Part shown: positions 1-57,164 of the stretch, in pieces
Layout of the letters: every line of letters starts with the position of its first letter
Numbering within the stretch: position 1 is the first letter of the stretch
NCBI GenBank assembly: GCA_964448035.1
Contig: CAYUUY010000001.1
Location: 1 to 57,164, forward strand
From: an uncultured Candidatus Saccharibacteria bacterium
GTDB taxonomy: Bacteria; Patescibacteriota; UBA1384; DATEAH01; CAYPSR01
DNA: 57,164 nucleotides
Reading direction: 5' to 3'
Translations under genes and position numbers: made by a program
Notes under the pieces: generated by a model
Told to the model about the DNA's origin: nothing
The model's input: only the letters and a program-made list of their open reading frames with translations
The model's database searches: none

Positions 1-20
1 AAAAAGGAGAACAAAAAAAC

Positions 21-557
21 ATGACAAGCAAAGATGTAATTCAATTTATAACAGACAAAAAGATAGAACAACTTTATAAAATTTTTGAAAAATCATTTGG
101 TATTATCGATTCATGGTCAGATATTTTTATTGAAGGTGATCTACTTGATGAAAACCAACTAGCACATTGTTTAGATCAAAGCACTGGTATTCATTCAAAG
201 TTATCGCCTGTTGTAAATGCATTAGAATCCTATGCTGAACGATTAGAAAATAACGGAGAAAATAACTATTATAAACTGGCTGAAAAGATCAACGCTCAAA
301 CTGTTTCTATGGCTAAAGCAGAATCTCGTTCTTTATCAAGTGATGTTAAACAATGGCTTGGTGATTTTAAAGGATATATTGATGGTGCTAAGCAAAATAT
401 ATTGTCGGCACAGTCAAGATTAAAGAGGCTTGTAGTCGAGAAAGGTGCTAAACGAATTGGATATACTGGTGAAGTACCGATTGATAATGATCCAGATATT
501 GAACCTGAAGAACCAAAAATTAGAGAAACCGCAGATGATATAACATGGGGAGATTAA
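21..557 (+). CDS. hypothetical protein
   Basis: 178-aa ORF with AGGAG-type RBS (aaaaaggaga) upstream of ATG; tightly packed with downstream genes; no motif recognised. Confidence 0.6.
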   Translation: MTSKDVIQFITDKKIEQLYKIFEKSFGIIDSWSDIFIEGDLLDENQLAHCLDQSTGIHSKLSPVVNALESYAERLENNGENNYYKLAEKINAQTVSMAKAESRSLSSDVKQWLGDFKGYIDGAKQNILSAQSRLKRLVVEKGAKRIGYTGEVPIDNDPDIEPEEPKIRETADDITWGD

Positions 558-558
558 A

Positions 559-771
559 ATGAATAAACTAGCAATAAAAACACTAGAAGATAGAATATCT
601 GAAAAAATTGGGTGTATAGAATCATATATTACTGCAAATAGTAATGATTATGAACATATTGAAGATATGAAAATAGATGTTTTAGAAATCAGAAAGTCTA
701 TTGCAATTTTAAAGGTTTTTAGTATGAATGATTTAATCGAAGATTTATTAAAAAATAAAAAGGAGAATTAA
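559..771 (+). CDS. hypothetical protein
   Basis: 70-aa ORF starting 2 nt after previous stop; operon-like packing. Confidence 0.5.
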   Translation: MNKLAIKTLEDRISEKIGCIESYITANSNDYEHIEDMKIDVLEIRKSIAILKVFSMNDLIEDLLKNKKEN

Positions 772-772
772 A

Positions 773-1072
773 ATGAGTTTATTTCCAGATAGTAATGTAG
801 TATATGCACCAAAAGTAGGAGAGAGTAATGTTTTCACTTTGACAGGCGAATGTCGTAGAGTTAAAAATGAGGAGGAAGAAGGTAATTATAAAGATAAAAA
901 TCATAAAAATACTGGTTATTATGATGTATTTCCTGTTGAAGAAGGAAAAGAATTAAAAGTCAATACTTGGAGATTGTATTTTGCACTGCGTGATGCCAAA
1001 GTTGATGTTGGTGATACGATCGAAATCGACCATGTTAGTGCATCAGAATATAAAATTACTAAAATTGACTAA
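773..1072 (+). CDS. hypothetical protein
   Basis: 99-aa ORF, RBS aaaaggag upstream, packed 2 nt after previous stop. Confidence 0.55.
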   Translation: MSLFPDSNVVYAPKVGESNVFTLTGECRRVKNEEEEGNYKDKNHKNTGYYDVFPVEEGKELKVNTWRLYFALRDAKVDVGDTIEIDHVSASEYKITKID

Positions 1073-1080
1073 TTAAGGAT

Positions 1081-2070
1081 TTGAAAATGAAAGAAAAAAG
1101 TTTTGCCCCAATAAAAGCACCAAACAAAGAAGTAGATTTAAAATTATTAAACTATCCTATGTTAGCATCTTATAAATTAGACGGAATTCGTAATGTACAT
1201 TATAAGGGCGAGAATCTATCTAATTCTTTAAAGCAAATTCAGAATAAACAAATAAGAGATAAATTTGAACCTATTAGACGGTATACTGAAGCAACACAAT
1301 CTATTAGAGATGGAGAGATTTATAATCATAATATTCCATTTTCTATGATTAGTAGTTGTGTAATGACTCAAGATCATACCACCCAAGATGCAATTAAAAA
1401 ATGGAATGAACTTTGTATAAAATACGAGGTTAATATTACTAGAGAAGAAGCTGTTGCTGGAATGAAATTTTGGTGTTTTGACGGTATTGAGAATGATGAC
1501 TTTAATAAACCATTTCAACAACGATATGAAGATACGGGTAAATGGTGTAGTGAATTTCCAGAATTGGTTAAAAGAGTTATTCATGTAGTTGTTAATAATC
1601 CTGAAGAAGTTCAAGCCTTGTTCGAACAAGCATTAGAGGATGGATATGAGGGATTAATTTTACGATCTTTAAATGGAATATATAAATTTGGAAGATGTTC
1701 TCTTAGTATGGATATTATTTTTAAAGTTAAGCCGTTTGTTACTTTAGACGCACAAATAATAGGTGTTGTACAAGCAACAATTGTAAATCCTAATGCTGAT
1801 AAGAAAACAAACGAACTTGGTCGAAGCGTTACTTCAAAAAAGAAGGAAGATCGCATTCCTATTGAAAGTGCTTCTGCTTTTGTTGTTATGTATGAAGGTG
1901 AAAAATGTAAACCTACTTTAGATATGTCTGTTTCCGAAAAAAACGAAATCTGGAAAAACAAAGATTCTTATATTGGTAGATGGATAGAATATAAAGGAAT
2001 GCTCTTAGGTTCTTTAAAAGTTCCACGTCATCCAGGATTTGTTAGATTTAGAGAAGATAAAGATGAATAA
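1081..2070 (+). CDS. ATP-dependent DNA ligase
   Basis: Nucleotidyltransferase motif I 'YKLDGIR' (KxDG adenylation lysine), 'EGLILRS' (motif IV-like), 'FKVKP' (motif V-like). Track start is TTG 1081; ATG at 1087 with AAGGA RBS is more likely. Confidence 0.85.
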   Translation: MKMKEKSFAPIKAPNKEVDLKLLNYPMLASYKLDGIRNVHYKGENLSNSLKQIQNKQIRDKFEPIRRYTEATQSIRDGEIYNHNIPFSMISSCVMTQDHTTQDAIKKWNELCIKYEVNITREEAVAGMKFWCFDGIENDDFNKPFQQRYEDTGKWCSEFPELVKRVIHVVVNNPEEVQALFEQALEDGYEGLILRSLNGIYKFGRCSLSMDIIFKVKPFVTLDAQIIGVVQATIVNPNADKKTNELGRSVTSKKKEDRIPIESASAFVVMYEGEKCKPTLDMSVSEKNEIWKNKDSYIGRWIEYKGMLLGSLKVPRHPGFVRFREDKDE

Positions 2071-2162
2071 AATAATTCTATGTTTTATAGATATATTTCA
2101 AGTATTATCAATAATAGCATTATTTGGAATAGGAATATATTGTTGGTATAAAGGAGAAGAAA

Positions 2163-2789
2163 TTGAACAATATAAACGAAGCAATTAAACAACACGAAAT
2201 TTCTGAAAAAGATTGGGATATGCAGGAAGATGCTTTCGAACTTTATCGTTGGATGGAACGATTCAATGATAAATTTTTCGATGGCAAGTTGTCAACTGCG
2301 GTATTAAGTTTTGAAAAAACAAGATGTTCCACATTAGGACATTATGTCACTGAAAGAAATGCAATAGGTGTACAGGATAATATAAATATGAACTCTGTTC
2401 ATTTACGCAGAGAAAAATGGCAAATTTTATCCACTCTTCTTCATGAAATGGTACACCAATATCAGAGACGATTAGGTAGTTTTTCTGATAAAGAGGTTGT
2501 AACTAGCAATAATTATCATAATAAAGAATTTTTAACAATGACTGCTTCTTTTGGATTAATTTATAATAAAAAAGGCCAACGTATTGATAAACCACAAGAA
2601 GTATTTGTTAATTTTTTAAAAGAACACGGTGTTGAGGTTACAGAAGAAAAAGCATATGATAAACCAATTGGGAAAAGTAAACTAAAAAAGTTTAGTTGTC
2701 AATGTACTCCACCTATTAATGTAAGAGTGGGTAATTCTGAATTTTCGGCTAAATGTAATCTGTGTAATAAAGATTTTGAGGAACAATAA
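2163..2789 (+). CDS. SprT-like zinc metalloprotease domain protein
   Basis: 'LLHEMVHQY' HExxH motif followed by a C-terminal Cys-rich ribbon (CQC...CNLC), the SprT-like layout; TTG start after AAGGAG RBS (alternative ATG 2220). Confidence 0.65.
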   Translation: MNNINEAIKQHEISEKDWDMQEDAFELYRWMERFNDKFFDGKLSTAVLSFEKTRCSTLGHYVTERNAIGVQDNINMNSVHLRREKWQILSTLLHEMVHQYQRRLGSFSDKEVVTSNNYHNKEFLTMTASFGLIYNKKGQRIDKPQEVFVNFLKEHGVEVTEEKAYDKPIGKSKLKKFSCQCTPPINVRVGNSEFSAKCNLCNKDFEEQ

Positions 2790-3262
2790 TGAAAAAATTA
2801 ATAATTCCGGTAGGGAATATTGCAAGTGGAAAAACAACACTGATTAATGATTTAGTAAAACTTAATTATTATTCAATAAGTAGAGATGCCTTACGTTATA
2901 TGTTAGGATCAGGAATATATATTTATGACCCTATGTTTGAGAAAACAATTAAAGATATTTCTGTTTCAATGTTACGAAAATTAGTAATGACAAATGTTAA
3001 TATTGTAATGGACGAAACCAATGTATCAAAATCATCAAGAGAAACATTAATTACCATCGCTAAAAAACGAAAATATAGAGTAATTGCTTATGTTCTCCCA
3101 AAAATATCAAAAAAAGAAAGTGTTAAACGAAGATTGTCCGATCCTCATGGTGATTTTTCAAAGGAAATATGGGAAGGTGTTTGGGAAAAATTTAATAGTA
3201 TGTATGAAGAACCTACATACGAAGAAGGATTTGATGAAATAGCATATAAGGTATCAAAATGA
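2789..3262 (+). CDS. P-loop kinase, polynucleotide kinase-like (AAA_33-type)
   Basis: Walker A 'GNIASGKTT', 'SRDALR' and 'MDETN' resemble the T4 Pnk kinase-domain pattern; ATGA-type coupling to neighbours. Confidence 0.6.
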   Translation: MKKLIIPVGNIASGKTTLINDLVKLNYYSISRDALRYMLGSGIYIYDPMFEKTIKDISVSMLRKLVMTNVNIVMDETNVSKSSRETLITIAKKRKYRVIAYVLPKISKKESVKRRLSDPHGDFSKEIWEGVWEKFNSMYEEPTYEEGFDEIAYKVSK

Positions 3263-3792
3263 AAAGTGATATTTTTAATAATGAACTAAATTTGATTAAA
3301 AATCATGATGTTCGTAAATGGACAAAAGACACATTAGAAAATGCACCTGATTATTTTTGGATTGCACAAGCATCGTCATCTGGTAAATATCATCCAGCTT
3401 GTACAAACAGAAAAGGTGGTTTGTTAATTCATGTTAAAAGAGTTGTCTATTTAGCAAATAGATTATGCGAGGGATGGGGATTATTTGGTATTGAAAGAGA
3501 TATTGTGTTATCAGCTTGTATTTTACATGATATTGCAAAAACAGCCGATAAAGATTTTATTTATCACGCCATAAATGCAGAAAAATATTATGCGGATCAT
3601 AATAAAAATGATATAATTTATTGTAAAATAGATGAAAGTATTTGTCATCATATGGGAAGATGGACAATCGATGACATCAAAAAACCTATTGTTGATTATT
3701 CTCTTATAGAATTGGCAGTATATACATGTGACTATATGGCAACAACAAAAACTTTAGTAACGCCTGTCGATAACGAGGAAATAAATGTATAA
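3259..3792 (+). CDS. HD-domain phosphohydrolase
   Basis: 'KYHP...IHVKR' and 'ILHDIAKT' H...HD metal-binding signature. Confidence 0.7.
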   Translation: MKSDIFNNELNLIKNHDVRKWTKDTLENAPDYFWIAQASSSGKYHPACTNRKGGLLIHVKRVVYLANRLCEGWGLFGIERDIVLSACILHDIAKTADKDFIYHAINAEKYYADHNKNDIIYCKIDESICHHMGRWTIDDIKKPIVDYSLIELAVYTCDYMATTKTLVTPVDNEEINV

Positions 3793-6700
3793 TGTTCAGA
3801 CCTTAAATAAAGTAAAACTATCCTGTCTTGTAATAGACTGTGAAACATGTTCTTTTTTTCCTGATGGGAGAAAAATAAATCTTCAGACTAATTTTGATGA
3901 ATATGTTGAATTTGCCCAGGTAAAATTTATAGGAGCATATTCTTATCAAGACGATAGATATTATTTTTTGAACATGACCATAAATTCTGATAGAGAAATA
4001 GCCAAACGATTATTGGCTACTCATAAAACGATTGTTGGATTTAATTCAGCAGAATTTGATTTCCCAATTTTAAAAAACAATGACCTTACTGATACAGATG
4101 TTTGGTATACCCAAGTAGATTGTATGCATATTCTTGGCACTTCTAATGTAAAAAATCGAGGTGGTTTTGCTTATAAAAATCGTGGCGAATTGATGGGTTA
4201 TAAATTTAAAAATAATAAGTTACGCACTATGGCAGAAGCCATGGGATTAGAAACACAAAAAGGAGATATTGATTACACAATTTTTGAAAAAAATAGCTGG
4301 ACAAAAGAAGAACTTGAAGAAATTCAAATATATTTAAAATCTGATGTTATGGCTACTAAAGAAATGTTTGACAAATTATGGGAATATTGGATTCCATTTG
4401 TTGAAATGTTAGATGAAAAATCTGTTTATGACCTATCATGGATTAGATTATCAATTGCATCATTAACGTATAAATGTGCTTGTAACGTAATGGGTGTTGA
4501 ACCAACATACGGGGAACATCGTGGTAAAAAAGAAAAAATGGGAGGAACTGTTTTAAAACCCACGGTTGAAGAAGCAAAAGATGTTTGGTATATTGATTAT
4601 GCCTCTCTTTATCCTCATATTTTATGTATGTTTAATTTGTTTGCCGAAGTAGATGGCGATGATATTAATAAACCAAATATTTGGCACGGTAACAATGTTT
4701 TTAAGGTAAAAGGATATTATGACATATCAGAACCGCATATTTTGTCAAAACACGTCATGGAAAATCTAAAAGAACGTATTAATCTTAAAAAAACATCGCC
4801 AGATGATCCAATGATATATGCATTTAAGATTTTTTTAAACTGTTTTTCAAAAGACACAGACGTTCTAATGGCAGATAACCGTATTCAAAATATAAAAGAC
4901 TGTAAAATAGGAGAATTAGTTTATAGCATAAACCCAAAAACATTAATTGCAGAAAAAAAGAAGATAAAAAAAGTTTTTGAATATAACTATACAGGGGAAA
5001 TGCATCACTATAAGGGCAATTATTTTGATTTTAATGTTACACCAAATCACAGATTTCTTTTAGTTCATAAAAACAGAAAACAGTCACCTGTTTTTGTTGA
5101 ATCAATTGATATTCAAAACAAGTATACTTTGCCAATACATAAACCATTAAATAAATATAAAAAACAAATAAATATTTTAAATTATATCAACAAAGATGAA
5201 TTATTATATTCTATTAAACCATTGAATAAACATGGACGAACATGGTTATACGAAAATGGTTTGGAAAATATAAAAAAACAATATAACTGTAATGATAGGA
5301 ATTTTGTTTACTCATTCAATGATATAAAACATAGATTAAATAGTATATTAAAAAGCAAAAATTCAAGTATATATCTACTTAACAAAAAATATAAAACATC
5401 AAGAAAAATATCTGTTTTTTATGACAATAATACATTATCATATTTAATAGGAATATATTTGGCTGAAGGTTCTACATCTATTATAAGACCAAGATTATAT
5501 TCTAATGGAAATATTAGAGGAACAACATATAGCATATCTCTTTCACAATCTAAATCTAAAAACCCTATTATTTATAAAAAAATAACAGATGCATTGGATA
5601 AATGTAATTTAAAATATAGTGGTGGTAAAAAGGCTATTAAAATTTCTGGCCCCATTTTTTATGAGTTTATAGTTAATAATTTTGGAAAATTAGGATATAA
5701 ATCTTTCAATAACAAAAATATGTTTGACGATTTAAATATAAAAAAGGTTTTTGAAGGATTAATTGATGGTGATGGGTCAAAAAAACATAAACTATTTACA
5801 ACAAAATATGATTGTTTAAGAGACGATTTTATTGAACTATGCATGCGTTTAGGATATACATTATCATTAAAAAATGATGGATGTTGGAGAATAGTCTATA
5901 ATAACAACCCAAATTCTTTTAGAAAAGCAAACAGATCAATAAACGAATATAATGATAAAGTCTATTGTGTTGAGGTTGAAGATAACAACACATTAATGGC
6001 AGGAAGGAATAAAAAATTTAATTGGAGCGGAAATAGTTTATACGGCGTACTTAGGTCATTGATATTTGAAAAGGTTGGTGGTAAAAATGGTGGATGGGAT
6101 ACTTGTTGGCTAGGTCAGCAAATGCACGAATTAACCGTCGAGATGATGGATTCTTTTGGATTTGATACGCTATACGGAGATACGGACGGGTGCATGGTAC
6201 GGGCAAGACCTGGTACAGAAAATACTAGAGAGTATGTTTTAGAATGTCTCGAACAAATAGTCGATATTGTTCAAGATAATGTGCCTTTTCCAGTTGATAC
6301 ATTTAAAATTGATATAGAAAACCATTTAGATTATATTGCTTTTCCTCATAGTATGGAAAAAATATCTTTTAAAAGTATTGATTTAGATAAAGATGATGTT
6401 ATTAATAACGAAATCGAAGAGTATGTGTGGGTTTCTTTAAGAAAATATTATAAAGATTTCACAGATAAAGAAATTTTAGATATTCTGACAGAGTTAGTAT
6501 TAAAGAACGAAGATAAACCAGAGGATAAAATTAATCTTAAAATAAAAAATAGACTTATAACAGAATGGACAGGTAAAAAGAAAAACTATTTGTATATCTG
6601 TAAAGAAAAGGATAAGGAGTCTGGAGAACTTAAAGATGTAATAAAATTGGTCGGTCTTCCAATTAAAAAAGATAATGCAACAAAACTAGGAATTACTATT

Positions 6701-7168
6701 TATGAAGATGTTTTAAAATCAATGATATTAGAACGAAAGAATGCCAAATTTCCAAAAGAACAAATTAGTGAAATTATAAATAGATATTTAGCAAAACCAG
6801 ATGTCATGCAAATGATTTCTAGAGAATATAAAGTTAAACCTTTTATTACTTATGCTAAAGAAGGACAGATTCAGGCACAAATAAGTAAGCAATATTTTAA
6901 TGGGGAAGATGGTATTATTGATTTAATTAAGAATAATAAAATTGGCAAGGTCGGAGAAGGTGCTAAATATTGCACTGTTCAAGAGGCCATCGATTCTAAT
7001 TTAAAATCCGAAGATTTGGATTTAGAAAAATTATGGAATGAACTTGATCCGTTTGTTATTTATGTTCCAAAAGTGAAAAAAGAAAAAGCGGTTAAAGAGA
7101 AAAAGTCTAAAAAAGTTGCAAATAAAAAAAATATTTTAACAAAAAATTATGATGAGGTAACAATATAA
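3785..7168 (+). CDS. Family B DNA polymerase precursor containing one intein
   Basis: Exo I 'VIDCETCS', Exo II 'GFNSAEFDFPIL', Exo III 'YLKSDV', motif A 'DYASLYPHI', motif B 'KIFLN|SLYG' split by the insert, motif C 'YGDTDG'. Confidence 0.9.
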   Translation: MYNVQTLNKVKLSCLVIDCETCSFFPDGRKINLQTNFDEYVEFAQVKFIGAYSYQDDRYYFLNMTINSDREIAKRLLATHKTIVGFNSAEFDFPILKNNDLTDTDVWYTQVDCMHILGTSNVKNRGGFAYKNRGELMGYKFKNNKLRTMAEAMGLETQKGDIDYTIFEKNSWTKEELEEIQIYLKSDVMATKEMFDKLWEYWIPFVEMLDEKSVYDLSWIRLSIASLTYKCACNVMGVEPTYGEHRGKKEKMGGTVLKPTVEEAKDVWYIDYASLYPHILCMFNLFAEVDGDDINKPNIWHGNNVFKVKGYYDISEPHILSKHVMENLKERINLKKTSPDDPMIYAFKIFLNCFSKDTDVLMADNRIQNIKDCKIGELVYSINPKTLIAEKKKIKKVFEYNYTGEMHHYKGNYFDFNVTPNHRFLLVHKNRKQSPVFVESIDIQNKYTLPIHKPLNKYKKQINILNYINKDELLYSIKPLNKHGRTWLYENGLENIKKQYNCNDRNFVYSFNDIKHRLNSILKSKNSSIYLLNKKYKTSRKISVFYDNNTLSYLIGIYLAEGSTSIIRPRLYSNGNIRGTTYSISLSQSKSKNPIIYKKITDALDKCNLKYSGGKKAIKISGPIFYEFIVNNFGKLGYKSFNNKNMFDDLNIKKVFEGLIDGDGSKKHKLFTTKYDCLRDDFIELCMRLGYTLSLKNDGCWRIVYNNNPNSFRKANRSINEYNDKVYCVEVEDNNTLMAGRNKKFNWSGNSLYGVLRSLIFEKVGGKNGGWDTCWLGQQMHELTVEMMDSFGFDTLYGDTDGCMVRARPGTENTREYVLECLEQIVDIVQDNVPFPVDTFKIDIENHLDYIAFPHSMEKISFKSIDLDKDDVINNEIEEYVWVSLRKYYKDFTDKEILDILTELVLKNEDKPEDKINLKIKNRLITEWTGKKKNYLYICKEKDKESGELKDVIKLVGLPIKKDNATKLGITIYEDVLKSMILERKNAKFPKEQISEIINRYLAKPDVMQMISREYKVKPFITYAKEGQIQAQISKQYFNGEDGIIDLIKNNKIGKVGEGAKYCTVQEAIDSNLKSEDLDLEKLWNELDPFVIYVPKVKKEKAVKEKKSKKVANKKNILTKNYDEVTI
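4841..6034 (+). mobile_element. Intein (398 aa) with LAGLIDADG homing endonuclease in PolB motif B
   Basis: Starts with Cys ('CFSKDTDVLM'), block B 'TPNH', LAGLIDADG motifs 'YLIGIYLAEGS' and 'FEGLIDGDGS', ends 'FNWSGN' followed by +1 Ser. Removal restores 'KIFLNSLYG' (KxxxNSxYG). Confidence 0.85.
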
Positions 7169-7833
7169 TGTGGTCATATTATGGAACTAAAAAACGAATA
7201 GCCAAATATTATCCAAAACCGTTATATGATACAATTATTGAGCCATTTTGTGGTGCAGCACAATATTCTTTGTTTGGCGATAATTGGAAAAAAAAAGTTA
7301 TACTTATCGATAAATACAAAACAATCATAGATTTATGGAAATGGTTAATACAAGCCAAAAAGTGTGATATTTTAAATTTGCCCATATTAAAAATGAATGA
7401 ATCCGTTGATGATTATACACAACTTTGTTCAGAAGAAAAAAGTTTAATTGGATTTTATATAAATAGTGGTTCGGCAAGTCCCAAAAAAACAGCTAAAAAG
7501 TTCAATGGTTGGACTGAAAACAAAAAAAAAGATATTGCTAATAATTTATATAAAATTAGTCATTGGAAAGCATTTCATAATGAATATTTAAATATTCCCA
7601 ATAAACCATCCACTTGGTTTATTGACCCTCCATATCAATTTGGAGGACAATGGTATAGATAATCAAATAAAACCATTGATTTTAATAATTTAGCAGATTG
7701 GTGTAAATCAAGAGAAGGTCAAATTATTGTTTGTGAAAATAACAAAGCTGATTGGTTACCATTTAAAAATTTAGTTGAAATGAATGGTCAAAAACATAAA
7801 ACAATGGAAGTTATTTGGACAAAAGGTTGCTAA
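7168..7833 (+). pseudogene. N6-adenine DNA methyltransferase (Dam/D12 class) interrupted by in-frame TAA at 7660-7662
   Basis: 'EPFCGAAQ' (SAM motif I) and 'FIDPPY' (motif IV). After TAA, 56 more in-frame sense codons ('SNKTIDFNNLADWCKSREGQIIVCENNKADWLPF...EVIWTKGC') look like the normal C-terminus, ending at TAA 7831-7833. Confidence 0.7.
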
Positions 7834-7856
7834 AACAAATTAAAATATGTTATAAT
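7827..7856 (+). promoter_or_regulatory. Sigma70-like promoter, copy 1 of a repeated motif (TTGCTA-N18-TATAAT, extended -10 TGT)
   Basis: ttgcta 7827-7832, tataat 7851-7856, preceded by 'atatgt'; sits at a gene-cluster boundary. Confidence 0.5.
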
Positions 7857-7875
7857 TATACTGAGACAATAAACT

Positions 7876-8166
7876 ATGTCAATTTGTAGAATATGTAAAA
7901 CCGATGTTGATAAATATACAACTATGTTTGGTTATTGCTACGATTGTCAAATTAAACTTGGTGGAAAGACAAATACAAAGGAGTACCAAATGAACAAAAT
8001 AAAATGGAATGTTGAAGAAGAAAAAGGTTTTCTTTATGATGCAAAAGAGTACATTATATGTAAGGACTGTGGATATCTTGTTAAGAATCCAGATGAAATA
8101 TTAAAAAAGTGTCCTAGTTGTGGTATATCATACGAACAATCTTTAAGTGTTATTGTAAACAATTAA
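7876..8166 (+). CDS. double zinc-ribbon protein
   Basis: Two pairs of CxxC ('CRIC...CYDC' and 'CKDC...CPSC'). Confidence 0.55.
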   Translation: MSICRICKTDVDKYTTMFGYCYDCQIKLGGKTNTKEYQMNKIKWNVEEEKGFLYDAKEYIICKDCGYLVKNPDEILKKCPSCGISYEQSLSVIVNN

Positions 8167-8189
8167 GATAAGATAAAAATGCAAAAGTT

Positions 8190-8780
8190 TTGAATTTCAA
8201 GCAAGGCAGAATGATATATTTAGAAATGAAAACTAAAACTTGTACAAAATGCAAAATACCATTGCCTGTAACTAATTTTACTAATCATATTCAAAATAAA
8301 GATAGTTTAGATTGTTGGTGTAAGATTTGTAAAAACGGTCACATGGAAGAATATCGTCAAAAATATCCTTGGAGAAGAACATTAGATTCAATAAAGCAAA
8401 GATGTAACAATTCAAACAACAAACGGTATAAATACTATGGTGGGCGTGGTATTAAGTGTCTTATTACGGCAAAAGAATTAAAGAAATTGTGGAACCGAGA
8501 TAAAGCATATTTGATGGATAAGCCAAGTATTGATCGAGAAGAAAACGACGGACATTATGAGTACAGTAATTGTCGGTTTATTGAGAAAGGTGAAAACTCA
8601 GCTAAAGATAAAAGAAAATCAGTCCTTCAATATGATTTAAAAGGAAGATTTATTAAGGAATGGATAAGTCAATCTGAAGCACACAGATATTTAAAAATAG
8701 ATATTTCAAGTATATCACAGTGTTGTTCTGGCAAACGCAAAACGGCAGGTGGTTTTATTTGGGTAATACAAAATCAATAA
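8190..8780 (+). mobile_element. Free-standing homing endonuclease-like gene (degenerate HNH 'IDR' type with NUMOD/IENR-like DNA-binding tail)
   Basis: N-terminal 'KTKTCTKCK' zinc finger, 'RCNNSNNKRYKYYGGRGIKC', 'IDREENDGHYEYSNCRFIEKGENSAK', C-terminal 'VLQYDLKGRFIKEWISQSEAHRYL...SGKRKTAGGFIW'. These patterns recur in phage homing endonucleases. Confidence 0.55.
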
Positions 8781-8804
8781 CATATATTAAAAAGGAGAAT
8801 AACA

Positions 8805-9035
8805 ATGATATCAGCAAAAGACGTGTGGCGTGAAATTAAAAAACCGGAAGATATTAAAGAAGAAGATGCCATTTTAATGCTTATTTACAAAGCCGTATGT
8901 ATGGGTATAAGATTGCTTTTAGATGTAAGATATAAATTATATTATGGAGAACAAGCATTAGATGACAAAAAATCATCCAAAAAGATCGAAAAAGTTGTTG
9001 CTAATCCTGTTATTAAACCAACGGATTTAATGTAA
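8805..9035 (+). CDS. hypothetical protein
   Basis: 76-aa ORF with AAAGGAG RBS. Confidence 0.5.
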   Translation: MISAKDVWREIKKPEDIKEEDAILMLIYKAVCMGIRLLLDVRYKLYYGEQALDDKKSSKKIEKVVANPVIKPTDLM

Positions 9036-9036
9036 A

Positions 9037-9264
9037 ATGACAAGGGAATTCATTAAGAATGTTATCCCTACAGAATTAGGAGAGGTTAAACCATTTTCTC
9101 AGGTTTTATCTTCGACATTATCAACGAGAAAAGATGAGTTTAAATTAACAACTAAACTACTGGCCAGTTTAATTAGGAAAGCGAATTTAGCAAAGAAACA
9201 ATCGGAATTAGTTATTCAATTTTCTAATTATACAGTAACATGTCATATTGAGGAGAAAATATGA
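9037..9264 (+). CDS. hypothetical protein
   Basis: 75-aa ORF 2 nt after previous stop. Confidence 0.5.
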   Translation: MTREFIKNVIPTELGEVKPFSQVLSSTLSTRKDEFKLTTKLLASLIRKANLAKKQSELVIQFSNYTVTCHIEEKI

Positions 9265-9413
9265 TAGAAATTTTTAAAAGATTGTTCAAGAAGAAAACCC
9301 GTTATCACTATGTCGCAATATCTGAAAAAGATAAATCAGGACGATATCGTTATAAGATATATAAAGATGGAGTTCTAATTAAGGAAAACATATATATTGA
9401 TATTTGGCGTTAA
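9261..9413 (+). CDS. small hypothetical protein (50 aa)
   Basis: ATGA start/stop overlap with the upstream gene, GAGGAG RBS; below the ORF-track size cutoff; translated by hand. Confidence 0.4.
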   Translation: MIEIFKRLFKKKTRYHYVAISEKDKSGRYRYKIYKDGVLIKENIYIDIWR

Positions 9414-9431
9414 TATTAATTGGAGGAATAA

Positions 9432-10595
9432 ATGAGCAGTAAATTAATAGTTGAAATATGCAAGGTGGATGATGTTATTAAACACCCAAATGCAGATAAA
9501 CTTTCGATAATTGTTATAAAAGGTTGGAACTGTATCGTTAGTTTAGATCAATATAAAAAAGGCGATTTGGTTGTTTATTGTCCACCAGATTCTGTTATTC
9601 CTGATAATCTGATCGAGAAATATAATCTTGAGTTTCTAAAGAAAGATGGAAAAGTGGGAACTATTAAACTACGTAAATATATTTCTCAGGGTCTTATATT
9701 AGATGTTCCTAATAATATTAAAGAACCAAAAGAAGGAATGGACGTTGCTAATATTATGGGTATCACTAAATGGATACCACCACAATCTAAAAATAGTATA
9801 AATAATAACCAAGAAACTCTATATAAAACATACAAAAAATGGCGAAATGGTGGTATTTCTTTTTCAAGATTTATAAAGAAATCTTTTCATTTAATAAAGG
9901 ATGGTATCTTTAAACGTAAGAAAAAATTAAATCCTCTATTTGACAAGTACACAGATATAAACAATATTAAACACTATAATACTTTGTTTAAAGATGGTGA
10001 AGAGGTTGTTATATATGAAAAGCTCCATGGATCGAATGCAAGAGCATCTTATTTACCCAAAAAGAAATCAATTTTTAATTTCGGTGATAAATATGAATTC
10101 TGTATTGGATCGCACAATGTTCAATTAGTTGGTAATAGAGGTAAAAATAGTTTTTATGGATCAGATGTTTGGAGTAAATCAGCAGAGAAATATAAATTGG
10201 ATATTTTATTAAGAGATTATCCAAATTATATATTTTATTCAGAAGTGTATGGAAAGGGGATTCAGGATTTAGAATATGGATTAGATGATATAGAACTACG
10301 ATTTTTTGATATTAAGAATAAAAATATAGATAAATATCTTGATGATAGTGATTTTAAATCTATTTGTAATAAGTTGATGTTGCCAACAGTCCCATTATTA
10401 TATAAAGGCCCTTATAGTGCAGAAATAGTTAAACAATACACAAACGGTAAAAGCACAATTTATGAAAACCAAATAAGAGAAGGATGTGTAATTAGGCCAG
10501 TTAATGAAGAAATTGATCCAAGAGTAGGTAGAAAAATATTAAAGAGCATAAGCGAAGATTATTTATTAAGAAAGAATGGAACGGAGTTCAATTAA
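9432..10595 (+). CDS. RNA ligase (DRB0094-like family) with N-terminal tRNA-binding-type OB domain
   Basis: 'VIKHPNADKLSI...GDLVVYCPPDSVIP' OB module; nucleotidyltransferase motif I 'YEKLHGSN'; 'YSEVYGKGIQ' and 'REGCVIRP...KILKSI' downstream motifs. Confidence 0.75.
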   Translation: MSSKLIVEICKVDDVIKHPNADKLSIIVIKGWNCIVSLDQYKKGDLVVYCPPDSVIPDNLIEKYNLEFLKKDGKVGTIKLRKYISQGLILDVPNNIKEPKEGMDVANIMGITKWIPPQSKNSINNNQETLYKTYKKWRNGGISFSRFIKKSFHLIKDGIFKRKKKLNPLFDKYTDINNIKHYNTLFKDGEEVVIYEKLHGSNARASYLPKKKSIFNFGDKYEFCIGSHNVQLVGNRGKNSFYGSDVWSKSAEKYKLDILLRDYPNYIFYSEVYGKGIQDLEYGLDDIELRFFDIKNKNIDKYLDDSDFKSICNKLMLPTVPLLYKGPYSAEIVKQYTNGKSTIYENQIREGCVIRPVNEEIDPRVGRKILKSISEDYLLRKNGTEFN

Positions 10596-10987
10596 TGATA
10601 AATAAATACATATTAGAAAAAGCCATTTTAAAGGCAGAAAATAATGGCTATTTAATACCAACAGTTTTGTCAGAAATTTTTAAAGGTACTCAGGATGAAT
10701 CTAGAAATATAGATCGTTGTTGGAAAATCATTAAAATTGAAGACTTCTTGTATTTTGATAATAACGGAAGATGCGCAGAAGAAACATTATTTTTTAGTGT
10801 TAACGATATTATTTTCTCACACGAATTTGCAAAAGCGTTTTTTGGCGACAAAAAATATGTTCAATCTTTTAATCCTGCCTATTACACGTATCGTAATACA
10901 GATAAAAAACTGTGGGAAGAACATCTTCAGAATATGATATTAATGAACAATGATACACGAGTTAGATATTTGGAGAATTGGTTATGA
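10595..10987 (+). CDS. hypothetical protein, paralog of 14100-14450
   Basis: Shares 'ILxxAILKAExNG' and 'IIFSHEFAKAFFG' with the 14100 ORF. Confidence 0.6.
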   Translation: MINKYILEKAILKAENNGYLIPTVLSEIFKGTQDESRNIDRCWKIIKIEDFLYFDNNGRCAEETLFFSVNDIIFSHEFAKAFFGDKKYVQSFNPAYYTYRNTDKKLWEEHLQNMILMNNDTRVRYLENWL

Positions 10988-11244
10988 CCAGAGTTGTTCA
11001 TTGCAAAAAAGAAAAATATGATGTCTATATTGGACGTGGTTCAATATGGGGAAATCCTTTTATTATTGGTAAAGATGGATCAAGAGAAGATGTTATTTCT
11101 AAATATGAAGTTTATTTTTTAAATAACAAAAAACTAATAAGTCTATTACCACAACTTAAAGATAAAATATTGGGCTGTTTTTGTAAACCAAAAGCGTGTC
11201 ATGGAGATATATTAATAAAATATATAAAGGAATGGAATTTGTAA
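10984..11244 (+). CDS. DUF4326-like protein
   Basis: 'YDVYIGRGSIWGNPF' and 'GCFCKPKACHGDIL' match my recollection of the DUF4326 pattern; ATGA overlap start at 10984 (track start 10978). Confidence 0.6.
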   Translation: MTRVVHCKKEKYDVYIGRGSIWGNPFIIGKDGSREDVISKYEVYFLNNKKLISLLPQLKDKILGCFCKPKACHGDILIKYIKEWNL

Positions 11245-11663
11245 TGACAAATCAAGATGTATCAGATTATTTAAAAGAAAAATATTATAAAGATAACCAA
11301 AGGCTCCTTTTAACACTTAGGTACGTCGATAGTAAAAAATACCCACGTTATGATCAAGAAGTTGAATGTGGTAATATTACATTGTTAAGAATTCAAACAT
11401 TTAATTGTTTGTATAATTATGAACCTGGTTATATACCATATTGTATTAGAAATTATTGGGATGGATATACTGTTACTGTTCAAAAATTCGGACAATTGAC
11501 TAATGAAGAAATACACAAAGCAATAGGATATGTATTACATCAATATTCAAAAGATACTTTATTTATTCCGTGGAACGTATATTTAGATGGAAAACACATA
11601 TGGACAAATAATACACGAATTTATACAAGACTACAAGAAGATATTAATAGGAGATTTATATGA
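11244..11663 (+). CDS. hypothetical protein
   Basis: TAATG coupling to the upstream gene; the track start 11196 overlaps the upstream gene and is less likely. Confidence 0.55.
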   Translation: MTNQDVSDYLKEKYYKDNQRLLLTLRYVDSKKYPRYDQEVECGNITLLRIQTFNCLYNYEPGYIPYCIRNYWDGYTVTVQKFGQLTNEEIHKAIGYVLHQYSKDTLFIPWNVYLDGKHIWTNNTRIYTRLQEDINRRFI

Positions 11664-12349
11664 TAGAAAAAATTAAATTGCTTTTATATCATAACCCAAA
11701 TATTACGAAGCCATGGGTGTTTGGTAAAGAAAGTATGAAATTGGACGGAAAACTTATTAAAAAAATAATTGTTGGAATACATGGCATAAGAACACACGAA
11801 GAAAGTTGGATCGATTCTTTTATTAGATTCTGTACTGTTTTTTATAAAGACAATGATATTCTATATGTTGATTATGCATACAATTTTCTTCCGGCCATTT
11901 TGTCTATTAATCCCTTGATAAAATGGTATTTAACATCTAAATTTAAGAAAAAACTACATCAGCTTCAAAGAGATTATCCAAATGCTTCAATCAATATAAT
12001 AGCACACAGTTATGGTACAGAACTGACATATTTGTCTTTAAAAACTAAAGATGATGTTAATGGTTTTATCAATGTTGATAAAGTTATTTTACTTGCAAGC
12101 ATATTAAATATAAAAACGGATTTATCTAAAATATATGCCAATGGTCAATTTAAGGAATTTCATGTTTTTTCATCATTAGAGGATGAAGTGTGCCGTTGGA
12201 ATCCATTTGGTCATTCTGGTTTTATAGGATTAAAAGATGATTTTGCCACTAATCATAGACATGCAAATCTTGAACATGGTGATTATTTTACAATAGATTT
12301 TTTTAAAAAGTATGCAAAAATATTTGATTTAAAAAAGAAAGAATTATAA
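11660..12349 (+). CDS. alpha/beta-hydrolase (serine esterase/lipase-like)
   Basis: 'VGIHGIRTHEESW' and nucleophile elbow 'IIAHSYGTE' (GxSxG-type). Confidence 0.55.
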   Translation: MIEKIKLLLYHNPNITKPWVFGKESMKLDGKLIKKIIVGIHGIRTHEESWIDSFIRFCTVFYKDNDILYVDYAYNFLPAILSINPLIKWYLTSKFKKKLHQLQRDYPNASINIIAHSYGTELTYLSLKTKDDVNGFINVDKVILLASILNIKTDLSKIYANGQFKEFHVFSSLEDEVCRWNPFGHSGFIGLKDDFATNHRHANLEHGDYFTIDFFKKYAKIFDLKKKEL

Positions 12350-12498
12350 TGAGTGATCCAAAGAAAAATTTTATTTGTCCTATTTGTGGCCTAATCTCAA
12401 ATGATGGGAACAGAAGATTCGGTACAGATACCAAATGTATCAATTGTATGATAGAAAACAGAAATATAAATCAAGAACTGGAGAACAACAATGAATAA
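12349..12498 (+). CDS. small zinc-ribbon protein (49 aa)
   Basis: TAATG coupling; 'CPIC...CINC'; translated by hand. Confidence 0.4.
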   Translation: MSDPKKNFICPICGLISNDGNRRFGTDTKCINCMIENRNINQELENNNE

Positions 12499-13726
12499 AG
12501 AAACAATAAAAGATGAAGATGTTATAGATTTATATGCACAAGGGTTAACACAATCAGAAATAGCCAATATGTTAGATAGACACGTAAGGCGAATAGCCGA
12601 ACGAATAGCCAAATTAAAAGCATCAGGTAAAATAGGAACCGTTGAAATTCTTCAACGGGAAAATGTTAAATTGGTAAATAAATTACAAAAACAATCCGAC
12701 TTAAATCGGATAAAAAACAAAACATATCGTGAACATTCAAGACTGAGTAATGCTATTGGTGAATTAGATAAAGAGTTTATTGAAATATTAAAAAAGCACG
12801 AATTACCAAAGAAAATATTTCGTACCAAAGAAATAAAATCAAACACTAAATCTGGGGCAATTCTTCATCTTACCGATCTACATCTTAATGAATTAGTGGA
12901 TATTGTATCTAATAAGTATGATTTTAATATTGCATCCCAAAGAATCAGAAAATTTGTAAATGATGCTAGAACATATTTTAAGGCAAAGAATGTAAAAGAT
13001 GTTTTTGTTTGTATGACCGGAGATTTAATGAATTCCGATCGAAGACTTGACGAAATTCTTTCTCAGGCTACTAATAGGGCAAAGGCATTATTTTTGTCTG
13101 TTATGATCATTGAACAGGCTCTATTGGATTTACAACAAGATTTTAATGTATCAGTAGTTAGTGTTATTGGCAATGAAAGCAGAATTACCAAAGATATTGG
13201 TTGGAGTGATGAAGTAGCCAGCGATAATTATGACTTCATGATTTATAACACATTAAAATTAATATTTAGAAAATCAAACATTAGATTTTTTGATGGAAAT
13301 GCAACAGAGCAAGTTATAGAAATTGTTGGACAGAACATCTTAATCTGTCATGGTAACCAGATTAAAGGTTCCAAAATGGAACAAAGTATCCAAAAAATTA
13401 TAGGAAAATATGCCACTCAAAAAATAAATATATCATTTATTATTAGTGGTCATCTTCATTCATGTAGAACATCAGATTTGTTTTCTAGGGGTGGATCGGT
13501 TGTAGGTGCCAACGATTATAGCTGGGGTGCATTACAATTGGCAAGTAGAGCCAGTCAAAATGCTCACATCTTTTATAGTAATGGAAACCGAGATTCAATT
13601 AAGATAGATTTACAGGAAATTAATGATGTTGAAGGATATCCAATAATAAAAGAACTTGAATCATATAACGCAAAGAGTCTTAGTAAGGCTAAAAAGAAAA
13701 CAACTATCATAAAATTAGTTGTATAA
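12491..13726 (+). CDS. HTH domain fused to calcineurin-like metallophosphoesterase
   Basis: N-terminal 'LYAQGLTQSEIANML' (sigma region 4/LuxR-like HTH); phosphoesterase motifs 'HLTDLHLN', 'TGDLMNSD', 'GNES', 'CHGN', 'SGHLHS'. Confidence 0.7.
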   Translation: MNKETIKDEDVIDLYAQGLTQSEIANMLDRHVRRIAERIAKLKASGKIGTVEILQRENVKLVNKLQKQSDLNRIKNKTYREHSRLSNAIGELDKEFIEILKKHELPKKIFRTKEIKSNTKSGAILHLTDLHLNELVDIVSNKYDFNIASQRIRKFVNDARTYFKAKNVKDVFVCMTGDLMNSDRRLDEILSQATNRAKALFLSVMIIEQALLDLQQDFNVSVVSVIGNESRITKDIGWSDEVASDNYDFMIYNTLKLIFRKSNIRFFDGNATEQVIEIVGQNILICHGNQIKGSKMEQSIQKIIGKYATQKINISFIISGHLHSCRTSDLFSRGGSVVGANDYSWGALQLASRASQNAHIFYSNGNRDSIKIDLQEINDVEGYPIIKELESYNAKSLSKAKKKTTIIKLVV

Positions 13727-13730
13727 TTTC

Positions 13731-13760
13731 TTGACAAACCATTTTTGTGTATGTTATACT
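13731..13760 (+). promoter_or_regulatory. Sigma70-like promoter, copy 2 (TTGACA-N18-TATACT, extended -10 TGT)
   Basis: ttgaca 13731-13736, tatact 13755-13760, 'gtatgt' before the -10; directly after the stop of the 12491 gene. Confidence 0.55.
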
Positions 13761-13781
13761 TAAAAAGAAAGAGGACGTATA

Positions 13782-13910
13782 GTGAATTTTATTCGTTTAA
13801 TTATAGGAACAACAATTATAACGCTGTTTAATAATGTCTTTTCTTTAAATTTTGATGTATATCAAATAATCACATTGACAGCTTTTACAATATTATTATT
13901 TAAGGAATAG
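13782..13910 (+). CDS. small hydrophobic peptide (42 aa)
   Basis: GTG start after AAGAGG RBS; sequence 'VNFIRLIIGTTIITLF...ITLTAFTILLF' is membrane-like; first ORF after the promoter. Confidence 0.3.
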   Translation: MNFIRLIIGTTIITLFNNVFSLNFDVYQIITLTAFTILLFKE

Positions 13911-13915
13911 TCCAA

Positions 13916-14110
13916 ATGCCAAATTATGAATTTATTTGTCCTAAATGTACTTATTTTGAAACTACCATATTAAAAGTAGATGAAAGAAACAACAATAGGA
14001 TGTGTCCTAAATGTGGTAGTATTTTAGAAAGACAAATAGGAAATGTTGGTTTTGATCTAAGAGGAGAAGGTTTTTATTGTAACAGGGAGAAATATAATTA
14101 TGATGACTAA
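13916..14110 (+). CDS. FmdB-family zinc-ribbon protein
   Basis: 'MPNYEFICPKC...CPKCGS' CxxC-CxxC pattern typical of the FmdB putative regulatory family. Confidence 0.6.
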   Translation: MPNYEFICPKCTYFETTILKVDERNNNRMCPKCGSILERQIGNVGFDLRGEGFYCNREKYNYDD

Positions 14111-14450
14111 TAAAGATATATTATACCAGGCAATTTTAAAGGCCGAACAGAATGGTTTCAAAGAACATTTAAATTTGTTACCCTTTATAAAAACACAAGA
14201 ACCAGAAAATTTAGTCAAAACAATATTTCTTGGACAATTTAGGAACATTATTTTTAACCACAATTTTGCTAAAGCGTTTTTTGGAGAATTTAAAGGGGAT
14301 GGTAAATTATTTGAAGACGGAGAAAGATTTAGTCATTTTAATGAAAATGGTTGGCCAGTTGTTGATAGAGATTGGAGATATCATTTACCAATAATGGTAA
14401 TGGAAAAAGAACCACTAAAATACTTGGAAAAATTTCTAAAGGACAAATAA
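14100..14450 (+). CDS. hypothetical protein, paralog of 10595-10987
   Basis: 'ILYQAILKAEQNGF', 'IIFNHNFAKAFFGE'. Confidence 0.6.
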   Translation: MMTNKDILYQAILKAEQNGFKEHLNLLPFIKTQEPENLVKTIFLGQFRNIIFNHNFAKAFFGEFKGDGKLFEDGERFSHFNENGWPVVDRDWRYHLPIMVMEKEPLKYLEKFLKDK

Positions 14451-14605
14451 TGAAAAAATTTATTTTTACTAATAAAAATGAAGCAAAAATATATATTAAT
14501 AAAAGAGTAAAATCAATAAAACAAGAACTTTTAAAACATTTGGAATCATTAAACACGAATGAATCAATAGATGCTACATATTATATTGAAATGGAGTATA
14601 AATAA
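14450..14605 (+). CDS. small hypothetical protein (51 aa)
   Basis: TAATG coupling at 14448-14452; the longer track ORF from 14372 overlaps the upstream gene. Confidence 0.4.
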   Translation: MKKFIFTNKNEAKIYINKRVKSIKQELLKHLESLNTNESIDATYYIEMEYK

Positions 14606-14742
14606 TGAACAAAACACGAACTCTTGAATTGAGAAAATCAGCATTAAAAGCATATGAAAAAGTAGGATTAGAAAAGAAAGGAATTTCTTTTAAGAATTTT
14701 TTTAGAAGAATAAAGAAAAATTATAAAAGGATCACAGAATGA
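14605..14742 (+). CDS. small basic hypothetical protein (45 aa)
   Basis: TAATG coupling upstream and ATGA coupling downstream; translated by hand. Confidence 0.4.
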   Translation: MNKTRTLELRKSALKAYEKVGLEKKGISFKNFFRRIKKNYKRITE

Positions 14743-14993
14743 TAGATAAAAAGAATTGGAACGAATTTAGAGACGCAGGCCTATTATGGTTTACTAATAG
14801 ATTTCTTCATTTATTCGGATGGGCCATTGTAATTGATTATGAAGATTTAACAAAGGGAACAATTAAAGAGGTATATCCAGCAAGATGTAAGTTTAGAGGT
14901 TTTGATGACAAAAGCGAGTCAAAAGGATTCATAAATGTTACAAAATATTTAAAGGATAATATTAATGATTTATTAAAAGAAGCACAAGAATAA
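14739..14993 (+). CDS. hypothetical protein
   Basis: 84-aa ORF, translationally coupled. Confidence 0.55.
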   Translation: MIDKKNWNEFRDAGLLWFTNRFLHLFGWAIVIDYEDLTKGTIKEVYPARCKFRGFDDKSESKGFINVTKYLKDNINDLLKEAQE

Positions 14994-15016
14994 ATATAGT
15001 AATCGATTATGGAGAA

Positions 15017-16129
15017 GTGATGATAAAGTTATTGAAAGCAAGACTAATAAATTTTCAAAAACATTCTGATTTAACAGTAGATTTTAATGATGATGTTACT
15101 ATTTTTACTGGATTGACGGATGCCGGAAAAAGTGTAATTAGACGTGCAATCGATTGGACAATTTTCTGTTCTGGTATTAAGGAAAATGATTTACGTAAAG
15201 AAGGAACAAAACAAACATCTGTTGTTTTATCATTTAACAACGGTGTTGAAGTCGAAAAAGTAAAAAGCAATTCAATAAATAGATACATTCTTAGAAAACC
15301 AAATGAAGATGAGCAAGTATTTGATAATTTTGGAAAAGATACACCACAAGCAATAAAAGACGCAATTGGAATGTCACAAATCGACATTGGAAGTGAATCC
15401 CTTAATTTAAACATATCAGAACAACTGGTTCTCCCATTTCTGCTTGACAAAACCCCATCCTTTCGATCAAAACTATTCAATAAAATAACTGGCAATGAGT
15501 TGTTAGATTCTCTATTTAAAAAATGCAACAAAGAAAGTCTGCGTATTAGTAGAGAGTATAAAGACGTGGAAGAGGTTCTTGTTAAACAGGAAAACGATGT
15601 TGTTAAATTTTCTGAACAATACAACCATGACAAAAAAATATTAGATTCAATTAAAAATAAGTATGCTATTTTAAAAGAAAAATCAAAAAAACTAGAAGAA
15701 CTAAAAAGATTATCTTCATTAATATCCGAAAACGAATTAGCATTAAAGCAAGTTGAGAAAAGACTATCATCAATAGTAATGATAGATGATCAAACCATTT
15801 CCGATCTACGTAAAAAAGCCGAGAAACACAGTAAGTTAGTAGAAATAAGCAAGAAGCTATCAGAAATCAACAGTATGTTACAAAAGATAGAGTCATCTAA
15901 AATAAATATACCAGAAGTAGATTTTCAGGAATTATATAATAAAAATGAATTGTTTATTAAATTAAACAAGATTAGCACAGAAATGAAAAATTTACAAAAT
16001 CAGGACTCAAAAAATGATAAATCTATTGATGAATCTTTAAAAATGCTATATAATAATCAAGAAGAATTAGATGAAATATGGAAAAAATTGGACAATGTTT
16101 GTCCATTATGCAAAATGAAAAAAGGATAA
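15017..16129 (+). CDS. Rad50/SbcC-like ATPase, N-terminal half (Walker A + coiled coil + zinc hook)
   Basis: 'FTGLTDAGKSV' Walker A near the N-terminus, long heptad-rich region, 'CPLC' hook 5 residues from the C-terminus. GTG 15017 / ATG 15020 after GGAG RBS. Confidence 0.75.
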   Translation: MMIKLLKARLINFQKHSDLTVDFNDDVTIFTGLTDAGKSVIRRAIDWTIFCSGIKENDLRKEGTKQTSVVLSFNNGVEVEKVKSNSINRYILRKPNEDEQVFDNFGKDTPQAIKDAIGMSQIDIGSESLNLNISEQLVLPFLLDKTPSFRSKLFNKITGNELLDSLFKKCNKESLRISREYKDVEEVLVKQENDVVKFSEQYNHDKKILDSIKNKYAILKEKSKKLEELKRLSSLISENELALKQVEKRLSSIVMIDDQTISDLRKKAEKHSKLVEISKKLSEINSMLQKIESSKINIPEVDFQELYNKNELFIKLNKISTEMKNLQNQDSKNDKSIDESLKMLYNNQEELDEIWKKLDNVCPLCKMKKG

Positions 16130-16148
16130 AATATTAAGAGGGATGAGA

Positions 16149-16283
16149 ATGTCTTTATATTATGTAAACAAATATTTAGATGAAATTATTGATTTTATAA
16201 AAGAAAATTATGATCCAGAGAATGTTTTTGAAGAAGATGTTCTTTCTTTATGGGCAACTAATAATGGGTTTATTAAGGAATAA
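16149..16283 (+). CDS. small hypothetical protein (44 aa)
   Basis: GAGGG RBS, fills the gap between the Rad50 N-half and the nuclease; translated by hand. Confidence 0.35.
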   Translation: MSLYYVNKYLDEIIDFIKENYDPENVFEEDVLSLWATNNGFIKE

Positions 16284-16286
16284 TTT

Positions 16287-17219
16287 ATGAAATTTGTTTA
16301 TTTTTCAGATTCGCATATTGCTGGCAAAAATAGTGTCAATAGACTTGGTGATTATTTTTCAGATTGTATGGCCAAACTAGATGAATGCATTACTATCTAT
16401 AAAAAAGAAAAATGTTCGTTTATGATTATAGGCGGCGATATTTTTAATAGTAATACAGTTAGCAATTCTGTAGTAGATGAATTCTTAGATAGAATAGAAA
16501 AAAACAATATAAATGTAAAGGTCATATATGGGAATCACGATCTCGTAAATTGTAATTTGGAAATGTCAAAATCAACATCTTTGGCCCATATGATGCGAAG
16601 AAGTAAAAACATTACTCTTTTAGATGAATATGAAGATAATACCTGTTTTATTAAGGGCATTAATTATAAGCATAATATTGAAGAAGATTTTTGTATTTCT
16701 GGTTTAAACTGTAAAGAAACTGATAAATTTAAAATAATAATTCCTCATGCTTTTATTTCTTTAAAAGAATTTCCATTTGCAACACATATTGTGGCATCTA
16801 AACTGAAAACTAACGCTGATGTGGTATTGTGTTCCCATTTTCATCATGATTGGGGAATTGAAACAGTAAATAACGTCAAATTTGTCAATCTAGGGGCCTT
16901 TGGTCGCTTATCCATAGCAGAACATGGTCATATGCCTAAAATCGCACTGGTGGACACTCAGACACGATTAATCGATATAATCCAGCTATCATCTGCCAAG
17001 AAAGGCAGTGAAATCTTTGATCTGAGTAAATACAATGAAAAGAAAGCAGAAAAGAAGGATATTTCCGCTTTTATTGAGGCCCTAAATAGTGTTGAGTGGC
17101 AGGACTTATCAACAAGAGATCAAATTATTAAAGCCGGTAAGGATAATAATATTGAACAACCAGTTATTGACTATTTAATAAACCAATTGGATAAATTAAG
17201 GATGAAAGATAATGAGTAA
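16287..17219 (+). CDS. Mre11/SbcD-like metallophosphoesterase nuclease
   Basis: Motifs 'YFSDSHIAG', 'GGDIFN', 'GNHD', 'IIPHAF', 'CSHFHHD'; adjacent to Rad50-like genes. Confidence 0.75.
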   Translation: MKFVYFSDSHIAGKNSVNRLGDYFSDCMAKLDECITIYKKEKCSFMIIGGDIFNSNTVSNSVVDEFLDRIEKNNINVKVIYGNHDLVNCNLEMSKSTSLAHMMRRSKNITLLDEYEDNTCFIKGINYKHNIEEDFCISGLNCKETDKFKIIIPHAFISLKEFPFATHIVASKLKTNADVVLCSHFHHDWGIETVNNVKFVNLGAFGRLSIAEHGHMPKIALVDTQTRLIDIIQLSSAKKGSEIFDLSKYNEKKAEKKDISAFIEALNSVEWQDLSTRDQIIKAGKDNNIEQPVIDYLINQLDKLRMKDNE

Positions 17220-17385
17220 TTCAAACGTGGTCAAATGTCCCAAATGTAACAAGGTATTTTTTGATGTTGGTAGTGATATTTGTCCATTTTGTAAATGTAA
17301 TGTTCATGAACAATCAATTGATACTTTTAAAAACATGTTTGGGGAAGATAATCCGTTCAATGATATATTTGGAGGAAATTTATAA
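17212..17385 (+). CDS. small zinc-ribbon protein (57 aa)
   Basis: 'CPKC...CPFC'; TAATG coupling to the next gene; translated by hand. Confidence 0.45.
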   Translation: MSNSNVVKCPKCNKVFFDVGSDICPFCKCNVHEQSIDTFKNMFGEDNPFNDIFGGNL

Positions 17386-17753
17386 TGATATTAGTTAAAG
17401 ATATTATAGTGGAGAATGTAAATGGTGATTGTTGTGATGTAGCATATTATCCAAAAAGGGATTTCGATAGGTACAGCGTTAAACCAATAGATGTTAAAAT
17501 GGAACATATTACAGGTAAGTTTTTTATTAATGAACGTGATGAAGAAGTTTGTCTTGGTTTTGCAAAACATGTTCAAGATATTCTTGGCTTACCATTTGAA
17601 GCATTTGATAACATGAATAAAAAAGCACAAAAAGATGCAAAACTTATATCCAGTTTAAGAAAACTTAGAAACAAAGAGTATGATGAGTTAAATAAATACA
17701 AAAAGATGTCGTTTTGGAATAGGTTAAAATTTTTATTTATAGGAGGAAGGTAA
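17385..17753 (+). CDS. hypothetical protein
   Basis: 122-aa ORF, coupled on both sides. Confidence 0.55.
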   Translation: MILVKDIIVENVNGDCCDVAYYPKRDFDRYSVKPIDVKMEHITGKFFINERDEEVCLGFAKHVQDILGLPFEAFDNMNKKAQKDAKLISSLRKLRNKEYDELNKYKKMSFWNRLKFLFIGGR

Positions 17754-17974
17754 TGACCAACAAAATTTGTCCAATAATGAGTACAAGTTTAGAAGTGACT
17801 CATCCAGAAATAAATAAATATTCTAAGAGTTATGTATCCGTGGAATTTAAGATTATTAAATGTCTAAGAGAAGAATGTGCATTATGGCAAAATAGTTGCA
17901 AACAATTTGATGAATCAAAAGGATATGATGTGATAACCCAAAAAGAAGGATGTAAACTAGGGAGAATAGAATGA
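17753..17974 (+). CDS. hypothetical Cys-containing protein
   Basis: 73-aa ORF, TAATG coupling. Confidence 0.5.
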   Translation: MTNKICPIMSTSLEVTHPEINKYSKSYVSVEFKIIKCLREECALWQNSCKQFDESKGYDVITQKEGCKLGRIE

Positions 17975-18204
17975 CAGAATATACAGAAAAAATACAAAAA
18001 CTTGAAAAGAAAATTCAAGAAATAAAAATTGAACATGCAAAAGCAGAAGAAAAGAAAAAGAACCTTACGGAAGAAAAAGAAAAACATCTTTCTTCTTTAA
18101 AAGAGTTGGGTGTTTCTTATGATGATTTAGACACAAAAATTATTCCTAATTTAAAACAGGACATGGATGGTATTATAGAAGAAATTGAAAAGGAGTTAGT
18201 GTAA
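17971..18204 (+). CDS. coiled-coil protein
   Basis: 77-aa, K/E-rich heptad-like sequence 'KIQKLEKKIQEIKIEHAKAEEKKK'. Confidence 0.5.
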   Translation: MTEYTEKIQKLEKKIQEIKIEHAKAEEKKKNLTEEKEKHLSSLKELGVSYDDLDTKIIPNLKQDMDGIIEEIEKELV

Positions 18205-18359
18205 TGGAAGCTAAAACTTATGAGGTAGTAATTTGTCAATGTGATAATTGTTATGAATACGTTGAACAATGTGATAAATGTGGTACAGATTTTAAAGATG
18301 ATCAATTTATTTCTTGTAAAGATGGAGAACATATATGTGGGAAATGCTATGAAAAATAA
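18204..18359 (+). CDS. small zinc-binding protein (51 aa)
   Basis: 'CQCDNC...CDKC...CGKC'; TAATG coupling; translated by hand. Confidence 0.45.
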   Translation: MEAKTYEVVICQCDNCYEYVEQCDKCGTDFKDDQFISCKDGEHICGKCYEK

Positions 18360-19200
18360 TGAACATAAACTAATACATGCTCATGTGTATGAACCGCACA
18401 GAGCTTTATTTAAAAGTAATAAAAACGATCGATCTCAATGTCAAACTGTCTCTTGTCATAATTCTGAAAATTGTGATTTATTTAAACGAAAAGAATGCTC
18501 TTGGATAGGTGCATATGGATATAGTAGATGTCCTTATGGAACATATTCTAAAATAGACGGTTTCACTAGACGTGCAAGAAAGTATTATAGTTGGTTAAGT
18601 GATAAAAAAGATTTATATAAGGACGTATTAGATGCACTTAGACAAGCAAGTGACGTTATGGCTATTATAGGTGATTTTATATATCTTCCGTACTCATTTA
18701 TGACAATGAATGATGATATTCCATTTAAAGAGAAGGGTGGATTTTTTGCAAAAGGATGTTGTTTTCTAAATAAAGAATTTTTTAATATTGATACTGTTGT
18801 AAAAATATGTACCTTTAGACCACAAGCTATGATGGGTGGAGAAATAAAATCATATCAAAAAGAAGAAGTTCCAAAATTTGTCAAGCATTTATCTGAACAA
18901 TTTCCTGACTTATATAAAGAACTTTGTAATAGATTAGAAAACATATCCAATATTTCTTTGACTAATGTTGGAAGAGAAGCATACCTAAATACATTAAAAT
19001 TTGATGTTGGAGAATTTAAAGATATTCATGGTGCTACATGGCAATGGGATGGTAAATATTTGATTTCAAATAATAGTCATGCCAGTTTTATGCTTATTTC
19101 AAAATTTGATGAATTACGATTGATACCAAGAGAAGATGTGACTGTTAAAATAACGGATGATAATCAAGTGTCAGACAAAACAATTTTTTATAAAAGTTAA
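18349..19200 (+). CDS. hypothetical protein (Cys-rich N-terminus)
   Basis: Start moved to 'MKNNEHK' (18349), because the track start 18241 overlaps the zinc-ribbon ORF; 'CQTVSCHNSENCDLFKRKEC'. Confidence 0.55.
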   Translation: MKNNEHKLIHAHVYEPHRALFKSNKNDRSQCQTVSCHNSENCDLFKRKECSWIGAYGYSRCPYGTYSKIDGFTRRARKYYSWLSDKKDLYKDVLDALRQASDVMAIIGDFIYLPYSFMTMNDDIPFKEKGGFFAKGCCFLNKEFFNIDTVVKICTFRPQAMMGGEIKSYQKEEVPKFVKHLSEQFPDLYKELCNRLENISNISLTNVGREAYLNTLKFDVGEFKDIHGATWQWDGKYLISNNSHASFMLISKFDELRLIPREDVTVKITDDNQVSDKTIFYKS

Positions 19201-19224
19201 AATGTAAAGAAAGGTGCTATATTA

Positions 19225-19374
19225 ATGTTACTATGTAATATAAAAAATAAATATATTAGGAAATTCAAAATAATTTTATATTTTATTCCTTCATTAATAG
19301 CTGTTACGATAATAAATATAATAAAATATGACGAATTTATGAATGCAGTTAAACATGCATGGGAAGGAAAATAA
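19225..19374 (+). CDS. small membrane protein (49 aa)
   Basis: One hydrophobic segment 'IILYFIPSLIAVTIINII'; translated by hand. Confidence 0.3.
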   Translation: MLLCNIKNKYIRKFKIILYFIPSLIAVTIINIIKYDEFMNAVKHAWEGK

Positions 19375-19379
19375 ATATA

Positions 19380-19517
19380 ATGGTCGATTGTAACGACTGT
19401 AAACATCTAGATACTGAAAGATGCGGTGATTGTTCAGTTAGTTATGACATGCAATGCTCTTGTCATATAAATTCCCCATGCAGTTTTTGTATAAGTTGTA
19501 AATTTGAGGAAAAATAA
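19380..19517 (+). CDS. small Cys-rich protein (45 aa, 10 Cys)
   Basis: 'CNDC...CGDC...CSC...CSFCISC'; TAATG coupling to the Rad50 C-half. Confidence 0.4.
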   Translation: MVDCNDCKHLDTERCGDCSVSYDMQCSCHINSPCSFCISCKFEEK

Positions 19518-20119
19518 TGAATATTAAAGAATTAGAAAATAAAATAGAATCTTTTACATCTGAAGTGGATAGATTGAAGGGTAAACTATCTACTCTTGAG
19601 GATCAGTTTGTTGAATCACAAGAACGATTTGATAATTTAAAAATTGAAAAAGAATTAAATAGTAAAGCAGTTGAAGTTCTTACATTAGTACAGGATTCAA
19701 CAAAAACATTAATTATTAATATGTTTGAATCGCTGGTAACACACGCTTTGCAATTTATCCATCAGTCAGACGAATACAAGTTTGAATTGGATTTTGGCAG
19801 AAGAGGAAATTTACCAGAATTATCATTTAACATTTTAACACCAGGTATGCAAGAACCACACGATATTATGACCACAAGAGGCGGCGGGACTTGTGACACA
19901 ACATCGTTAGCATTAAGAGAAGTTTTATTAGAAGTATCAAAGACAAATGGGTTTTTGTTTCTCGACGAGCCATTCAAACATTTAGATAATGACGAAACCG
20001 TAATGAAGGGTATGGAATTTATTAAAGAAATACAGAAAAAAACGGGCAGACAGATTATGATAATAACCCATAAAACAATAATCGCTGACAACGAGGAAGG
20101 TGTTGTATGGATCAAGTAA
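19517..20119 (+). CDS. Rad50/SbcC-like ATPase, C-terminal half (signature, Walker B, H-loop)
   Basis: Short coiled coil, then 'RGGGTCDTTSLALR' (signature-like), 'FLFLDEPFKHLD' (Walker B/D-loop), 'IMIITHK' (H-loop). Confidence 0.75.
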   Translation: MNIKELENKIESFTSEVDRLKGKLSTLEDQFVESQERFDNLKIEKELNSKAVEVLTLVQDSTKTLIINMFESLVTHALQFIHQSDEYKFELDFGRRGNLPELSFNILTPGMQEPHDIMTTRGGGTCDTTSLALREVLLEVSKTNGFLFLDEPFKHLDNDETVMKGMEFIKEIQKKTGRQIMIITHKTIIADNEEGVVWIK

Positions 20120-20889
20120 AAAAATGTGTTATATTGGGTGCAGGTCAATCGATGCAAGAAGGAATTGAAAAAGGTCTTTGGACTAAACTAGATAATATTG
20201 CTACGTTTGGTATTAACGAAGCTTTTCAATTTTTTAATCCCACATTGATAACATTTGTGGATTGGACATTTTATCGTGATAGATTTGATAAAATAAAAAA
20301 TTATCCATTAGTTATTGGAATTAATAATCCCGCCATAGGGTTTTGGTATACAGACAGAAAACGAGGAAGTTATCAAAAATGTGCTAAAGGTGACACTCTA
20401 GTAATGGTTAATGGAAGTTCGGAATATTTTGGAAAGGAATCATTAAAAAAAGGATGTTATACTGGAGTATTAGCTGGACTATTTACAACAACACTAGCAA
20501 TGGCATTAGGATATAACGAAATTTATTTGCTTGGCTGTGACATGGGCCAGAAAGATGGTAAAACCCATTTTTATCAAAATAACAATAAAGGAATTGGCAA
20601 TTTTACAGACGAAAATAATGTTGAAAGAACAGGAGTAGGATTTAACGTATGTGGACATTTTTCTACTGGAGTTTATAATAATACAGATGCATATATTCAA
20701 GATTTTTGGAAACCATATTTGACAGATACTGATGTTAAAATATATAATGTGTCAATGAATTCACGCATTGATACATTTGAAAAAATAACTTATGATGAGT
20801 TTTTTAAAAATATAGAAAACGAGGAAAAACTTGATCAAAATAAAGTTAGAGAACAAATTCGTATCAAAATTAAAACTGATTCCGATTAA
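20107..20889 (+). CDS. DUF115/MptE-like (Maf / GT42 sialyltransferase-like) glycosyltransferase, intein-free paralog
   Basis: 'CVILGAGQSM' (GNGPSL-like N-terminus), 'YTGVLAGLFTTTLAMALGYNEIYLLGCDMG' resembling the '...TSG...ALGYKEIYLSGIDFY' region I recall from Campylobacter Cst-II. Confidence 0.5.
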   Translation: MDQVKKCVILGAGQSMQEGIEKGLWTKLDNIATFGINEAFQFFNPTLITFVDWTFYRDRFDKIKNYPLVIGINNPAIGFWYTDRKRGSYQKCAKGDTLVMVNGSSEYFGKESLKKGCYTGVLAGLFTTTLAMALGYNEIYLLGCDMGQKDGKTHFYQNNNKGIGNFTDENNVERTGVGFNVCGHFSTGVYNNTDAYIQDFWKPYLTDTDVKIYNVSMNSRIDTFEKITYDEFFKNIENEEKLDQNKVREQIRIKIKTDSD

Positions 20890-21029
20890 AACATATATTG
20901 AAAAATTTCTAGGGATTATAAATGTTATGGTTGTTATCTTTAATATAATATTATTGTTTCTTTTCTTATGTGGGATCAGTCTCAAAATTGGCATTCATAA
21001 ATATTGGTATAAACTGTTTGGATATAAAA

Positions 21030-22991
21030 ATGAGTAAAATAAAAAATATTTTAAATGATGGTTTTTATGATGTATTTGGTGAATTAATAAATCAAAATTT
21101 CATAGATATTTATATAACTAAATGCATGAATCAATTAAAAGGAATAAAAGAACAAACAAGTTCACAAGAAATTCCTATTACATCATACCCAATTGCAAAA
21201 TATGAATTGTTACAAAACAAAAAAGGACTATATGTAAAAACAGTACCCGTTAATTATAATCCATGTTTTGTTGTAGCCGGTGGCCCTTCCTTAAAAAACT
21301 TTAATTTTGATTTATTAAAACATAAAACTACTTTTGTATCAAATAAATCCATTTTTGATGTTCCAAATACTAACTATTTTGTTACGACGGATTATACTTT
21401 TTTGAGTTATCTTAAAAAGAATAATCTATATAATAAATGGCGAAGTAATAAAGCAGAAAAATATTTTGTTGCTAACTGTATATCGGATACAATACAAAAC
21501 ATAAATGGACAAATAACTGATACAAAATATAATCTAACTTACGATTTACAGGATTTTGATAAGATAGTTATTTGTAAATCGGCAAAAAACGTGGGTTTTG
21601 ATTTTGACAATTTTAATAGTGGATATAATTCGGGTTTTTGTTTTGATGATAAAACGCAGATTCTTACTAAAAGAGGATGGAAATATTTTAAAAATTTAAA
21701 ACATAATGACACTGTATTAAGTTTAGACCCAAAAACCCAAATAGCGGATTATTATCCTATTTCAGACATTCAATGTTTTGATTATAGTGGTGATTTATAT
21801 TGTAAATCTGTATCAAGAGGACATCAAACCGATTTTGCAGTTACACCAGATCATTCTATGTTTGTTTATAGTAGAGATAGAAAAAAATATGAATTTAAAC
21901 CAGCAAAATTTTTTAATGACCACCCTAAAAATGACCATTACACATTAAAAACCGATTTTAAATGGGTAGGAAAACACGCTGATTATATTAAAATAAACGG
22001 AAAACAATATACTGGTTGGGGAAATTATAAAAAAATTCAATACAAAATAAAATCCGAAATATTTATGCAGTTTTTAGGATGGTATTTAAGCGATGGTAAC
22101 AATTATTGTGGTATAAATAGTTGGGGAGAAACATACAGAATTACTATTTATCAAAGTAAAAAATCTAAACACCTTGATGAAATTAGGTCTATTCTGTCAC
22201 AATTACCATTCAAATATGTAGAATCAGAAAATAAAAATATGCTTTCTTTTCGTATAACAAACAATGTGCTAGGAAAATATATAAAAAAACATTGTGGAGG
22301 ATCTGGTGTGTCCAAAAAAATACCCAATTATCTGAAATTTTTAACACCAGATCTAATTCATTTATTTTTAATGGCATATATGAATGGTGATGGAACTAAA
22401 GTGAAAACTGGCTATACTGTTTCCACGATAAGTAAAAAAATAGGATATGGAATGCTGGAATTGTTTTTAAAAGCAGGATACAAAAGAGTAAATTGCACAC
22501 GTGTAAAAAATAAAAAACACAGAGTTTTTCCTGGTGGGTTTAAAGCAAATTTAAAAAAACATAACTATGTAGTGCACGCAACAAATAATACTACAGAAGA
22601 ACGATTGATATTTAATCCAGATACTATATCTTATAGTGGTAAGGTATACGATGTAACCGTTGAACCACACCATACCATTTTTGTTAAGAGAAACGGTATG
22701 CCATTTTGGTCAGGAAATTGTTCATTTCAAATGGCATTAATAATGGGTTATAATCCAATTTATTTATTGGGATTTGATATGAATTGTGATCAAAAAGATA
22801 CCCATTATCATGACGGATACGGAAAAAGCAAAGAAAAAATGGATCAAAATCTTCTAAATTATTCAACACATTTTAAACATATATTACAAAAATTAAGAAT
22901 AGATAGACCAAATTTGCAAATTATTAGTTGCTCAAAAACAAGCATTTTAAATAAAATAATAGATTATAAAGATATAAAGGATGTTTTATGA
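21030..22991 (+). CDS. DUF115/GT42-like glycosyltransferase precursor containing one intein
   Basis: 'FVVAGGPSLKN' N-terminal motif. Exteins rejoin as 'GYNSGF|CSFQMALIMGYNPIYLLGFDMN', paralogous to 20107-20889. Start taken at 'MSKIKNIL' (track start 20970). Confidence 0.6.
   Translation: MSKIKNILNDGFYDVFGELINQNFIDIYITKCMNQLKGIKEQTSSQEIPITSYPIAKYELLQNKKGLYVKTVPVNYNPCFVVAGGPSLKNFNFDLLKHKTTFVSNKSIFDVPNTNYFVTTDYTFLSYLKKNNLYNKWRSNKAEKYFVANCISDTIQNINGQITDTKYNLTYDLQDFDKIVICKSAKNVGFDFDNFNSGYNSGFCFDDKTQILTKRGWKYFKNLKHNDTVLSLDPKTQIADYYPISDIQCFDYSGDLYCKSVSRGHQTDFAVTPDHSMFVYSRDRKKYEFKPAKFFNDHPKNDHYTLKTDFKWVGKHADYIKINGKQYTGWGNYKKIQYKIKSEIFMQFLGWYLSDGNNYCGINSWGETYRITIYQSKKSKHLDEIRSILSQLPFKYVESENKNMLSFRITNNVLGKYIKKHCGGSGVSKKIPNYLKFLTPDLIHLFLMAYMNGDGTKVKTGYTVSTISKKIGYGMLELFLKAGYKRVNCTRVKNKKHRVFPGGFKANLKKHNYVVHATNNTTEERLIFNPDTISYSGKVYDVTVEPHHTIFVKRNGMPFWSGNCSFQMALIMGYNPIYLLGFDMNCDQKDTHYHDGYGKSKEKMDQNLLNYSTHFKHILQKLRIDRPNLQIISCSKTSILNKIIDYKDIKDVL
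21639..22718 (+). mobile_element. Intein (360 aa) with LAGLIDADG homing endonuclease in a DUF115/GT42-like gene
   Basis: 'CFDDKTQILTKRGW' N-terminus, 'TPDH' block B, 'FLGWYLSDGN' and 'FLMAYMNGDGT' LAGLIDADG motifs, 'VYDVTVEPHHTIFVKRNGMPFWSGN' then +1 Cys. Confidence 0.8.
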
Positions 22992-23128
22992 AAGTTAAAG
23001 ATTTGATTTGGGAATTACAACAAATACATAATCAAGAAAAAGAAGTGGCTTTTGGTAATTCTAACGCTAATGAGTCTTTTATACATAGTGTTGTTGAAAC
23101 AGAATTTAGGGTTTATATTAAAGATTAA
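22988..23128 (+). CDS. small hypothetical protein (46 aa)
   Basis: ATGA coupling with the upstream gene; translated by hand. Confidence 0.35.
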   Translation: MKVKDLIWELQQIHNQEKEVAFGNSNANESFIHSVVETEFRVYIKD

Positions 23129-23149
23129 TTGTAAGGAAAGGAACAAATA

Positions 23150-23830
23150 ATGAGTGAAAAAATTTCGATTTTAATTCCTGTTTATAACAGGGAAGGTTTT
23201 ATTGAACGAGCAATAAATAGTAGTTTAAATCAAACATATAAGAATTTACAAATTCTTGTTTATGATGACGGATCGAATGATAAAACCAGAGAAATTGTGA
23301 TTGATATAGCACAAAAGGATAATCGTGTAAAATTGTTTTGTAATACACCAACAAAAAACGAAGGAGTAGGAAAGGCCCGAAATTTGTTATTAAAATTTTG
23401 CGATACAAAGTATGCTATATGGCAAGATAGTGACGACATTTCTGCACCAACACGAATCGAAGAACAATTAAAAGAGATGACTGAAGACAAAATGGTTTAT
23501 TGTACGTGGGAAAATTTTAAGACTAAAGTGCCAGGAACAACAAGAGGGTTTGCAACTCTTATGTTTCCAGTAAACAAGGGTGTTCTTTTTCCTGAAGATA
23601 TGAAGTTTGGCGGGGAAGATCAATGTTGGAGAGATGAAATGGAAAAGATTTATCCTACATCCGATGTAAATCAAGTTCTTTATTCAATAGATTTTCACGG
23701 AAACCGAATAGGAACGTGGAAACGAAAGATTGACAAAAATTGGAACGGAAAATACGATTTGAATGATATTAAAGACTTGTCATATGAAGATGCAATAAAA
23801 AAATATATGAACGAATATCAAACCAAATAA
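23150..23830 (+). CDS. Family 2 glycosyltransferase (GT-A)
   Basis: 'ISILIPVYNREGFIERAINSSLNQTY', 'YDDGSNDKT', 'QDSDD' DxD motif. Confidence 0.8.
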   Translation: MSEKISILIPVYNREGFIERAINSSLNQTYKNLQILVYDDGSNDKTREIVIDIAQKDNRVKLFCNTPTKNEGVGKARNLLLKFCDTKYAIWQDSDDISAPTRIEEQLKEMTEDKMVYCTWENFKTKVPGTTRGFATLMFPVNKGVLFPEDMKFGGEDQCWRDEMEKIYPTSDVNQVLYSIDFHGNRIGTWKRKIDKNWNGKYDLNDIKDLSYEDAIKKYMNEYQTK

Positions 23831-23839
23831 AGGAAATAT

Positions 23840-24463
23840 ATGACTCCAGAACTTTTGCTATTCTATCAAAAACTTGTTAATAAACAAAATTTCTCCCTTG
23901 TCCGTTTTGGTGATGGAGAACATAACATTATGGACAATGTTGCATGTAATCGAAAAGGTTTTGATTTTGATCCTAAAGATGCTAGAGATCAAGAATTTAA
24001 AAGAGATTTACGTGAAGCATTTAAATTTAAAAGTCCACGATATTATAAAGGGCTGGATTACACGAATATAGAAGAAAACATAGTTTATGCTTGTCTTTTT
24101 GTTAATAATAGTTATTTAGATTTTTTGGACAATTTCTCACCTCTTTTTGAAAACTGTATTTTTGTTGGTAATGAATTAGGAATGGATTGGCAATTGCCAT
24201 TTAAACCACAAAAATATATTAGAATTAAAGAAAACGCTTGGAAGGACTATAATTCTAATTTATTAAATCTTTTTTTATCTAATTATTTAACCAATAAGAA
24301 TAATGAAATTGTATTAGTTGCAGGTGGCCCCATGAGTAATGTTTTAATTTATAAATTATATAAAAATAATCCTAATAATACTTATATAAATGTTGGAAGT
24401 GTATTTGATCCTCACATTTTTGGTTTTCTTACTCGCAAATATCAAGAAAGGTTATGTACATGA
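23840..24463 (+). CDS. GT-D-like (DUF1792-type) glycosyltransferase
   Basis: N-terminal 'SLVRFGDGEHNIM' resembles the DUF1792 'RxGDGE' signature; located between GT2 and HAD genes. Confidence 0.45.
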   Translation: MTPELLLFYQKLVNKQNFSLVRFGDGEHNIMDNVACNRKGFDFDPKDARDQEFKRDLREAFKFKSPRYYKGLDYTNIEENIVYACLFVNNSYLDFLDNFSPLFENCIFVGNELGMDWQLPFKPQKYIRIKENAWKDYNSNLLNLFLSNYLTNKNNEIVLVAGGPMSNVLIYKLYKNNPNNTYINVGSVFDPHIFGFLTRKYQERLCT

Positions 24464-24843
24464 AATACAAAGGATATTTAGCATTTGATTTTGATGGTGT
24501 AATAGCATCATATAATAGACCTTTTATTATAGATAAATTGGGTAAACCACAAAAATCTGTAATAGAAACAATTCGTTATTTTTACGACCAAGGATATTAT
24601 ATACTAATTTTTACTGGACGATTAGAAACTGTCAAATTTACAAAATGGTTAGAAAAAAATAATGTACCTTATCATGGTGTAAATGTACAACCAAGCAATA
24701 TGGCTGGAACAAATAATGATAAACCTTTTTATAATGTAATTATAGACGATAAGGCTGTTAATTTTCATTGGGAAAACAACCATAAATCTAAAGATGAATT
24801 AATTAGTGAAATTGAAAGGAAGTTAGAATGGGCGAAGGAATAA
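24454..24843 (+). CDS. HAD-superfamily phosphatase-like protein
   Basis: Motif I 'AFDFDGVI', 'IFTGR', terminal 'IIDDKA'. Confidence 0.55.
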   Translation: MYMKYKGYLAFDFDGVIASYNRPFIIDKLGKPQKSVIETIRYFYDQGYYILIFTGRLETVKFTKWLEKNNVPYHGVNVQPSNMAGTNNDKPFYNVIIDDKAVNFHWENNHKSKDELISEIERKLEWAKE

Positions 24844-25529
24844 ATGATATCGTTGTGAGAGCATGTTTATCAACTAATTTTGGAGATAATCTTAACTCAG
24901 AGTTAGTTCGATTAATTTCTGGACAAACACCAAAATTGGTAAATAACAGATTTGGCAATCTAGAAAAAGAAACTATCTATATGGCAATAGGCAGTGTTCT
25001 TGGATGGGCTACTGAAGAAACTGAAGTCTGGGGAGCAGGATTTATTTCTGATTCAGATTTTGTTACAGATATACCAACGCCAAAAAGAATCCATGCCGTT
25101 AGAGGGCCAGAAACAAGAAATATTTTAATAACTAAAGGAATCAGATGTCCTGAAATATTTGGTGACCCCGCATTATTGATGCCCAGATTTTATAATCCAA
25201 AATTAGAAAAGAAATATAAAATATCAGTAATTCCACATGCAATTGATAGAGTATTAATTCCAGAATTAACCAAATCATTTCCTAATGCTCATTTTATTGA
25301 TGTAACACAAGATGTATATAAATTTATAGACGAGGTTATTAAATCAGAATATATTATTTCATCTGCCCTTCATGGGTGTATTACTGCGTATGCATATGGT
25401 GTTCCTTATGAACATCAAAAATTTTCAGACAAGGTCTTGGGAAATGGGTTCAAATTCGAAGATTTTGAAAAAAGCAAACAATATATTGATTTAGATAAAT
25501 TACTAAAAGTCTGTCCATTTGTTCAATAA
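24828..25529 (+). CDS. Polysaccharide pyruvyl transferase-like protein
   Basis: 'NFGDNLN', 'HAVRGPETR', 'GDPALL', 'ISSALHGCITAYAYGVP' match the PS_pyruv_trans pattern as I recall it. Confidence 0.55.
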   Translation: MGEGINDIVVRACLSTNFGDNLNSELVRLISGQTPKLVNNRFGNLEKETIYMAIGSVLGWATEETEVWGAGFISDSDFVTDIPTPKRIHAVRGPETRNILITKGIRCPEIFGDPALLMPRFYNPKLEKKYKISVIPHAIDRVLIPELTKSFPNAHFIDVTQDVYKFIDEVIKSEYIISSALHGCITAYAYGVPYEHQKFSDKVLGNGFKFEDFEKSKQYIDLDKLLKVCPFVQ

Positions 25530-25777
25530 TAACATTTGTTATTGTTGAAGCCGGAGACACAACTGGAAATTTTCTTAGAAACATAAATTTAAATTATATA
25601 ATAAACCAGAACTTGATTTATAACCTCTACAGGATATGTGTCTGTTTAGAAAGGAAAACAATGATAAAATATTTAAAAATATTATATGAATTTATTATAA
25701 ATTTTGATAATAATTGTTTTGGGCCATCTAAGAAAAGAAAAATTGATAAAGCTGCAAAAAATCCATTTATATAAAAA

Positions 25778-25807
25778 TTGACAAAAACAAAATAAATATG
25801 GTATAAT
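25778..25807 (+). promoter_or_regulatory. Sigma70-like promoter, copy 3 (TTGACA-N18-TATAAT, extended -10 TGG)
   Basis: ttgaca 25778-25783, tataat 25802-25807, in a 574-nt gap with no long ORF (small ORF 25661-25774 is listed under rejected); followed by GGAGG RBS and ATG 25830. Confidence 0.55.
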
Positions 25808-25829
25808 TATAATAAATGGAGGATTTATT

Positions 25830-25961
25830 ATGACAAAATATAAATCGGTATTAAGAATAGTTTGGAGTATAAAACAGGCTTCTTTATTTTTTAAAATTAA
25901 TTTTACATTGATTGTTTTTATAAAAACAATAAAGAAATGGATAAATAATGACTATCAATGA
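25830..25961 (+). CDS. small hypothetical protein (43 aa, partly hydrophobic)
   Basis: Strong GGAGG RBS 25817-25821; translated by hand. Confidence 0.4.
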   Translation: MTKYKSVLRIVWSIKQASLFFKINFTLIVFIKTIKKWINNDYQ

Positions 25962-26106
25962 AAGAGTAAAAATCGACAACACAATTTATTATGTTATTGC
26001 CCAAACAGATAACGAAGTTTGTGTATTACAAAATTTTGAATTTACAGACGGTATAACAAGACAACTCAAAATATGGACGCATAATTATGAAAGGGTAACT
26101 GAATGA
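25948..26106 (+). CDS. small hypothetical protein (52 aa)
   Basis: ATGA coupling to the 26103 gene; translated by hand. Confidence 0.4.
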   Translation: MTINERVKIDNTIYYVIAQTDNEVCVLQNFEFTDGITRQLKIWTHNYERVTE

Positions 26107-26567
26107 ACAGAAAAACACTAGAAAGAATATCTGTATTAGAAACTAGAATTTTCGAATTAGAGAATAATTTAAAGAAATATTTTATTCCTAATCAAGAGTT
26201 TAAGGAATTAAAAAATCGGTTAATTAATATTGTAAATGATATGAATTTTGATTATCCTTTTGAATTAGATGAGGGCAGTACATGTTTCAATTTTTATAAA
26301 TTAATAGACATGAAAGAAACAGTCATTGAGCATGGTAATGTGTATATCTTATTGACAGGTAGTCGTGTAGATAATGACTTAGCTTTATGGGATTTAAAAC
26401 AATTAAATCCAAATTATTATGATATCAATAATCTATTACTTTCTAATAATATAAAAAGATTATACGATAATAGAATAAACGCAGATGAGGCTTATTTGAT
26501 AGCATTAAATGATATAAACCAAACCGAAATACCAATTGAAAACATTGCAAAATTTGTTAGGAAATAA
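26103..26567 (+). CDS. hypothetical protein
   Basis: 154-aa ORF. Confidence 0.55.
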   Translation: MNRKTLERISVLETRIFELENNLKKYFIPNQEFKELKNRLINIVNDMNFDYPFELDEGSTCFNFYKLIDMKETVIEHGNVYILLTGSRVDNDLALWDLKQLNPNYYDINNLLLSNNIKRLYDNRINADEAYLIALNDINQTEIPIENIAKFVRK

Positions 26568-26568
26568 A

Positions 26569-28860
26569 ATGAAAATATGTCTTATTTATCTTCCACACCC
26601 TTATTTAGTTGATCCAGAGGCCCAAGCCCCTTTGGGTCTACTTTATATTGCTAGTTCATTAGAACAAACCAAACAACATGATGTTATTTTAAAAAACTAT
26701 TCTTCTTATACTGAAGAAGAGGCAATCAATGATTTACCGGAGTGTGATGTTTATGGTATAACAGTAACAGCACTAGAATTATTGCAGTCTAATGATTTTG
26801 CAAAGAAAATAAAAAATAAATATCCTAATAGTAAAGTCATTCTTGGTGGGCCTGGAACATTTAGCGATCAATATGTCGATTGGATAGTTATTGATTCTAT
26901 ATTAAAGGGTGAAGGAGAAATTACCATACATACTATCTTAGACGATATTTTGTTAGGTAATGAACAAAAAATTTATAAAGGAGAAGTTGTTAAAAATCTA
27001 GACATAATTCCTTTTCCAGCTAGGCATTTGTTAAAAGATAAACAAGGCGGTCATATTTTTGCAAATCATACAACCTTCGATAAAACATTTAGTATGGAAT
27101 ATAAAGGAAAAGGAACCACATCAATATTAACAAGTAGGGGATGCGGATGGGGTTGCAGTTTTTGTTCAAGTCCTGGAATGAACCAAAAATTACGATTTCG
27201 TAGTCCTCAAAATGTATATAATGAAATAAAACATATTGTAGATACATATAAAATAAAACAGTTTCGTTTTTCAGATGAAATGTTTACGGCTAATAAAAAA
27301 CATGTATTGGAAATTTGCGAATTAATAAAACCATTGGGTATTGTGTGGAGAATTTCGGCAAGGGTCAAACCACTATCAATGGAAATATTAAAGGCAATGA
27401 AAAAGGCGGGATGTGTTGAGATAAGTTTTGGTGTGGAATCGTTTGATGATGATGTATTGAAAGGACTAAATAAGGGGACAACAGCAGAGGATAATGCCAA
27501 AGCGTTACAGATGGCAAAGGACGCAGGATTAATGGTTCGTGTTTTATTCATGATCAGGACTCCTTGGCAAACCATTGATACTGTTTATAAGAATATTGAT
27601 TGGCTAAAAAAGGTTCCATATGATACAATTGCGTGTACATCATTCGTTCCTTTGCCTGGATGTTTTGATACAAAAACAGAAATTTTAACCAAATTGGGAT
27701 GGAAAAAATATAACGAAATTGGTTATAATGATTATTTTTTAACAAGAAACATAAATAATGAAATTGAATATCAAAAACCGTTGAAAATAACTAAAGAAAA
27801 ATATTCTGGAGAAATGATAAAACAAAAAAGTAAATGTATAGACTATTTTGTTACACCAAATCACAAATTTTTAATCAACACATATTATAAAAACGATTTT
27901 CAGTTTAGATATGCCAAAGATATAAAAATAAACAATAGAATTCCAAATATTGGAAAATGGATAGGTATAACACCAGAACCAATAATTTATATAGGAAAAC
28001 ATACCTTTAATATGAAAGATTGGGTAGCTTTTTTAGGTATTTTTATATCTGAAGGATGTACATTTAAATGTAAAAATTATATATATAGGGTGCAAATAAC
28101 ACAATCTAAAAAGGATAATGTTAGAAAAATAAAAAATCTTTTAAATGACATGGGATTAATATATTCTTATAACAACGATAAAGATTTTGTTATAAATTCA
28201 AAAGATTTATATTTAAAATTAAAACCGTTGGGAAAAAGTTGGGAAAAATATATTCCCAATGATATAAAACAGTTGAATTCGGATTATTTAAAAATATTAT
28301 ATAAATGGTTAATAATGGGTGATGGACATTCAAGAACAAAATATTATGACCAAACATATTATTCAACATCAATTCGTTTGGTAAATGATATATTAGAAAT
28401 TTTATTAAAAATAGGTAAATGTGGTAATTATTCTGTACGAGAACCAAAAGAATGTTATATTAGAGGAAGAAAAATATCATCTAAAAGATTGCTATATACC
28501 ATACAAGAAAGAAAAAGCAAATTTACAAAACTTCACACTCAAAACCATAAACCTCAAAAAGTTCATTATGATAACACTGTTTGGTGTGTTTCTGTTCCTA
28601 ATAAGGTTATATATGTAAGAAGAAATGGTAAATGTTATTTTTCTGGAAATAGTGATATTTGGAAAAAACCAGATGATTACAATATTGAAATTTTAAATCG
28701 TAATATCCAAGACTACAATTTTTATTTTTATGGGCGAGATGGAAAAAATGATTTAAAGGATATTATTAAAATAAAGGATCGTTCACTTGAAGAATTAAAT
28801 GCAGAATCTACTTATTTTCGAAACTGGATAGAACAGCAAGGTAAAACCAATAAAGGATAA
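26569..28860 (+). CDS. B12-binding (class B) radical SAM enzyme precursor containing one intein
   Basis: N-terminal cobalamin-binding-like domain ('ICLIYLPHP...APLGLLYIASSL', 'GGPG'), radical SAM cluster 'SRGCGWGCSFC' (CxxxCxxC). Exteins rejoin as 'FVPLPG|SDIW'. Start at 'MKICLIY' (track start 26536). Confidence 0.8.
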   Translation: MKICLIYLPHPYLVDPEAQAPLGLLYIASSLEQTKQHDVILKNYSSYTEEEAINDLPECDVYGITVTALELLQSNDFAKKIKNKYPNSKVILGGPGTFSDQYVDWIVIDSILKGEGEITIHTILDDILLGNEQKIYKGEVVKNLDIIPFPARHLLKDKQGGHIFANHTTFDKTFSMEYKGKGTTSILTSRGCGWGCSFCSSPGMNQKLRFRSPQNVYNEIKHIVDTYKIKQFRFSDEMFTANKKHVLEICELIKPLGIVWRISARVKPLSMEILKAMKKAGCVEISFGVESFDDDVLKGLNKGTTAEDNAKALQMAKDAGLMVRVLFMIRTPWQTIDTVYKNIDWLKKVPYDTIACTSFVPLPGCFDTKTEILTKLGWKKYNEIGYNDYFLTRNINNEIEYQKPLKITKEKYSGEMIKQKSKCIDYFVTPNHKFLINTYYKNDFQFRYAKDIKINNRIPNIGKWIGITPEPIIYIGKHTFNMKDWVAFLGIFISEGCTFKCKNYIYRVQITQSKKDNVRKIKNLLNDMGLIYSYNNDKDFVINSKDLYLKLKPLGKSWEKYIPNDIKQLNSDYLKILYKWLIMGDGHSRTKYYDQTYYSTSIRLVNDILEILLKIGKCGNYSVREPKECYIRGRKISSKRLLYTIQERKSKFTKLHTQNHKPQKVHYDNTVWCVSVPNKVIYVRRNGKCYFSGNSDIWKKPDDYNIEILNRNIQDYNFYFYGRDGKNDLKDIIKIKDRSLEELNAESTYFRNWIEQQGKTNKG
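27661..28650 (+). mobile_element. Intein (330 aa) with LAGLIDADG homing endonuclease in a radical SAM gene
   Basis: 'CFDTKTEILTKLGW', 'TPNH', 'FLGIFISEGC' and 'WLIMGDGHS', 'VWCVSVPNKVIYVRRNGKCYFSGN' then +1 Ser. Confidence 0.8.
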
Positions 28861-28862
28861 GT

Positions 28863-29168
28863 ATGAACATATTTTGTGATATATATGGAACATTGACCGA
28901 TGATGGAGAACATAGAAATGGTATTCCAAATTTATATAGGATATGTAAAATAAAACAATTATCACTTACTAATACTGTATATTTGTGGAGCGGGAATGGG
29001 CAAACATATGCTGAAGAGTTTCGCATTAAACATGGTTTGCTTCGTTGTACAGCAATAGGAAAACCACATTTAATAATTGATGATAATCCAACTATAAGAC
29101 CAAATTGGGATTCTTTAATTAAAACACCAGATTGTTTAGATAAGGAGCATATAAATGTCAATACTTAA
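28863..29168 (+). CDS. HAD-like small protein with degenerate motif I
   Basis: 'FCDIYGTLT' (DxYGT instead of DxDGT), 'GKP', 'IIDDN'. Confidence 0.4.
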   Translation: MNIFCDIYGTLTDDGEHRNGIPNLYRICKIKQLSLTNTVYLWSGNGQTYAEEFRIKHGLLRCTAIGKPHLIIDDNPTIRPNWDSLIKTPDCLDKEHINVNT

Positions 29169-29391
29169 TAACACACAGTTGGATCGTGATAGAGTTAATT
29201 GTTTTAAATGTTATTGGGTCGTGCATCCACACTATGACGATTTTGATAATTTATCTGTAATGTGTTCTTGTCCTTATATGGAAATGATAAAGGATGAATA
29301 TGATTATTATAATCAAAATCATAATTGCAGATACTTTTATAAACAAAAAACAATTTGTCAAAAAATTATTAAATTTTTGAGGGGTTTTTAA
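29155..29391 (+). CDS. Cys/His-rich hypothetical protein
   Basis: 78-aa ORF, 'CFKC...CSC...C'. Confidence 0.5.
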   Translation: MSILNNTQLDRDRVNCFKCYWVVHPHYDDFDNLSVMCSCPYMEMIKDEYDYYNQNHNCRYFYKQKTICQKIIKFLRGF

Positions 29392-29392
29392 T

Positions 29393-30088
29393 ATGAAATT
29401 TATACTTAACGAAAATCAGCATGATAGGGATGTTGAATTAGCAAAATTATTAAATTTACCATTAGAAAAAATACAAAAATTACCAATGTGCACACCCGAT
29501 TCAATTAGAATTTCTAATGGTGATAAACCAGAAAATTTAGAAGACTTGTATCATGACTATGAACACTTAAATTTTCCAGCTTATTTACGCACATTAATGA
29601 TGACCAGTGCAACAAGAAGACACCCTGCTCTTTTTGAATTATTAAGAGAAACAAAAAATAAGATTTGTCTTGATTTTGGATCAGGAGTAGGAACGCACGC
29701 TATTGCTTTACATGAAAATAGTAATATTGTTCATTTACTTGATGTTCCAGGAAAATTATTTGATTTTGCTAAAAAAAGACTAACAAATATAGGTTGCGAA
29801 TTTTTTATATGGTTTAATAACAATATGGCTTTACCAGAAGATTATTATGATGTTGTTATTTGTTCTGACTGCTTGGAACATGTCCAATCACCAATCAAAG
29901 AATTGAAACGTATTCATAAATCAATGAAAGTAGGTGGTATTCTTCACTTGCTTGTTTCAACAATGAGAAAACCTAGTAGTGGTCACTTTGATAGTTCAAT
30001 TGATGAATGGATAAAGTATGGTAAGAAATTTATGATTGACAATTTCTATGAAATTAAACCAACAATTTATCAGAAAAAGGAAAAATAA
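29393..30088 (+). CDS. Class I SAM-dependent methyltransferase
   Basis: Motif I 'CLDFGSGVGTHA', 'LLDV', 'VVICSDCLEHV', 'GGILHL'. Confidence 0.75.
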   Translation: MKFILNENQHDRDVELAKLLNLPLEKIQKLPMCTPDSIRISNGDKPENLEDLYHDYEHLNFPAYLRTLMMTSATRRHPALFELLRETKNKICLDFGSGVGTHAIALHENSNIVHLLDVPGKLFDFAKKRLTNIGCEFFIWFNNNMALPEDYYDVVICSDCLEHVQSPIKELKRIHKSMKVGGILHLLVSTMRKPSSGHFDSSIDEWIKYGKKFMIDNFYEIKPTIYQKKEK

Positions 30089-30157
30089 TGGAAGATAAAA
30101 CAATTTTAAATATAAATCCTAAAGATATTACTATTTTATCAGGTATTTCTGGAAGTA

Positions 30158-30643
30158 ATGGCAAAAGAACTTTATGAAGCAGGAACCACATTTATTTTGG
30201 TTACTGCATATAGCGAGCAAGAAAACGAACGATTACTAAATGTTAGAAAAAATGTAACAGATACAATTGATAAAAAATATATAAATAATGTATCTTTTTA
30301 TATTAGAAAATCATACAAATTAGATTCAAGACTTAATATGAATGGTAAAAGTGGGGCCTGTTATGCACCATTAACAGAATTATTAATTTGCCCAGATGGA
30401 AAATTAAGACTATGTTGTATGGATATCGATGAAAATGAAGCCTTTGGTGATCTTCATAAAGAAAATTTTGAAGATATTATTATAAATAATCATGAAAGAC
30501 TTACTAAACTTCGAGAATCTCTTATTAAATCAGAAAGAACATTAGAACTATGTAAAAAGTGCAATTTTGTAAATAGAATGAAAGGTTTTTATATGAGTAA
30601 GGGTGATTTTAGAAATAATGCATCAAAATTAAAAAGGAAATAA
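30158..30643 (+). CDS. SPASM/twitch-like Cys-rich domain protein without a radical SAM core
   Basis: 'GACYAPLTELLICPDGKLRLCCMD...FGDLHKENFEDII...LELCKKCNF' resembles the C-terminal auxiliary-cluster domain of radical SAM/SPASM proteins; no CxxxCxxC present. Confidence 0.4.
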   Translation: MAKELYEAGTTFILVTAYSEQENERLLNVRKNVTDTIDKKYINNVSFYIRKSYKLDSRLNMNGKSGACYAPLTELLICPDGKLRLCCMDIDENEAFGDLHKENFEDIIINNHERLTKLRESLIKSERTLELCKKCNFVNRMKGFYMSKGDFRNNASKLKRK

Positions 30644-30852
30644 TGATACACGCACTTGTAATAGCCGGTTCATATCAACAATTCAAATATTGGCTATGGG
30701 AAAATCGACAATGTGAAAAAGACTATTTTTATGTAAATGATTGGGAGAGCTGTCTTGGATTACGAAATTTACCAATTTTATTGGTAGAACAGTATGGTAA
30801 AAGTCCAGTCAATCCTTATATATTATCGGAAATGATACAAGATGATTGCTAA
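30643..30852 (+). CDS. hypothetical protein
   Basis: 69-aa ORF, TAATG coupling. Confidence 0.45.
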
Positions 30853-31336
30853 AAAACTCAAATTAACAATGGGAGCCAATTGTCAACTTTCACCACAGGC
30901 CCACATTGGATATCACGAAACTGGAAAAGGATCAATAACTTTAGGGAATAAGGTCATTATTCGTCATGGTTGCGTTATCAGAACTTGTTCTGGTGACATA
31001 AAAATAGCAAATAACACGGTTATTAACTATAACTGTATTATTCATGGCCTTGGTGGCGTTACAATAGGGTCTGACGTGCTTTTTTCACCAAATGTGCAAA
31101 TGTATGCTCAAAATCATGGAACGGCCCGTGACAGGCTAATTAGAAGCCAAAGCAACGAATCTAAAGGTATTAAGATAGGAAATGATGTTTGGATAGGAGC
31201 AGGAGTCATTATTTTAGATGGAGTAACAATAGAAACCGGTGCAATTATTGGTGCTGGGTCAATTGTTAATAAAAATGTGCCTTCTTATGAAATTTGGGCA
31301 GGTAATCCAGCAAAAAAGATTGGAGAACGTAAATGA
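30842..31336 (+). CDS. Left-handed beta-helix (hexapeptide repeat) acetyltransferase
   Basis: Hexapeptide repeats '[31 protein letters not shown]' and terminal '[10 protein letters not shown]'. Confidence 0.8.
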
Positions 31337-31722
31337 ATTCGGTATTAGATAAACAATTATGTGATAAATATCCTAAAATTTTTGTTCAACGCAATTTACA
31401 ACCAGATCAAACAGCAATGTGTTGGGGATTTGAATGTGGTGATGGTTGGTATTGGCTCATAGATTCACTTTGTAATCAGTTACAATGGGATATAGATCAT
31501 AACCGTTATCCACAGATAGAAGCAGTACAAGTTAAAGAAAAGTTTGGTGGTTTACGTTTTTATGTTTCTGGTTGTAATGAAAACCAATCTGGAAGTATAG
31601 AATTTGCCGAATTATTATCATCTACTATTTGTGAAAAATGCGGTCAACCAGGAGCCACACAGACAGAAACAGGATGGATACAAACTTTGTGTGATAAATG
31701 TAAAGATGAAGGAAACCAATGA
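31333..31722 (+). CDS. hypothetical protein (conserved phage '[10 protein letters not shown]' type)
   Basis: '[12 protein letters not shown]' and 'CEKCG...CDKC' recur in uncharacterised phage proteins. Confidence 0.55.
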
Positions 31723-32594
31723 AAAGAATCGCCTTTATAATACCATTTTTCTACAAATGGGGCAACTATAGTAATGTCCGTGCTAACTATGAATTTTTAC
31801 AAAAGCATGGTTATATTGTAGATATTTATAGCAAAAAAGATAATAAACCTATCAATTTTGATAATTATGACCTAGTTATGATGCATGGGTCTGGGGCTTT
31901 TTTAACAGATGAACAATTTAAAAATTGTAAAATACCTATTATTGCACTCGGCTGGTCTGATCCCAACATGTTTAATGAAGTTCATTTTAATCAAGGCACT
32001 ATTTATTGTACTAATGATTTAACGCTATCCCATGAATTAAAGGGTAAACCTATATATTTTTACAATACAGCATGTGATAAAAGACATCATATTGACTTAA
32101 AACTAAAAAAGGAAACCGATATTTTAGTATATGGAGTAGGAAAACATCCTTTTGTTCCTAATAGAAATAAAGTAGTCAATAATCTAAGAAGAGACGGTTT
32201 TTCTGTTAAAGTGTTTGGCCGCAATTGGGATTCTCATAAAGACACATATGATTTTATTGAAGGTGAAGGGTTATCTTGTGAAATTTGTAAAGCACATATT
32301 CTTCTTGATGTGACAAACAAAGAAACGGCCTGGGGACATAGGGTTTTTGAATCTAGTGCAAGAGGAACACCAGTTTTAACAATAGACAGAGAAGATACAC
32401 GTTCTATGTTTGAACCAGATTCGGAAATTGTTCTTTATAAAAATTATAATGATATGAAAGAAAAATTAACTTTTTATTTAAAGTCAAAAGAAATACTTCG
32501 TGAAATTGGTATTAATGCTCAAAAAAGATGTTACAAAGACCATGATATTAGTATAAAAATAAAAGAATTGATTAAAATAATAGGGGATTTTTAA
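31719..32594 (+). CDS. GT1 / CgeB-like glycosyltransferase
   Basis: C-terminal 'RVFESSARGTPVLT' (E-x7-E-region-like GT-B motif); Rossmann-like N-terminus 'KRIAFIIPF'. Confidence 0.5.
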   Translation: MKRIAFIIPFFYKWGNYSNVRANYEFLQKHGYIVDIYSKKDNKPINFDNYDLVMMHGSGAFLTDEQFKNCKIPIIALGWSDPNMFNEVHFNQGTIYCTNDLTLSHELKGKPIYFYNTACDKRHHIDLKLKKETDILVYGVGKHPFVPNRNKVVNNLRRDGFSVKVFGRNWDSHKDTYDFIEGEGLSCEICKAHILLDVTNKETAWGHRVFESSARGTPVLTIDREDTRSMFEPDSEIVLYKNYNDMKEKLTFYLKSKEILREIGINAQKRCYKDHDISIKIKELIKIIGDF

Positions 32595-32791
32595 TGGAAA
32601 AACTAAAGAATTTTCTTTTTCGTAAAGTCCTTAATCATAAATGGTCAAAAGAAAAATACAGATGGATAATAGTCGAAGAACATATGAATGATGACATATT
32701 TTTATACGAAACAAATGGTATATTTATATCATCAATTACTGATCCAAAAAAAAATCGTAATTTTTACAAAAGAGTGAGGAAAATACAATGA
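32594..32791 (+). CDS. hypothetical protein
   Basis: 65-aa ORF, coupled. Confidence 0.45.
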   Translation: MEKLKNFLFRKVLNHKWSKEKYRWIIVEEHMNDDIFLYETNGIFISSITDPKKNRNFYKRVRKIQ

Positions 32792-32970
32792 AAAATCAAT
32801 ATTTAATTGGAGTACCCAAAAGGGATTTTATTAGACTATTGGATGGTCATGCTTTTGTTGGATGTACTAAGGATTTTGAACAAATTCAATCAATCCAAAA
32901 ACAGTTTAATTATAAAGATAAATCTTTTAAAATTTACAAGCTAGTTGAGGTTAAAGATGAACAAGCATAA
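32788..32970 (+). CDS. hypothetical protein
   Basis: 60-aa ORF, ATGA coupling. Confidence 0.45.
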   Translation: MKNQYLIGVPKRDFIRLLDGHAFVGCTKDFEQIQSIQKQFNYKDKSFKIYKLVEVKDEQA

Positions 32971-33193
32971 ATGCGAATGCGGAAAATTGGCCACTTGGTG
33001 CTATATGCCAAATGATAGTGTCGGATATAAATGCGATGATTGCGTACCTAGGGGTTGTACCTGTAATCAATATCCGATTGACGATGATTATGATAATCTG
33101 AATTTAGATAATTGGATTGCTCAATTAGATGATGAAGGTAGATTACTTCCATGTTGCGAATGGTGGTATGACGAAGAAGGGTGGGATAAATGA
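32945..33193 (+). CDS. Cys-rich hypothetical protein
   Basis: 'CECG...CDDC...CTC...CC'; the start may be the internal ATG at 32957. Confidence 0.5.
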   Translation: MRLKMNKHKCECGKLATWCYMPNDSVGYKCDDCVPRGCTCNQYPIDDDYDNLNLDNWIAQLDDEGRLLPCCEWWYDEEGWDK

Positions 33194-33561
33194 ACATAGC
33201 TGTTATAGGTAGCAGAGAATTTAAAGATAAAAACTTTGTTTTTCAAACATTAAGTGGGTTTTTTGACAATCAGCTAAGTTATGGTAATATTTCTTCCGAT
33301 TATGTTTTAGTATCTGGGGGTGCAAAGGGTGTTGATTCCTGGGGAGAAGAATTCTGGAAAAAACATTCTGGTGAATGTATTATATTTAAACCTGAATGGG
33401 ATAAATATGGAAAATCTGCGGGATTCATAAGAAATAAATTAATTATTGAAAAATCCAATAGAATTATTGCTTTCTGGAATGGTATATCAAAAGGAACAAA
33501 GCATAGTATAGATTTAGCAATTTCTATGGACAAACCAGTAGATATTTATGTGAGGAATTAA
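33190..33561 (+). CDS. DUF2493 / SLOG-superfamily protein
   Basis: 'IAVIGSREF', 'LVSGGAKGVDSWGEEFW', 'KPEWDKYGKSAGFIRN', 'FWNGISKGTKH' match my recollection of the DUF2493 (YspA-related SLOG) pattern. Confidence 0.6.
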   Translation: MNIAVIGSREFKDKNFVFQTLSGFFDNQLSYGNISSDYVLVSGGAKGVDSWGEEFWKKHSGECIIFKPEWDKYGKSAGFIRNKLIIEKSNRIIAFWNGISKGTKHSIDLAISMDKPVDIYVRN

Positions 33562-33585
33562 TTAAACACGGGAAGGATTATAGAT

Positions 33586-33888
33586 ATGTGTAAATGGGGA
33601 ACAGAATCTATTATTAAATTGGCATATCCAATGTCTTGTAGCGGACGAAAAGAAATTAGTGTGGATTCGTGTCTTGCTAAACTAATTCAAACACTCAATG
33701 AGTATAAAATTCATACCCTTGGGTGCTGTTGTGGACATGGAAAAGCTCATGGAAGCGTATTAATTCATCCAGATAACTTTGAAATAACCGAATTCGGCTA
33801 TTGTGAACTTAAATTTGGGGATGGGGAGAAAATGACAAATAAGGCATATTTAGAAGCTATAGACGAAAGTAAAGATATTACTAATTAA
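33586..33888 (+). CDS. hypothetical protein ('CCCGHG' motif)
   Basis: 100-aa ORF, 'VDSCLAKLIQTLNEYKIHTLGCCCGHG'. Confidence 0.5.
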   Translation: MCKWGTESIIKLAYPMSCSGRKEISVDSCLAKLIQTLNEYKIHTLGCCCGHGKAHGSVLIHPDNFEITEFGYCELKFGDGEKMTNKAYLEAIDESKDITN

Positions 33889-33917
33889 ATTAGTAACTTA
33901 TCAACAAAGGATTAATT

Positions 33918-34187
33918 ATGACAATTGCACATATGGACGATTTATTTCCAGAGGAAATGGACAATAAAAAATCAAAGAAACATCTTAAAAACATAACAGA
34001 AGATGAATTTGATACGTTAAAAGAAATGGGACTTTTATGGGAGTTCTACCCAGAGGCTCCAGAATTCTTTAGGGATATAAACAAACCACAGATAGGAAGA
34101 TGTATTTGCTGTGGCAAACCAGTGGCTGACTTAATACATTCAACTAAACCCGATTTATGTTCTGAGTGTGGAGATGAATGGATATAA
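33918..34187 (+). CDS. hypothetical protein with C-terminal zinc ribbon
   Basis: 'CICCG...CSEC'. Confidence 0.5.
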   Translation: MTIAHMDDLFPEEMDNKKSKKHLKNITEDEFDTLKEMGLLWEFYPEAPEFFRDINKPQIGRCICCGKPVADLIHSTKPDLCSECGDEWI

Positions 34188-34489
34188 TAACAGAAGAGAA
34201 AAATATCATGAATAAAAACATAGAAATAAAAGGCACAATACAGTTAGATATGAATGATGATTGTATTTTAATTACCCGAAACTCTAAAGATCATAAACAA
34301 GAAGTAATTGAATTTCTGGAAAATACTTACCAGTTAAATACTCGCAGGTATAAGATTCAAAAAGGTTATCTAAAGAAAGCTCAAGTTGCGGGATTTAAGT
34401 GTAAAATTCTTGGATGGTCTTGTGTTAGAAAAGCTACAAAAAAAGACATTGCATTTTTTACTATAATAGAAGATTTAAAGGGGGGTTAA
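34178..34489 (+). CDS. hypothetical protein
   Basis: 103-aa ORF (alternative start at 'MNKNIEIKG'). Confidence 0.5.
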   Translation: MDIITEEKNIMNKNIEIKGTIQLDMNDDCILITRNSKDHKQEVIEFLENTYQLNTRRYKIQKGYLKKAQVAGFKCKILGWSCVRKATKKDIAFFTIIEDLKGG

Positions 34490-34493
34490 AAAA

Positions 34494-35090
34494 ATGATTA
34501 TTGTTAGTTTTTATACACCAGGTAACTACGAAAAAGTAATGAATTCTCATTTACGACCATCTTTAGAAAAATGGGGATTGAAGCATTATATAGAAGAGGT
34601 ACCCGATTTAGGAAATTGGTTCAAAAACACAAGTTTTAAAAGTCACTTCATGCTAAAGTGTTTTAATGAATTTAAAGAAGACCTTTGTTTTATTGATGCG
34701 GATGGAGTCATTGAAGAATTTCCCGAATTATTATTTAACATTCCAGAAAATTGTGATGTTGCGGCCCACCAGCTTGATTGGGAAAAATATTGGAAAGGTA
34801 AATCTGGCTCTGATCATCGTGAATTTTTATCTGGTACATTGTTCATGCGATACACTCCTGAAGTTCTTGATATCACACATGATTGGATTGAACAATGTGA
34901 AAATGACCCAGGTACAAAAGAACAAAAAATACTTGGTAATTTAATTGATAAATCAACAGCTATTAATTTTTTTAATTTGCCAGCCAGTTATTGTGCAATC
35001 ATTAATCACTCTGGAATTATTCCTGAGTATATTGGTAAACCAGTGATAACCCATCATCAGGCATCCAGAAAATACAAGAGTAAACATTGA
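34494..35090 (+). CDS. GT-A-like nucleotide-sugar transferase (putative)
   Basis: 'IIVSFYTPGNY' N-terminus and 'CFIDADGV' DxD-type motif; last gene of the island. Confidence 0.4.
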   Translation: MIIVSFYTPGNYEKVMNSHLRPSLEKWGLKHYIEEVPDLGNWFKNTSFKSHFMLKCFNEFKEDLCFIDADGVIEEFPELLFNIPENCDVAAHQLDWEKYWKGKSGSDHREFLSGTLFMRYTPEVLDITHDWIEQCENDPGTKEQKILGNLIDKSTAINFFNLPASYCAIINHSGIIPEYIGKPVITHHQASRKYKSKH

Positions 35091-35116
35091 CAAACATCAT
35101 TTACATATGTTATAAT
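35087..35116 (+). promoter_or_regulatory. Sigma70-like promoter, copy 4 (TTGACA-N18-TATAAT, extended -10 TGT)
   Basis: ttgaca 35087-35092 overlaps the stop of the 34494 gene; tataat 35111-35116; 'atatgt' before the -10, identical to copy 1 (7827) and matching copy 2 (13731) at 5 of 6 positions. Confidence 0.55.
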
Positions 35117-35137
35117 TAAAGTAAATAAAGGATTTTT

Positions 35138-35503
35138 ATGAAAACACTAACATATCAATTAATTTCTAAATCTGGATTAAATAAGAATGGTGTCGTTTTT
35201 ACAAAATCGGCTTTAAAAAATGCCGTTAAAAACTTTAAAGGTTTTGGGCCCATAACACAGGGTTTTAATGAAAAAGGACTTATTGTTGGTAGTTTGGATT
35301 CTCTAACATACAAAGATGGTGTTGTTTATGGGGATATTCGTGTATTTGATGCATTTAGCGGATGTTTAAAGAATAATGTGCCTAGATTAGCCGTGCTTTG
35401 TAATAAAACACACAAAAACAATAAAGATCAGATCGTATTAGATGATATAACTGTTCATAGTTGTGCTTATATTGAAAAAGAAAAAGATGGGCTAATTTTA
35501 TGA
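35138..35503 (+). CDS. hypothetical protein
   Basis: 121-aa ORF with AAAGGA RBS. Confidence 0.55.
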   Translation: MKTLTYQLISKSGLNKNGVVFTKSALKNAVKNFKGFGPITQGFNEKGLIVGSLDSLTYKDGVVYGDIRVFDAFSGCLKNNVPRLAVLCNKTHKNNKDQIVLDDITVHSCAYIEKEKDGLIL

Positions 35504-36138
35504 TAGGTGATCCGCTTATACTTGCAGAGAAAGATTTCAAAGATGGAGAATTTATTTCTTCTCAGATGAAACATAATAAAATTGTTCTTATTGGGGGAGG
35601 AAGCGGTACGAAAAAATCAGAAAAGGCATTGGCATTACAGCAATTTTTATTTTGTGATAAACAAAGTAGTTTAGTTATTTCTCTTGATGATCATTATTTG
35701 GTTCATCCTACAGTTAGGAATTATAATCGTAAAAAACAAGGAATTAACTCTGTTGGAATTAAAGAGATAGATTGGATCGAGTTAGAATCGATTTATTGTT
35801 CTTTTAAATCCAAGGATCAAGAAATGATAAGTTTTTCACGTACTCATAGATTTTTAGATGCCAGCGAATATGTATGTATTTCCAACAAAAATATCGATGT
35901 TTTAATAATTGAAGGGTTGTATGCAAATTATTTAAGAAAAATGTTTAGTGATAATTTTTCAGTATTTTTAGAAGGAACACCCCAGCAAACATTATCATTT
36001 AGACAACTGCGTGGAAAAGAATCACCGGATGATAAATTTCGTCAACAAGTTGTTCAAAAAGAGTTTAATGTTGTTAGTCAATTAAGAAAATATGCAGATT
36101 TAATCATTCCATTCGAAACAGTTAATTGTATCAAATAG
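35500..36138 (+). CDS. Uridine kinase/PRK-like protein with atypical P-loop
   Basis: 'VLIGGGSGTKKSE' (GSGKT-like but deviant), 'VLIIEGLYA'. Confidence 0.4.
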   Translation: MIGDPLILAEKDFKDGEFISSQMKHNKIVLIGGGSGTKKSEKALALQQFLFCDKQSSLVISLDDHYLVHPTVRNYNRKKQGINSVGIKEIDWIELESIYCSFKSKDQEMISFSRTHRFLDASEYVCISNKNIDVLIIEGLYANYLRKMFSDNFSVFLEGTPQQTLSFRQLRGKESPDDKFRQQVVQKEFNVVSQLRKYADLIIPFETVNCIK

Positions 36139-36183
36139 TGAAGCGATTAGTGGTTTTAATCGTATCAAAAGAAAGGTTCATTA

Positions 36184-36354
36184 ATGAAAAACAAATTCAA
36201 AATAGGTGATCCAGTTATTTGCGATGAAAAAAATTGTCATGTTATCGACTTAACCTGGAGTGAACATATGGATGAATTTATATATTTAGTATGGTGGAAT
36301 GAAGAATATGCTACAGTTCTTGAAAGAGATTTAAAGATAAATGACCAAAATTAA
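36184..36354 (+). CDS. small hypothetical protein (56 aa)
   Basis: Translated by hand; AAAGG RBS. Confidence 0.4.
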   Translation: MKNKFKIGDPVICDEKNCHVIDLTWSEHMDEFIYLVWWNEEYATVLERDLKINDQN

Positions 36355-36481
36355 TAAAATAGACATTTATAAGAAGATTCGTAAAACTTGGGAAATAAAT
36401 CCTAAAAGTAGAATTGTTAACAATAAACGAAAAACAAGACAGCAATTAAAGAAAGAGATCAAAAATGAACAAGACTATTAG
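36341..36481 (+). CDS. small basic hypothetical protein (46 aa)
   Basis: Translated by hand; overlaps both neighbours. Confidence 0.3.
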   Translation: MTKINKIDIYKKIRKTWEINPKSRIVNNKRKTRQQLKKEIKNEQDY

Positions 36482-36728
36482 TTTTATATTAATGATATTG
36501 ATGTTTACGGGCTGTGCTGGTACTTATTATAGCCATAAAAAAATACCTATTAAATTAGATAAAGCAACAGCTAATCTTTACGGAGAATTAGATGGATTAG
36601 ATTTAAGTGTCGATATTGAAAGGTGTTATAGTAACACAGATGAATGTTCTAAAATTTTGAATGGCATTCATAATATACAAGGTATTAATTGGGATAATTT
36701 TGAAATTAATATAAAAGAGATCAAATAA
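36465..36728 (+). CDS. Lipoprotein (lipobox 'FTGC')
   Basis: Signal peptide 'MNKTISFILMILMFTGCAG' with lipobox Cys. Confidence 0.6.
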   Translation: MNKTISFILMILMFTGCAGTYYSHKKIPIKLDKATANLYGELDGLDLSVDIERCYSNTDECSKILNGIHNIQGINWDNFEINIKEIK

Positions 36729-37150
36729 TGTATAAAATAACACTATTAAATAAAAAGGTTTTTTCTTCTGAAGATAGCACATGGAAGGATTTGGATAATT
36801 CACCAATCGAAAAATTGGAATATTTCCTGAATGAAAAAGAAATAATTGTTTTTTCTGGATTTGATAAATATATTGTCCTAAAAGAAATTGAAGCCGTTGT
36901 TGGACATTCAAAACCAAATGTTGTTAGTATGAGTGTGCTAGGTGTTTATAAAAACAAATGTTATCAATTTACACAAAATTTGATCTGGAATAAAATCAAT
37001 CAATCAATCAATAGAATGGGCGAAGAATATACTCCGATGTCTTTTAATTGGAAGAAACAACAATGGCGAGTTGCTTCTGGAAGACCACTTAATCCATCAG
37101 ATTGGCATGATGGTGTTACAACTAAACCAAGTGTTAGATTTGTTAAATAG
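36728..37150 (+). CDS. hypothetical protein (last plus-strand gene)
   Basis: 140-aa ORF, TAATG coupling; 3' end overlaps the 3' end of the first minus-strand gene. Confidence 0.55.
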   Translation: MYKITLLNKKVFSSEDSTWKDLDNSPIEKLEYFLNEKEIIVFSGFDKYIVLKEIEAVVGHSKPNVVSMSVLGVYKNKCYQFTQNLIWNKINQSINRMGEEYTPMSFNWKKQQWRVASGRPLNPSDWHDGVTTKPSVRFVK

Positions 37151-37649
37151 TTATAATTGGTGTAGGAATATAGAGCAACAATTTTACTTGTATATCATCT
37201 TGAACGGTGTAATAATCTCTGGCAACATAACTAACATTTACTGTTACTTTTTTTATAACAGAACTACTTTCTAAATCCTCAATAGAAATAATAAAATTTT
37301 CTTTAACATCAGTTGTATCTTGTAATTCTCCAGTAGAATCCTCACCATATTTTTTTAAAATAACAGGTTTTATTCCACTAATCCACCCTTCAGGCATAAA
37401 CGGGAATTCTATTGTCCAAGTATTATATGATTCCTCAGACTCGCCATCATCAACAACCCATGGAGTTAATAATAAGAAATCATTATCAACAGAATATGGA
37501 ACAGAAATCATATTATTAAATACATTTATCTTTTCGATATTTTTTACCAAATAATTTTTAATATCAAGTTGTAGGTCTGCTTTATATATGTTTTCTTGAT
37601 TATTTTTATAAATGGTAAATACTTTATTTCTTAATGTATTACTCTTCAT
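37143..37649 (-). CDS. Tail fibre-associated protein carrying the shared 'MKxN(S)TxRNK' N-terminal module
   Basis: Start placed at 'MKSNTLRNKVFTIYKNNQEN' (ATG 37649, AGGAAA RBS); the N-terminus is paralogous to those of 39173-39685 and 38979-39170. Confidence 0.55.
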   Translation of the reverse strand: MKSNTLRNKVFTIYKNNQENIYKADLQLDIKNYLVKNIEKINVFNNMISVPYSVDNDFLLLTPWVVDDGESEESYNTWTIEFPFMPEGWISGIKPVILKKYGEDSTGELQDTTDVKENFIISIEDLESSSVIKKVTVNVSYVARDYYTVQDDIQVKLLLYIPTPIITI

Positions 37650-38976
37650 GGATATATTTCCTGTCTTCCTTATAAAAAAATGGATTAGATAATACAACCC
37701 TTAATCTAATGGGAACGTCATTTCCTTCACTAACATAAATAGGTTTTGTCTTTTTTGAAATATTGGTTGTGGTTTTTGCGTAAGTATATCCAGTAGGCCA
37801 TGTTGGGCTGGTTATTTGTGTCCATGTATTATCGTATACATCAAATTGAGGACTTCCAGGACTTTCAACAATTGCTCTGGATTTAATAAGACATGAAATC
37901 TTTGGCTGTATATTGTAGATAGGTATTCCTTTTTCGTTTGTGTTAACTTTACAAAAAGCTATACCTTCTTCATTTCTAGCATTAGAATAAATAGCTTTTT
38001 CTGTAGAAGTTGATAATGGATGATCCCCAAAATTTTGCTCCAAAGTTAGCTTTGTGTACGGCATTGGATGTGGAAATCCTAATCCTGTTAGGTCAGGAAC
38101 ATCGTCTAAATCATCATAGTGTCCATCAAAATTAGCATCAACTATTCCAAATAACCACCTATATTGTGTACTATAGAACAACCAATATCCCGAAAAAGTA
38201 TATTCTCTGGATGTAATAACATCTCCTAATAAATATTCGTCTATTATAAAGTTTCCTGCACCTTGATATACCCAACTTGTACCATTCCATTTATATTTAA
38301 CAGCATCAGTATATGTTTGTATAACCTTTGCACCTGCCCATACTCTTGTTGATATTACCTCATCTGTGACTGTTGTGTATTCTAAACATCCACTTCCTCT
38401 ATCTTCCCATAGAATTTCAGTTTTTTTCCATTTACCACCCATTGATACATTAGTCATTGTAGATGGGTATGAATAATTTATAAATGCTGGATCATCTGGA
38501 TCATAATATATTTGATAAACATTTCTATTATCGTTACCGCTACATCCTGTTGATATATTTTCAACAAGAATTGTTGATCTTACTTGTCCTTCTATTAAAT
38601 ATAAATCTGCTCCATTTGTATATTGCATTTCTGCACGATATATTTTTTTAGTTAATGATTCAGAAAAATATCCAGCATCCAAATGTTCTTGAGAATGAAC
38701 ATATTTTCTTTGAACATATGCACGTTTTGATCCTACTGTTGGGCCACCTGGCCCATTATATATGATTGTACTATCTCCCTTTACTCTAATCCATGGTATA
38801 TCAATCCAAGTGCTTTCTTCAACAGGTAATGCCACAACAGCCGATGATTCAGGAAGTGGTTTTACAGATTTTTCAATTTTTAAGTATGGTAAATATTCTT
38901 CGGGAATAACAATATCAATATCATATGTTTTATATATTAAATCTGTAACAAATTCGCCTTTAGTTATAGTTGCCAT
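37639..38976 (-). CDS. Putative receptor-binding / tail fibre protein
   Basis: 445-aa ORF at the distal end of the tail module, aromatic/Gly-rich beta-type composition; position only. Confidence 0.45.
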   Translation of the reverse strand: MATITKGEFVTDLIYKTYDIDIVIPEEYLPYLKIEKSVKPLPESSAVVALPVEESTWIDIPWIRVKGDSTIIYNGPGGPTVGSKRAYVQRKYVHSQEHLDAGYFSESLTKKIYRAEMQYTNGADLYLIEGQVRSTILVENISTGCSGNDNRNVYQIYYDPDDPAFINYSYPSTMTNVSMGGKWKKTEILWEDRGSGCLEYTTVTDEVISTRVWAGAKVIQTYTDAVKYKWNGTSWVYQGAGNFIIDEYLLGDVITSREYTFSGYWLFYSTQYRWLFGIVDANFDGHYDDLDDVPDLTGLGFPHPMPYTKLTLEQNFGDHPLSTSTEKAIYSNARNEEGIAFCKVNTNEKGIPIYNIQPKISCLIKSRAIVESPGSPQFDVYDNTWTQITSPTWPTGYTYAKTTTNISKKTKPIYVSEGNDVPIRLRVVLSNPFFYKEDRKYIHEE

Positions 38977-38978
38977 AG

Positions 38979-39170
38979 TTATCCACCCATTATTTCAGAA
39001 AATGCAAAACTTGTCCATCCGCTGTCATATAAAACAAATGAAGGATATTTGTGCATATCGGGAGTAAAAATTTTTGATAATGTATTTTCATTAATTTCTA
39101 TTTTTATAACATTATTATTTGTTGATTTATGTAAATTGTTTAATTTATTTCTGGTAGAATTGTTTTTCAT
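38979..39170 (-). CDS. Short (63 aa) copy of the 'MKNNSTRNKL' module protein
   Basis: N-terminus 'MKNNSTRNKLNNLHKSTNNN' paralogous to its neighbours; much shorter than them. Confidence 0.4.
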   Translation of the reverse strand: MKNNSTRNKLNNLHKSTNNNVIKIEINENTLSKIFTPDMHKYPSFVLYDSGWTSFAFSEIMGG

Positions 39171-39172
39171 TA

Positions 39173-39685
39173 TTAGCCTTCAGACTGTGTAGTAAAATAA
39201 CTATTTGTATTTAAAAAACATATATCAACTGTTATATATAAAGGAATATTTGAATACGAATATCCCAATGGATGTTTAGTAAACAATTGTGCTAGAGCCT
39301 TATATGATATATCCAGATCATAAGCACTATCTTCTATTTTTGTGAACCCATATTTTAACCAGACATTACTTAAAGATATATTATGGGTAGCGTAAGGTGA
39401 ATCTATTTCTTCCCTAGTATAATCTTCGTTAAATCTTGTTTTTAAAATAACATTAATAAATGGTATATTTTTTTCAGAAATATTTTCTAATTGTTTAGTT
39501 ATATATATAATATCACCACTTATAGATAATTGATCATCAATAAGATTTATCTTTGTGACTTTTTTCTTAAAATTAAAAGAATTAAAATCTTTATTAACTA
39601 CAGAAATCTTATCAACATTATTAGTGTTTTCTTGATTATCATTCCAAATTGTGTTTAATTTATTTCGTGTAGAATTAAATTTCAT
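39173..39685 (-). CDS. Tail fibre-associated protein carrying the shared N-terminal module
   Basis: Start placed at 'MKFNSTRNKLNTIWNDNQEN' (ATG 39685, one nt after the upstream stop codon at 39687-39689). Confidence 0.55.
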   Translation of the reverse strand: MKFNSTRNKLNTIWNDNQENTNNVDKISVVNKDFNSFNFKKKVTKINLIDDQLSISGDIIYITKQLENISEKNIPFINVILKTRFNEDYTREEIDSPYATHNISLSNVWLKYGFTKIEDSAYDLDISYKALAQLFTKHPLGYSYSNIPLYITVDICFLNTNSYFTTQSEG

Positions 39686-39686
39686 A

Positions 39687-42674
39687 TTATGATACCAAAT
39701 CACCTATTTTATCTGCTGGAGTTGTTGGCCAATCAATAGTTACACCTCCACCATATGTTCCTGTTTCTAAATTGAGTTTTCTTTCCTTTGGTATTAGTGT
39801 TTTTATGGATACAAATTCATCAGAATCTTCATCTGGATAACGTGCATCTATTTCTTCTAATTCAGATAATGATTTTTGATTATCACATTGTACTGTTACC
39901 ATTATTCTTGAATCTGTATTTATTGCTATGTTCACTGTTTTAATAGCAACTGGAAAACCGTTGTTATTTTTGTAAATATCAGATGTTGTGGTTTTTCCTA
40001 TATTGATTCTGGTTAATAATTTTAAATTATAATAATAATATGCATCTAGTGTTACATCAATGGATGTATTAACTATAGGCAATATATCACCGTTTATGTT
40101 TTGTAGTTTTTCATATTCTAGATCAGCAACACGTCTAGCATAACCTACATAATTATATCCTGCTTCTCTAACTAAAAATAATTGGTCATCTATTTCTTGA
40201 TATTTTAGACCATTAACTTTTTTTCCATTTTTTGTAGAAATCAATTTAAAAGGGGCTTCGCCCACAGTATATTGACCCAAATCTGTTCCACTAAATCTTT
40301 GTACTAATTGATATATAGGTTGTGCTCCAATAATTCTATAAGTGTCTGATGATATTGGGCCTAGACTGGTTCCGATATATTCAAATTTAATATTCGATAT
40401 ACTTAATGGAACTCTTCTACTTTTTCCAGTAATAAAGTTTTCATAAGCAACAAACCAAAAATATGTATATCCTTGCTTAAATTTATATGTGCCATTTTCT
40501 ACTTCCGATGCATTAATAGCAACAGATGTGGCACTCATTCCAACAGCCCCTGTGCGTTCCATGGTGGTTTCTATCTGTTCAAAATCTGTAATTTTTCTAA
40601 CATTCTCACCAACTTTTTCTCCTAGTTGAACTTTAATACCCTTATAATATTCAGGATTTTCATCTAATGGATCAACGTATGGATTATCAATAGTTAAATT
40701 ATTCATCATACAATGGTATAAATTAATATTTTGTCCAACAGAAGACATAGGTATTGTAACTGTATGCCTAGAATCAGAAGGAGTATCCATTTTTGCAACA
40801 ATAAATACCGTTTCTGTTTCACTATCGGCTTGAATATTTGATATTTTTCCTGAAAATTCTGTATGGCCACTGATAATAACAATAACAGTATTATTGTTTG
40901 TTATTTGAGATGCTACTCCTGTATTGGTATAGTTTAATTTATCATGTCTTCTACAAAGTCTAAATGTTGCAGTGCTTTTTTCATCTATTGTATGCGTTAT
41001 CTGTACAGTAGACATATCAATATCATTTAATGGTACTAAATCAACACCATTTATTTTTATTTGAATATCCACAGGACTAATAGGTGTTTGGTTGATTTCA
41101 GCATAAGGCACATGTAACCATCGCAAATCGGTTTTTAATTTTTTATTCTGAACAGCTATGTATCTTAAATCAGAATTAATCTTTTTTCCAATTATAGTAT
41201 TTAGTCGTGTTGAAAGTGTAGTTGATATTAATTCTAACCATCGTATATCTGAATTAAATTTTGTAATATCTCTCTCATCAATTTTTATAATTTCTCCATT
41301 TGCATCATCTGTTGATGCATAAGTGATAAAATAATCGTCGAGTGTATCAATATTTAATAAATTATCTAAATCATTCAAATCAATTTCTGTTACATTGTTT
41401 AAATCGGCTTTTTCTATTTTTAAAACTTTTGCTCCTGATACGTTTATGTAAAAATATTCATTTGTTTCATTAAGTGCTATATCCGATGCACCGCTATAAC
41501 CTGTTAAAGTATATACTGATTTTACAGGAATTTCTGGAACAGAAATATCAACAACAACCAATTTAACAGGATTAGTATTTGTTACAAAAATTAAAGGATT
41601 ATAATGTAAAATTTGTGATGCATAATTTACCTCTTGTAAAACGCTGGATGTTATATTTTCTGCTAATGTTATTGATTCTGAAATTGATTTTTTAATAAGA
41701 CTTGGAGTAGCATTTATATATTCTGATAAATCAATATTATCCACAACAGATTTTAGAACAAGTTTTTCATAATCCTCTGTTAATTTTAAATTTTCTATAA
41801 TGGCTTTACTTATTGCTTGTTTAACACTGGTTGCGTCATTTAATGTTAAAAACTCCTCAACAATAGCGTAAATTATTGCCGCTCTACTAACTGATTCATT
41901 TAATGATAAATTTTCAGCAATAGTCTTTTTTATTAAAGATACACTGGTTGTAACAGTTTCTGTTAAGGTCATATTATCAGCAACCTCAACTGGTGCTAAT
42001 GGTTCTGTATATGCACTTGTAGGAACATCTATGGTTGCTCCAGTAAATCCTCGATCTGTACCTTTAGAAAATCTAAACTCATCTATCCAACCAACCAATG
42101 GTTGACCTGCACCATCTTGATAAGTTGAAATATTGAATGGACGTGTGGAGTTAAAAATTGAAACTCCAGTCATATCTGCCGATCCATATTGTGTTCCGTC
42201 TACATAAAAACGTAGAGTGTTGCCTGACCTCGCAATTGCATACCAGTGCCAGTTTGTGTCAGGAATATTATATGTACTGTCGTTTCGAACTTCTGAACTT
42301 CCATTAGGAGAATAAAAAAACGATAGATTATTAGACCCCGTCAATTTAACAATATAAAAAGAACCGTTACTTCCACCACCACCCCATTGGGTTATTAATG
42401 CTTGGGTTCCTGATAAAGAACTCAATTTCATTCGCCAATCAAACACAAAATCGTCTGCACCTAAATTAAAGTCTTCATGGTCACCTATGGTTAATCTGGA
42501 TGTTGCACTATTGAATAGACCAGACGCACCTCCGAACACAGACTGATCGGTATCTATCTCGGCCAATGTTGGTGTTATAGCATGAGCACTGTCTGAATCA
42601 TCAGTAAATGTCGTTGACCCATCAGCCCCATTCATATGGAGCATTAATTTTGTGAATCCGTCTATTCCACTCAA
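39687..42674 (-). CDS. Large tail fibre / baseplate protein with N-terminal LamG (concanavalin A-like) domain
   Basis: 'LMLHMNGADGSTTFTDDSDSAH...DFVFDWRM...WHWYAIARSGNTLRFYVDG...VGWIDEFRFSKG' LamG_3-type pattern; six ~20-aa tandem repeats at residues 231-347. Confidence 0.7.
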   Translation of the reverse strand: MSGIDGFTKLMLHMNGADGSTTFTDDSDSAHAITPTLAEIDTDQSVFGGASGLFNSATSRLTIGDHEDFNLGADDFVFDWRMKLSSLSGTQALITQWGGGGSNGSFYIVKLTGSNNLSFFYSPNGSSEVRNDSTYNIPDTNWHWYAIARSGNTLRFYVDGTQYGSADMTGVSIFNSTRPFNISTYQDGAGQPLVGWIDEFRFSKGTDRGFTGATIDVPTSAYTEPLAPVEVADNMTLTETVTTSVSLIKKTIAENLSLNESVSRAAIIYAIVEEFLTLNDATSVKQAISKAIIENLKLTEDYEKLVLKSVVDNIDLSEYINATPSLIKKSISESITLAENITSSVLQEVNYASQILHYNPLIFVTNTNPVKLVVVDISVPEIPVKSVYTLTGYSGASDIALNETNEYFYINVSGAKVLKIEKADLNNVTEIDLNDLDNLLNIDTLDDYFITYASTDDANGEIIKIDERDITKFNSDIRWLELISTTLSTRLNTIIGKKINSDLRYIAVQNKKLKTDLRWLHVPYAEINQTPISPVDIQIKINGVDLVPLNDIDMSTVQITHTIDEKSTATFRLCRRHDKLNYTNTGVASQITNNNTVIVIISGHTEFSGKISNIQADSETETVFIVAKMDTPSDSRHTVTIPMSSVGQNINLYHCMMNNLTIDNPYVDPLDENPEYYKGIKVQLGEKVGENVRKITDFEQIETTMERTGAVGMSATSVAINASEVENGTYKFKQGYTYFWFVAYENFITGKSRRVPLSISNIKFEYIGTSLGPISSDTYRIIGAQPIYQLVQRFSGTDLGQYTVGEAPFKLISTKNGKKVNGLKYQEIDDQLFLVREAGYNYVGYARRVADLEYEKLQNINGDILPIVNTSIDVTLDAYYYYNLKLLTRINIGKTTTSDIYKNNNGFPVAIKTVNIAINTDSRIMVTVQCDNQKSLSELEEIDARYPDEDSDEFVSIKTLIPKERKLNLETGTYGGGVTIDWPTTPADKIGDLVS
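41634..41984 (-). repeat. Six tandem ~20-aa coding repeats, core (I/V)x(E/D)N(L/I)xLx(E/D)
   Basis: 'VADNMTLTETV..', 'IAENLSLNESV..', 'VEEFLTLNDAT..', 'IIENLKLTEDY..', 'VDNIDLSEYIN..', 'ISESITLAENI..'. Confidence 0.65.
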
Positions 42675-42702
42675 GGTTTAATCCTCTTATTTGATATTAA
42701 TA

Positions 42703-43173
42703 TTAGGCATTATCAACGGCCATTGTGATACTCATACTTAAATCCGTGTCAGCGTCAACAGCAATACCAGCAAAAACCGATCTGTTTAACATCGTTGATC
42801 CAGATTCTGTTAATGTATCAAAAATACCAACCTCAGTTATTGTGTAAGATTCTCCAGAAGAAAATGTAAAAACATATACCCATTTTGCTGTTCCCGTTGG
42901 GGATTCTGATAAAGTTGCCAAGGCTCTTTTTTGTTCAGTTCCTAATGCTATATCGCCTAATGCGGCCGCAACTGCACCTTCTCCTATTGCTACATATTTA
43001 AAACCGGCAACGGATAATCCGTTTATTAATTGAGCAACTCTAGATTTTCCAGTAGTCACAATCAAATTATGTATTGTTCGTTCATCCTTAATTTTACCCG
43101 TATAACGATCTATTGCCTTTAATACAATATTGACCTTTAATCCCATATCTTTCTTTTTTTTATCGTTCTTCAT
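42703..43173 (-). CDS. Putative virion structural protein
   Basis: 156-aa ORF with AAAGGAG RBS in the tail module; Gly/Ala/Thr-rich; family not identified. Confidence 0.45.
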   Translation of the reverse strand: MKNDKKKKDMGLKVNIVLKAIDRYTGKIKDERTIHNLIVTTGKSRVAQLINGLSVAGFKYVAIGEGAVAAALGDIALGTEQKRALATLSESPTGTAKWVYVFTFSSGESYTITEVGIFDTLTESGSTMLNRSVFAGIAVDADTDLSMSITMAVDNA

Positions 43174-43216
43174 TTTAAATCTCCTTTTATTTGTTTATAG
43201 ATAATAATTTCTATTT

Positions 43217-43384
43217 TTATTTATTAAAAAATCTATCTGGTGGTATACCAAATATTACTCTAAATATAACTTCTAACTTTCCTAAAAAACTTAAATCTGT
43301 AAGACATACCCACATGAATTTAAAGGCAATATCTTCTTCGTTTCCATAAAAATAAAATAATCCTGTTTCATTATTATATTTCAT
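43217..43384 (-). CDS. small hypothetical protein (55 aa)
   Basis: Fills a 227-nt gap; AAGGAG RBS upstream of ATG 43384; translated by hand. Confidence 0.3.
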   Translation of the reverse strand: MKYNNETGLFYFYGNEEDIAFKFMWVCLTDLSFLGKLEVIFRVIFGIPPDRFFNK

Positions 43385-43400
43385 AATAAAATTAACTCCT

Positions 43401-43985
43401 TTATGTATTTACACTATATGTCCAAATATCGCCACTGGCTAAGTATAGTCTAATATATTCTGAAGGTGTCTTATACGTTATTATCCAAAATTCTTCTTCT
43501 AAGGCATCCATGGTAAACGCTTTCGCATTTGTAACAGTTGCCAAATCAATCGTTTCTTGAAATATTCCAGTTAAAGAAAATTTAACAATTTTAGCATTTT
43601 CACCACTTATATTGCCTGGTGTTAAAAAATAAATATATGAACCACTTACTAACATATCAACAGGTGCTTCGGTAATTCCTGCTGGTATTGAAAAGTCAAC
43701 CGTTGAAGTTATAGGATTTGTTTTTGAAAATCTGGTACATATTAAAGAATCATCATCAAAACAAGCATATACATAATTTCCAGAAGAAATAACCTTTTTT
43801 ATTTCTGTAACAGATAAGTCAATACTAAAATAAACTTGATCAGGTTTATGAGCAGACACCTTTTTTAAATTACAAACTCCATCATTCAAAGAAAACGCAA
43901 TCCAGAGGTATTGTGCATTCGTTTCATCAATCACAAAGGATTTTATTTCAGATTCTGTGAAGTTGTATTTGTTGATTTGTGTCAT
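43401..43985 (-). CDS. hypothetical (probable tail) protein
   Basis: 194-aa ORF in the tail module. Confidence 0.5.
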   Translation of the reverse strand: MTQINKYNFTESEIKSFVIDETNAQYLWIAFSLNDGVCNLKKVSAHKPDQVYFSIDLSVTEIKKVISSGNYVYACFDDDSLICTRFSKTNPITSTVDFSIPAGITEAPVDMLVSGSYIYFLTPGNISGENAKIVKFSLTGIFQETIDLATVTNAKAFTMDALEEEFWIITYKTPSEYIRLYLASGDIWTYSVNT

Positions 43986-43997
43986 TGTTGGTTATTC

Positions 43998-44745
43998 TCA
44001 TTTATTTTTTCTTAAATTATCTTTAGCCCATAAAGGTTGTAGGTTTGTGTAGTGGAAAACATTTCTTTTGTTCAGATTCTTTACTTAGATCAAACCTACA
44101 ACACGGTTTAATGTGATCTATATGCCAACCGTGTAAACTGTGATTATCCCAAGTCATTCCTTCTTTGAATTGTGATTCAAGATGATATTTTAATTTATTT
44201 ATTGAACACCCCAGCAAATCTAAAGTTTTTCCTTTTTTAAAATTACCATTTAATGCCAAATTTAATCTAGTTCTTAAAAGAACCTTTATTTTGTAATTTA
44301 TATCGGAATCGTATTTGTTTTTTAATCTGCGTTTAATCTTTTTTTTGTTTAATATTCGATACTCTTTAAAATATTGAGCGTATTCTTTTTTATGCTCGAT
44401 TTTATATTTTTTGTTCATTTCTCCGAGTATTTGTTTATTTTTTTCATAATATATTTTATTATAATTAGGATTTAAATTATTAAATTTTTCCGTGGTTTTT
44501 TTCTTTTTTTCCTGACATGTTTTATCAAGTTTATATATTTCATGATAATTTTTTCGTGATTGAAAATTACATTTTTCTTTATTATTAGAATAATATAGAC
44601 TTGTCTGTATATTATGACATTTACTACAATTATTTCTATATCTATTAGTATCTTTTCTAAAATGAAATGCATATAAAGATTTTTCTTGTTTACATTTTGT
44701 ACAAATTTTAGTTTTCATATATCTTTTAGTTTCAAGTAGTGGCAT
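43998..44745 (-). pseudogene. HNH homing endonuclease with a 3' frameshift in a T4 run (plus-strand A run 44056-44059)
   Basis: 'KTKICTKCK' zinc finger, 'GWHIDHIKPC' HNH core. The annotated frame ends 'CFPLHKPTTFMG*', but shifting one nt gives 'CFHYTNLQPLWAKDNLRKNK*' (canonical HNH tail) ending at 43998. Confidence 0.6.
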
Positions 44746-45364
44746 ATTTTATTACTAAAACTGGTGCTTCGGAACCTGCTAATGTTTGTGTTGCACTTAT
44801 TACCACTTTTAGTTGACAATAAAGATTTTTAGCAACTGTCAATGCACCATTTTGATTGTTTAAAAAAAGAAAATTCCCTGATCCACTTCCGGCAAGTCGA
44901 GAACCTACCCATCCAACACCTGGCAATCCATCTGTAGTGGTGATTCCTCTCCACCATGAACTAGATGCCACCCCACCACCAAGAGATGTGTTATCGATTG
45001 AATCAAGATCAGTATTATCCCATATTTCTAGGACTGGCTCTGATGAGGTACTGCCATCAAACGAAAAACCAAAAACATAGCGTGAGTTAGATGATCCTGC
45101 TAATTCTATCTCTTTATAAATACCGGCCGAATTATCCGCTAATAAATATTTATCTATGGTTATTTCTGAACCAGTTAAAATAACTCCAGCCTGATTCAAT
45201 GCGTCTTCTCCTGCAATAACTTCACCATCTTTTACAGTATCACTCCCAGCCGTTATTATAAGTTCGTCATTGTCGGTATCTACCAATAAAAACTCTGATC
45301 CGCTAGTACCTAATGCCGAATCTTGACTTCCTATGTTGGCATAAATTTCTAATGTTGTGCTCAT
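44732..45364 (-). CDS. hypothetical tail protein flanked by two HNH genes
   Basis: 210-aa Gly/Ser/Thr-rich ORF. Confidence 0.5.
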   Translation of the reverse strand: MSTTLEIYANIGSQDSALGTSGSEFLLVDTDNDELIITAGSDTVKDGEVIAGEDALNQAGVILTGSEITIDKYLLADNSAGIYKEIELAGSSNSRYVFGFSFDGSTSSEPVLEIWDNTDLDSIDNTSLGGGVASSSWWRGITTTDGLPGVGWVGSRLAGSGSGNFLFLNNQNGALTVAKNLYCQLKVVISATQTLAGSEAPVLVIKYATT

Positions 45365-46338
45365 TATTTTGCTCCTTTTAATATATTATTTTCCATTATA
45401 TAAGTATAATATGCGAACCAGTAATCTCTGTGTTTGTTTGCTTTAGAATTACATTTAACACATAAAGTAATTAAATTTGATTCTTTACAGTTTTGTTTGT
45501 TATAGTCCATATGATGTACTGTTAATGATCTATTATATTTTTTAAAATGTGTAATATCACTCATATTACATTTTTTACATATAAAATTGTCTCTTGTGCG
45601 TATTTTTAATTTTAATATTGGTGTCCATTTTGGTGAATATGGTAAAAAACTAACACCACCTTTCCAATTATGATTACCATTTCCTACACAGTGTTTATTA
45701 TAACATGATCTACAATATTTTATGGTTCTTTTATAATCGCATAAATCTTTTCCGCAATCTATACATTTTGGTTTTCCACCCTTATAATTTGAATTGTTTT
45801 TCCCATATCTATTACCATAATCAATATCAAGTTGTTTTTTATATAATTTGTTGCAATTCCAACATCTTTTGTTTTTATAATCTATTGTTTTACCACAGTC
45901 TAAACACTTGGGTTTAGCGTTTTTATAATTAGGATTATTTATTGAAATACTCTTCCATGTTTGGTAACAATCCTTACATCTTTTTGATTTCCAACCTAAT
46001 TCCTTTCCACAATCAAAACAATGATATTTTTTTGCATATCTTTTGCCAAAATTTGAACTAAAAACACCTTTTTGTGAACATGACTTGCATCGTTTTGATG
46101 AATATTTAATTGTTTTTTCACAATCAATACATTTATTTATTTTTCTGTTTTTATGTGAATATTCATTACTACATTTGCTACATCTCGTTGATTTAAATCG
46201 TATCTCTTTTTTGCAATCAACACAATATTTTTTTGGTTTGATTTTTAATTTATGTTTATTATGGCAAGCCATGCACCTTACACAGTGTTTTGCTGATAAT
46301 ATTTTTCCACAATCCAAACAATGATTTTCCATAATCAT
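45364..46338 (-). mobile_element. HNH homing endonuclease with six tandem zinc-ribbon repeats
   Basis: Repeats 'C(L/I/V/F)DC(G/K/E)K.I....(K/S).RC..C' x6, then 'LTVHHMDYNKQNCKESNLITLCVKCN' HNH motif. Confidence 0.75.
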
Positions 46339-46352
46339 ACCTTAATTGTTAT

Positions 46353-46760
46353 TTAAACCCACGAATTTCCCAATAATCGTAATGTAAATCTTTGTGTATT
46401 TGTCCTCTTGCTTGGTTCTAATTCAATGGGTTCTAATCTTATTACTTTTATTGAATCGTATGTTGAAACTGATTTATCGACCCTTAATGTATAACGTGTA
46501 TTCATAAGTATGGTGTTTTTTAATGCAAATATTTTAGTTGTTAAATCTGTATAATTATCGGCAGTCAATACTCCGCTTATTTCTATTGTATATGTTTTAT
46601 TGCCACCAGGAATAATAATTGCTCCTACACTCCTAAGATTGGTAATTTCTACATAACTGGCTTGTTCTAATGGCCAATTTGTATTTAAAACATTTTCAAT
46701 ATCATAAATTAATGTCGTATTTGCAGAATCGTATATTTTAAATGATGGACTCCATGTCAT
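46353..46760 (-). CDS. Putative distal tail protein
   Basis: Position immediately downstream of the tape measure gene; 135 aa. Confidence 0.35.
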   Translation of the reverse strand: MTWSPSFKIYDSANTTLIYDIENVLNTNWPLEQASYVEITNLRSVGAIIIPGGNKTYTIEISGVLTADNYTDLTTKIFALKNTILMNTRYTLRVDKSVSTYDSIKVIRLEPIELEPSKRTNTQRFTLRLLGNSWV

Positions 46761-46771
46761 AGTTAATACCT

Positions 46772-49700
46772 CTACAATATTCTATTTTGTTTTCCTGTAA
46801 GTGCTGTTGTTAACGATCTATATATTTCCGATCCTACTTTGGATAATTGTTTTGATACTTCGGTCATAAATTTGCTCTCTACTTCACTTAATGCCGAAAT
46901 ATCGATTTGGGCATTTACTGTTACAGGAGCACTTACTGTAGTTGGAACTTGTTGTTTTTCTACTTGCATTGCTTTTCGTTCTTGTGCTTCAAAATCTTGT
47001 CCTCTTTGACCATAATCCCATTCCATTGTTCTAAAAAGATTAGGCCCAACAGTATGCGATTCTGCTCCTAATGCAACTTTAGGTAAGAATGCTTCAAAAA
47101 TACTCATTGATTGTTTTGATAAATTAACTTCGGGTATTATTTTTGATTTATCAGCAACCAATTTCTCTAAATCAGCATTTGATATTAGTCCTTCAGATGA
47201 AGAAATTGCTTTTTGCCGTTCTTTAAGTAATTCTTCAATTTTTGGATCAACAACTTTTGGTTCAATACCAACGGTTTTTCCTGTTGGTTGTACACCAATA
47301 AGCGTTTTATCAAATTTATCAATAGATTTTTGGAATATATTGACAGCATCACGCATGGTCAATGATGTTTTTGCCATAGAAATTCCAGCATTTCTAATTC
47401 CTTCATCGGCAATAGGAAGTGTTATTCCCGCACCACCTTTTAAACCTTTTTCTCCTGGAACTGTTTGTCCCTTAAAAAACGCTTGTGCTTGTTGATCTTT
47501 ATATATATCAGCAAATTCTTTTTTAAATATATCTACTGCTTCACCACCACGTCTAACAAAAGAATTAAAATCTACTTCACCAGATAAAACTTTGCTTATT
47601 TTTTTAGCAATATCTGTTCCAGATTCTTTAGCAATGTCAAATAGTTTTTCACCTCTAGAACTTACTTTTGTTTGTAATTCTTTTTCTTCTCGTATTGCTT
47701 TTTCTCGTTCTAACCTTTTTTCAACAAGGTCTAATCCTTTTTCTTCAATACTTAATTGTTTACGTAATACTTCTTCGGCTTTTAATACTTCGGAAGTTAA
47801 TAATCCTTGTGTTTTTAATCTTTCTAATTCATTTTTTAATACAGCCTCTGCTATTTTTTTTCTATCTTCTTCTACAATAACAGATTTCACAGATTCCTTA
47901 ACAGCATTTTGTTGTGCTTTTTTAAAATTGTCTGTTAAGTTTACACCACCCAAAATTTCTTTCAATCTATCAACGTATTGTTTCTTTTGTGATTCTGTAA
48001 TATCGATATTTAATTTATCAAATTCTAAGTCTAAACTTAGTTTTTTTACTGTTTCCATTGATAGTTTACCCTTAAACGCTTTTTGAAGTTGCGTAGAAAA
48101 GTCCTCATGTGCTTTAATCTTTGGATCAAGTGATAATTCTAATTCTATTTTATTTAATTGGTTTTTTATAACATCATTTTTTATATTTTCAAGATGCTGT
48201 GGTAAAAGTTTTGCATCCTCATTCATTTGGTCAAAATCTAAGGTGATTAAGTCCTTAAAAAGAAGACCAATCTCACCAGCACCAACACCTACAGAACCAA
48301 AAATAGCATTTATTCCAATACCAAAATCTTTTGAACCAGTTAACATTTCTTTTAAACTAGCATTTATCAACTGTAATGAATCATTAAAATCTTCACCACC
48401 AACAACACCTGAAATGAATGCTTTTCCTATTTCTGTTCGTAAATTTTTAAATTGTTCAACTTGTCTAAACGTTTGTTTGTTTAAATCATCAAATTCATCT
48501 GTTAGTTTACTAAAATCACCACTGATATCTATCATTTTTTTAATTTCAGAGTTTAAAGCTGTTAAACCTTTTATTGATTCTCCTGCACGAATTCCAAACA
48601 AATCATTAATAGCTTGACTAGCTTTAACTGGATCAGCTTTGTGTAATTTCTCAATTGCATCGGTTATCAACAATAATCTTTCAAAAGTTGAATCCGTTGA
48701 TTTTAGATTAACACCAAGCACTTTTCCAAATTGGTCAAAATTTTTATGCATTTTAATAATAGCAGTAGATAATAATCGTGTACTTCTTGACCCTCTAATA
48801 CCGGCAGTATGTAAAGCAGAAATTAGAACAGATGACTCTTTTAATGATACATTGGCGTTTTTTGCAGTAGGGGCTAATCGTTCAATTGCGTTCGCAAATT
48901 CATCAATTTCAAAAGCATTATCCTTCCATAGTTCTGCTATTAATGCCAACATGCTTTCTAGTTCTGCACCTTTTGAACCAAATTCGTCAGTTCTACCACC
49001 CAAAACACGAAATGATCTAGCAACAGCGTTTGCTATTTGTTCTGTGTCACCAAAAAGTAATACTGCTGTTTTTGTAGAAGCTAAAGCACCAGCCATTGAT
49101 GTTTCGTAGTCTAACCCAGTTGTTTTAAATCTTTGAAAAGCTGTTGTTATATTTACAACAGATTCTCCTGTTTTAAGAGAAAACTCTTGTGCTGTTTTCT
49201 TTAATTTATTAAAGTTTGCTTCAATTTCTGAAGCTGATCCACCAATGTTACGTTTTGCTTTTTGAAATGCCCTATCCTGATCAACTAATGCACCTGCACC
49301 ATCACGCATTGTTTTTGAAACAGCTTGCATTGTTCCACGCAAAGCTATCCACACAGGAATAGTTAATGCGGCTCTTCCAACTAATCTTTTAATGTTTTCT
49401 CCCATAGAAAGAAAACCTTTATTTGCTTTTTCTGTCTCAACTTCCGTTTTACTAAATTGACCGGATACATCTTTCAAAGACGATTTTGTTTTTATTAATT
49501 TATCACCAACAAATGTTTGTGTCTGATTAAATTGTTTAAATTTACCATCTGTATCTTGTATTGCAACCCCTGTTTTTCGTATTGTTGCATCAACATCTTG
49601 CTTATTAAACCTTATTTTTCTATTTTCTATTTCATCTATATTTTTACCAATAACTCTTACTGCATTAGAATATCCTGCACTGAGAGAACTAGCCATTGAT

Positions 49701-49783
49701 TGATTGACTTGTTCAACACGCTTTGCACCTTTTACAGCGTCTGATATATCACTTAAATATTCAATAATGTATTTACTAGACAT
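46772..49783 (-). CDS. Tail tape measure protein
   Basis: 1003 aa, largely helical/coiled-coil. Core resembles the TP901-type TMP region ('SALHTAGIRGSRSTRLLSTAIIKM'); canonical position after chaperone-position genes. Confidence 0.85.
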   Translation of the reverse strand: MSSKYIIEYLSDISDAVKGAKRVEQVNQSMASSLSAGYSNAVRVIGKNIDEIENRKIRFNKQDVDATIRKTGVAIQDTDGKFKQFNQTQTFVGDKLIKTKSSLKDVSGQFSKTEVETEKANKGFLSMGENIKRLVGRAALTIPVWIALRGTMQAVSKTMRDGAGALVDQDRAFQKAKRNIGGSASEIEANFNKLKKTAQEFSLKTGESVVNITTAFQRFKTTGLDYETSMAGALASTKTAVLLFGDTEQIANAVARSFRVLGGRTDEFGSKGAELESMLALIAELWKDNAFEIDEFANAIERLAPTAKNANVSLKESSVLISALHTAGIRGSRSTRLLSTAIIKMHKNFDQFGKVLGVNLKSTDSTFERLLLITDAIEKLHKADPVKASQAINDLFGIRAGESIKGLTALNSEIKKMIDISGDFSKLTDEFDDLNKQTFRQVEQFKNLRTEIGKAFISGVVGGEDFNDSLQLINASLKEMLTGSKDFGIGINAIFGSVGVGAGEIGLLFKDLITLDFDQMNEDAKLLPQHLENIKNDVIKNQLNKIELELSLDPKIKAHEDFSTQLQKAFKGKLSMETVKKLSLDLEFDKLNIDITESQKKQYVDRLKEILGGVNLTDNFKKAQQNAVKESVKSVIVEEDRKKIAEAVLKNELERLKTQGLLTSEVLKAEEVLRKQLSIEEKGLDLVEKRLEREKAIREEKELQTKVSSRGEKLFDIAKESGTDIAKKISKVLSGEVDFNSFVRRGGEAVDIFKKEFADIYKDQQAQAFFKGQTVPGEKGLKGGAGITLPIADEGIRNAGISMAKTSLTMRDAVNIFQKSIDKFDKTLIGVQPTGKTVGIEPKVVDPKIEELLKERQKAISSSEGLISNADLEKLVADKSKIIPEVNLSKQSMSIFEAFLPKVALGAESHTVGPNLFRTMEWDYGQRGQDFEAQERKAMQVEKQQVPTTVSAPVTVNAQIDISALSEVESKFMTEVSKQLSKVGSEIYRSLTTALTGKQNRIL

Positions 49784-49786
49784 TAA

Positions 49787-50161
49787 TTATACACTCCTCA
49801 TATCCACATTGCAATATGTTTGCTTTCCTTGTTTTGATCCTTTAATATGCTGTCTGCCTTTTTCTTCTTCTTTATATTTTAATCTTTCGGATTCATGCTT
49901 CTTTTGCCTCCAATATAAAAAAGCGTCACATCTAACATTATCATTAATTAGTTCTTCATCTAAAAAATCATATTCTTTTGAATAAAAATCTTCATAAATA
50001 GAATGATATACCTTTAACCAATATATAAATAAAATCTGTAGTCCACTAAAATTCGATGTGTTAAAAAATAAAGCCATATTTGACAATTCTTTTGATCCTT
50101 GAAATAAGTTTTGCCAAAAAGTACTTCTAGCTAATTTTCTTATTTCTTTTTCAAAATTCAT
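49787..50161 (-). CDS. hypothetical protein at the tail assembly chaperone position
   Basis: Position between the major tail and tape measure genes. Confidence 0.4.
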   Translation of the reverse strand: MNFEKEIRKLARSTFWQNLFQGSKELSNMALFFNTSNFSGLQILFIYWLKVYHSIYEDFYSKEYDFLDEELINDNVRCDAFLYWRQKKHESERLKYKEEEKGRQHIKGSKQGKQTYCNVDMRSV

Positions 50162-50162
50162 T

Positions 50163-50792
50163 TTAACCTCTCATATTTAATAGTAACCATGTCATATATG
50201 TAATAGCATAATCAGTAACAGTGATATCTTCTTTTTGATAATCTTCAAAAGTTTCCCATTTTTTAACCCATATGTTATCACTCATACATTTTTCAATACA
50301 CATTGATGTTAGACGTTCTATATATGCTTTTTCTAATTGTGTTTCTAATGATTCTACTAATTGATTAGATATTTCAATAGATATATCTTTTATTTTATCT
50401 CTTAACATTTTTTCTTCTTCTTTAAAATTTTCAATACTGACAACTTCAGTAGAATGTCTAACTGCTAAATTTATCCAAACAGATTGTAAATCTTCTACTA
50501 ATTTCTTTTTTTGATCTTCAAGTTCTTCAATATCAGCAACACCACTTTCTTTAAGCAGTACAACAAGTTTCTTTTTGGTAACACAATTTCCTGATCTCAT
50601 TATTTCCAATTTTTTAGCGTTTCTATATTCTTCGGCAATAGACTGTTCTGATTGATTGGGCATTCTTGCTCTTAACAAAGCAGTACCCATAGGAATTAAT
50701 ACTTTATTATCTTGTATTAAACTTGAATTTAAAAAATTATCCTCTAAATCTGCAACTGCATCATTAAAATTATCTACTAATTCATTGCTCAT
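50163..50792 (-). CDS. hypothetical protein at the tail assembly chaperone position
   Basis: Acidic 209-aa ORF upstream of the tape measure gene. Confidence 0.4.
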   Translation of the reverse strand: MSNELVDNFNDAVADLEDNFLNSSLIQDNKVLIPMGTALLRARMPNQSEQSIAEEYRNAKKLEIMRSGNCVTKKKLVVLLKESGVADIEELEDQKKKLVEDLQSVWINLAVRHSTEVVSIENFKEEEKMLRDKIKDISIEISNQLVESLETQLEKAYIERLTSMCIEKCMSDNIWVKKWETFEDYQKEDITVTDYAITYMTWLLLNMRG

Positions 50793-50801
50793 TTTTTCTC
50801 C

Positions 50802-50996
50802 TTAATTAAAATTAACACCATTTGAAAAATTTTGATCATCTTCTTCATATGGATAATCCGGTATTTGGTTTACATTATAAACCATATTGTTAGTTGTTAC
50901 ATTTGGTTTTTGGTTAAGTATGCACATTCTTAAACTATCAAGTTCACGTTTTAAATAAGTTATTTCTATTTCTAAATTTTTAATACGATCTTCCAT
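50802..50996 (-). CDS. small coiled-coil protein
   Basis: 64-aa ORF with AAAGGA RBS after the terminator. Confidence 0.45.
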   Translation of the reverse strand: MEDRIKNLEIEITYLKRELDSLRMCILNQKPNVTTNNMVYNVNQIPDYPYEEDDQNFSNGVNFN

Positions 50997-51013
50997 GATA
51001 ATCCTTTCATAAT

Positions 51014-51043
51014 AAAAAAGCCGTCCTATATGGCATAGGATGG
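51014..51043 (-). terminator. Rho-independent terminator (minus strand)
   Basis: Minus strand reads CCATCCTAT-gcca-TATAGGACGG followed by CTTTTTT; sits at the stop codon of the 51044-51286 gene. Confidence 0.6.
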
Positions 51044-51286
51044 CTATGTTAGTTTAACTTCAGAGTATCCATCAGCAAATGTAGTGATTATTTTGACTCT
51101 ATAAGCACTAGATGTATGTATCCGACTTTTTACATTTTGCTTAATCAACTCTAAAGCGGCGTTCTTATTGATTTCTGTTTTTTGCAAATCTTCAATAAAT
51201 GAACAGATTTCTTTTATGAATACCTTGCTAGATAATGATTCAATTTTTTCCAATTGATTATTTGGAATAGTAATCATTTTTGCCAT
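51044..51286 (-). CDS. hypothetical protein
   Basis: 80-aa ORF with AAGGATG-type RBS. Confidence 0.5.
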   Translation of the reverse strand: MAKMITIPNNQLEKIESLSSKVFIKEICSFIEDLQKTEINKNAALELIKQNVKSRIHTSSAYRVKIITTFADGYSEVKLT

Positions 51287-51318
51287 CCTTAACTTCCATT
51301 TTAATAATTAGTTGCACA

Positions 51319-51395
51319 TTTGAGGACGTGGTGTATTTTAGTTTAATCCTAATCACGAAGATTAGTTTACAACCACTTAACCTCAAAGTTTTTTT
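51319..51395 (+). other. Three-tier stem-loop followed by T7 run (candidate antisense small RNA or plus-strand terminator)
   Basis: Outer stem TTTGAGG 51319-25 / CCTCAAA 51381-87. Middle stem GTGGTGTA 51328-35 / TACAACCAC 51368-76. Apical stem CTAATC 51349-54 / GATTAG 51360-65. Then GTTTTTTT 51388-95. Confidence 0.35.
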
Positions 51396-51469
51396 AATAA
51401 TAACTTGATTACTTGGATATGATAATCAGGGAAACCTAATACCAACTTTTACCCAAGTATCAAGATTGG

Positions 51470-51493
51470 TGAGGGAGATTAAATTCTCCCTCA
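51470..51493 (-). repeat. GC-rich hairpin, copy A (GAGGGAGA-N6-TCTCCCTC) 11 nt after the major tail gene stop
   Basis: The minus strand reads GAGGGAGAATTTAATCTCCCTC, identical to the plus strand at 56576-56597. Confidence 0.65.
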
Positions 51494-51503
51494 TTTTTAA
51501 AAA

Positions 51504-52754
51504 TTATGCATCTATGTTAGCTTCGACATCTGAAATTAAAACGTTATCACTCTGTAACGTGATCCCTTTGCTCCAGAACTCGTTAGCATTTACATCTCTA
51601 GAAGCATCACTATAAAATAAGCCAGTAATCTTAACTCCATGTAAAAACGTTGTTTTCTCTGGACTATCATAGACCTTCATACGAAAAACAAGATCAGTCG
51701 CAAAATGGTCAACATCTATGACTGGCCAACTTAATCCTGATTTACCCATTAAAACTTCTTCAATGGTTGAATTTTTTACACGACCATCCAATGTAAGATT
51801 AACTTGATAATTTTCTACTTCATTCAATTCCTTTGCCTTTTTACCAATAACAGCTTCAGAAATACGATTTAACGTTGCCGCAATATTTAATCCTGTTAAT
51901 TTGTCCAATGTTGTAACAACGGCTTGATCTGCTGATTCAAGAGTAATAGTTACACTATCGGCCTTAATCCTATAACTATCCACGTTGTTAACTGATGTTG
52001 GATCACCAGCTACAGGCCATGATGCCGCAGTGTAATACGCTTGATAAATATCATCAGTTGTTGCAGATACAATGGTCAATGTATTGTTGTAGTGATTGTA
52101 TGAGTAATCTGTGCCACTTACAAGCTCAGTAATAACTCCTGCTCTTTTTCTTGTAACTAAATATAAATATGCACCTGATGTATTTGGATTTTCAACTGGT
52201 GCTGGATCGCTTAATACGATGGCATATGAGCTTGTTGAATATCCCGAACCAGTGGTGTCTGTTTTTATAATTACATACTTATTTCCGTATTTTGCTATTC
52301 TATAATCATCTCCACTAAATTCAAATGTTCTTTCAAGTCTTGCCTGTGCATCCGCAATACCTATTGAAAATGAATTTAAACTCAATTTAGGAAGCCACAA
52401 TGTTTGTTCTAGTGTTCCACCAAATTCACCTTTTCCAACTGATATAAGGTCAATATAAGCATTTGAAAAATCACTTAATTGTAAACCACCTGCCGGTAAT
52501 GATGATTTGTTTGCAAAAATCAAAAATGAATTAAGTGAATCATATTCTAACTGTGTAATACTTAAAGATGTTTCAGGGATATCTAAATCAACAAACATTT
52601 TATCCCTACGTCCTTCTTCATAAAGCATTTCAAATGGTTGTGTATTACCAAAACCAAATGACTGAACCCTGTCTAAATCTTGTGCTGGTACTGCACCATC
52701 CCATGAGTATACTCGTGGTTTTGTTGCAGATGCGTGTCTAATTGCCTGTGCCAT
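51504..52754 (-). CDS. Probable major tail (tube) protein, large type
   Basis: 416-aa ORF between connector-type genes and the chaperone/tape measure genes, with no separate tube gene nearby; followed by a stable hairpin. Confidence 0.45.
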   Translation of the reverse strand: MAQAIRHASATKPRVYSWDGAVPAQDLDRVQSFGFGNTQPFEMLYEEGRRDKMFVDLDIPETSLSITQLEYDSLNSFLIFANKSSLPAGGLQLSDFSNAYIDLISVGKGEFGGTLEQTLWLPKLSLNSFSIGIADAQARLERTFEFSGDDYRIAKYGNKYVIIKTDTTGSGYSTSSYAIVLSDPAPVENPNTSGAYLYLVTRKRAGVITELVSGTDYSYNHYNNTLTIVSATTDDIYQAYYTAASWPVAGDPTSVNNVDSYRIKADSVTITLESADQAVVTTLDKLTGLNIAATLNRISEAVIGKKAKELNEVENYQVNLTLDGRVKNSTIEEVLMGKSGLSWPVIDVDHFATDLVFRMKVYDSPEKTTFLHGVKITGLFYSDASRDVNANEFWSKGITLQSDNVLISDVEANIDA

Positions 52755-52777
52755 TTTTTAATTCCTCCGTATATTTG

Positions 52778-53515
52778 TTATTTTCTTATTGTCCAAAAAT
52801 CAGATGCTAATGATTTTACATAATCAAATGGTAAAAAGAAATATCCATCTTTACCCCATTTATTTCCCCACGAATTACGAACAATTAATATTTTTTCTGA
52901 CTTGTCATATCCTACAGCTAAAACTGCGTGTCCACCTATTAAATTTTCGGTTTTTTGTGGCATTGGTATTATGCCTGTATTTGATACTTCAATTGTTTGA
53001 AATGAATCATACAAAGAAATTCCGAATACTACTGGATAACCTTCTGCTAAACAAGATAGAATATCTGATAATGTATACAATCTTTTGTAAGATGAAATCC
53101 TTCTTTTTAGTGCATCTCTATAACATTTTTTAGATGGTTTTATTTTAAATTTTTTAATTTCATAATCCCACAAATCTTCACTGCATACACCATTTTTTGC
53201 AAGTGTTTTTATTCCATCTCTAATAAAAGCACCAGAATCTTCATTTACTTTATTTATGATTTTTCTTTCATTGTAATAAATAAACAATCTACTTACATCG
53301 GCATAATCATTATCTGATTTTTTATCTAATAATTCTATATTTCCTGCAAGAGCCTGTGCTGTACAACTTCCCAAACTACCCTGATCTTCTATTTTGGAAC
53401 AAAATTCTCTTAAATCTACTTTGCTTGGTAAAAGAAAGCTGAATGTTCCTTTATATAAAAAATCTCTTTGATCTGGAACATCTGGAATCCATCCATAATT
53501 TTTTTTAATTGTCAT
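52778..53515 (-). CDS. Papain-family (C1A) cysteine peptidase
   Basis: 'QGSLGSCTAQA' (catalytic Cys), 'GGHAVLAVGYD' (His), 'NSWGNKWGKDGYF' (Asn/Trp), N-terminal 'YGWIPDVPDQRDF'. Start at 'MTIKKNYGW' (ATG 53515, AAGGA RBS); track start 53533. Confidence 0.8.
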   Translation of the reverse strand: MTIKKNYGWIPDVPDQRDFLYKGTFSFLLPSKVDLREFCSKIEDQGSLGSCTAQALAGNIELLDKKSDNDYADVSRLFIYYNERKIINKVNEDSGAFIRDGIKTLAKNGVCSEDLWDYEIKKFKIKPSKKCYRDALKRRISSYKRLYTLSDILSCLAEGYPVVFGISLYDSFQTIEVSNTGIIPMPQKTENLIGGHAVLAVGYDKSEKILIVRNSWGNKWGKDGYFFLPFDYVKSLASDFWTIRK

Positions 53516-53516
53516 A

Positions 53517-53750
53517 TTATTCCTTTTCGCCAAATCTACCTTTTAAGTTTGCCACTGATATGTTTAAAGTATTGATGTCATTGGTGTTTTTATCAACAGT
53601 TTTAATGATTTTTTTCAAATCCAAATCAATGTGAGCCAAATGATTTTCTGTTATTTTTTTAAATGCCCATACACCAGCAATACCCATACCAATTGTTAAG
53701 AGAAACGATGCTAATTGTAATCCTATTTTGATGTACTCAATCGATTGCAT
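53517..53750 (-). CDS. Single-pass membrane protein (holin-like by topology only)
   Basis: One TM segment 'LQLASFLLTIGMGIAGVWAF' followed by a charged coiled tail; immediately upstream of the peptidase. Confidence 0.4.
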   Translation of the reverse strand: MQSIEYIKIGLQLASFLLTIGMGIAGVWAFKKITENHLAHIDLDLKKIIKTVDKNTNDINTLNISVANLKGRFGEKE

Positions 53751-53763
53751 GAAGTCTTCTCCT

Positions 53764-54264
53764 TTACGTTAACCAACATTTGATTGTGGTTCTATATCTA
53801 TTTTTATCATATAAATCAGCATCATCACCTGTATTAACAGGATTACTCGACACAAAACTTAAATTAATATGACCAGAATCTGTTTCTGTTGGTGCATCAG
53901 GAAACCCAGCATTTACAGTATACTCATAATAAGTCATACCATTTTTTATTAAATCTTCAAGCCATTCTGCTAAATTTGATTCTTGCCCTGGTAAAAGCGT
54001 TCGACATTCTATAATAACTAAATAATCTTTTAATTGATTATTGGAACCGAGTTCTAATGGAACAGAAATTTTACTATCATAATATAATTGAATAAGAGGT
54101 AAATTCCAACTATTGTTAACTGTTTTTCCGATTCTAACCGATATATCTTGTGCAACACCATTTTGATCGAGCAATTGTAATGATTGTGATAATATTTGTG
54201 CATCTATAAACTTTTTAATAGAATTCTCAATATTAGATGGTGTTTGCCATGATAGAATAGCCAT
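53764..54264 (-). CDS. Putative tail completion/terminator protein
   Basis: Position upstream of the major tail gene; 166 aa. Confidence 0.35.
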   Translation of the reverse strand: MAILSWQTPSNIENSIKKFIDAQILSQSLQLLDQNGVAQDISVRIGKTVNNSWNLPLIQLYYDSKISVPLELGSNNQLKDYLVIIECRTLLPGQESNLAEWLEDLIKNGMTYYEYTVNAGFPDAPTETDSGHINLSFVSSNPVNTGDDADLYDKNRYRTTIKCWLT

Positions 54265-54764
54265 TATTTAGTTGCCCTCTCTGCAATTACCGATAATTTT
54301 GCTTCTGTTCGTTCTATATAGTTATGTGGCTCTATTGGTTTCGTAATAATAGGAGCGTATGTTTTGTTTCCCTGATTTAATCCTTTATAAAATCTTCCAT
54401 CTCTAAACGATCCTGCATCGGGCATTGGGATTCCTGGACTAAAAGTTCCTTTGGGCATTTGTTTGCCAACCAAATGAGAACTACCATAATTAAGAGAAGC
54501 CCAATAGGCGGCGTTAGCGTCCAAATAACTTATATTTCCAATTCCTACAGATAATAGGGTATCTCTTTCTGCAAAAATACTGTTTTCTAAATTTCCAGTT
54601 GAACCAGGACGTTGAATACTTGACCTAATTTGTCCCTGCATTTCTTCTACTGTTAATTGTCCTGCTATATCAAGATGATTGCTGGCAATAGGTAAAACAT
54701 ATTCTTTTATTTCATCGGATAATTTTTTAGAACTCTGTTTTTTTACTCTTACTCTGGTTGCCAT
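54264..54764 (-). CDS. Putative head-tail connector (HK97 gp10-like position)
   Basis: Position; 166 aa; ATG/stop coupling with its neighbour. Confidence 0.35.
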   Translation of the reverse strand: MATRVRVKKQSSKKLSDEIKEYVLPIASNHLDIAGQLTVEEMQGQIRSSIQRPGSTGNLENSIFAERDTLLSVGIGNISYLDANAAYWASLNYGSSHLVGKQMPKGTFSPGIPMPDAGSFRDGRFYKGLNQGNKTYAPIITKPIEPHNYIERTEAKLSVIAERATK

Positions 54765-54765
54765 T

Positions 54766-55164
54766 TTAAATCTCTTTTCTAAAAATCATAATTGTAGAAT
54801 AACCAAGTTGACTTCCTAAAAGTTGAAACTTATTTCCTACAGCATCATTATATATATAATATTCTATTGATTTAATTGTTATACGATTACTCAGTTTTAT
54901 AAGAGATACATCATTGTCTTTTACTACTATTTTTTTTGCACCTATCGAAACATTTCCTATATTTTTTAAAATTAACTCTTCAGGTTTTGCATCACGAACA
55001 ATAGCCTTTACTGTTTCATAATTTTGATCTGTTATTGTATACCCTACATCACGAAATTTATCATAACTTGCATGTTTGGATTTTGTTTTTGGAAGATAAA
55101 CAGATATTTTTTCTGCATAATCCCTAAATATTTGATCTGCATAACATTTATCAGTATTGTTCAT
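54766..55164 (-). CDS. Putative head-tail connector protein
   Basis: Position; 132 aa. Confidence 0.35.
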   Translation of the reverse strand: MNNTDKCYADQIFRDYAEKISVYLPKTKSKHASYDKFRDVGYTITDQNYETVKAIVRDAKPEELILKNIGNVSIGAKKIVVKDNDVSLIKLSNRITIKSIEYYIYNDAVGNKFQLLGSQLGYSTIMIFRKEI

Positions 55165-55176
55165 TTTTTGTCCTAA

Positions 55177-55566
55177 TTAACTTGGTATTGTCCATCTTAT
55201 TTCTTGTGCAGATAATTCAATAGGTATAACTCTTGTTTCCAAACAATCTCCATCAGCATCTTCTAATTCAATTTCAATAAATGATTGTTTTAAAAAATTG
55301 GTTGTTAAATCTTTATCTACATGTAACGTGAATATTCCATTACTAGCGTCAGTTATCAAAATTTGTAAATCTGTACCGCCCGAATTAGATGTTGCTATTT
55401 GAATAGAATTATTACTATTGTCAAACACTTCTGCTCGTATTTTAAAATTTGTTATATCAAAATGCGTATAAACCTGCAAATCAATACTAGAACCCTTATA
55501 ATACTTTAATTTAGTATTTACTGTATTTTGTCCAATAAAATCAATGCCTATTTTTCGTATAGTCAT
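55177..55566 (-). CDS. hypothetical beta-rich structural protein
   Basis: 129-aa ORF in the head-tail joining region. Confidence 0.4.
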   Translation of the reverse strand: MTIRKIGIDFIGQNTVNTKLKYYKGSSIDLQVYTHFDITNFKIRAEVFDNSNNSIQIATSNSGGTDLQILITDASNGIFTLHVDKDLTTNFLKQSFIEIELEDADGDCLETRVIPIELSAQEIRWTIPS

Positions 55567-55649
55567 TTTATACTTCCTCTTTTAAATCTTCATCAAATGT
55601 TATTTCACCCAAAAAGCTAGTGAATTGTTGGAATGCTTCACCAATTAAG

Positions 55650-56174
55650 TCATTGATTTTTGTTTTCTCGTGCAGATATTGAAAATTCTTTAGTTTTTAT
55701 AGACACATTTTTAGGATCAATTATAATCGCTGAAATAATCGCTATTTGATAGGCTTCTTTTAAAGATGGAAAATCACCATTAAGTGTCCAAACTTCATCT
55801 CTTCCACTATTCAGCAAAAATATTTTTTTATATCCATATTGGCTAAAATACGCAAATGATGATTCTATATAATTTACAATTTCTGTGTCGCTATATTTAC
55901 AATAAAAAGAGTATCGTATAATTATTATATCATCAGTTGTTAATGATGATGTTATTGTTATCATGTTTGTTACTGAATTATATGACCATCCACTGAGTAA
56001 TGATGTTCCGTTTACTGTAATAGATATTGTGGACGAATCAGGAAAATCCTCAGTTAATGAAAATGATGTGTCACCTTTATATTGAAAAACATCACGGCCC
56101 TTTATTGATAATGAATCGCCTATTATTGTTCTTGTTAATCTTTTAATAAATGAAATCTCATAATAATTAGTCAT
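55650..56174 (-). CDS. Putative head-tail adaptor protein
   Basis: Position; 174 aa. Confidence 0.35.
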   Translation of the reverse strand: MTNYYEISFIKRLTRTIIGDSLSIKGRDVFQYKGDTSFSLTEDFPDSSTISITVNGTSLLSGWSYNSVTNMITITSSLTTDDIIIIRYSFYCKYSDTEIVNYIESSFAYFSQYGYKKIFLLNSGRDEVWTLNGDFPSLKEAYQIAIISAIIIDPKNVSIKTKEFSISARENKNQ

Positions 56175-56547
56175 TCTTTTTTATCCTCGGAAGACACTCA
56201 TATGTATTTATTTTGCCATTTCTATTTACTAACTTAAATCTATATTTCATTAATAATTTATGAAAATCAACAGAATATTCTAATGTTATTTTACAATATT
56301 GGTTGTGGTTCCATAAGAAAATTCTCAATAAATCATCAGCAACTTTAATGTTATCAACAACCAAAAACAGATGACGCTGATAACAAAGTATAAAACCTGT
56401 CCAATCGCTATGCACAAAACAAGGAATATTAAATTTAATTATACTTTTATATAATAACTTTATTTTTTTTCTATCAGTCAAATATTTTTTTCTAGTACAA
56501 TAATCAAAAAATGAAAGATAATCTTTGTTTGTTATTTGGTCAATCAT
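56167..56547 (-). CDS. hypothetical basic protein
   Basis: 126-aa ORF downstream of the capsid-gene hairpin; composition unlike structural neighbours. Confidence 0.45.
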   Translation of the reverse strand: MIDQITNKDYLSFFDYCTRKKYLTDRKKIKLLYKSIIKFNIPCFVHSDWTGFILCYQRHLFLVVDNIKVADDLLRIFLWNHNQYCKITLEYSVDFHKLLMKYRFKLVNRNGKINTYECLPRIKKND

Positions 56548-56575
56548 ATTATTCCTTTTCTGTTATGGTTGTGGA

Positions 56576-56597
56576 GAGGGAGAATTTAATCTCCCTC
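56576..56597 (-). repeat. GC-rich hairpin, copy B, 17 nt after the stop of the probable capsid gene
   Basis: Plus strand GAGGGAGAATTTAATCTCCCTC; same 22-mer as copy A but inverted relative to transcription. Confidence 0.65.
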
Positions 56598-56613
56598 AAC
56601 ATAACATTATCTA

Positions 56614-57164
56614 TTAGCTACGTGTAAACTTAGCAATAGGGTTAGAGTTAATAATAACTGCACCATATTGCTGTACACCTGCATAACCAAGAGCAAACTT
56701 ATCAAGAGCATCTACTGATTTGTTAGAACCAGTAAAAATAATTGCTCTTTCTTTATTTACTATTTGTGTGTCAAGTGCTTTACTTATAACTGAATCTGAC
56801 ATTTTTCTACGTGCAAAAATACCAGGCTTATTTTTTTTGCTATCAGAAACCGCTACTAAATAAGCTACATCGTCGTCAATAACGTCTTTAGAAACACCAC
56901 CAACATATACATCAAGAGATTCAACTGGTATATGCTCATCAACAATACTCATAACAGACTGTTCTCTATTTTTGTCAGCATTATAATCTAAAAGATCAAC
57001 GTCTTCTGTAACATTAGTACCAGTAACCAAAACAAGCTTTTGGCCATACTTGCGAATGGCTTTCTTCATCGCATATAATTTAGGTATATTGAGCCTTGTA
57101 TATCCAGAATCAAGAGTAAAAACATTACCATGACCATCATTAAAAGTAACCCATTGGCCTACAT
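56614..57164 (-). CDS. Probable major capsid protein, 3' part (ORF runs off the window edge)
   Basis: The reading frame stays open upstream of the track ATG (57069) to position 57164 ('..VGQWVTFNDGHGNVFTLDSGYTRLNIPKLYAMKKAIRK..'). It is the first gene before the connector set and is followed by a stable hairpin; assignment by position only. Confidence 0.35.
   Translation of the reverse strand, partial: VGQWVTFNDGHGNVFTLDSGYTRLNIPKLYAMKKAIRKYGQKLVLVTGTNVTEDVDLLDYNADKNREQSVMSIVDEHIPVESLDVYVGGVSKDVIDDDVAYLVAVSDSKKNKPGIFARRKMSDSVISKALDTQIVNKERAIIFTGSNKSVDALDKFALGYAGVQQYGAVIINSNPIAKFTRS

Follow-up and report, generated by a model that had tools for sequence, protein, structure and literature searches.

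Inteins that dispense with the usual penultimate histidine are already known. Class 1 splicing without this residue has been documented (PMC5050341; PMC7664689), and the intein of the Bethlehem RDF protein, which has a penultimate Gly, splices fully, whereas precursor builds up when this Gly is replaced by His (G316H), a change that slows splicing (Kelley et al. 2016, mBio, PMC5050341). [quoted passage not shown] Like them, the Bethlehem RDF/phosphoesterase intein is phage-borne, starts with Cys1 and occupies a conserved-motif site in a phage enzyme. It also shares the Cys at F:4 and an ending of the form x-[T/S]-G-N↓S (TGN↓S in its own case; arrows mark splice junctions), and is 38% identical to the rSAM intein over blocks F-G, the central region being left unaligned by BLASTP. 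However, it differs by its host gene and site and by a diverged N-terminus (CSWTNARAVT), and the AT-rich phage of the window is unrelated to its own.

Inteins from Herelleviridae, Tenacibaculum and Lak phages align to the rSAM intein over its full length in tblastn, at 25-28% identity. They share a start of the type CY/F..T.ILT and an end of the type R-R-x-x...[C/A/S]-G-N↓[S/C/T], such as CGN↓S in Stau2 RNR-alpha, AGN↓C in PTm1 RNR-beta and SGN↓T in phiSNIID NAMPT, while their host genes (RNR-alpha in Stau2 and Romulus, NAMPT in phiSNIID, RNR-beta in PTm1) differ from those of the window. In the Stau2/Romulus, phiSNIID and PTm1 records the host-enzyme annotation extends over the entire precursor, with the intein unmarked.

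The same two-domain build, HINT plus double LAGLIDADG, is found in TliVMA, PhoVMA, PI-PfuI, PI-PkoII and PI-SceI. These archaeal and yeast inteins, whose structures are solved, have the canonical penultimate His. The rSAM intein, the only one of the three that we modelled, gave an AlphaFold model with a pLDDT of 93.8 in which the HINT fold is seen, and in fold it comes closest to the TliVMA, PhoVMA, PI-SceI and PI-PfuI inteins. Solved archaeal and yeast inteins match this model with Foldseek E-values of 7.5e-16 to 3e-11, a TM-score of about 0.6-0.65 and 9-17% identity, and are also the best sequence-profile matches. Finally, gene-to-gene intein spread within one genome has been proposed in Anaeramoeba (PNAS 2023, PMC10710043), where, as in the window, homologous inteins reside in non-homologous proteins of one genome. 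However, the co-resident inteins of Anaeramoeba branch together and have target motifs in common, for instance P-loops (PMC10710043), and those of the window do neither.

Three inteins in a tailed-phage genome

The window is part of the AT-rich genome of a tailed phage, with phage-type neighbours encoding a DNA ligase, an RNA ligase, SbcCD-like proteins, a tape measure and a tail fibre. A megablast of the whole window against phages found no cultured close relative of this phage. Rfam and tRNA scans of the window retrieved no RNA element or group I intron, and a six-frame phmmer scan no fourth intein. All three inteins lie on one strand, inside 24 kb (positions 4841-28650), where translation and boundary mapping reproduced each peptide and exact coordinate of an initial annotation. 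Their G+C is 0.23-0.29, that of the genome 0.27-0.30. The host proteins are mutually unrelated by Pfam, as this annotation had proposed.

The PolB precursor (3785..7168, plus strand) has 1127 amino acids, 729 once spliced. Its intein (4841..6034, plus strand; 398 amino acids, residues 353-750 of the precursor) interrupts motif B (KIFLN↓SLYG), with junctions KIFLN↓CFSKDTDVLM...NWSGN↓SLYGV. The motif KxxxN↓SxYG is what we take to be the archaeal 'pol-b' insertion site; a literature search for the pol-a/b/c intein nomenclature returned nothing, and we found no same-site allele or pol-b-type relative of this intein. It presents Cys1, TPNH in block B, Cys at F:4, a WSGN end and Ser at +1. Its first LAGLIDADG motif (5435-5473, plus strand; LSYLIGIYLAEGS) has the acidic-Gly end AEG, and the second (5747-5779, plus strand; VFEGLIDGDGS) the end GDG. 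This is the most divergent of the three inteins, with about 110 additional residues from block B to the first LAGLIDADG motif, a degenerate pre-block-G motif (GRNKKFNWSGN) and phmmer scores of 15-21 bits against the other two. Searches with it gave three weak partial matches and nothing else in phages, and marginal PI-SceI matches only in the PDB. Two IMG/VR homologues (L001 and L002), respectively 51% and 47% identical to the spliced exteins, are intein-free and continuous across the site.

The MptE-like/DUF115 precursor (20970..22991, plus strand) starts either at GTG 20970 or at ATG 21030 (amino acid 21). Its intein (21639..22718, plus strand; 360 amino acids, residues 224-583) has junctions NSGF↓CFDDKTQILT...FWSGN↓CSFQ and combines Cys1, TPDH in block B, Asp at F:4, His-His in block F, a WSGN end and Cys at +1. 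The LAGLIDADG motifs (22062-22100 and 22362-22397, plus strand) have acidic-Gly ends SDG and GDG, and the pre-block-G motif reads KRNGMPFWSGN. An intein-free paralogue of the host gene adjoins it (20107-20889) and is continuous across the insertion motif, and a sequence from another metagenome (P0001) carries an allele of the intein at the same site.

The rSAM precursor (26536..28860, plus strand) has 774 amino acids counted from a TTG, with an ATG at amino acid 12. Its intein (27661..28650, plus strand; 330 amino acids, residues 376-705) has junctions PLPG↓CFDTKTEILT...YFSGN↓SDIW, with Cys1, TPNH in block B, Cys at F:4, no block-F His, an FSGN end and Ser at +1. Its LAGLIDADG motifs (28021-28059 and 28294-28329, plus strand) have acidic-Gly ends SEG and GDG, and its pre-block-G motif is RRNGKCYFSGN. 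Six homologues of the host protein (L007-L012), 66-77% identical, are intein-free and continuous over the empty site FVPLPG↓S; an apparent intein match in one of them (L010) was discarded as spurious, the alignment falling within the rSAM gene itself. We found no same-site allele of this intein. Searches of viral contigs with the rSAM and DUF115 exteins retrieved nothing, and tblastn against phages gave distant homologues only.

By their anatomy, the three elements are bifunctional class 1 inteins, each with a HINT splicing domain and a double-motif LAGLIDADG endonuclease. Cys1, T-x-x-H in block B, a C-terminal Asn and Ser or Cys at +1 are present in all, and the insertions are in-frame at conserved host motifs that intein-free homologues read through in all three cases. 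Both LAGLIDADG motifs of each intein keep the acidic residue and Gly, in agreement with the endonuclease domains initially annotated, and profile matches to these domains include PI-PkoII and I-DmoI. The penultimate residue (G:6) is Gly instead of the usual His at every C-terminus (SGN), also as annotated, and the PolB and rSAM inteins lack the block-F His as well. Since splicing without the penultimate His is documented (PMC5050341; PMC7664689), its absence does not bar membership in class 1. Class 3 inteins (WCT; mycobacteriophage DnaB, MchDnaB1) resemble those of the window in their F:4 Cys, G:5 hydroxyl or thiol and phage association. However, this assignment, which the F:4 Cys had suggested, was rejected: Cys1 is kept here, B:12 is F, M and F rather than Trp, G:5 is Ser rather than Thr, and Cys F:4 occurs in only two of the three.

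Splicing would proceed through an N-S acyl shift at Cys1, trans-thioesterification onto the +1 Ser or Cys, Asn cyclisation without the usual penultimate His, for which a related phage intein offers a precedent, and an acyl shift to the peptide bond. That the PolB and rSAM inteins can splice is suggested by their uninterrupted frames and by conservation across the family. The predicted endonucleases would cut intein-free alleles during co-infection, leading to homing.

The penultimate-glycine family of phage inteins

Judged by sequence, the three inteins are members of a single homologous family, very large, diverse and abundant in phages. Well beyond chance, they align end to end (positions 1-337 of 337) with a profile of the family from which the window sequences were excluded, scoring 331, 265 and, for the PolB intein, 153 bits (E-values 9e-94, 1e-73 and 2e-39 for a database size of 1.8 billion). 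Family size, in cluster representatives, is 49,295 at E ≤ 1e-3, 26,243 at E ≤ 1e-10 and 8,706 at E ≤ 1e-30. The family signature comprises Cys1, TxxH in block B, mostly Cys at F:4, and a C-terminus RRNGKxxW[S/C/T]GN followed by Ser, Cys or Thr. In our alignment (A1), C1, the His of block B, the G/G/D-G columns of the LAGLIDADG motifs and the penultimate Gly do not vary, and no stretch of 7-10 columns is conserved. In a 308-member sample, Cys1 is present in 307, F:4 Cys in 90% and penultimate Gly in 97%, while the block-F His is absent from about 64%; the F:4 Asp of the DUF115 intein recurs in 17 members. The top 150 proteins of the profile search contain 258 full copies, 250 of them with a penultimate Gly, and their commonest ending is SGN (93 copies, against 67 for CGN and 37 for TGN). 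The SGN terminus, initially annotated as non-canonical, is not a rare marker: it is the most frequent ending of a large family, and splicing with a penultimate Gly is known from a mycobacteriophage intein (PMC5050341). A literature search for inteins under the term penultimate glycine returned nothing relevant.

The family has colonised many unrelated genes, including those for terminase, dCTP deaminase-like protein, metallophosphoesterase, prohead protease, GTP cyclohydrolase I, ThyA, ThyX, RuvC, methyltransferases, ClpP, RpoB and GT4. Among the phages that carry members are those of Mycobacterium, Staphylococcus and Tenacibaculum and the Lak phages, and tblastn with the rSAM intein matched 118 cultured-phage records, 42 of them from Mycobacterium phages. 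A degenerate DNA pattern search retrieved at least 120 IMG/VR stretches with the exact consensus RRNGKxxWSGN. Two of 120 such short stretches contain two full copies: one pair is 26% identical, its members ranking each other 79th of 88 and 17th of 87, and the other is 41% identical (ranks 3rd-4th).

Do these residues define a mechanism of their own? It is conceivable, if rather doubtful, that the three inteins sample a mechanistically distinct subclass, so far uncharacterised as such. Asn cyclisation might then rely on other residues, for instance the two Arg or the hydroxyl or thiol at G:5, Cys F:4 might act catalytically or as a redox switch, and the very wide host range could reflect an unusual ease of colonising new phage sites. 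If this were true, the window would show inteins entering again and again from the phage pool rather than being copied within the genome.

Origin of the three inteins

Very probably, the three inteins are distant members of this family, each independently acquired from a widespread phage intein pool, without copying within the genome. Numerous inteins from other hosts and genomes are closer to each of them than its co-residents, and still closer relatives may be missed, as the homologue search relied on shared 5-mers and the exhaustive search on a profile. Against P0001, the DUF115 intein is 51% identical and its exteins 35%, and this better conservation of the intein argues for horizontal homing rather than co-divergence. 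The DUF115 intein would thus have come by horizontal transfer from another phage, homing into the allelic site. For rSAM and PolB, the empty sites of close relatives imply that the gain of the inteins, or else their loss from every relative sampled, took far less time than the divergence of the co-resident inteins (24-27%). We favour site-specific invasions by horizontal transfer.

A rival scenario would be an ancient intragenomic spread followed by vertical inheritance and divergence down to the family background. The G+C match between inteins and genome, which gives no compositional sign of recent import, is compatible with this scenario, but it would require that the intein was lost from each of the six rSAM relatives sampled and from the two of PolB. 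The closer relatives in other genomes and the homing of the DUF115 intein also speak against it, and we regard it as improbable.

The initial annotation proposed a recent ectopic transposition within the genome, caught in the act, in which one resident intein was copied into two further non-homologous genes. Not everything that the three have in common belongs to the universal blocks: the penultimate Gly, a block G of the R-x-N-G/K-K-like type and the N-terminus CF..T..L are specific to the family. Their proximity (less than 24 kb, one strand) would also suit such copying, and the Anaeramoeba proposal (PMC10710043) provides a model. However, the close mutual resemblance that had been reported holds at the splicing blocks and not over the full length, where the inteins are 24-30% identical. 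With 308 family inteins compared, their mutual BLASTP ranks are 141-307 of 307 and their scores 33-89 bits, against a family background median of 97, which places them near the bottom of the family for pairwise similarity. The single SGN lineage in unrelated genes is one homologous family, but not a set of close relatives. Nor are the three monophyletic: in neighbour-joining trees built from simple distances on a sample picked by similarity to the queries, no two of them paired in any of 200 bootstraps, whereas the DUF115 intein joined the same-site P0001 allele in 200/200, a grouping that the annotation itself had held to indicate independent acquisition. By eye, the insertion sites show no likeness in DNA or peptide (FLN↓SLY, SGF↓CSF, LPG↓SDI). 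Since rSAM homologues 66-77% identical are intein-free, any gain of the rSAM intein is recent relative to the divergence between the co-resident inteins, and neither co-resident intein can be its donor. Together with the empty PolB sites at 47-51% identity, these results make recent transposition very improbable.

That the SGN ending and block likeness arose by convergence or chance in three unrelated families is contradicted here, as the weak likeness of the PolB intein to the other two and its differently built spacer between block B and the endonuclease weigh little against end-to-end alignment of all three to an independent profile (E of 2e-39 or better) and homologous endonuclease domains.

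Significance for phage inteins

Independent acquisition from the phage pool fits the classical intein-allele rule, by which inteins that share an insertion site resemble one another more closely, even across genomes, than do those occupying different sites of a single genome. Two of the insertion sites are apparently new, the motif in the MptE/CST-like transferase and PLPG↓S in the B12 radical SAM enzyme, and the matched intein-free alleles (L007-L012 and L001) provide candidate natural substrates for work on homing endonucleases. The three inteins are new members of an already described phage intein family, characterised by a penultimate Gly and Cys F:4, which is huge in databases and in which non-canonical catalytic residues predominate. 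This makes the family relevant both to studies of the splicing mechanism and to intein mining for protein engineering.

The three inteins and their host genes

By translating three long ORFs and locating in them the peptides quoted in the initial annotation, we set the boundaries of three inteins, all on the + strand. The first (398 amino acids, nucleotides 4841-6034; KIFLN|CFSKDTDVLM...NWSGN|SLYGV) interrupts an ORF at 3785-7168 with a PolB exonuclease/RNase H-like N-terminus. The second (360 amino acids, 21639-22718; NSGF|CFDDKTQILT...FWSGN|CSFQ) lies in an MptE/DUF115-like ORF (20970-22991), and the third (330 amino acids, 27661-28650; PLPG|CFDTKTEILT...YFSGN|SDIW) in a B12-binding radical SAM (rSAM) ORF (26536-28860). 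The initial annotation had their overall extent right to the base: it runs from the start of the first intein to the end of the third. All the splicing blocks it quoted are present, with Gly before the terminal Asn in all three inteins, and it correctly saw three hosts that share no homology: Pfam assigns PolB, MptE-like protein and Radical_SAM plus B12-binding domains, respectively. The LAGLIDADG endonuclease domains are also confirmed, each intein having two motifs with the catalytic acidic residue intact. The anatomy is that of class 1 inteins (Cys1, T-x-x-H, terminal Asn, Ser or Cys at +1), and all three inteins are inserted in conserved motifs. We take the PolB site, KxxxN|SxYG, to be the archaeal 'pol-b' site; a literature search on this equivalence found nothing. 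The MptE-like and B12-rSAM insertion sites appear to be undescribed so far. A six-frame phmmer scan of the window with the three inteins as queries found no fourth copy.

The window is AT-rich (27-34% G+C), with a tailed-phage gene content according to PHROGs and Pfam, and megablast found no close cultured relative of this phage. Its genes lie first in a long + strand block and then in a - strand block. The former includes genes for an ATP-dependent DNA ligase, a SprT-like protein, a kinase, an HD protein, PolB, an RNA ligase, exonucleases and SbcCD-like proteins. At about 20000-32600 is a cluster of glycan or modification genes: two MptE/CST-I-like (sialyltransferase-like) genes, GT2, polysaccharide pyruvyl transferase, B12-rSAM, a SAM methyltransferase, a SPASM-domain protein, a hexapeptide acyltransferase and a GT1-like gene. 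The coding strand and the sign of the GC/AT skew switch at ~37000-38000 (GC skew near 37-38 kb), where the + strand replication/modification module meets a - strand tail module, in which PHROGs and Pfam identify a tape measure gene (46772-49783, - strand) and a tail-fibre-like gene with a lectin domain (39687-42674, - strand).

At 7168-7662, an ORF for a Dam-like (D12 class) methyltransferase looks truncated, because a stop codon occurs about nine residues past its DPPY motif (…FIDPPYQFGGQWYR, then stop). Next come a small Zn-ribbon ORF (7876-8166) and a NUMOD1/I-HmuI-like ORF of homing-endonuclease type (8190-8780). This stretch (7168-8780) may represent a methyltransferase gene that a free-standing homing endonuclease has split or truncated. 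DPPY|C is the site of same-family inteins in methyltransferases of other genomes (P0011, P0013 and P0018 among our database matches).

A large family of inteins with a penultimate glycine

The three inteins are members of a kind already known. According to Kelley et al. (2016; PMC5050341), the penultimate His is frequently missing from class 1 inteins of mycobacteriophages, where Gly, Lys or Ser takes its place; earlier archaeal and chloroplast cases are cited there (Chen et al. 2000; Wang and Liu 1997). The Bethlehem RDF intein, with a penultimate Gly, splices to completion in their study, and its G316H mutant accumulates precursor. This intein is located in the Bethlehem phosphoesterase gene and ends in ...VWCLRVPNGRFFIEDGGKIHLTGN|S; in blocks F-G it shares 38% identity with the rSAM intein.

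Three homologue searches with the window inteins returned 49 proteins. Apart from P0001, a DUF115 homologue, the matches have 25-36% identity and occur in unrelated hosts, including terminase, a dCTP-deaminase-like protein, metallophosphoesterase, prohead protease, GTP cyclohydrolase I, ThyA, ThyX, RuvC, N6-methyltransferases, an MBL-fold hydrolase, sugar epimerases/dehydratases, and C1 and M23 peptidases. An x-G-N/Q ending is found in 46 of 47 extracted inteins, mostly as RRNGKxxW[S/C/T]GN. In our 28-sequence family alignment, C1, the block-B His, the LAGLIDADG Gly/Gly and Asp-Gly columns and the penultimate Gly are invariant. The window inteins match a profile of 120 non-window members end to end (331, 265 and 153 bits), which bears out the view that one homologous family with a Gly-Asn ending occupies three unrelated genes.

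An exhaustive search through 1.84 billion cluster representatives with a family profile gave 49,295 matches at E<=1e-3, a tier that surely includes generic inteins and LAGLIDADG proteins, 26,243 at <=1e-10 and 8,706 at <=1e-30. Among their hosts are Dam methylase, GT4 glycosyltransferases, ThyX, ClpP and RNA polymerase beta. The best 150 proteins contain 258 full copies, of which 257 start with Cys and 250 have the penultimate Gly. Because the best matches are biased to the profile consensus, this 97% should be read as a ceiling for the family at large. Their endings include SGN (93), CGN (67) and TGN (37). SGN, the non-canonical ending pointed out in the initial annotation, is neither rare nor private to the window genome, and it also occurs in the cultured phage phiSNIID. 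Many matched proteins have two or three full copies (two in 97 of the best 150, three in 7). P0050, P0054, P0056 and other best matches are very large proteins, up to ~3,700 amino acids, with up to 8-10 stretches matching the profile.

Among cultured phages, 118 records match the rSAM intein by tblastn: 42 from Mycobacterium, 38 from Staphylococcus, 13 Prevotella Lak phages, and others including Gordonia, Tenacibaculum and Synechococcus. Examples are the inteins of Stau2 RNR-alpha (VCGN|S), PTm1 RNR-beta (IAGN|C) and phiSNIID NAMPT (VSGN|T). The back-translated exact consensus motif occurs in at least 120 IMG/VR stretches. A terminal Gln replaces Asn in 8 of 308 sampled members, and Gly-Gln endings are seen in P0002 (terminase) and P0049 (WSGQ|S, WCGQ|C).

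Catalytic residues and fold

In the 308-member sample, Cys1 is kept, 90% have Cys at F:4 (which Mills et al. 2014 list as second in frequency at that position), and an R-R-N-G-K motif and Trp at G:4 are strongly conserved. The usual block-F His is missing in ~64%, including the PolB and rSAM inteins, which lack both His residues usually credited with helping Asn cyclisation. The DUF115 intein has the canonical Asp at F:4 and His-His in block F. Splicing would follow the standard four steps, with Asn cyclisation occurring without the G:6 His. We considered class 3 identity and ruled it out: Cys1 is kept, position B:12 lacks Trp, and Ser occupies G:5.

The AlphaFold model of the rSAM intein (mean pLDDT 93.8) finds its best PDB folds in the TliVMA and PhoVMA inteins, PI-SceI, PI-PfuI and PI-PkoII; I-DmoI comes next, matching the endonuclease core. 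A sequence-profile search of the PDB agrees.

Relationships among the inteins and their alleles

Does the presence of three related inteins in one genome reflect ectopic intragenomic transposition, as the initial annotation proposed? The close resemblance on which it relied holds at the splicing blocks but not elsewhere: by BLASTP, the DUF115 and rSAM inteins are 27% identical over their full length, the PolB intein has patchy 24-30% identity to either, and phmmer scores among the three are 61, 21 and 15 bits. In a first sample of 50, each window intein ranked the other two 35th-49th of 49 by BLASTP score; in the enlarged sample of 308, mutual ranks are 141-307 of 307, with scores (33-89 bits) no higher than the family-wide median (97 bits). 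Neighbor-joining trees on simple distances (332 trimmed columns), from samples picked by similarity to the query inteins, paired two window inteins in 0 of 200 bootstraps. The reconstructed empty-site DNAs of the three target genes show nothing obvious in common. Transposition within this genome is therefore not supported. In Anaeramoeba, intragenomic spread was proposed from co-resident inteins branching together and from common target motifs; the window inteins differ on both counts.

Two IMG/VR loci, L031 and L037, each have a pair of full-length family inteins a few kb apart. The L031 pair is 26% identical and far from being nearest neighbours, like the window inteins. The L037 pair, 41% identical and ranking 3rd-4th, is a better candidate for local duplication.

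According to the intein-allele rule (Ogata et al. 2005, PMC549080; PMC10710043), same-site inteins across genomes are more alike than different-site inteins within one. The best match of the DUF115 intein is the P0001 intein, at the same NSGF|C site, and the two group in 200 of 200 bootstraps. The inteins are 51% identical and the exteins only 35%, the textbook mark of intein alleles that spread by homing. The window has two adjacent MptE/CST-I-like paralogues (20107-20889 and 20970-22991), with the intein in the second only; the first reads TGVLAGLF|TTTLAMALGYNEIYLLGCDM over the homologous motif.

Homologue searches found no same-site allele of the rSAM or PolB intein. Empty sites are present in relatives of both hosts. 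A metagenome scan with the spliced rSAM protein found eight close relatives (61-77% identity), and all six that cover the site read uninterrupted, FVPLPG|(S/T)(D/E)IW. One of these, L010, keeps the methyltransferase and hexapeptide-transferase synteny downstream of rSAM. Beyond this block, L010 has an HNH-type endonuclease-like ORF (~2300-2912; …CQICG…HHIDYNKENCNEDNLITLCQGCH), which has no counterpart at this position in the window. Two IMG/VR PolB homologues (51% and 47% identical) have a single HSP spanning motif B, with no intein.

Given these empty alleles, the rSAM and PolB inteins occur sporadically, over a time far shorter than that in which the co-resident inteins diverged, and no window intein can be the recent donor of another. 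Homing would proceed by endonuclease cutting of empty alleles during co-infection.

What the first reader, a model, noticed from the sequence alone, without database searches (positions are those of the whole stretch)
20107..35090. 15-kb phage-encoded glycan synthesis and decoration island
A contiguous same-strand block encodes these enzymes:
- Two DUF115/GT42-like transferases, the type linked to nonulosonic-acid transfer.
- GT2 ('DDGSND', 'DSDD').
- A GT-D-like protein ('RFGDGE').
- Two HAD-like proteins, one with a degenerate DxY motif I.
- A polysaccharide pyruvyl transferase.
- A B12-radical SAM enzyme, which in sugar pathways is typically a C-methyltransferase.
- A SAM methyltransferase.
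- A stand-alone SPASM-like domain.
- An LbH acetyltransferase.
- A CgeB/GT1-like transferase.
- A DxD GT-A-like protein.

There are at least five to six transferases plus four modifying activities, but no obvious nucleotide-sugar synthase, flippase or polymerase in the window. This points to stepwise building of a decorated oligosaccharide on a pre-existing acceptor. Candidates are virion proteins, a host surface glycan or receptor (superinfection exclusion), or DNA. That two of these genes maintain inteins implies they are under strong purifying selection in the phage.
Basis: partly seen in the sequence, partly recalled or inferred. Interest (0 to 1): 0.75.

Follow-up and report, generated by a model that had tools for sequence, protein, structure and literature searches.

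The report
Phage glycan-building gene island
An uncultured tailed phage carries a conserved block of about a dozen soluble sugar-transferring and sugar-decorating enzymes, with no sugar-activation or export genes. It most likely builds a decorated glycan on an existing target, probably the phage's own particle, but the target is not shown.

Summary
Profile, structure and comparative searches support 11 of the 13 listed items:
- two DUF115/sialyltransferase-like proteins
- GT2
- a GT-D enzyme (fold-confirmed)
- one HAD phosphatase
- a pyruvyl transferase
- a B12-radical SAM enzyme
- a SAM methyltransferase
- a stand-alone SPASM/twitch protein
- an LbH acetyltransferase
- a CgeB-like GT
- a Nucleotid_trans-like GT-A.

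Both inteins are confirmed to the residue by intein-less orthologues. The second "HAD" has no support. Strict GT42 membership is unproven. About 3.3 kb of the 15 kb is small ORFs with no link to glycans.

The island sits in a roughly 66-kb siphovirus-like phage, between the SbcCD genes and the convergent tail-fibre genes. A core cassette (DUF115-2, GT2, GT-D, pyruvyl transferase, rSAM, GT1_2, Nucleotid_trans) recurs in three other phage contigs. Decorating genes and other glycan genes differ between relatives.

The window encodes no integral membrane protein, flippase, polymerase, priming transferase, nucleotide-sugar synthase or DNA base-hydroxymethylation enzyme.

My best reading is cytoplasmic glycosylation of virion proteins, analogous to the Megavirinae fibril clusters. 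Remodelling of the host envelope is a serious rival. DNA modification is unlikely. The acceptor is inferred, not demonstrated.

The parts
20107..20889 (+). DUF115-1: a 260-aa DUF115/MptE-like, sialyltransferase-like protein. It overlaps the stop of the SbcC C-terminal gene by 13 nt. It is the conserved anchor gene of the island.
   Evidence: PF01973 E 1.1e-4 and PF06002 E 3.9e-4, both below cut-off. phrog_4603 E 1.6e-9. Invariant G143-x-D145 and T153-H154-x-Y156 in 25 homologues. AF2 pLDDT 94.5. BFVD DUF115 matches down to E 1.7e-10. The family has 274 clusters at E<=1e-30.
20719..20748 (+). Perfect sigma-70 consensus site (TTGACA-N18-TATAAT) upstream of DUF115-2.
   Evidence: four perfect sites in the window against 0.2 expected. 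Function not shown.
21030..22991 (+). DUF115-2: the second DUF115/sialyltransferase-like gene, 293 aa once spliced, interrupted by an intein.
   Evidence: Spliced protein: phrog_4603 E 2e-17; PF01973 27.1 bits over profile positions 23-167 of 171. Intein-less orthologues in L003 (298 aa) and L013 (291 aa). Shares the G..SG..A..LGy.eIYLLG.D..THy motif with DUF115-1.
21639..22718 (+). Intein 1: 360 aa with a LAGLIDADG-type endonuclease insert, running from Cys1 through TPDH to SGN|C. It is inserted inside the conserved motif of DUF115-2.
23150..23830 (+). GT2 glycosyltransferase: 226 aa, soluble, no TM segment.
   Evidence: PF00535 E 1.5e-30. Best NCBIfam match TuaG, far below cut-off. No TM segment.
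23840..24463 (+). GT-D (DUF1792-fold) glycosyltransferase with an invariant RFGDGE (DxE) motif.
24460..24843 (+). Small HAD-superfamily phosphatase with a DFDGV motif I. Absent from L003.
   Evidence: phrog_1238 E 7e-28. LNS2/PNKP HAD matches are weak. Absence from L003.
24828..25529 (+). Polysaccharide pyruvyl transferase family protein.
   Evidence: PF04230 E 4.5e-11, above cut-off. Orthologues in L003, L004, L013 and L014.
25778..25807 (+). Perfect sigma-70 consensus site with an extended -10 TG, in the 574-nt gap upstream of the rSAM sub-block.
26569..28860 (+). Class-B (B12-binding domain) radical SAM enzyme, 433 aa once spliced, interrupted by an intein. The reaction type is unresolved.
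   Evidence: The intein-less L003 orthologue is 429 aa.
27661..28650 (+). Intein 2: 330 aa with a LAGLIDADG insert, running from Cys1 through TPNH to SGN|S. It is 27% identical to intein 1 (E 2e-24).
29393..30088 (+). Class I SAM-dependent methyltransferase.
   Evidence: PF13489 E 2e-13. 56% identical orthologue inside the L013 island.
30158..30643 (+). Stand-alone SPASM/twitch Fe-S domain protein, 161 aa. It has no radical SAM core of its own. Absent from L003.
   Evidence: PF13186 E 2.3e-9. NF033640 twitch domain E 2.6e-9.
30842..31336 (+). Left-handed beta-helix (hexapeptide) O-acetyltransferase.
   Evidence: PF00132 E 3e-15. Best NCBIfam matches WbbJ, LacA and Maa, below cut-offs. Orthologue in L003.
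31719..32594 (+). CgeB-like GT-B C-terminal domain protein (Glyco_trans_1_2).
   Evidence: PF13524 E 9e-20. Orthologues in L003, L013 and L014.
32594..34489 (+). Seven small ORFs of 60-123 aa, several Cys-rich, one a YAcAr/SLOG protein at 33190-33561. Probably not part of the glycan machinery. Only the 60-aa ORF is kept in L003.
34494..35090 (+). Nucleotid_trans-like (GT-A, DxD) protein, 198 aa.
   Evidence: PF03407 on 8 of 21 homologues; the window protein scores E 0.029, collinear with the profile. A homologue lies within 10 kb in 12 of the 30 related loci that hold a DUF115-1 homologue.
35138..36138 (+). Possible extension of the island: a 121-aa unknown protein with a homologue inside the L013 island, and a 212-aa P-loop kinase (weak PRK/zeta-toxin similarity) that is 78% identical in L003.
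   Evidence: The role is inferred only.

Best explanation
The island is a modular, phage-encoded glycan assembly and decoration cassette made only of soluble enzymes.

Proposed mechanism:
- The genes lie on the same strand as the replication genes. Three perfect sigma-70-type sites suggest host-polymerase transcription in up to three units.
- The enzymes act in the host cytoplasm and draw on the host's pools of nucleotide sugars, PEP, acetyl-CoA, SAM and, if it is needed, cobalamin.
- Six probable glycosyltransferases build a short glycan: two DUF115/sialyltransferase-like proteins, GT2, GT-D, a CgeB-like protein and a Nucleotid_trans-like protein.
- A pyruvyl transferase, an O-acetyltransferase, a SAM methyltransferase and a class-B radical SAM enzyme then decorate it. 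The radical SAM step could be C-methylation, deoxygenation or a rearrangement; which one is undetermined.
- The window has no priming phosphoglycosyl transferase, flippase, polymerase or ligase, so the glycan must be built directly on a pre-existing acceptor.
- I think the most likely acceptor is one or more of the phage's own virion proteins. The tail-fibre module is the immediate convergent neighbour. This would give the particle a glycan coat that differs between related phages.

Shown: the enzyme families, the intein junctions, cassette conservation, variability of accessory genes, and the absence of membrane and activation genes.

Inferred: that one glycan is built, the order of steps, the donors, and the acceptor.
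For: Enzyme identities:
- Family and fold assignments.

Conservation and variability:
- The cassette DUF115-2 / GT2 / GT-D / pyruvyl transferase, plus rSAM, GT1_2 and Nucleotid_trans, recurs in L003 (54-78% aa identity), L013 (a 138-kb contig, 39-65%) and L014.
- Island genes are as conserved as SbcCD and the exonuclease.
- Accessory content varies between relatives. L013 has a TylF methyltransferase and a carbamoyltransferase. L008 has a sulfotransferase and a KpsC/S-like protein. L007 has LicD, a DegT aminotransferase, a dehydratase and a cytidylyltransferase. L006 has PIG-L and WbqC.
- Among 115 ORFs next to DUF115-1 homologues in 23 IMG/VR phage contigs, the most frequent Pfam families are GT2 (10), LicD (6), Nucleotid_trans (5) and PS_pyruv_trans (4).

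Independence from export machinery:
- No island enzyme has a TM segment, and the window encodes no multi-span membrane protein.
- No nucleotide-sugar synthase, flippase or polymerase was found.

Position:
- The island abuts the convergent Laminin_G_3 tail-fibre genes here and in L004, L006 and L013. A fibre homologue lies within 10 kb in 10 of the 33 related loci compared.

Precedents:
- Megavirinae fibril-glycosylation clusters hold 6-33 genes and vary by clade. They contain a DUF1792-like GT next to a pyruvyltransferase (Mg537/Mg538), methyltransferases and sulfotransferases (PMC10117803).
- Maf-type DUF115 enzymes O-glycosylate a protein, flagellin, in the cytoplasm (PMC11339370).
- Mycobacteriophage capsid and tail-tube proteins are glycosylated (Freeman 2023, as cited in PMC12619734).
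Against: - Nothing identifies the acceptor. I found no Ser/Thr-rich repeat or other candidate acceptor motif in the structural proteins.
- The one bacterial locus recovered with a GT-D relative (L041, a Taibaiella MAG) looks like an ordinary polysaccharide locus, with several GT2s, a pyruvyl transferase and an LbH acetyltransferase. That chemistry normally runs on lipid-linked intermediates.
- The island is on the replication-gene strand, not the structural-gene strand.
- Proximity to the fibre genes may only reflect shared genome architecture.
- The donor for the DUF115 proteins is unknown, and the window has no nonulosonic-acid pathway.
- DUF115-1 has no significant PDB fold match.
Confidence: 0.45

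Rival explanations
1. The soluble enzymes remodel the host envelope. They act at the cytoplasmic face on the host's undecaprenyl-linked O-antigen, capsule, teichoic-acid or S-layer-glycan intermediates. The host's own flippase and ligase then export the altered glycan. The changed cell surface would block superinfection or stop progeny re-adsorbing to lysing cells.
For: - GT2, pyruvyl transferase, LbH acetyltransferase and GT-D co-occur in a bacterial polysaccharide-type locus (L041).
- The best NCBIfam neighbours of the GT2 and the acetyltransferase are TuaG, PglI, EpsE, WbbJ and WcaF.
- Relatives carry LicD, KpsC/S-like, WbqC and PIG-L genes, which are typical of surface polysaccharides.
- The island is co-oriented with early and middle genes and has sigma-70-type sites.
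Against: - No priming transferase, flippase, polymerase, ligase or any membrane protein is encoded.
- The phage looks lytic: it has its own PolB, ligase and SbcCD, and I saw no integrase in the window. Known envelope conversion is a property of temperate phages.
- All NCBIfam hits are far below the equivalog cut-offs.
- Hijacking a host pathway would require matching a specific host intermediate, yet the island content changes freely among close relatives.
Confidence: 0.3
2. The enzymes glycosylate a host protein or a small molecule. Candidates are flagellin, pilin or an S-layer protein (Maf-like action that disables or masks a receptor), or a phage-made metabolite or RiPP involving the B12-rSAM, SPASM protein and methyltransferase.
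For: - DUF115/Maf enzymes act on flagellin (PMC11339370).
- The rSAM also resembles RiPP C-methyltransferases (ApyD, TIGR03975; E about 1e-28), and a SPASM/twitch protein is present.
Against: - I recognised no precursor peptide, transporter or peptidase of a RiPP system in the island.
- The SPASM protein is absent from L003, which keeps the rest of the cassette.
- The stronger rSAM matches are HpnJ and AprD4, which act on sugars.
- Six glycosyltransferases are more than a single receptor-masking step would need.
Confidence: 0.1
3. The glycosyltransferases hypermodify DNA by building a glycan on a modified base of the phage genome to evade restriction, as in phage MT/5mYOX/GT clusters or T-even glucosylation.
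For: - Phage GTs related to LPS and teichoic-acid enzymes can place mono- to trisaccharides on 5hmC (10.1101/2023.12.21.572611).
- The island follows the replication and recombination genes.
- An HD-domain protein and P-loop kinases are present in the window.
Against: - No C5-cytosine methyltransferase, TET/JBP dioxygenase or thymidylate-synthase-like hydroxymethylase was found among the scanned ORFs. The only DNA-methylase trace is a 164-aa D12 (N6-adenine) fragment.
- About 9 kb of the genome lies outside the window. The 6.4 kb of it that I could see holds structural-type genes.
- To my knowledge, pyruvyl transferase, GT-D and DUF115 enzymes have no known DNA substrates.
Confidence: 0.05
4. 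The island is passenger DNA: a recently captured fragment of a bacterial polysaccharide locus, riddled with selfish inteins and with no function for the phage.
For: - Bacterial-type enzyme families are present.
- There is a high load of mobile elements: three inteins and a NUMOD homing-endonuclease gene in the window.
- GC content matches the rest of the phage, so it neither supports nor contradicts recent capture.
Against: - All ORFs are intact.
- Catalytic motifs are invariant.
- The cassette is kept in gene order across phages that have diverged to 40-70% aa identity, and is as conserved as core genes.
- Base composition and GC skew are uniform with the flanks.
Confidence: 0.05

Closest known systems
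Megavirinae (Mimivirus, Megavirus, Moumouvirus) fibril-glycosylation gene clusters (PMC10117803; PMC8456856)
   Same: Both are virus-encoded clusters of soluble glycosyltransferases and decorating enzymes. Both contain a DUF1792/GT-D-like GT next to a pyruvyltransferase (Mg537/Mg538, compared with 23840 and 24828 here) and methyltransferases. Gene content differs between related viruses while the genomic position stays fixed.
   Different: The giant-virus clusters also encode the nucleotide-sugar pathways, and their products are proven to sit on virion fibrils. This is a 66-kb tailed phage with no activation genes in the window. It has DUF115 proteins, a B12-radical SAM enzyme and inteins. No product or acceptor is known. 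I did not test sequence homology to the giant-virus genes.
Mycobacteriophage virion glycosylation (Freeman et al. 2023, as cited in PMC12619734; the paper itself could not be read here)
   Same: Glycosyltransferases encoded by a tailed phage act in the cytoplasm on capsid and tail-tube subunits, with no export machinery.
   Different: Those phages carry one or two GT genes (PMC11256854). From memory, these lie among the structural genes. The island here has six GTs and four decorating enzymes, and it lies at the end of the replication block on the opposite strand to the structural genes.
Maf (DUF115) flagellin nonulosonic-acid O-glycosyltransferases and GT42 sialyltransferases Cst-I/Cst-II (PMC11339370; PDB 1RO7, 5MU5)
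   Same: The two DUF115-like proteins give near-full-length but sub-threshold matches to PF01973. They give weak matches to PF06002, Cst-II and the Maf structure 5MU5. The shared ...IYLLG.D... nucleotide-binding-type motif is present.
   Different: The proteins here are about 250-290 aa single-domain proteins, whereas Maf has about 650 aa with flanking domains. The invariant histidine of this family (THF/Y) does not align with the catalytic His188 of Cst-II. There is no significant PDB fold hit. No CMP-sugar pathway is present. The donor is unknown.
Phage DNA-glycan hypermodification clusters (MT + 5mYOX + GT; 10.1101/2023.12.21.572611)
   Same: These are phage gene clusters with several glycosyltransferases derived from LPS or teichoic-acid enzymes, sometimes located near structural genes.
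   Different: The defining cytosine methyltransferase and dioxygenase (or a dNMP hydroxymethylase) are absent here.
Bacterial Wzx/Wzy-type polysaccharide loci and cyanophage 'LPS gene' islands (the latter from my own knowledge, not checked here)
   Same: The enzyme families are the same (GT2, pyruvyl transferase, LbH acetyltransferase, GT-D; see L041), and the gene content is hypervariable.
   Different: The window has no priming transferase, flippase, polymerase, chain-length regulator or nucleotide-sugar genes.

Membership tests
GT42 sialyltransferases (Cst-I/Cst-II, PF06002) | Sequence match at or above the Pfam gathering score | tested here: not met
   DUF115-1 scores 20.4 bits against a cut-off of 25. 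DUF115-2 gives no PF06002 hit.
GT42 sialyltransferases (Cst-I/Cst-II, PF06002) | Fold similarity to Cst-II or Cst-I structures | tested here: not met
   The Foldseek PDB search with the pLDDT-94.5 model gave no hit at E<=1e-3, and Cst-II was not in the top 50. The best-probability hits were MptE HPPK 8sd5 (0.57) and ST6GALNAC2 (0.35). The sequence profile aligns with Cst-II residues 2-219 only at E 0.006.
GT42 sialyltransferases (Cst-I/Cst-II, PF06002) | Catalytic His188 and Tyr156/Tyr162 equivalents (positions recalled from the Cst-II literature) | tested here: inconclusive
   The family-invariant T153-H154-x-Y156 aligns near the Cst-II Tyr156/162 region. The window residue aligned near His188 is not conserved in the family.
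DUF115 / MptE-like (PF01973; includes Maf) | Pfam match above the gathering score | tested here: not met
   22.5 bits (DUF115-1) and 27.1 bits (spliced DUF115-2, profile positions 23-167 of 171), against a cut-off of 34.6. Five relatives tested also score 24-28 bits.
DUF115 / MptE-like (PF01973; includes Maf) | Structural similarity to recognised DUF115 proteins | tested here: met
   BFVD gave 20 hits at E<=1e-3, with probability 1.0 and TM about 0.4-0.56. Several are named DUF115/MptE-like and come from uncultured Caudovirales and Mimiviridae ChoanoV1.
GT-D (DUF1792, PF08759) | GT-D fold | tested here: met
   The top three Foldseek PDB hits are 4PHR, 4PFX and 5V4A, with probability 1.0, E 2.7e-6 to 2.8e-5 and TMq 0.6.
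GT-D (DUF1792, PF08759) | DxE metal-binding motif | tested here: met
   R22-F-G24-D25-G26-E27 is invariant in 16 homologues and aligns with vRFGDGE of 4PHR.
GT-D (DUF1792, PF08759) | Pfam match above the gathering score | tested here: not met
   19 bits against a cut-off of 27. The profile-to-PDB search gives E 3.5e-5.
Class B (cobalamin-dependent) radical SAM enzymes | CxxxCxxC cluster motif plus an N-terminal B12-binding domain | tested here: met
   The motif reads CGWGCSFC. PF04055 scores 80 bits. After splicing, PF02310 scores 33.5 bits against a cut-off of 32.1.
Class B (cobalamin-dependent) radical SAM enzymes | Assignment to a characterised subfamily (C-methyltransferase or other) | tested here: not met
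   The best match is HpnJ at 121.6 bits against a cut-off of 577.6, followed by BchE, ApyD, P-methyltransferases and AprD4. All are far below their cut-offs. The closest structure is AprD4. Cobalamin binding itself cannot be tested here.
Inteins with a LAGLIDADG homing endonuclease | Cys1, block B TxxH, a C-terminal Asn followed by Cys/Ser/Thr, a LAGLIDADG insert, and precise absence from orthologues | tested here: met
   Both inserts have all these features, and L003 orthologues align without gaps across the junctions. The penultimate residue is Gly, not the usual His.
Wzx/Wzy- or ABC-dependent surface-polysaccharide locus | Priming phosphoglycosyl transferase, flippase or ABC exporter, polymerase or ligase | tested here: not met
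   No such Pfam or PHROG hit, and no protein with more than one hydrophobic segment anywhere in the window.
Gtr-type serotype-conversion module | GtrA flippase, membrane-anchored GtrB and polytopic GtrC | tested here: not met
   The GT2 matches GtrB-like PHROGs only over its N-terminal catalytic half (E 1.4e-9) and has no TM segment. There is no GtrA or GtrC.
Phage DNA-glycan hypermodification cluster | An enzyme that makes the reactive base: C5-MT plus 5mYOX/TET, or a dCMP/dUMP hydroxymethylase | tested here: not met
   None was found among the scanned ORFs of the 57-kb window. The 6.4 kb seen beyond the right end holds structural-type genes. About 2-3 kb of the genome was not seen.
Virus-encoded virion glycosylation system (Megavirinae, chlorovirus, mycobacteriophage type) | The glycan is found covalently on virion proteins and depends on the viral genes | not testable with these tools
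   This needs particles or heterologous expression with mass spectrometry. Only the gene-content analogy was assessed (PMC10117803).

The most novel reading that the evidence does not exclude
A widespread lineage of uncultured tailed phages coats its own particles with a complex decorated glycan, made by a self-contained cytoplasmic cassette. The glycan could be pyruvylated, acetylated and methylated, radical-SAM-modified, and possibly capped with a nonulosonic or ulosonic acid. The cassette's accessory genes are swapped between relatives. The result would be phage 'glycotypes', the tailed-phage counterpart of the Megavirinae fibril glycans.
Probability: 0.3. Interest if true: 0.8.

Novelty: new variant of a known kind. 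Interest (0 to 1): 0.5.

Why it matters
If the product sits on the virion, elaborate virus-made glycan coats would no longer be limited to giant viruses and the one- or two-enzyme systems of actinophages. They would extend to ordinary-sized tailed phages. That bears on adsorption, on evasion of host or predator recognition, and on particle stability.

The island also offers a compact, soluble, export-independent enzyme set for glyco-engineering: sialyltransferase-like proteins, GT-D, a pyruvyl transferase and a class-B radical SAM enzyme.

If the target is instead the host envelope, this would be a case of a lytic phage rewriting its host's surface. That idea has long been proposed for cyanophage 'LPS genes' and, to my knowledge, remains unproven.

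Either way, the DUF115-1 family (274 clusters at 50% identity with E<=1e-30) has no assigned function. A full-text search for DUF115 together with phage found no paper on such phage proteins.

Tried and rejected
- Megablast of the island against INPHARED found nothing, and tblastn of DUF115-1 found nothing. PolB gave one 24%-identity hit over 16% of its length. The phage has no cultured relative.
- A single-protein IMG/VR scan with DUF115-1 found nothing. The alignment-based scan worked.
- The Foldseek PDB search with the DUF115-1 model gave no significant hit. phmmer of spliced DUF115-2, the kinase and the 101-aa 'HAD2' against PDB gave nothing. The 198-aa protein gave no meaningful PDB hit.
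- 'HAD2' (28863-29168) was compared with the true HAD by BLASTP and gave no alignment. I reject that annotation.
- I searched the structural proteins for Ser/Thr-rich acceptor-like tracts and found nothing distinctive.
- Rfam and tRNA scans of the window found nothing.
A trimmed GT-D alignment returned only three distant bacterial or MAG loci. No host could be assigned.
- Exact-protein look-ups for two end-of-window ORFs failed, probably because of different start codons. Two other ORFs worked.
- The Freeman 2023 paper is not held in the library.
- I considered and rejected a RiPP reading (no precursor or transporter) and a DNA-modification reading (no base-activating enzyme).

Full report
**What is in the sequence**

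The window is AT-rich (about 29% GC). The + strand is coding up to about 37.1 kb, and the - strand from there on. It belongs to an uncultured siphovirus-like phage.
- The + block encodes a DNA ligase, a family-B polymerase, an RNA ligase, exonucleases and a split SbcC/SbcD.
- The - block encodes a tape-measure protein, a Laminin_G_3 tail fibre and head genes.
- The exact proteins are in NCBI as hypothetical proteins of a 'Novosphingobium' MAG, on a 66-kb contig. That is evidently a mis-binned phage.
- Nothing similar exists among 50,697 deposited phage genomes.

**Checking the inventory**

Pfam, NCBIfam and PHROG scans confirm most of the list.
- GT2, 23150-23830, E 1.5e-30.
- Polysaccharide pyruvyl transferase, 24828-25529, above the curated cut-off.
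- A radical SAM enzyme with a B12-binding domain, 26569-28860.
- A class I methyltransferase, 29393-30088.
- A stand-alone SPASM/twitch protein, 30158-30643.
- A hexapeptide acetyltransferase, 30842-31336.
- A CgeB-like PF13524 protein, 31719-32594.
- A small HAD phosphatase, 24460-24843, phrog_1238 E 7e-28.

GT-D protein (23840-24463):
- It is sub-threshold by Pfam.
- Its 16-member family keeps RFGDGE invariant.
- Its profile finds the DUF1792 structure 4PHR at E 3.5e-5.
- Its AF2 model (pLDDT 93.5) has the three DUF1792 structures as its top three PDB matches, with probability 1.0 and TMq 0.6.
- I count GT-D as confirmed.

The 198-aa 'DxD' protein (34494-35090):
- It has no significant Pfam hit of its own (E 0.029).
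- Eight of its 21 homologues carry PF03407 Nucleotid_trans.

The two DUF115-like proteins:
- Both stay below the PF01973 cut-off, at 22.5 and 27.1 bits against 34.6. The spliced DUF115-2 match covers profile positions 23-167 of 171.
- Both match phrog_4603, annotated 'alpha-2,3-sialyltransferase', at 1.6e-9 and 2e-17.
- They share a 40-column motif, G..SG..A..LGy.eIYLLG.D..THy.
- The DUF115-1 model (pLDDT 94.5) matches many viral DUF115/MptE-like models at E down to 1.7e-10.
- It matches no solved structure significantly. Its profile aligns with Cst-II only at E 0.006.
- 'DUF115-like' therefore holds. 'GT42' and 'nonulosonic-acid transferase' remain a lead only.

The second 'HAD-like' ORF (28863-29168) has no support of any kind.

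About 3.3 kb of the 15 kb is small ORFs with no link to glycans. These include seven between 32594 and 34489, one of them a YAcAr/SLOG protein.

**Inteins**

The close relative L003 carries DUF115-2 (298 aa) and rSAM (429 aa) orthologues without inteins. Alignment to them fixes the inteins at nt 21639-22718 (360 aa) and nt 27661-28650 (330 aa).
- Both begin with Cys, have a TxxH block B and a LAGLIDADG insert, and end in SGN followed by Cys or Ser.
- They are 27% identical to each other (E 2e-24).
- The DUF115-2 intein sits inside the conserved motif.
- PolB carries a third intein of the same type.
- Related inteins occur in three related contigs, in ORFs that match none of the island genes.
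- Some DUF115-1 family members are 550-630 aa with split matches, which suggests inteins there too.
- Inteins are therefore a feature of this phage lineage. They mark conserved motifs rather than proving that the genes are essential.

**What is missing**

- No island enzyme has a transmembrane segment, and no ORF in the window has more than one hydrophobic segment.
- Scans of every ORF of 150 aa or more found no nucleotide-sugar synthase, priming transferase, flippase, polymerase or ligase. They also found no C5-methyltransferase, TET-like dioxygenase or thymidylate-synthase-like hydroxymethylase. Four small ORFs in the structural module were not scanned.
- Window position 1 is a contig end in one assembly.
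- The 6.4 kb visible beyond the right end holds structural-type genes. One is a GDSL-esterase/Laminin_G_3 protein.

**Comparative evidence**

DUF115-1 homologues led to related phage contigs.
- In L003 (68% identity) the gene order is the same: SbcC-N, SbcD, SbcC-C, DUF115-1, DUF115-2, GT2, GT-D, pyruvyl transferase, rSAM, acetyltransferase, GT1_2, Nucleotid_trans, kinase. A ClpP gene is added. The HAD, methyltransferase, SPASM protein and most small ORFs are absent.
- Island orthologues are 54-78% identical, the same range as the replication and recombination core at 53-76%. This is direct evidence of comparable constraint.
- The full cassette recurs in an IMG/VR contig (L014).
- It also recurs in a 138-kb contig (L013). 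There it is joined by a TylF methyltransferase and a carbamoyltransferase, and it again abuts a convergent Laminin_G_3 fibre gene.
- More distant relatives keep DUF115-1 after SbcCD but carry other glycan genes. These include methyltransferases and GT2s (L004), PIG-L and WbqC (L006), and a dehydratase, DegT, a cytidylyltransferase and LicD (L007). L008 has a sulfotransferase and a KpsC/S-like protein.
- Among 115 ORFs flanking DUF115-1 homologues in 23 IMG/VR contigs, the commonest families are GT2, LicD, Nucleotid_trans and PS_pyruv_trans.
- The DUF115-1 family is large: 274 clusters at E<=1e-30.
- The island is therefore a conserved locus with a stable core and exchangeable decorating genes, the same pattern seen in surface-glycan loci.

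**How it most likely works**

The enzymes are soluble and depend on host pools. They must build on something that already exists. I favour the phage's own virion proteins as the acceptor, with a probability of about 0.45.
- The system needs no export machinery.
- Maf-type DUF115 enzymes are cytoplasmic protein O-glycosyltransferases (PMC11339370). From my own knowledge, the characterised DUF1792 GT-D enzymes also extend O-glycans on a protein, a streptococcal serine-rich adhesin.
- The island is the immediate neighbour of the fibre module.
- The closest described analogue is the Megavirinae fibril-glycosylation cluster. It also pairs a DUF1792-like GT with a pyruvyltransferase and varies by clade (PMC10117803).
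- Glycosylated mycobacteriophage capsids and tail tubes show that tailed phages can do this (cited in PMC12619734).

Against this reading:
- No acceptor motif was found.
- The one bacterial locus recovered with a GT-D relative is an ordinary polysaccharide locus.
- The genes are co-oriented with early and middle genes.

The main rival, at about 0.3, is remodelling of host lipid-linked surface-glycan intermediates that the host then exports. Modification of a host protein or a metabolite (about 0.1), DNA glycosylation (about 0.05) and non-functional passenger DNA (about 0.05) are less likely, for the reasons given under each rival.

The radical SAM reaction is open. The best family matches are HpnJ (4e-35) and BchE, followed by RiPP C-methyltransferases and P-methyltransferases. 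All are far below their cut-offs. The nearest solved structure is the aminoglycoside diol-dehydratase AprD4, at E 2.9e-15.

**Verdict**

- Virus-encoded glycan clusters are a known kind. This enzyme combination, in an ordinary-sized tailed phage with a conserved core and swappable decorations, does not appear in the literature I could search.
- I rate it a new variant of a known kind, with interest 0.5.

Noticed in passing
window 3785-7168 (+): The family-B DNA polymerase carries a third LAGLIDADG-type intein, at about aa 356-753 (CFSKDTDVLM ... NWSGN|S). This is shown by alignment to the intein-less 677-aa PolB of L004. All three inteins in the window end in SGN rather than HN.
   Followed up: partly
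window 20719-20748, 25778-25807, 35087-35116 (+) and 7855-7882 (-): Four perfect TTGACA-N16-18-TATAAT sites, against 0.2 expected from shuffles. Three are on the coding strand and divide the island into possible transcription units. Two of them have an extended -10 TG. This hints at a host with classical sigma-70 promoters, which from my own knowledge would not fit a Bacteroidota host.
   Followed up: partly
window 15017-16129, 16287-17219, 19517-20119 (+): The SbcC-like ATPase appears split into an N-terminal gene (AAA_23) and a C-terminal 200-aa gene (SMC_N in relatives). SbcD and about 2.3 kb of small ORFs lie between them. The same arrangement is seen in L003, L004 and L008.
   Followed up: partly
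window 52778-53533 (-): A papain-family (Peptidase_C1) cysteine protease, E 8e-19, lies next to the 416-aa gene that is probably the major capsid gene. To my knowledge this would be an unusual family for a prohead protease. Relatives instead carry ClpP inside or beside the glycan island (L003, L006).
   Followed up: no
L009:1459-2829 (about 4-5 kb beyond the right end of the window): A 456-aa protein combines a GDSL/SGNH esterase domain with a Laminin_G_3 domain, among the head and packaging genes. It may be a virion-borne carbohydrate esterase, which would point to an O-acetylated host surface glycan.
   Followed up: no
window 36465-36728 (+): An 87-aa protein with a lipoprotein signal and lipobox (MILMFTGC), at the end of the + block just before the convergent junction. 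It is conserved in L003.
   Followed up: no
window 35500-36138 (+): A P-loop kinase with weak PRK/uridine-kinase and zeta-toxin similarity. At 78% identity it is the most conserved gene between the window and L003, and it also occurs in L022. It could phosphorylate a sugar or nucleotide sugar, or it could be a nucleotide-salvage enzyme.
   Followed up: partly
L004:5438-5641 and L005:4075-4278: A related phage encodes a ribosomal protein S21 homologue, together with Trypsin_2 and M50 peptidases, in the replication block.
   Followed up: no
window 18349-19200 (+): A 283-aa Cys-rich protein with no detectable family lies between SbcD and the SbcC C-terminal gene. It found no match in L003 by BLASTP.
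   Followed up: no
window 8190-8780 (+); L003:15809-16270; L008:12514-12996: NUMOD-type homing-endonuclease genes related to window 8190-8780 sit inside the glycan islands of relatives. Together with the inteins, this indicates heavy traffic of selfish elements through this locus.
   Followed up: no

Follow-up and report, generated by a model that had tools for sequence, protein, structure and literature searches.

A LAGLIDADG intein within a sialyltransferase-like gene of a tailed phage

In the window, by which we mean the whole stretch of 57,164 nucleotides that was analysed, a phage gene for a sialyltransferase-like enzyme is interrupted in frame, directly after N-S-G-F, the best-conserved motif of the enzyme, by what we consider, with a probability of roughly 0.88, to be a class-1 intein that is mobile and has an intact LAGLIDADG endonuclease. 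What the comparisons show directly is the exact boundaries of the insert, its catalytic residues, the contiguity of the exteins, the homology of the intein to known inteins and its predicted fold, and the family and fold to which the host is assigned. The gene belongs to a cluster of glycan-enzyme genes in an uncultured tailed phage, among genes for GT2, GT-D-like and GT1-like enzymes, a pyruvyl transferase, an acyltransferase, a methyltransferase and radical-SAM enzymes. Its parts are as follows.

21030..22991, + strand: precursor gene from the ORF list, 653 aa, 76.0 kDa, sialyltransferase-like (DUF115/GT42-like) enzyme plus intein
21030..21638, + strand: N-extein, 203 aa, with the GGPSL loop at aa 84-88 and the conserved NSGYNSGF motif at its end
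21639..22718, + strand: intein, 360 aa, 42.0 kDa, a HINT splicing domain with a double-motif LAGLIDADG homing endonuclease inserted in it
22719..22991, + strand: C-extein, 90 aa plus stop, with the +1 Cys, then SFQMALIMGYNPIYLLGFDM, then an invariant T-H-Y-H

The precursor starts at the ATG at 21030 and not at the GTG at 20970; the homologue alignment begins at MSKIKNIL. The original prediction had placed the insert at 21639-22718, and this proved exact: the insert corresponds to precursor residues 204-563 (360 aa), its translation opens with CFDDKTQILT and closes with PFWSGN, and the following codon encodes Cys. Its removal leaves a 293-aa protein whose junction, NSGYNSGF/CSFQ, aligns without a gap to 31 intein-free homologues of 209-298 aa (best E 8e-113; ~60% identity and 99-100% coverage for the closest ones). 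The extein flanks are thus contiguous with intein-less homologues, and the break in contiguity that would have spoken against an intein is absent; such agreement lies well outside what chance would produce. The resulting alignment of 32 sequences shows no variation at G85, S87, N200 and G202 and conservation of at least 90% at G84, L88, S201 and F203. All 34 of its invariant columns are retained by the exteins, which contain no frameshift or stop, and the intein-free homologues have Cys or Ser at the +1 position. Furthermore, the identical precursor protein is public (P0042) on at least five contigs, which excludes an assembly artefact.

The splicing and endonuclease motifs of the insert lie at these positions.

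21639..21677, + strand: block A, CFDDKTQILTKRG, with Cys1 as first nucleophile
21834..21866, + strand: block B, FAVTPDHSMFV, with Thr69 and His72 of the TxxH motif (TPDH, aa 69-72)
22062..22100, + strand: first LAGLIDADG motif, FMQFLGWYLSDGN, with FLGWYLSDGN at intein aa 145-154
22362..22397, + strand: second LAGLIDADG motif, LFLMAYMNGDGT, with FLMAYMNGDGT at intein aa 243-253
22638..22685, + strand: block F, GKVYDVTVEPHHTIFV, aligned to the Mja KlbA intein
22698..22718, + strand: block G, MPFWSGN, with the terminal Asn360 and a penultimate Gly, not His

Every element of the intein signature that had been read from the sequence (Cys1, TPDH, two LAGLIDADG motifs, the FWSGN end and the +1 Cys) was recovered in its place. 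Both nucleophiles of a class-1 intein are present, Cys1 at nt 21639-21641 and the +1 Cys at nt 22719-22721, and the penultimate position (block G6) is occupied by Gly359 instead of His. Across the seven members of the intein family, the invariant residues include C1, T6, I8, T10, G13 and W14 in block A, V68, T69, P70 and H72 in block B, and Asp251 and Gly252 in the second LAGLIDADG motif. The first LAGLIDADG motif, which aligned to PI-PkoII and I-DmoI, has a conserved acidic residue (D/E) ahead of an invariant Gly. S358 and G359 of block G are also invariant in the family, and the terminal residue (block G7) is Asn in the relatives with the exception of one Gln.

An HMM of this family matched the insert at 2.7e-144, a value that is partly circular because the insert is one of the seven sequences in the HMM. 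Searched against the PDB, the family profile matched PI-PkoII (4.8e-16), VMA inteins (1.4e-13), the AceL NrdHF intein (1.8e-9) and I-DmoI (3e-5). The search with Hint and LAGLIDADG models gave a divided result: LAGLIDADG_3 was matched by 6/7 family members (relatives up to 7.5e-10) and Intein_splicing by 4/7, but the insert itself had no match to the LAGLIDADG_3 model and reached only 23.4 bits for Intein_splicing against a curated cut-off of 35.8. The host also scored below threshold, with 24.7 bits for MptE-like PF01973 against a gathering threshold of 34.6. As these single-sequence Pfam scores lie below the cut-offs, the identifications rest on profile, PHROG and structure evidence. The AlphaFold model of the intein (pLDDT 87, pTM 0.87) matched TliVMA, PhoVMA, PI-PkoII, PI-SceI and PI-PfuI with values from 5e-17 (TliVMA) to 1e-13 at TM 0.5-0.65, and I-DmoI at 1e-6 (TMt 0.6-0.68); the predicted model thus has a HINT fold. 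Taken together, these results identify the insert as a genuine intein that contains a LAGLIDADG homing-endonuclease domain.

The DUF115/GT42-like assignment of the host, also part of the original prediction, was supported by several comparisons. The spliced extein matched PHROG 4603, 'alpha-2,3-sialyltransferase', at 2.1e-17 (residues 82-283 against profile positions 1-164 of 178); the name of this PHROG is an annotation and not a tested function. The PDB matches of the host-family profile were all GT42 sialyltransferases plus Maf, namely Cst-I (2p2v) and Cst-II (1ro7) at E ~3.5e-4 over ~210 residues and Maf (5mu5) at E 0.005. For the extein model (pLDDT 88), Cst-II was the top Foldseek match (2e-4, probability 1.0) with a modest structural similarity (TM 0.39-0.44), and the best 9 fold matches were all sialyltransferases. 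In precomputed Pfam annotation of the 31 homologues, PF01973 was present in 16/31 and PF06002 in one (P0031); a Pfam scan of the intein host returned no PF06002 (CST-I) match. The host is thus supported as a member of the DUF115 (PF01973)/GT42 sialyltransferase-like superfamily. By analogy with GT42 and Maf enzymes, its donor may be a CMP-activated nonulosonic acid, and the host enzyme would presumably act in sugar transfer. The catalytic base of Cst-II is His188 (PMC4202792). No equivalent of this residue was identified in the host, where the invariant T231-H232-Y-H234 is a candidate catalytic-His site.

The G-x-G-x-S loop, the (T/N)SG segment and the LxGxD motif of the host align in the profile match to 1ro7/2p2v. 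The intein directly follows the invariant N-S-G motif, such that N200-S201-G202-F203/C204 of the precursor corresponds to T131-S132-G133-V134/Y135 of Cst-II in the HMM alignment. This reproduces the earlier by-eye placement at the 'TSG' segment of Cst-II. The predicted distance of about 20 residues to the downstream LLGxDM motif also held, as the +1 Cys sits 20 residues ahead of the Asp in LLGFDM. Chiu et al. are said to have reported in 2004 that Thr131/Ser132 of Cst-II contact CMP-Neu5Ac. Because inteins home to critical, slow-evolving sites, the intein flags N-S-G-F as the likely active centre in this uncharacterised family of phage enzymes.

A second member of the host family lies immediately upstream.

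20107..20889, + strand: intein-free distant paralogue, 260 aa, with TGVLAGL/FTTT at the equivalent site

This gene had been proposed as a paralogue of the host. It is indeed homologous and intein-free, but the relationship is merely distant: BLASTP aligned 38 residues (E 6e-7), and hhalign gave a probability of 93.6% and E 2e-7 with 24% identity over 195 columns. The paralogue matched PHROG 4603 at 1.6e-9 and scored 20.4 bits for PF06002, below the threshold of 25. We rejected it as a second homing target, as its equivalent DNA matches the joined extein site at 19/42 nt. Such a tandem layout of two paralogues is normal in intein-free phages (L006, L008, L009, L010 and L030), so the neighbour is a partner of the host gene and not its replacement. 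Six IMG/VR loci (L006, L008, L009, L010, L016 and L030) were considered as possible mini-intein carriers, with a match span of ~1.3 kb versus ~0.65 kb; they were rejected, as their translation revealed two adjacent paralogous genes in different frames.

Related inteins were sought among protein representatives (best 150 of 7,622 matches). The metagenomic protein P0032 carries a 51%-identical intein at the identical site (GYNSGF/C) in a much more divergent host, a sequence comparison that argues for mobility of the intein. Among the matches listed, P0116 and P0137 have inteins three residues upstream (GNN/SGF) with Ser at +1, in the same host superfamily and motif as the window precursor. As whole proteins they are only ~30% identical to the precursor, and this divergence suggests that the invasions were independent or ancient. 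The same intein family occurs in P0192, a GT4 glycosyltransferase, and in P0202, a sugar nucleotidyltransferase, whose folds (GT-B and nucleotidyltransferase) are unrelated to that of the window host. P0110 (518 aa), P0146 (418 aa) and P0155 (422 aa), each matched in two stretches, were rejected as intein carriers; they are fusions, in which the NSG motif is unbroken and additional C-terminal sequence follows it.

Searches of homologues and IMG/VR loci found no near-identical intein-free allele. The closest is 62% identical, and recent homing is therefore not demonstrated. A foreign composition of the intein was rejected, since its GC content of 0.289 is close to that of the window (0.293; the rest of the genome is alike). 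This base composition suggests long residence of the intein rather than recent arrival. DNA similarity to GenBank phages was limited to three short matches of 69-74% identity, all outside the precursor gene, and tblastn of the extein found distant relatives only, such as a 'sialyltransferase-like' protein of CcrColossus (20% identity).

The window holds two further inteins, one in DNA polymerase B and one in a B12/radical-SAM enzyme 5 kb away. The three are mutually just 24-30% identical, and recent intragenomic spread was rejected on these grounds. Two annotations proved to be artefacts of intein sequence. ORF 26536-28860 carries the PHROG label 'thymidylate synthase', but positions 89-174 of phrog_85 match the N-terminal intein region, as they do in the glycosyltransferase intein; the gene that actually hosts this intein encodes a B12-binding radical-SAM protein. 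Likewise, an NCBIfam match to the DNA polymerase II large subunit falls in intein aa 132-265, the endonuclease region.

From this architecture we infer that the intein splices, by the chemistry usual for class 1, and cleaves DNA. The 76-kDa precursor would be translated first, and Cys1 would attack the Phe203-Cys204 peptide bond in an N-S acyl shift. The N-extein would then be passed to the +1 Cys by trans-thioesterification, cyclisation of Asn360 would release the 42-kDa intein, and an S-N shift would yield the 34-kDa, 293-aa enzyme with NSGYNSGF-CSFQ restored. During co-infection, the freed intein endonuclease could cut intein-less alleles at the joined site (around the junction of AATTCGGGTTTT and TGTTCATTTCAA), and repair would copy the intein into the cut allele. 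The candidate endonuclease target is the 48-nt joined extein site AATAGTGGATATAATTCGGGTTTTTGTTCATTTCAAATGGCATTAATA.

In inteins, a penultimate His normally assists Asn cyclisation. Its replacement by Gly was counted against the splicing reading. The missing His is also a feature expected if the insert were a decayed, non-splicing intein in a dead gene copy whose function is covered by the paralogue at 20107-20889. A second host-family member next door and the lack of a near-identical intein-free allele fit such decay as well, but we regard it as quite improbable. The other catalytic positions are all intact and invariant across the intein family, and the exteins, with 34/34 invariant columns, 60% identity to intact homologues and no frameshift or stop, show no sign of a dead gene. 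The neighbour does not single out this phage either, given the tandem paralogues of the five intein-free phages. Furthermore, the (W/I/F)SGN ending of block G is common to relatives that interrupt a terminase large subunit, a prohead protease and, in the window phage itself, DNA polymerase B. These are essential genes in which splicing is needed for phage viability, and the ending is thus linked to splicing competence. Experimentally, a phage class-1 intein with a penultimate Gly spliced completely in vitro, and its change from Gly to His slowed the reaction (PMC5050341), showing that Gly is compatible with fast splicing. As cited in PMC4031507, inteins without the penultimate His splice (Chen, Benner and Perler 2000). 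The penultimate His is typical, not obligatory.

An intein that is real but sits in something other than a glycosyltransferase, for instance an MptE-like pyrophosphokinase or a DNA-acting DUF115-type enzyme, is unlikely, though less so than a decayed intein, and would weaken the argument for an atypical host. It would agree with MptE-like PF01973 as the best-named, sub-threshold Pfam match, with TM values to sialyltransferases of just ~0.4, and with the catalytic His that was not mapped; in addition, the window proteins that were scanned included neither a CMP-sugar synthetase nor a nonulosonic-acid synthase. However, the PHROG 4603 match (2e-17), PDB profile matches confined to GT42 sialyltransferases plus Maf, and nine best fold matches that are all sialyltransferases point in the other direction, as do the neighbouring GT2, GT-D-like, GT1-like and pyruvyl-transferase genes. 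The PF01973 match is itself compatible with a glycosyltransferase, as Maf flagellin nonulosonic-acid transferases belong to this family too, and their central domain is similar to Cst-II (PMC11339370). That the insert is no intein at all, and instead a free-standing homing-endonuclease gene that became fused, a bacterial intein-like domain or a chimera from mis-assembly, is the least probable alternative. The sub-threshold Intein_splicing score would suit it, but the junction alignment, PDB profile and fold match have effectively refuted it already: the insert keeps the reading frame, has precise boundaries that fall within an invariant motif, carries Cys1, the terminal Asn and the +1 Cys, and matches solved inteins in its HINT and endonuclease fold (5e-17). 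In addition, the identical protein occurs in several independent assemblies, and P0032 has a homologous insert at the same site.

According to surveys of bacteria, archaea and mycobacteriophages, the great majority of inteins lie in proteins of replication, recombination and repair or in other nucleic-acid-binding or ATP-binding proteins (PMC4760082; PMC5050341). The sugar-transferase-like host is a clean counter-example to this bias. That no such allele had been described held for the literature, as our search found no paper describing an intein in the DUF115/GT42 sialyltransferase-like family, but the allele is not unique among sequences, with P0032 at the same site and P0116 and P0137 nearby. 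The intein is of an ordinary kind, its host gene is unusual and apparently undescribed, and the understanding of intein mechanism is unchanged by the finding. Together, inteins in sugar-transferase-like, B12/radical-SAM, GT4 and nucleotidyltransferase genes indicate that the host range in uncultured phages is broader than described. Tentatively, and at slightly less than even odds, the penultimate-Gly LAGLIDADG intein family may be widely spread through auxiliary glycan-pathway and radical-SAM enzymes of these phages. The cases that bear on such a spread are sialyltransferase-like genes (at two neighbouring sites), GT4, the sugar nucleotidyltransferase and B12/radical-SAM enzymes. If true, the textbook bias of inteins to replication, repair and nucleic-acid-binding proteins would fail in these phages, and 'accessory' sugar enzymes would be conserved and important enough to serve as stable homing sites. 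More speculatively, the pair of Cys1 and +1 Cys could make maturation of the enzyme redox-conditional during infection. As a compact, probably fast-splicing family with a penultimate Gly and Cys or Ser at +1, these inteins are a possible tool, and a possible source of new splicing tools and of new endonuclease specificity.

By profile alignment, the host resembles Cst-I and Cst-II of Campylobacter jejuni and the PF01973 family in an N-terminal G-G-x-S-L loop and in a conserved (T/N)-S-G segment followed ~20 residues on by L-x-G-x-D. It differs from Cst-I/Cst-II in its low identity (~14-16%, with TM just 0.39-0.44), in an extra ~75-aa N-terminal helical region and in its invariant THYH, for which Cst-II offers no obvious counterpart. 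Among solved or described GT42 and PF01973 members, none has an intein, whereas the window host has one. The intein resembles TliVMA/PhoVMA (7qsu/7qss/7qst), PI-PkoII (2cw7), PI-SceI and PI-PfuI, which likewise have Cys1, a TxxH block B, a double LAGLIDADG endonuclease inside HINT, block F, a terminal Asn and a +1 nucleophile (E 5e-16 to 1e-13 by profile and 5e-17 to 1e-13 by fold). Identity to these inteins is just 11-18%, the penultimate residue is Gly and not His, and the host is a phage sugar-transferase-like enzyme, whereas theirs are V-ATPase or DNA polymerase. By description, the intein also resembles the RDF intein in gp51 of mycobacteriophage Bethlehem (Kelley et al. 2016, PMC5050341), which is likewise phage-borne, class 1 and endowed with a penultimate Gly, and which, like other phage inteins, occupies the active centre of the protein that hosts it. 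The phage intein hosts in that survey all bind nucleic acid, whereas the window host is glycosyltransferase-like.

The host gene lies within an open reading frame at 20970-22991 on the plus strand, and homologues, whose alignment begins at MSKIKNIL, place its functional start at the ATG at 21030, which gives a 653-aa product. Translation of 21639-22721 yielded a 360-aa segment that starts with CFDDKTQILT and ends with MPFWSGN, followed by a Cys codon. This showed that the original prediction of an intein at 21639-22718 was exact in its coordinates, and all the blocks it named are present, together with block F, in the translated insert (the GT intein):

21639-21677, plus strand, block A
21834-21866, plus strand, block B with TPDH
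22062-22100, plus strand, first LAGLIDADG motif
22362-22397, plus strand, second LAGLIDADG motif
22638-22685, plus strand, block F
22698-22718, plus strand, block G

Searched alone, the GT intein scored 23.4 bits against Pfam Intein_splicing, below the threshold of 35.8 bits, and matched PDB entries only weakly (the Mja KlbA intein and a V-ATPase intein). Ten proteins matched it across the whole 360 aa. The hosts of these full-length relatives are terminase large subunits, metallophosphoesterase, prohead protease, GTP cyclohydrolase I and proteins with Pfam PF22769, which we read from sequence as dCTP deaminase. In every one of them Cys1, TPxH, both LAGLIDADG motifs and block F are present, and the intein ends in ..SG(N/Q) before a Cys or Ser; it is these relatives that settle the identity of the insert as an intein. 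A profile built on seven of these proteins matched PI-PkoII (4.8e-16), VMA inteins (1.4e-13), the AceL NrdHF intein (1.8e-9) and I-DmoI (3e-5) in the PDB, and six of the seven members matched Pfam LAGLIDADG_3. The AlphaFold model of the GT intein (pLDDT 87, pTM 0.87) matched the TliVMA and PhoVMA inteins, PI-PkoII, PI-SceI and PI-PfuI at 5e-17 to 1e-13, with I-DmoI matched by the central domain. Profile, blocks of the relatives and predicted fold all agree on a LAGLIDADG-bearing intein, as predicted. The penultimate residue, Gly, departs from the canon and is invariant across this intein family. Inteins without a penultimate His do splice, according to references cited in PMC4031507, and a mycobacteriophage intein with a penultimate Gly spliced completely, its Gly-to-His mutant being slower (PMC5050341). 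The same block G ending is found in relatives inside essential genes, including this phage's own DNA polymerase, and must therefore permit splicing. The penultimate Gly is thus a known variation.

Joining the flanks produced a 293-aa protein. Among 5.8 billion proteins searched it had 31 relatives of 209-298 aa, and the insert was absent from all 31; the closest intein-free relatives were about 60% identical at 99-100% coverage. In the 32-sequence alignment the exteins were contiguous with intein-less homologues, with no gap at NSGYNSGF/CSFQ (the slash marks the junction). N200 and G202 were invariant, S201 and F203 were at least 90% conserved, and the +1 position in intein-free homologues was Cys or Ser. 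Thus, the GT intein splits the family's most conserved motif, a choice that inteins typically make.

Against Pfam, the only match of the host protein was a sub-threshold one to MptE-like/DUF115; precomputed annotations placed PF01973 on 16 of the 31 homologues and PF06002 (CST-I) on one. PHROG 4603, annotated 'alpha-2,3-sialyltransferase', matched the spliced protein (2.1e-17) and the product of the neighbouring intein-free gene at 20107-20889 (1.6e-9). Among PDB entries, the extein family profile picked out GT42 sialyltransferases, namely Cst-I (2p2v) and Cst-II (1ro7) with E about 3.5e-4 over about 210 residues, and Maf 5mu5, and nothing else. PF01973 covers the nonulosonic-acid transferases of the Maf type, which act on flagellin and have a central domain similar to Cst-II (PMC11339370). 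The best Foldseek match of the extein model (pLDDT 88) was Cst-II, with probability 1.0, followed by a Pasteurella sialyltransferase and animal GT29 sialyltransferases; TM-scores to sialyltransferases were low (0.3-0.44). The atypical host that had been proposed, a DUF115/GT42-like enzyme, is on these grounds sialyltransferase-like. HMM alignment set host N200-S201-G202-F203/C204 opposite Cst-II T131-S132-G133-V134/Y135, which reproduced the earlier by-eye placement of the insert at the 'TSG' segment, presumably a nucleotide-sugar contact.

The window (GC 29%) comes from a tailed phage and encodes a tape measure protein, an RNA ligase, Mre11/SbcC-like nucleases, a DNA ligase and DNA polymerase B. 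Glycan-related genes follow the host gene within about 10 kb, a setting that supports a glycan role; no CMP-sugar synthetase was found among the window proteins scanned. The long glycan-related run spans 20107-32594 (plus strand), starts with the two sialyltransferase-like paralogues and continues as follows:

23150-23830, plus strand, GT2
23840-24463, plus strand, GT-D-like (weak)
24454-24843, plus strand, LNS2-domain protein, possibly HAD-like
24828-25529, plus strand, polysaccharide pyruvyl transferase
26536-28860, plus strand, B12/radical-SAM enzyme, containing a second intein
29393-30088, plus strand, SAM methyltransferase
30158-30643, plus strand, SPASM protein
30842-31336, plus strand, hexapeptide acyltransferase
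31719-32594, plus strand, GT1-like protein

The upstream neighbour had been called a paralog of the host gene; it does belong to the same family, but only as a distant member, with 38 residues aligned by BLASTP and an hhalign match at 93.6% probability (E 2e-7, 24% identity, 195 columns). Intein-free phage contigs normally carry the two subfamilies as a tandem pair, which suggests that the two sialyltransferase-like genes act together as a conserved unit. In intein-free IMG/VR contigs L006, L008, L009, L010 and L030 the pair runs from a 'GGNNSGFGALML' type to a 'TG.NSGFCALQLA' type. The neighbour is an unlikely homing target judging from its equivalent site, which reads TGVLAGL/FTTT and shares 19 of 42 nt with the joined extein site.

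The window is rich in mobile elements, with two more inteins of the same broad family and free-standing NUMOD1 and HNH endonuclease genes. The second intein (27661-28650, plus strand, 330 aa; junctions FVPLPG/CFDTKTEILT...CYFSGN/SDIW) is 27% identical to the GT intein and interrupts a B12-binding radical-SAM enzyme (N-extein: Radical_SAM 2.3e-22, B12-binding 2.9e-8), another non-nucleic-acid host; the 'thymidylate synthase' PHROG label of this ORF, 26536-28860, is an intein artefact. The third (4841-6034, plus strand, 398 aa; junctions KIFLN/CFSKDTDVL...FNWSGN/SLYG) lies inside ORF 3785-7168 and splits motif B (KxxxNSxYG) of a family-B DNA polymerase, which we take to be a classical intein site; DYASLYPHI (motif A) and YGDTDG (motif C) are present in the spliced polymerase. 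The free-standing homing-endonuclease-like genes are at 8190-8780 (plus strand, NUMOD1/I-HmuI-like domains) and 45364-46338 (minus strand, HNH, phrog_8446). Preceding the former is a 164-aa ORF (7168-7662) with a sub-significant match to the N-terminal third only of a D12 adenine methyltransferase, no stretch passing alone; the endonuclease may have interrupted or truncated this gene. An SbcC/Rad50-like ATPase is apparently in two plus-strand pieces, an N-terminal half at 15017-16129 (phrog_16465; phrog_77 positions 294-634) and a C-terminal piece at 19517-20119 (FLFLDEPF Walker B region; phrog_77 positions 874-932; phrog_15167), with four ORFs between them, one of which encodes a metallophosphoesterase (16287-17219). 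The pieces may belong to one split gene or to two distinct ATPases.

The allele had been thought undescribed, which holds for the literature searched but not for sequence databases. The exact precursor is public as a 'hypothetical protein' (P0042) on at least five contigs, and in the 570-aa metagenomic protein P0032 an intein 51% identical to the GT intein occupies exactly the same site (..GYNSGF/C...WSGN/CGLQ) in a much more divergent host part. Two proteins of the other subfamily (P0116 and P0137, whose full-length sequences share about 30% identity with the precursor from the window) have inteins three residues upstream (GNN/SGF, +1 Ser). No insert was found in the best 80 of 387 IMG/VR relatives or in GenBank phage relatives. 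The target motif TG.NSG(F/Y)C..QLA occurred at 56 places in the retrieved loci; the DNA there agreed with the joined extein site of the window at no more than 34 of 48 positions, and the 25 best places ranged from 28 to 34. At NCBI, P0042 is identical to 'MAG: hypothetical protein M0R03_13140 [Novosphingobium sp.]'. Since the genomes of Novosphingobium are GC-rich, a contig of 29% GC with phage structural and replication genes is probably phage sequence mis-binned into that MAG.

Other hosts of GT intein relatives are radical-SAM proteins, PurD, ThyX and methyltransferase-like proteins, and in further metagenomic enzymes members of the family are inserted right at active-site motifs that can be recognised:

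Metagenomic enzymes carrying the same intein family
P0190, methyltransferase-like protein, intein after NPPYA
P0193, radical-SAM protein, intein just upstream of the CxxxCxxC cluster
P0192, GT4 glycosyltransferase (Glycos_transf_1 54.5 bits, intein removed)
P0202, sugar nucleotidyltransferase (50.7 bits)
P0210, JGI name 'glycosyltransferase involved in cell wall biosynthesis' (no Pfam match, intein removed)

Taken together, the boundaries and residues, the homology and predicted folds, the contiguous exteins and the recurrence at the same site are best explained by a class-1 intein that sits within what is probably the active-site motif of a sialyltransferase-like enzyme of the phage. Such an intein would be competent for splicing and, through DNA cleavage, for homing, and its host would be expected to transfer sugar. 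The insertion would thereby mark an active-site motif in an uncharacterised enzyme family. No published description of an intein in any glycosyltransferase or in this family was found in the literature searched; in sequence databases the GT intein is not unique. Phage inteins have been reported to be restricted to nucleic-acid-binding proteins (PMC5050341), which the GT intein contradicts. It adds a new host and insertion site, and no new mechanism, to a well-understood kind of element.

What the first reader, a model, noticed from the sequence alone, without database searches (positions are those of the whole stretch)
27661..28650. Intein inside a B12-binding radical SAM enzyme
The radical SAM gene has an N-terminal cobalamin-type domain and the cluster 'CGWGCSFC'. 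It is interrupted after 'TSFVPLPG' by a 330-aa element with 'CFDTKTEILTKLGW', 'TPNH', 'FLGIFISEGC', 'WLIMGDGHS' and a terminal 'YFSGN' followed by +1 Ser. Splicing would restore 'FVPLPGSDIW', which matches the conserved 'PxPG(T/S)' segment of this enzyme class. This is again a highly unusual host protein for an intein.
Basis: partly seen in the sequence, partly recalled or inferred. Interest (0 to 1): 0.8.

Follow-up and report, generated by a model that had tools for sequence, protein, structure and literature searches.

The report
Homing intein inside a phage B12-radical-SAM gene

Summary
ORF 26569..28860 (+) encodes a 763-aa precursor. Residues 365-694 (nt 27661..28650) form a 330-aa insert between PLPG and SDIW. 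The insert has all the class-1 intein marks: Cys1, TPNH, two LAGLIDADG motifs with their acidic residues, and a C-terminal Asn followed by Ser. Its AlphaFold model (pLDDT 93.9) matches the endonuclease-bearing inteins TliVMA, PI-PfuI, PI-SceI and PI-PkoII.

With the insert removed, the 433-aa protein aligns end to end, without a gap at the junction, with hundreds of 423-441-aa homologues (up to 76% identity). It models as a cobalamin-type radical SAM enzyme. The insertion point lies in the loop after core strand beta6, inside a PxPG(S/T/C) motif shared with AprD4 and MgmA.

Among 5.8 billion protein clusters I found only two intein-bearing alleles of this enzyme. All 27 readable viral-contig homologues are uninterrupted.

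The intein belongs to a huge family (over 9,000 cluster representatives). Family traits are a penultimate Gly instead of His and a Cys at Block F position 4. Two more members sit in this same window.

A radical SAM host is not unprecedented: Pyrococcus abyssi MoaA carries an intein. Verdict: a real intein, a new member of a known kind, of modest interest.

The parts
26569..27660 (+). N-extein of the radical SAM precursor (364 aa): B12-binding Rossmann-like domain (about nt 26629..26931) and the radical SAM core through strand beta6. It ends in ...TSFVPLPG. An upstream in-frame TTG at 26536 is the mechanical ORF start.
   Evidence: PF02310, PF04055. Gene callers on independent contigs use the ATG at 26569.
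27142..27165 (+). CX3CX2C motif (CGWGCSFC), the predicted [4Fe-4S]/SAM cluster ligands.
   Evidence: C192, C196 and C199 are invariant in 45 homologues. The region aligns to the cluster loop of AprD4 and MgmA.
27661..28650 (+). The intein, 330 aa, from Cys1 to Asn330.
   Evidence: Absent from all but one homologue, with gap-free flanks. AF2 pLDDT is 93.9. Top Foldseek hits are HE-associated inteins.
27661..28011 (+). N-terminal half of the HINT splicing domain. It includes Block A (CFDTKTEILTKLGW, 27661..27702) and Block B (VTPNHKFL, 27850..27873, with Thr65 and His68).
   Evidence: C1 and H68 are invariant in alignment A2. C1 is present in 150/150 family copies and TxxH in 143/150.
28012..28419 (+). 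LAGLIDADG homing-endonuclease domain. Motif 1 is FLGIFISEGC (28030..28059, acidic Glu). Motif 2 is WLIMGDGHS (28306..28332, acidic Asp).
   Evidence: PF14528 is above its cut-off. The family profile aligns both motifs to PI-PkoII (LLGYYVSEGY and YFIGDGD) and to I-DmoI. Foldseek to I-DmoI gives TM 0.62 normalised to target length. D221 and G222 are invariant.
28420..28650 (+). C-terminal half of the HINT domain. Block F is VWCVSVPNKVIYV (28579..28617, Cys309 at F:4). Block G is NGKCYFSGN (28624..28650, penultimate Gly329, terminal Asn330).
   Evidence: The family consensus for Block F (YCvsv) aligns with YDLSV of PI-PkoII; the window has WCVSV there. 'GN' ends 142/150 family copies and Cys sits at F:4 in 116/150.
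28651..28860 (+). C-extein (69 aa plus stop). It begins with the +1 nucleophile Ser (SDIWKKPDDYNIEIL...).
   Evidence: It aligns without a gap to the C-terminal 69 residues of intein-less homologues. Position +1 is S, T or C in all homologues examined.

Best explanation
This is a bona fide, probably active, class-1 (canonical) intein with an embedded double-motif LAGLIDADG homing endonuclease. It is inserted in frame in a phage-encoded B12-domain (class B type) radical SAM gene.

Proposed mechanism:
- The gene is translated as a 763-aa precursor in which the intein splits the radical SAM core right after strand beta6, inside the conserved PxPG(S/T/C) loop. The precursor is therefore expected to be inactive.
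- The HINT domain then splices itself out. Cys1 attacks the Gly364-Cys365 bond (N-S acyl shift). The N-extein is transferred to the hydroxyl of Ser+1. Asn330 cyclises and releases the intein. An O-N shift makes the peptide bond Gly-Ser.
- The product is a 433-aa enzyme with the native ...FVPLPGSDIW... sequence.
- The released intein acts as a site-specific endonuclease. During co-infection it cuts intein-less alleles of the same gene around ...CCTTTGCCTGGA|AGTGATATTTGG..., and repair copies the intein in (homing).

Shown here: the boundaries, the catalytic residues, the fold, the intein-less alleles, the empty site, and purifying selection on both intein domains. Inferred: actual splicing, endonuclease activity and target, and the chemical order of the steps.
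For: (1) Precise in-frame insert. Intein-less homologues of 423-441 aa, up to 76% identical, cover 100% of the spliced sequence, and the alignment has no gap other than the 330-aa block.

(2) All 27 readable IMG/VR homologue loci have an uninterrupted PxPG|S/C/T site.

(3) Class-1 signature residues are present: Cys1, Thr65-x-x-His68, Asn330 and Ser+1. In 150 family copies, Cys1 is present in 150/150, TxxH in 143/150, and the +1 residue is always S, C or T.

(4) The AF2 model has pLDDT 93.9 and pTM 0.91. The best PDB matches are TliVMA, PI-PfuI, PhoVMA, PI-SceI and PI-PkoII, all at probability 1.0 and TM 0.6-0.65. I-DmoI matches the middle domain, and Hedgehog and mini-inteins match the HINT part.

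(5) The family profile hits PI-PkoII at 8e-21 and aligns both LAGLIDADG motifs with their acidic residues.

(6) The spliced extein models confidently (pLDDT 90.9) as a B12-type radical SAM enzyme. Foldseek hits are CysS, TsrM, AprD4 at TM 0.73, OxsB, MgmA and TokK. The junction lies in the loop after beta6 (E353-358). PLPGSDIW aligns with PYPGTELH of AprD4 and PIPGTEL of MgmA.

(7) A second intein-bearing allele (P0023) has the intein at the identical site. Between the two alleles, dN/dS is 0.19 for the extein, 0.22 for HINT and 0.27 for the endonuclease, so both intein domains have been under purifying selection.

(8) Distribution is patchy. Each intein-bearing allele has a closer intein-less relative (76% and 78% identity) than the other intein-bearing allele (67%).

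(9) The intein is compositionally distinct: 23% GC against 33% in the N-extein.

(10) Related inteins sit in many unrelated phage genes: DNA methylases at the DPPY and FxGxG motifs, thymidylate synthase, RuvC, RNR, NAMPT and others.
Against: There is no experimental evidence of splicing or of DNA cleavage.

The penultimate residue is Gly, not the canonical His. Block F position 4 is Cys, not the usual Asp. In some inteins such departures impair splicing. Here both are traits of the whole family, across many different hosts, which argues that they are compatible with function.

dS between the two alleles is near saturation (1.1-1.4), so the dN/dS values are rough.

The two inteins are no more similar to each other (65%) than their exteins are (67%). 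There is therefore no positive sign of recent homing.
Confidence: 0.88

Rival explanations
1. The element is a decaying or splicing-dead intein. The precursor cannot mature, so this copy of the radical SAM gene is effectively a pseudogene, tolerated because the gene is accessory for the phage.
For: The penultimate residue is Gly instead of His, and the Block F Asp is absent. The gene lies in an accessory glycan-modification cluster. The intein is rare in this gene family, with 2 clusters among hundreds.
Against: The atypical residues are shared by 116-142 of 150 family copies in many essential-looking hosts, RNA-polymerase-like motifs among them. All nucleophiles and the TxxH motif are intact. 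dN/dS is well below 1 in the extein, HINT and endonuclease parts. All 59 invariant columns of the enzyme family are kept in the window protein. The identical 763-aa protein recurs on contigs from independent samples.
Confidence: 0.06
2. The intein splices by a class-3-like or mixed route. In this route the Block F Cys (Cys309) forms the first branched thioester instead of, or together with, Cys1.
For: Cys occupies Block F position 4, the position of the class-3 nucleophile, because the family consensus YCvsv aligns with YDLSV of PI-PkoII. The HINT part's best sequence-level match among mini-inteins is the class-3 split intein AceL NrdHF: profile E = 1.6e-5, and 22% identity in Foldseek. The definition of class 3 is taken from PMC7664689.
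Against: Cys1 is invariant in 150/150 family copies. The Block F Cys is replaced by V, A, S, I or D in about 34/150 copies at a fixed offset, so it is dispensable and Cys1 is not. The class-3 defining features fail: position 1 is a nucleophile, and the Block B position of the WCT tryptophan is Phe (TPNHKF).
Confidence: 0.04
3. The insert is not removed. It is a retained, independently folding domain of the mature enzyme, for example a domesticated DNA-binding or regulatory module.
For: The insert does fold on its own with high confidence. Insertion in a surface loop after beta6 could in principle be tolerated.
Against: The insert carries a complete set of splicing residues at exactly its two ends. 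Related copies occur at unrelated sites in unrelated proteins, always bounded by Cys1 and (G)N|S/T/C. More than 99% of homologues of the enzyme lack it. The site is a SAM-binding-region motif conserved out to AprD4 and MgmA.
Confidence: 0.02

Closest known systems
Homing-endonuclease-associated class-1 inteins with solved structures: TliVMA and PhoVMA (7QSS, 7QSU, 7QST), PI-PfuI (1DQ3), PI-SceI (1VDE and others), PI-PkoII (2CW7)
   Same: They share the two-part architecture: a HINT splicing domain split by a double-motif LAGLIDADG endonuclease. They also share Cys1, TxxH, a terminal Asn and a +1 nucleophile. Foldseek gives probability 1.0 and TM 0.6-0.65, and the profile E-value to PI-PkoII is 8e-21.
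   Different: Sequence identity is only 9-16%. This intein is more compact (330 aa against 360-540) and has no extra DNA-recognition or stirrup domain. It has a penultimate Gly instead of His and a Cys instead of Asp at Block F:4. Its host is a phage radical SAM enzyme rather than a V-ATPase, an RNR or a DNA polymerase.
Phage and metagenomic inteins of the same 'C1 ... (Y/W)C ... SGN' sequence family. Examples are in Staphylococcus Kayvirus RNR-alpha and NAMPT genes, Tenacibaculum phage PTm1 RNR-beta, Prevotella Lak megaphage, and metagenomic DNA methylases, thymidylate synthase and RuvC.
   Same: They are clear homologues over the full 330 aa (26-44% identity; E down to 1e-43 and beyond). They have the same block signatures and the same endonuclease type. 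Two further members lie in this same window.
   Different: The host gene and insertion site differ. None of the listed relatives sits in a radical SAM gene, apart from P0023, which is the same site in an orthologue.
Pyrococcus abyssi MoaA intein (intein in a radical SAM enzyme, with a disulfide 'redox trap')
   Same: It is an intein interrupting an oxygen-labile radical SAM enzyme (PMC10663303; MoaA's membership of the radical SAM superfamily is established knowledge).
   Different: It is in a different radical SAM family, without a B12 domain, at a different insertion site, and in an archaeal chromosome rather than a phage. Its redox control depends on an N-extein Cys close to Cys1. I did not compare sequences directly. 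Nothing here shows a comparable trap.
Class-3 inteins (MP-Be DnaB, MchDnaB1, AceL NrdHF split intein, 6ZGQ)
   Same: Cys sits at Block F position 4. The association is phage-linked. AceL NrdHF is the best HINT-only match by identity.
   Different: Class-3 inteins lack the Cys/Ser at position 1 and carry the Trp-Cys-Thr motif (PMC7664689). Here Cys1 is invariant and the Trp is absent, so this intein is not a member.

Membership tests
Intein (HINT protein-splicing domain), class 1 | Nucleophile (Cys/Ser) as first residue | tested here: met
   Cys365 of the precursor is intein residue Cys1. It is invariant in 19/19 and in 150/150 family copies.
Intein (HINT protein-splicing domain), class 1 | Block B Thr-x-x-His | tested here: met
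   TPNH is at residues 65-68. His68 is invariant, and TxxH is present in 143/150 copies.
Intein (HINT protein-splicing domain), class 1 | C-terminal Asn (or Gln/Asp) followed by Ser, Thr or Cys as first C-extein residue | tested here: met
   ...YFSGN|S. Across the family the +1 residue is S in 110, C in 20 and T in 20 copies.
Intein (HINT protein-splicing domain), class 1 | Penultimate His in Block G (common but not obligatory) | tested here: not met
   The penultimate residue is Gly329. 'GN' ends 142/150 family copies. The literature notes that functional inteins without this His exist (PMC7664689).
Intein (HINT protein-splicing domain), class 1 | HINT fold | tested here: met
   The AF2 model has pLDDT 93.9. 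Foldseek hits solved inteins, Hedgehog Hh-C and a BIL domain at probability 1.0.
Intein (HINT protein-splicing domain), class 1 | In-frame insertion whose removal restores a contiguous, conserved host protein; intein-less alleles exist | tested here: met
   The spliced model has pLDDT 90.9.
Intein (HINT protein-splicing domain), class 1 | Demonstrated protein splicing | not testable with these tools
   This needs expression and mass spectrometry.
LAGLIDADG homing endonuclease (double-motif, monomeric) | Two LAGLIDADG helices, each ending in a catalytic Asp/Glu | tested here: met
   FLGIFISEG has the Glu and LIMGDG has the Asp. They align to PI-PkoII LLGYYVSEG and YFIGDG. PF14528 scores 27.1 bits against a cut-off of 22.5.
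LAGLIDADG homing endonuclease (double-motif, monomeric) | Two alpha-beta-beta-alpha-beta-beta-alpha half-domains | tested here: met
   Foldseek to I-DmoI gives TM 0.62 normalised to target length.
LAGLIDADG homing endonuclease (double-motif, monomeric) | Site-specific cleavage of the intein-less allele | not testable with these tools
   The candidate target sequence is taken from intein-less alleles.
Class-3 intein | No Cys/Ser/Thr nucleophile at position 1 | tested here: not met
   Cys1 is invariant.
Class-3 intein | Trp(B:12)-Cys(F:4)-Thr(G:5) motif | tested here: not met
   Only the Cys is present. B:12 is Phe (TPNHKF) and G:5 is Ser. The definition is from PMC7664689.
Cobalamin-dependent (class B) radical SAM enzyme (the host protein) | CX3CX2C cluster motif in a partial TIM-barrel radical SAM core | tested here: met
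   C192, C196 and C199 are invariant. PF04055 scores 80 bits. The model has six core strands.
Cobalamin-dependent (class B) radical SAM enzyme (the host protein) | N-terminal Rossmann-like B12-binding domain | tested here: met
   PF02310 scores 33.5 bits (cut-off 32.1) on the spliced protein and 31.9 on the precursor. Full-length Foldseek matches are CysS, TsrM, AprD4, OxsB, MgmA and TokK.
Cobalamin-dependent (class B) radical SAM enzyme (the host protein) | Actual cobalamin binding and use; membership of a named equivalog (HpnJ, BchE, etc.) | tested here: inconclusive
   The best NCBIfam hits, HpnJ (127 bits) and BchE (120 bits), are far below their cut-offs of 578 and 481. The protein is therefore an uncharacterised subfamily. 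Cofactor use cannot be tested here.

The most novel reading that the evidence does not exclude
The intein is more than a parasite. Because it splits the SAM-binding beta6 loop of an oxygen-labile Fe-S/B12 enzyme, and carries several cysteines (Cys1 and the Block F Cys309 among them), splicing could be conditional. It might be redox-gated, as in the P. abyssi MoaA intein, so that the phage's glycan-modifying radical SAM enzyme matures only under reducing, anoxic conditions in the infected cell. A related possibility is that this very large 'Cys1 + Block-F Cys + penultimate Gly' family uses a mechanistic variant intermediate between class 1 and class 3.
Probability: 0.08. Interest if true: 0.55.

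Novelty: new member of a known kind. Interest (0 to 1): 0.3.

Why it matters
The finding adds a B12-domain radical SAM enzyme, and a new insertion site (the PxPG|S loop after core strand beta6), to the list of intein hosts.

It also shows that an accessory glycan-modification cluster of an uncultured phage carries two inteins, and the phage's DNA polymerase carries a third, all from one family. That supports the view that large phages are reservoirs and shuttles for inteins.

Practically, the deposited protein (GenBank MCK9544164.1) is annotated only as 'radical SAM protein' of a Novosphingobium MAG. The intein should be annotated, and anyone expressing this enzyme family should use the 433-aa spliced sequence.

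The compact 330-aa intein, with its penultimate Gly and Block-F Cys, represents a very abundant family. I found no solved structure for it by sequence search, so it may interest intein mechanists and tool builders. None of this changes current understanding of inteins.

Tried and rejected
- Single-sequence phmmer of the intein against PDB sequences found nothing. A family profile was needed.
- The search for related loci with the single protein on viral contigs found no relatives. The alignment-based scan worked, but all 28 loci returned are of intein-less length.
- I looked for further intein-bearing alleles with degenerate DNA patterns spanning the N-extein/intein junction. The strict pattern found nothing in JGI metagenomes or IMG/VR.
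- The relaxed pattern found one contig, L039. Its intein sits in an unrelated 1031-aa protein (...NFPWPG|C...IGQ|S), not in a radical SAM gene. IMG/VR again gave nothing.
- The tblastn hit to Bacteroides phage BF766P4, which seemed to extend into the exteins, is an intein in an unrelated 472-aa hypothetical protein.
- Literature searches for an intein in a class B or B12 radical SAM enzyme found none. They did find the MoaA precedent.
- From memory, NCBI uses the name 'intein-containing Rv2578c family radical SAM protein'.
- I considered a group I intron with a free-standing endonuclease and rejected it. The reading frame is continuous and the splicing residues sit at the protein-level boundaries.
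- I considered recent homing or co-conversion. The inteins (65% identity) are no more similar than the exteins (67%), so nothing positive can be said.
- The insertion site is conserved, but within this closely related family it is not an outlier: it falls at the 30th percentile of 10-residue entropy windows.
Full report
**1. What is in the sequence**

A single ORF runs on the + strand from 26536 (TTG) to 28860. The likely start is the ATG at 26569, giving 763 aa. Gene callers on independent public contigs chose the same start.

The insert begins with Cys at nt 27661 and ends with Asn at nt 28650, 330 residues in all. It is preceded by ...TSFVPLPG and followed by SDIW....

Pfam places B12-binding (PF02310) and Radical_SAM (PF04055, 78-80 bits) on the flanks. 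On the insert it places LAGLIDADG_3 (27.1 bits, cut-off 22.5) and a weak Intein_splicing hit. CGWGCSFC is the CX3CX2C cluster motif, and its three cysteines are invariant in 45 homologues.

The insert is AT-richer than the N-extein: 23% GC against 33%.

**2. The extein test**

I joined the flanks in silico to give a 433-aa protein and searched 5.8 billion protein clusters. About 2,000 homologues came back. The best are 74-76% identical over 100% of the query and are 423-441 aa long, so they have no insert.

In the multiple alignment the only large gap is the 330-aa block. It falls exactly between PLPG and (S/T)(D/E)IW.

A scan of IMG/VR with the alignment returned 28 viral contigs, up to 277 kb long, carrying homologues. 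In all 27 that could be read across the site, the motif is uninterrupted: P-x-P-G followed directly by Ser (17), Cys (10) or Thr (1). The host site therefore already supplies the +1 nucleophile an intein needs.

At the DNA level the fused window flanks are GTTCCTTTGCCTGGA|AGTGATATTTGGAAA. The empty site of the closest intein-less allele (P0002) is GTTCCTTTACCTGGA|AGTGAAATTTGGGAT.

NCBIfam and PDB alignments of the spliced protein run through the junction. PLPGSDIW pairs with PYPGTELH of AprD4 (6FD2) and with PIPGTEL of the MCR glutamine methylase MgmA (9CCB).

**3. The host enzyme**

An AlphaFold model of the spliced protein, built from a 45-sequence alignment, is confident (pLDDT 90.9, pTM 0.89). 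It has a Rossmann-like N-domain followed by six core strands. The junction 364|365 lies in the loop immediately after the sixth strand (E353-358) and before a short helix.

Foldseek finds cobalamin-type radical SAM enzymes first: CysS, TsrM, AprD4 (TM 0.73), OxsB, MgmA and TokK.

A review of these enzymes lists a 'beta6 motif' as one of the four classical SAM-binding motifs (PMC9204698). Placing the intein at or next to that motif is my inference from the model's secondary structure, not a measured contact.

The enzyme is not a member of any named equivalog. HpnJ and BchE are the best NCBIfam hits but score far below their cut-offs.

Its neighbours in the window are:
- a GT2 glycosyltransferase;
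- a polysaccharide pyruvyl transferase;
- a class I methyltransferase;
- a small stand-alone SPASM-domain protein;
- a hexapeptide acyltransferase;
- a GT1-like protein.

The same module surrounds intein-less homologues, both in other phage contigs and in bacterial contigs attributed to Pirellulaceae and to a deltaproteobacterial lineage. The enzyme therefore most likely modifies a sugar or glycan. This is an inference from context only.

**4. The insert is an intein with a homing endonuclease**

The insert alone finds 19 relatives in the word-indexed search, at 27-38% identity over its full length and E down to 3e-43. Each is embedded in a different host protein. The hosts include DNA methyltransferases (split at the DPPY and FxGxG motifs), thymidylate synthase, RuvC, a metallo-beta-lactamase-fold protein and a peptidase.

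In deposited phage genomes the insert matches inteins in Staphylococcus Kayvirus RNR and NAMPT genes, in Tenacibaculum phage PTm1 RNR-beta, and in Lak megaphages.

An exhaustive phmmer search of 1.84 billion cluster representatives gives 9,364 hits at E <= 1e-3 and 870 at E <= 1e-30. Many are giant proteins with several copies.

In 150 full-length copies taken from the best hits:
- the first residue is Cys in 150;
- Block B TxxH is present in 143;
- the last two residues are Gly-Asn in 142;
- the next residue is Ser, Cys or Thr in all.

The family profile hits solved inteins: PI-PkoII at 8e-21, Thermococcus and Pyrococcus VMA inteins at 1e-16, then I-DmoI, AceL NrdHF, MjaKlbA, PI-SceI and RecA. 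It aligns both LAGLIDADG motifs with their acidic residues. It also aligns the family consensus for Block F (YCvsv; WCVSV in the window) to YDLSV of PI-PkoII.

The AlphaFold model of the insert has pLDDT 93.9 and pTM 0.91. Its best PDB neighbours are all endonuclease-bearing inteins: TliVMA, PI-PfuI, PhoVMA, PI-SceI and PI-PkoII, at probability 1.0. I-DmoI matches the central domain. Hedgehog, BIL and mini-inteins match the splicing domain.

**5. Which mechanistic class**

Two features are non-canonical. The penultimate residue is Gly, not His. Block F position 4 is Cys, the position of the class-3 branch nucleophile, instead of Asp.

Class-3 inteins are defined by the absence of the position-1 nucleophile and by a Trp-Cys-Thr motif (PMC7664689). 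Here Cys1 is invariant across the family. The Block-F Cys is replaced by V, A, S, I or D in roughly a fifth of copies, and the Trp position is Phe. I therefore assign the canonical class-1 pathway and treat a class-3-like route as a minor rival.

The same paper notes that inteins lacking the penultimate His can still splice. The family-wide conservation of Gly-Asn in many hosts argues the same.

**6. Distribution and evolution**

Searching the full precursor against the 5.8-billion-cluster database puts only two intein-bearing clusters at the top:
- P0140 is identical to the window protein. It is GenBank MCK9544164.1, named 'MAG: radical SAM protein [Novosphingobium sp.]'.
- P0023 (758 aa) lies on a 52.9-kb phage-like contig with the same gene neighbourhood.

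Everything else is intein-less. Junction-spanning DNA patterns found no further alleles in JGI metagenomes or IMG/VR.

The two intein-bearing exteins are 67% identical. Each has a closer intein-less relative (76% and 78%). The two inteins are 65% identical. This patchiness fits the gain and loss expected of a mobile intein. There is no sign of a recent transfer, so old residence with repeated precise loss is equally possible.

Nei-Gojobori estimates between the two alleles give dN/dS of 0.19 for the extein, 0.22 for HINT and 0.27 for the endonuclease. dS is close to saturation, so these values are rough. Both intein domains have nevertheless evolved under constraint.

**7. Setting**

The window is part of a tailed phage. 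It carries a tape-measure protein, a Laminin_G tail-fibre-like protein, an RNA ligase, an exonuclease and a family-B-like DNA polymerase.

It holds three inteins of the same family:
- this one;
- one in the DUF115/MptE-like gene (nt 21639..22718, 27% identical, ending FWSGN|C);
- one in the DNA polymerase (nt 4841..6034, CFSKDT...NWSGN|S, splitting KIFLN|SLYG).

**8. Comparison with what is known, and verdict**

Architecture, fold, catalytic residues and genetic behaviour are those of an ordinary endonuclease-bearing class-1 intein.

A radical SAM host is not unprecedented. The P. abyssi MoaA intein is a well-known case. However, I found no report of an intein in a B12-domain radical SAM enzyme or at this site.

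The finding is real and cleanly supported. It is a new member (new host and site) of a known kind, and its interest is modest.

The most novel reading still open is conditional, redox-gated maturation of an oxygen-labile enzyme, or a mechanistic role for the Block-F Cys. It has no direct support here.

Noticed in passing
window 4841..6034 (within ORF 3785..7168, +): A third intein of the same family sits in the 1127-aa DNA-polymerase-like ORF (phrog_262). It reads CFSKDTDVL...NVTPNH...LIGIYLAEGS...LIDGDGS...KVYCVEVED...NWSGN|S. It splits a KIFLN|SLYG motif that, from memory, resembles the KxxxNSxYG motif of family B polymerases. Pfam hits are Hom_end_hint and Intein_splicing.
   Followed up: partly
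window 21639..22718 (within ORF 20970..22991, +): A second intein of the same family sits in the DUF115/MptE-like protein. It is 27% identical to the radical SAM intein (tblastn E = 5e-22). It starts CFDDKTQILT and ends FWSGN|C. The three inteins in the window are too diverged to be recent copies of one another.
   Followed up: partly
whole window; GenBank MCK9544164.1: The identical 763-aa protein is deposited as 'MAG: radical SAM protein [Novosphingobium sp.]', with no mention of an intein. The window is 29% GC and encodes a tape-measure protein and other tailed-phage genes. The contig is therefore very probably a phage contig mis-binned into that MAG. That Novosphingobium genomes are GC-rich is from my own knowledge.
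   Followed up: partly
window about 23150..32594; loci L002, L003, L009, L040, L041: A conserved glycan-type module (GT2, polysaccharide pyruvyl transferase, B12-radical SAM, one to three methyltransferases, hexapeptide acyltransferase, GT1-like, sometimes a carbamoyltransferase) is shared by several large phage contigs and by bacterial contigs named Pirellulaceae or Deltaproteobacteria. This suggests a phage-borne auxiliary glycan-modification pathway acquired from, or exchanged with, hosts.
   Followed up: partly
window 30158..30643 (+): A 161-aa protein consists essentially of a stand-alone SPASM iron-sulfur domain (PF13186, 37.8 bits) with no radical SAM core. It lies two genes downstream of the B12-radical SAM gene. 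Whether it partners with that enzyme is unknown.
   Followed up: no
proteins P0141-P0289: The intein family is very large (9,364 cluster representatives at E <= 1e-3). Many hits are proteins of 1,000-3,700 aa with 2-10 intein copies. Some flanks (VGDKL|SGRYG, NGDKM|SSRYA) look like RNA-polymerase beta-subunit motifs. The source organisms are unknown.
   Followed up: no
L039 749..789 and ORF 452..3547: A groundwater-type metagenome contig encodes a 1031-aa protein that carries a family intein after ...NFPWPG. The intein ends in Gly-Gln (IGQ|S) rather than Gly-Asn, so it has a C-terminal Gln.
   Followed up: no
window 45364..46338 (-): A 324-aa ORF with an HNH-endonuclease match (phrog_8446) lies in the tail-gene block next to the tape-measure gene. 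It is another possible mobile endonuclease in this phage.
   Followed up: no
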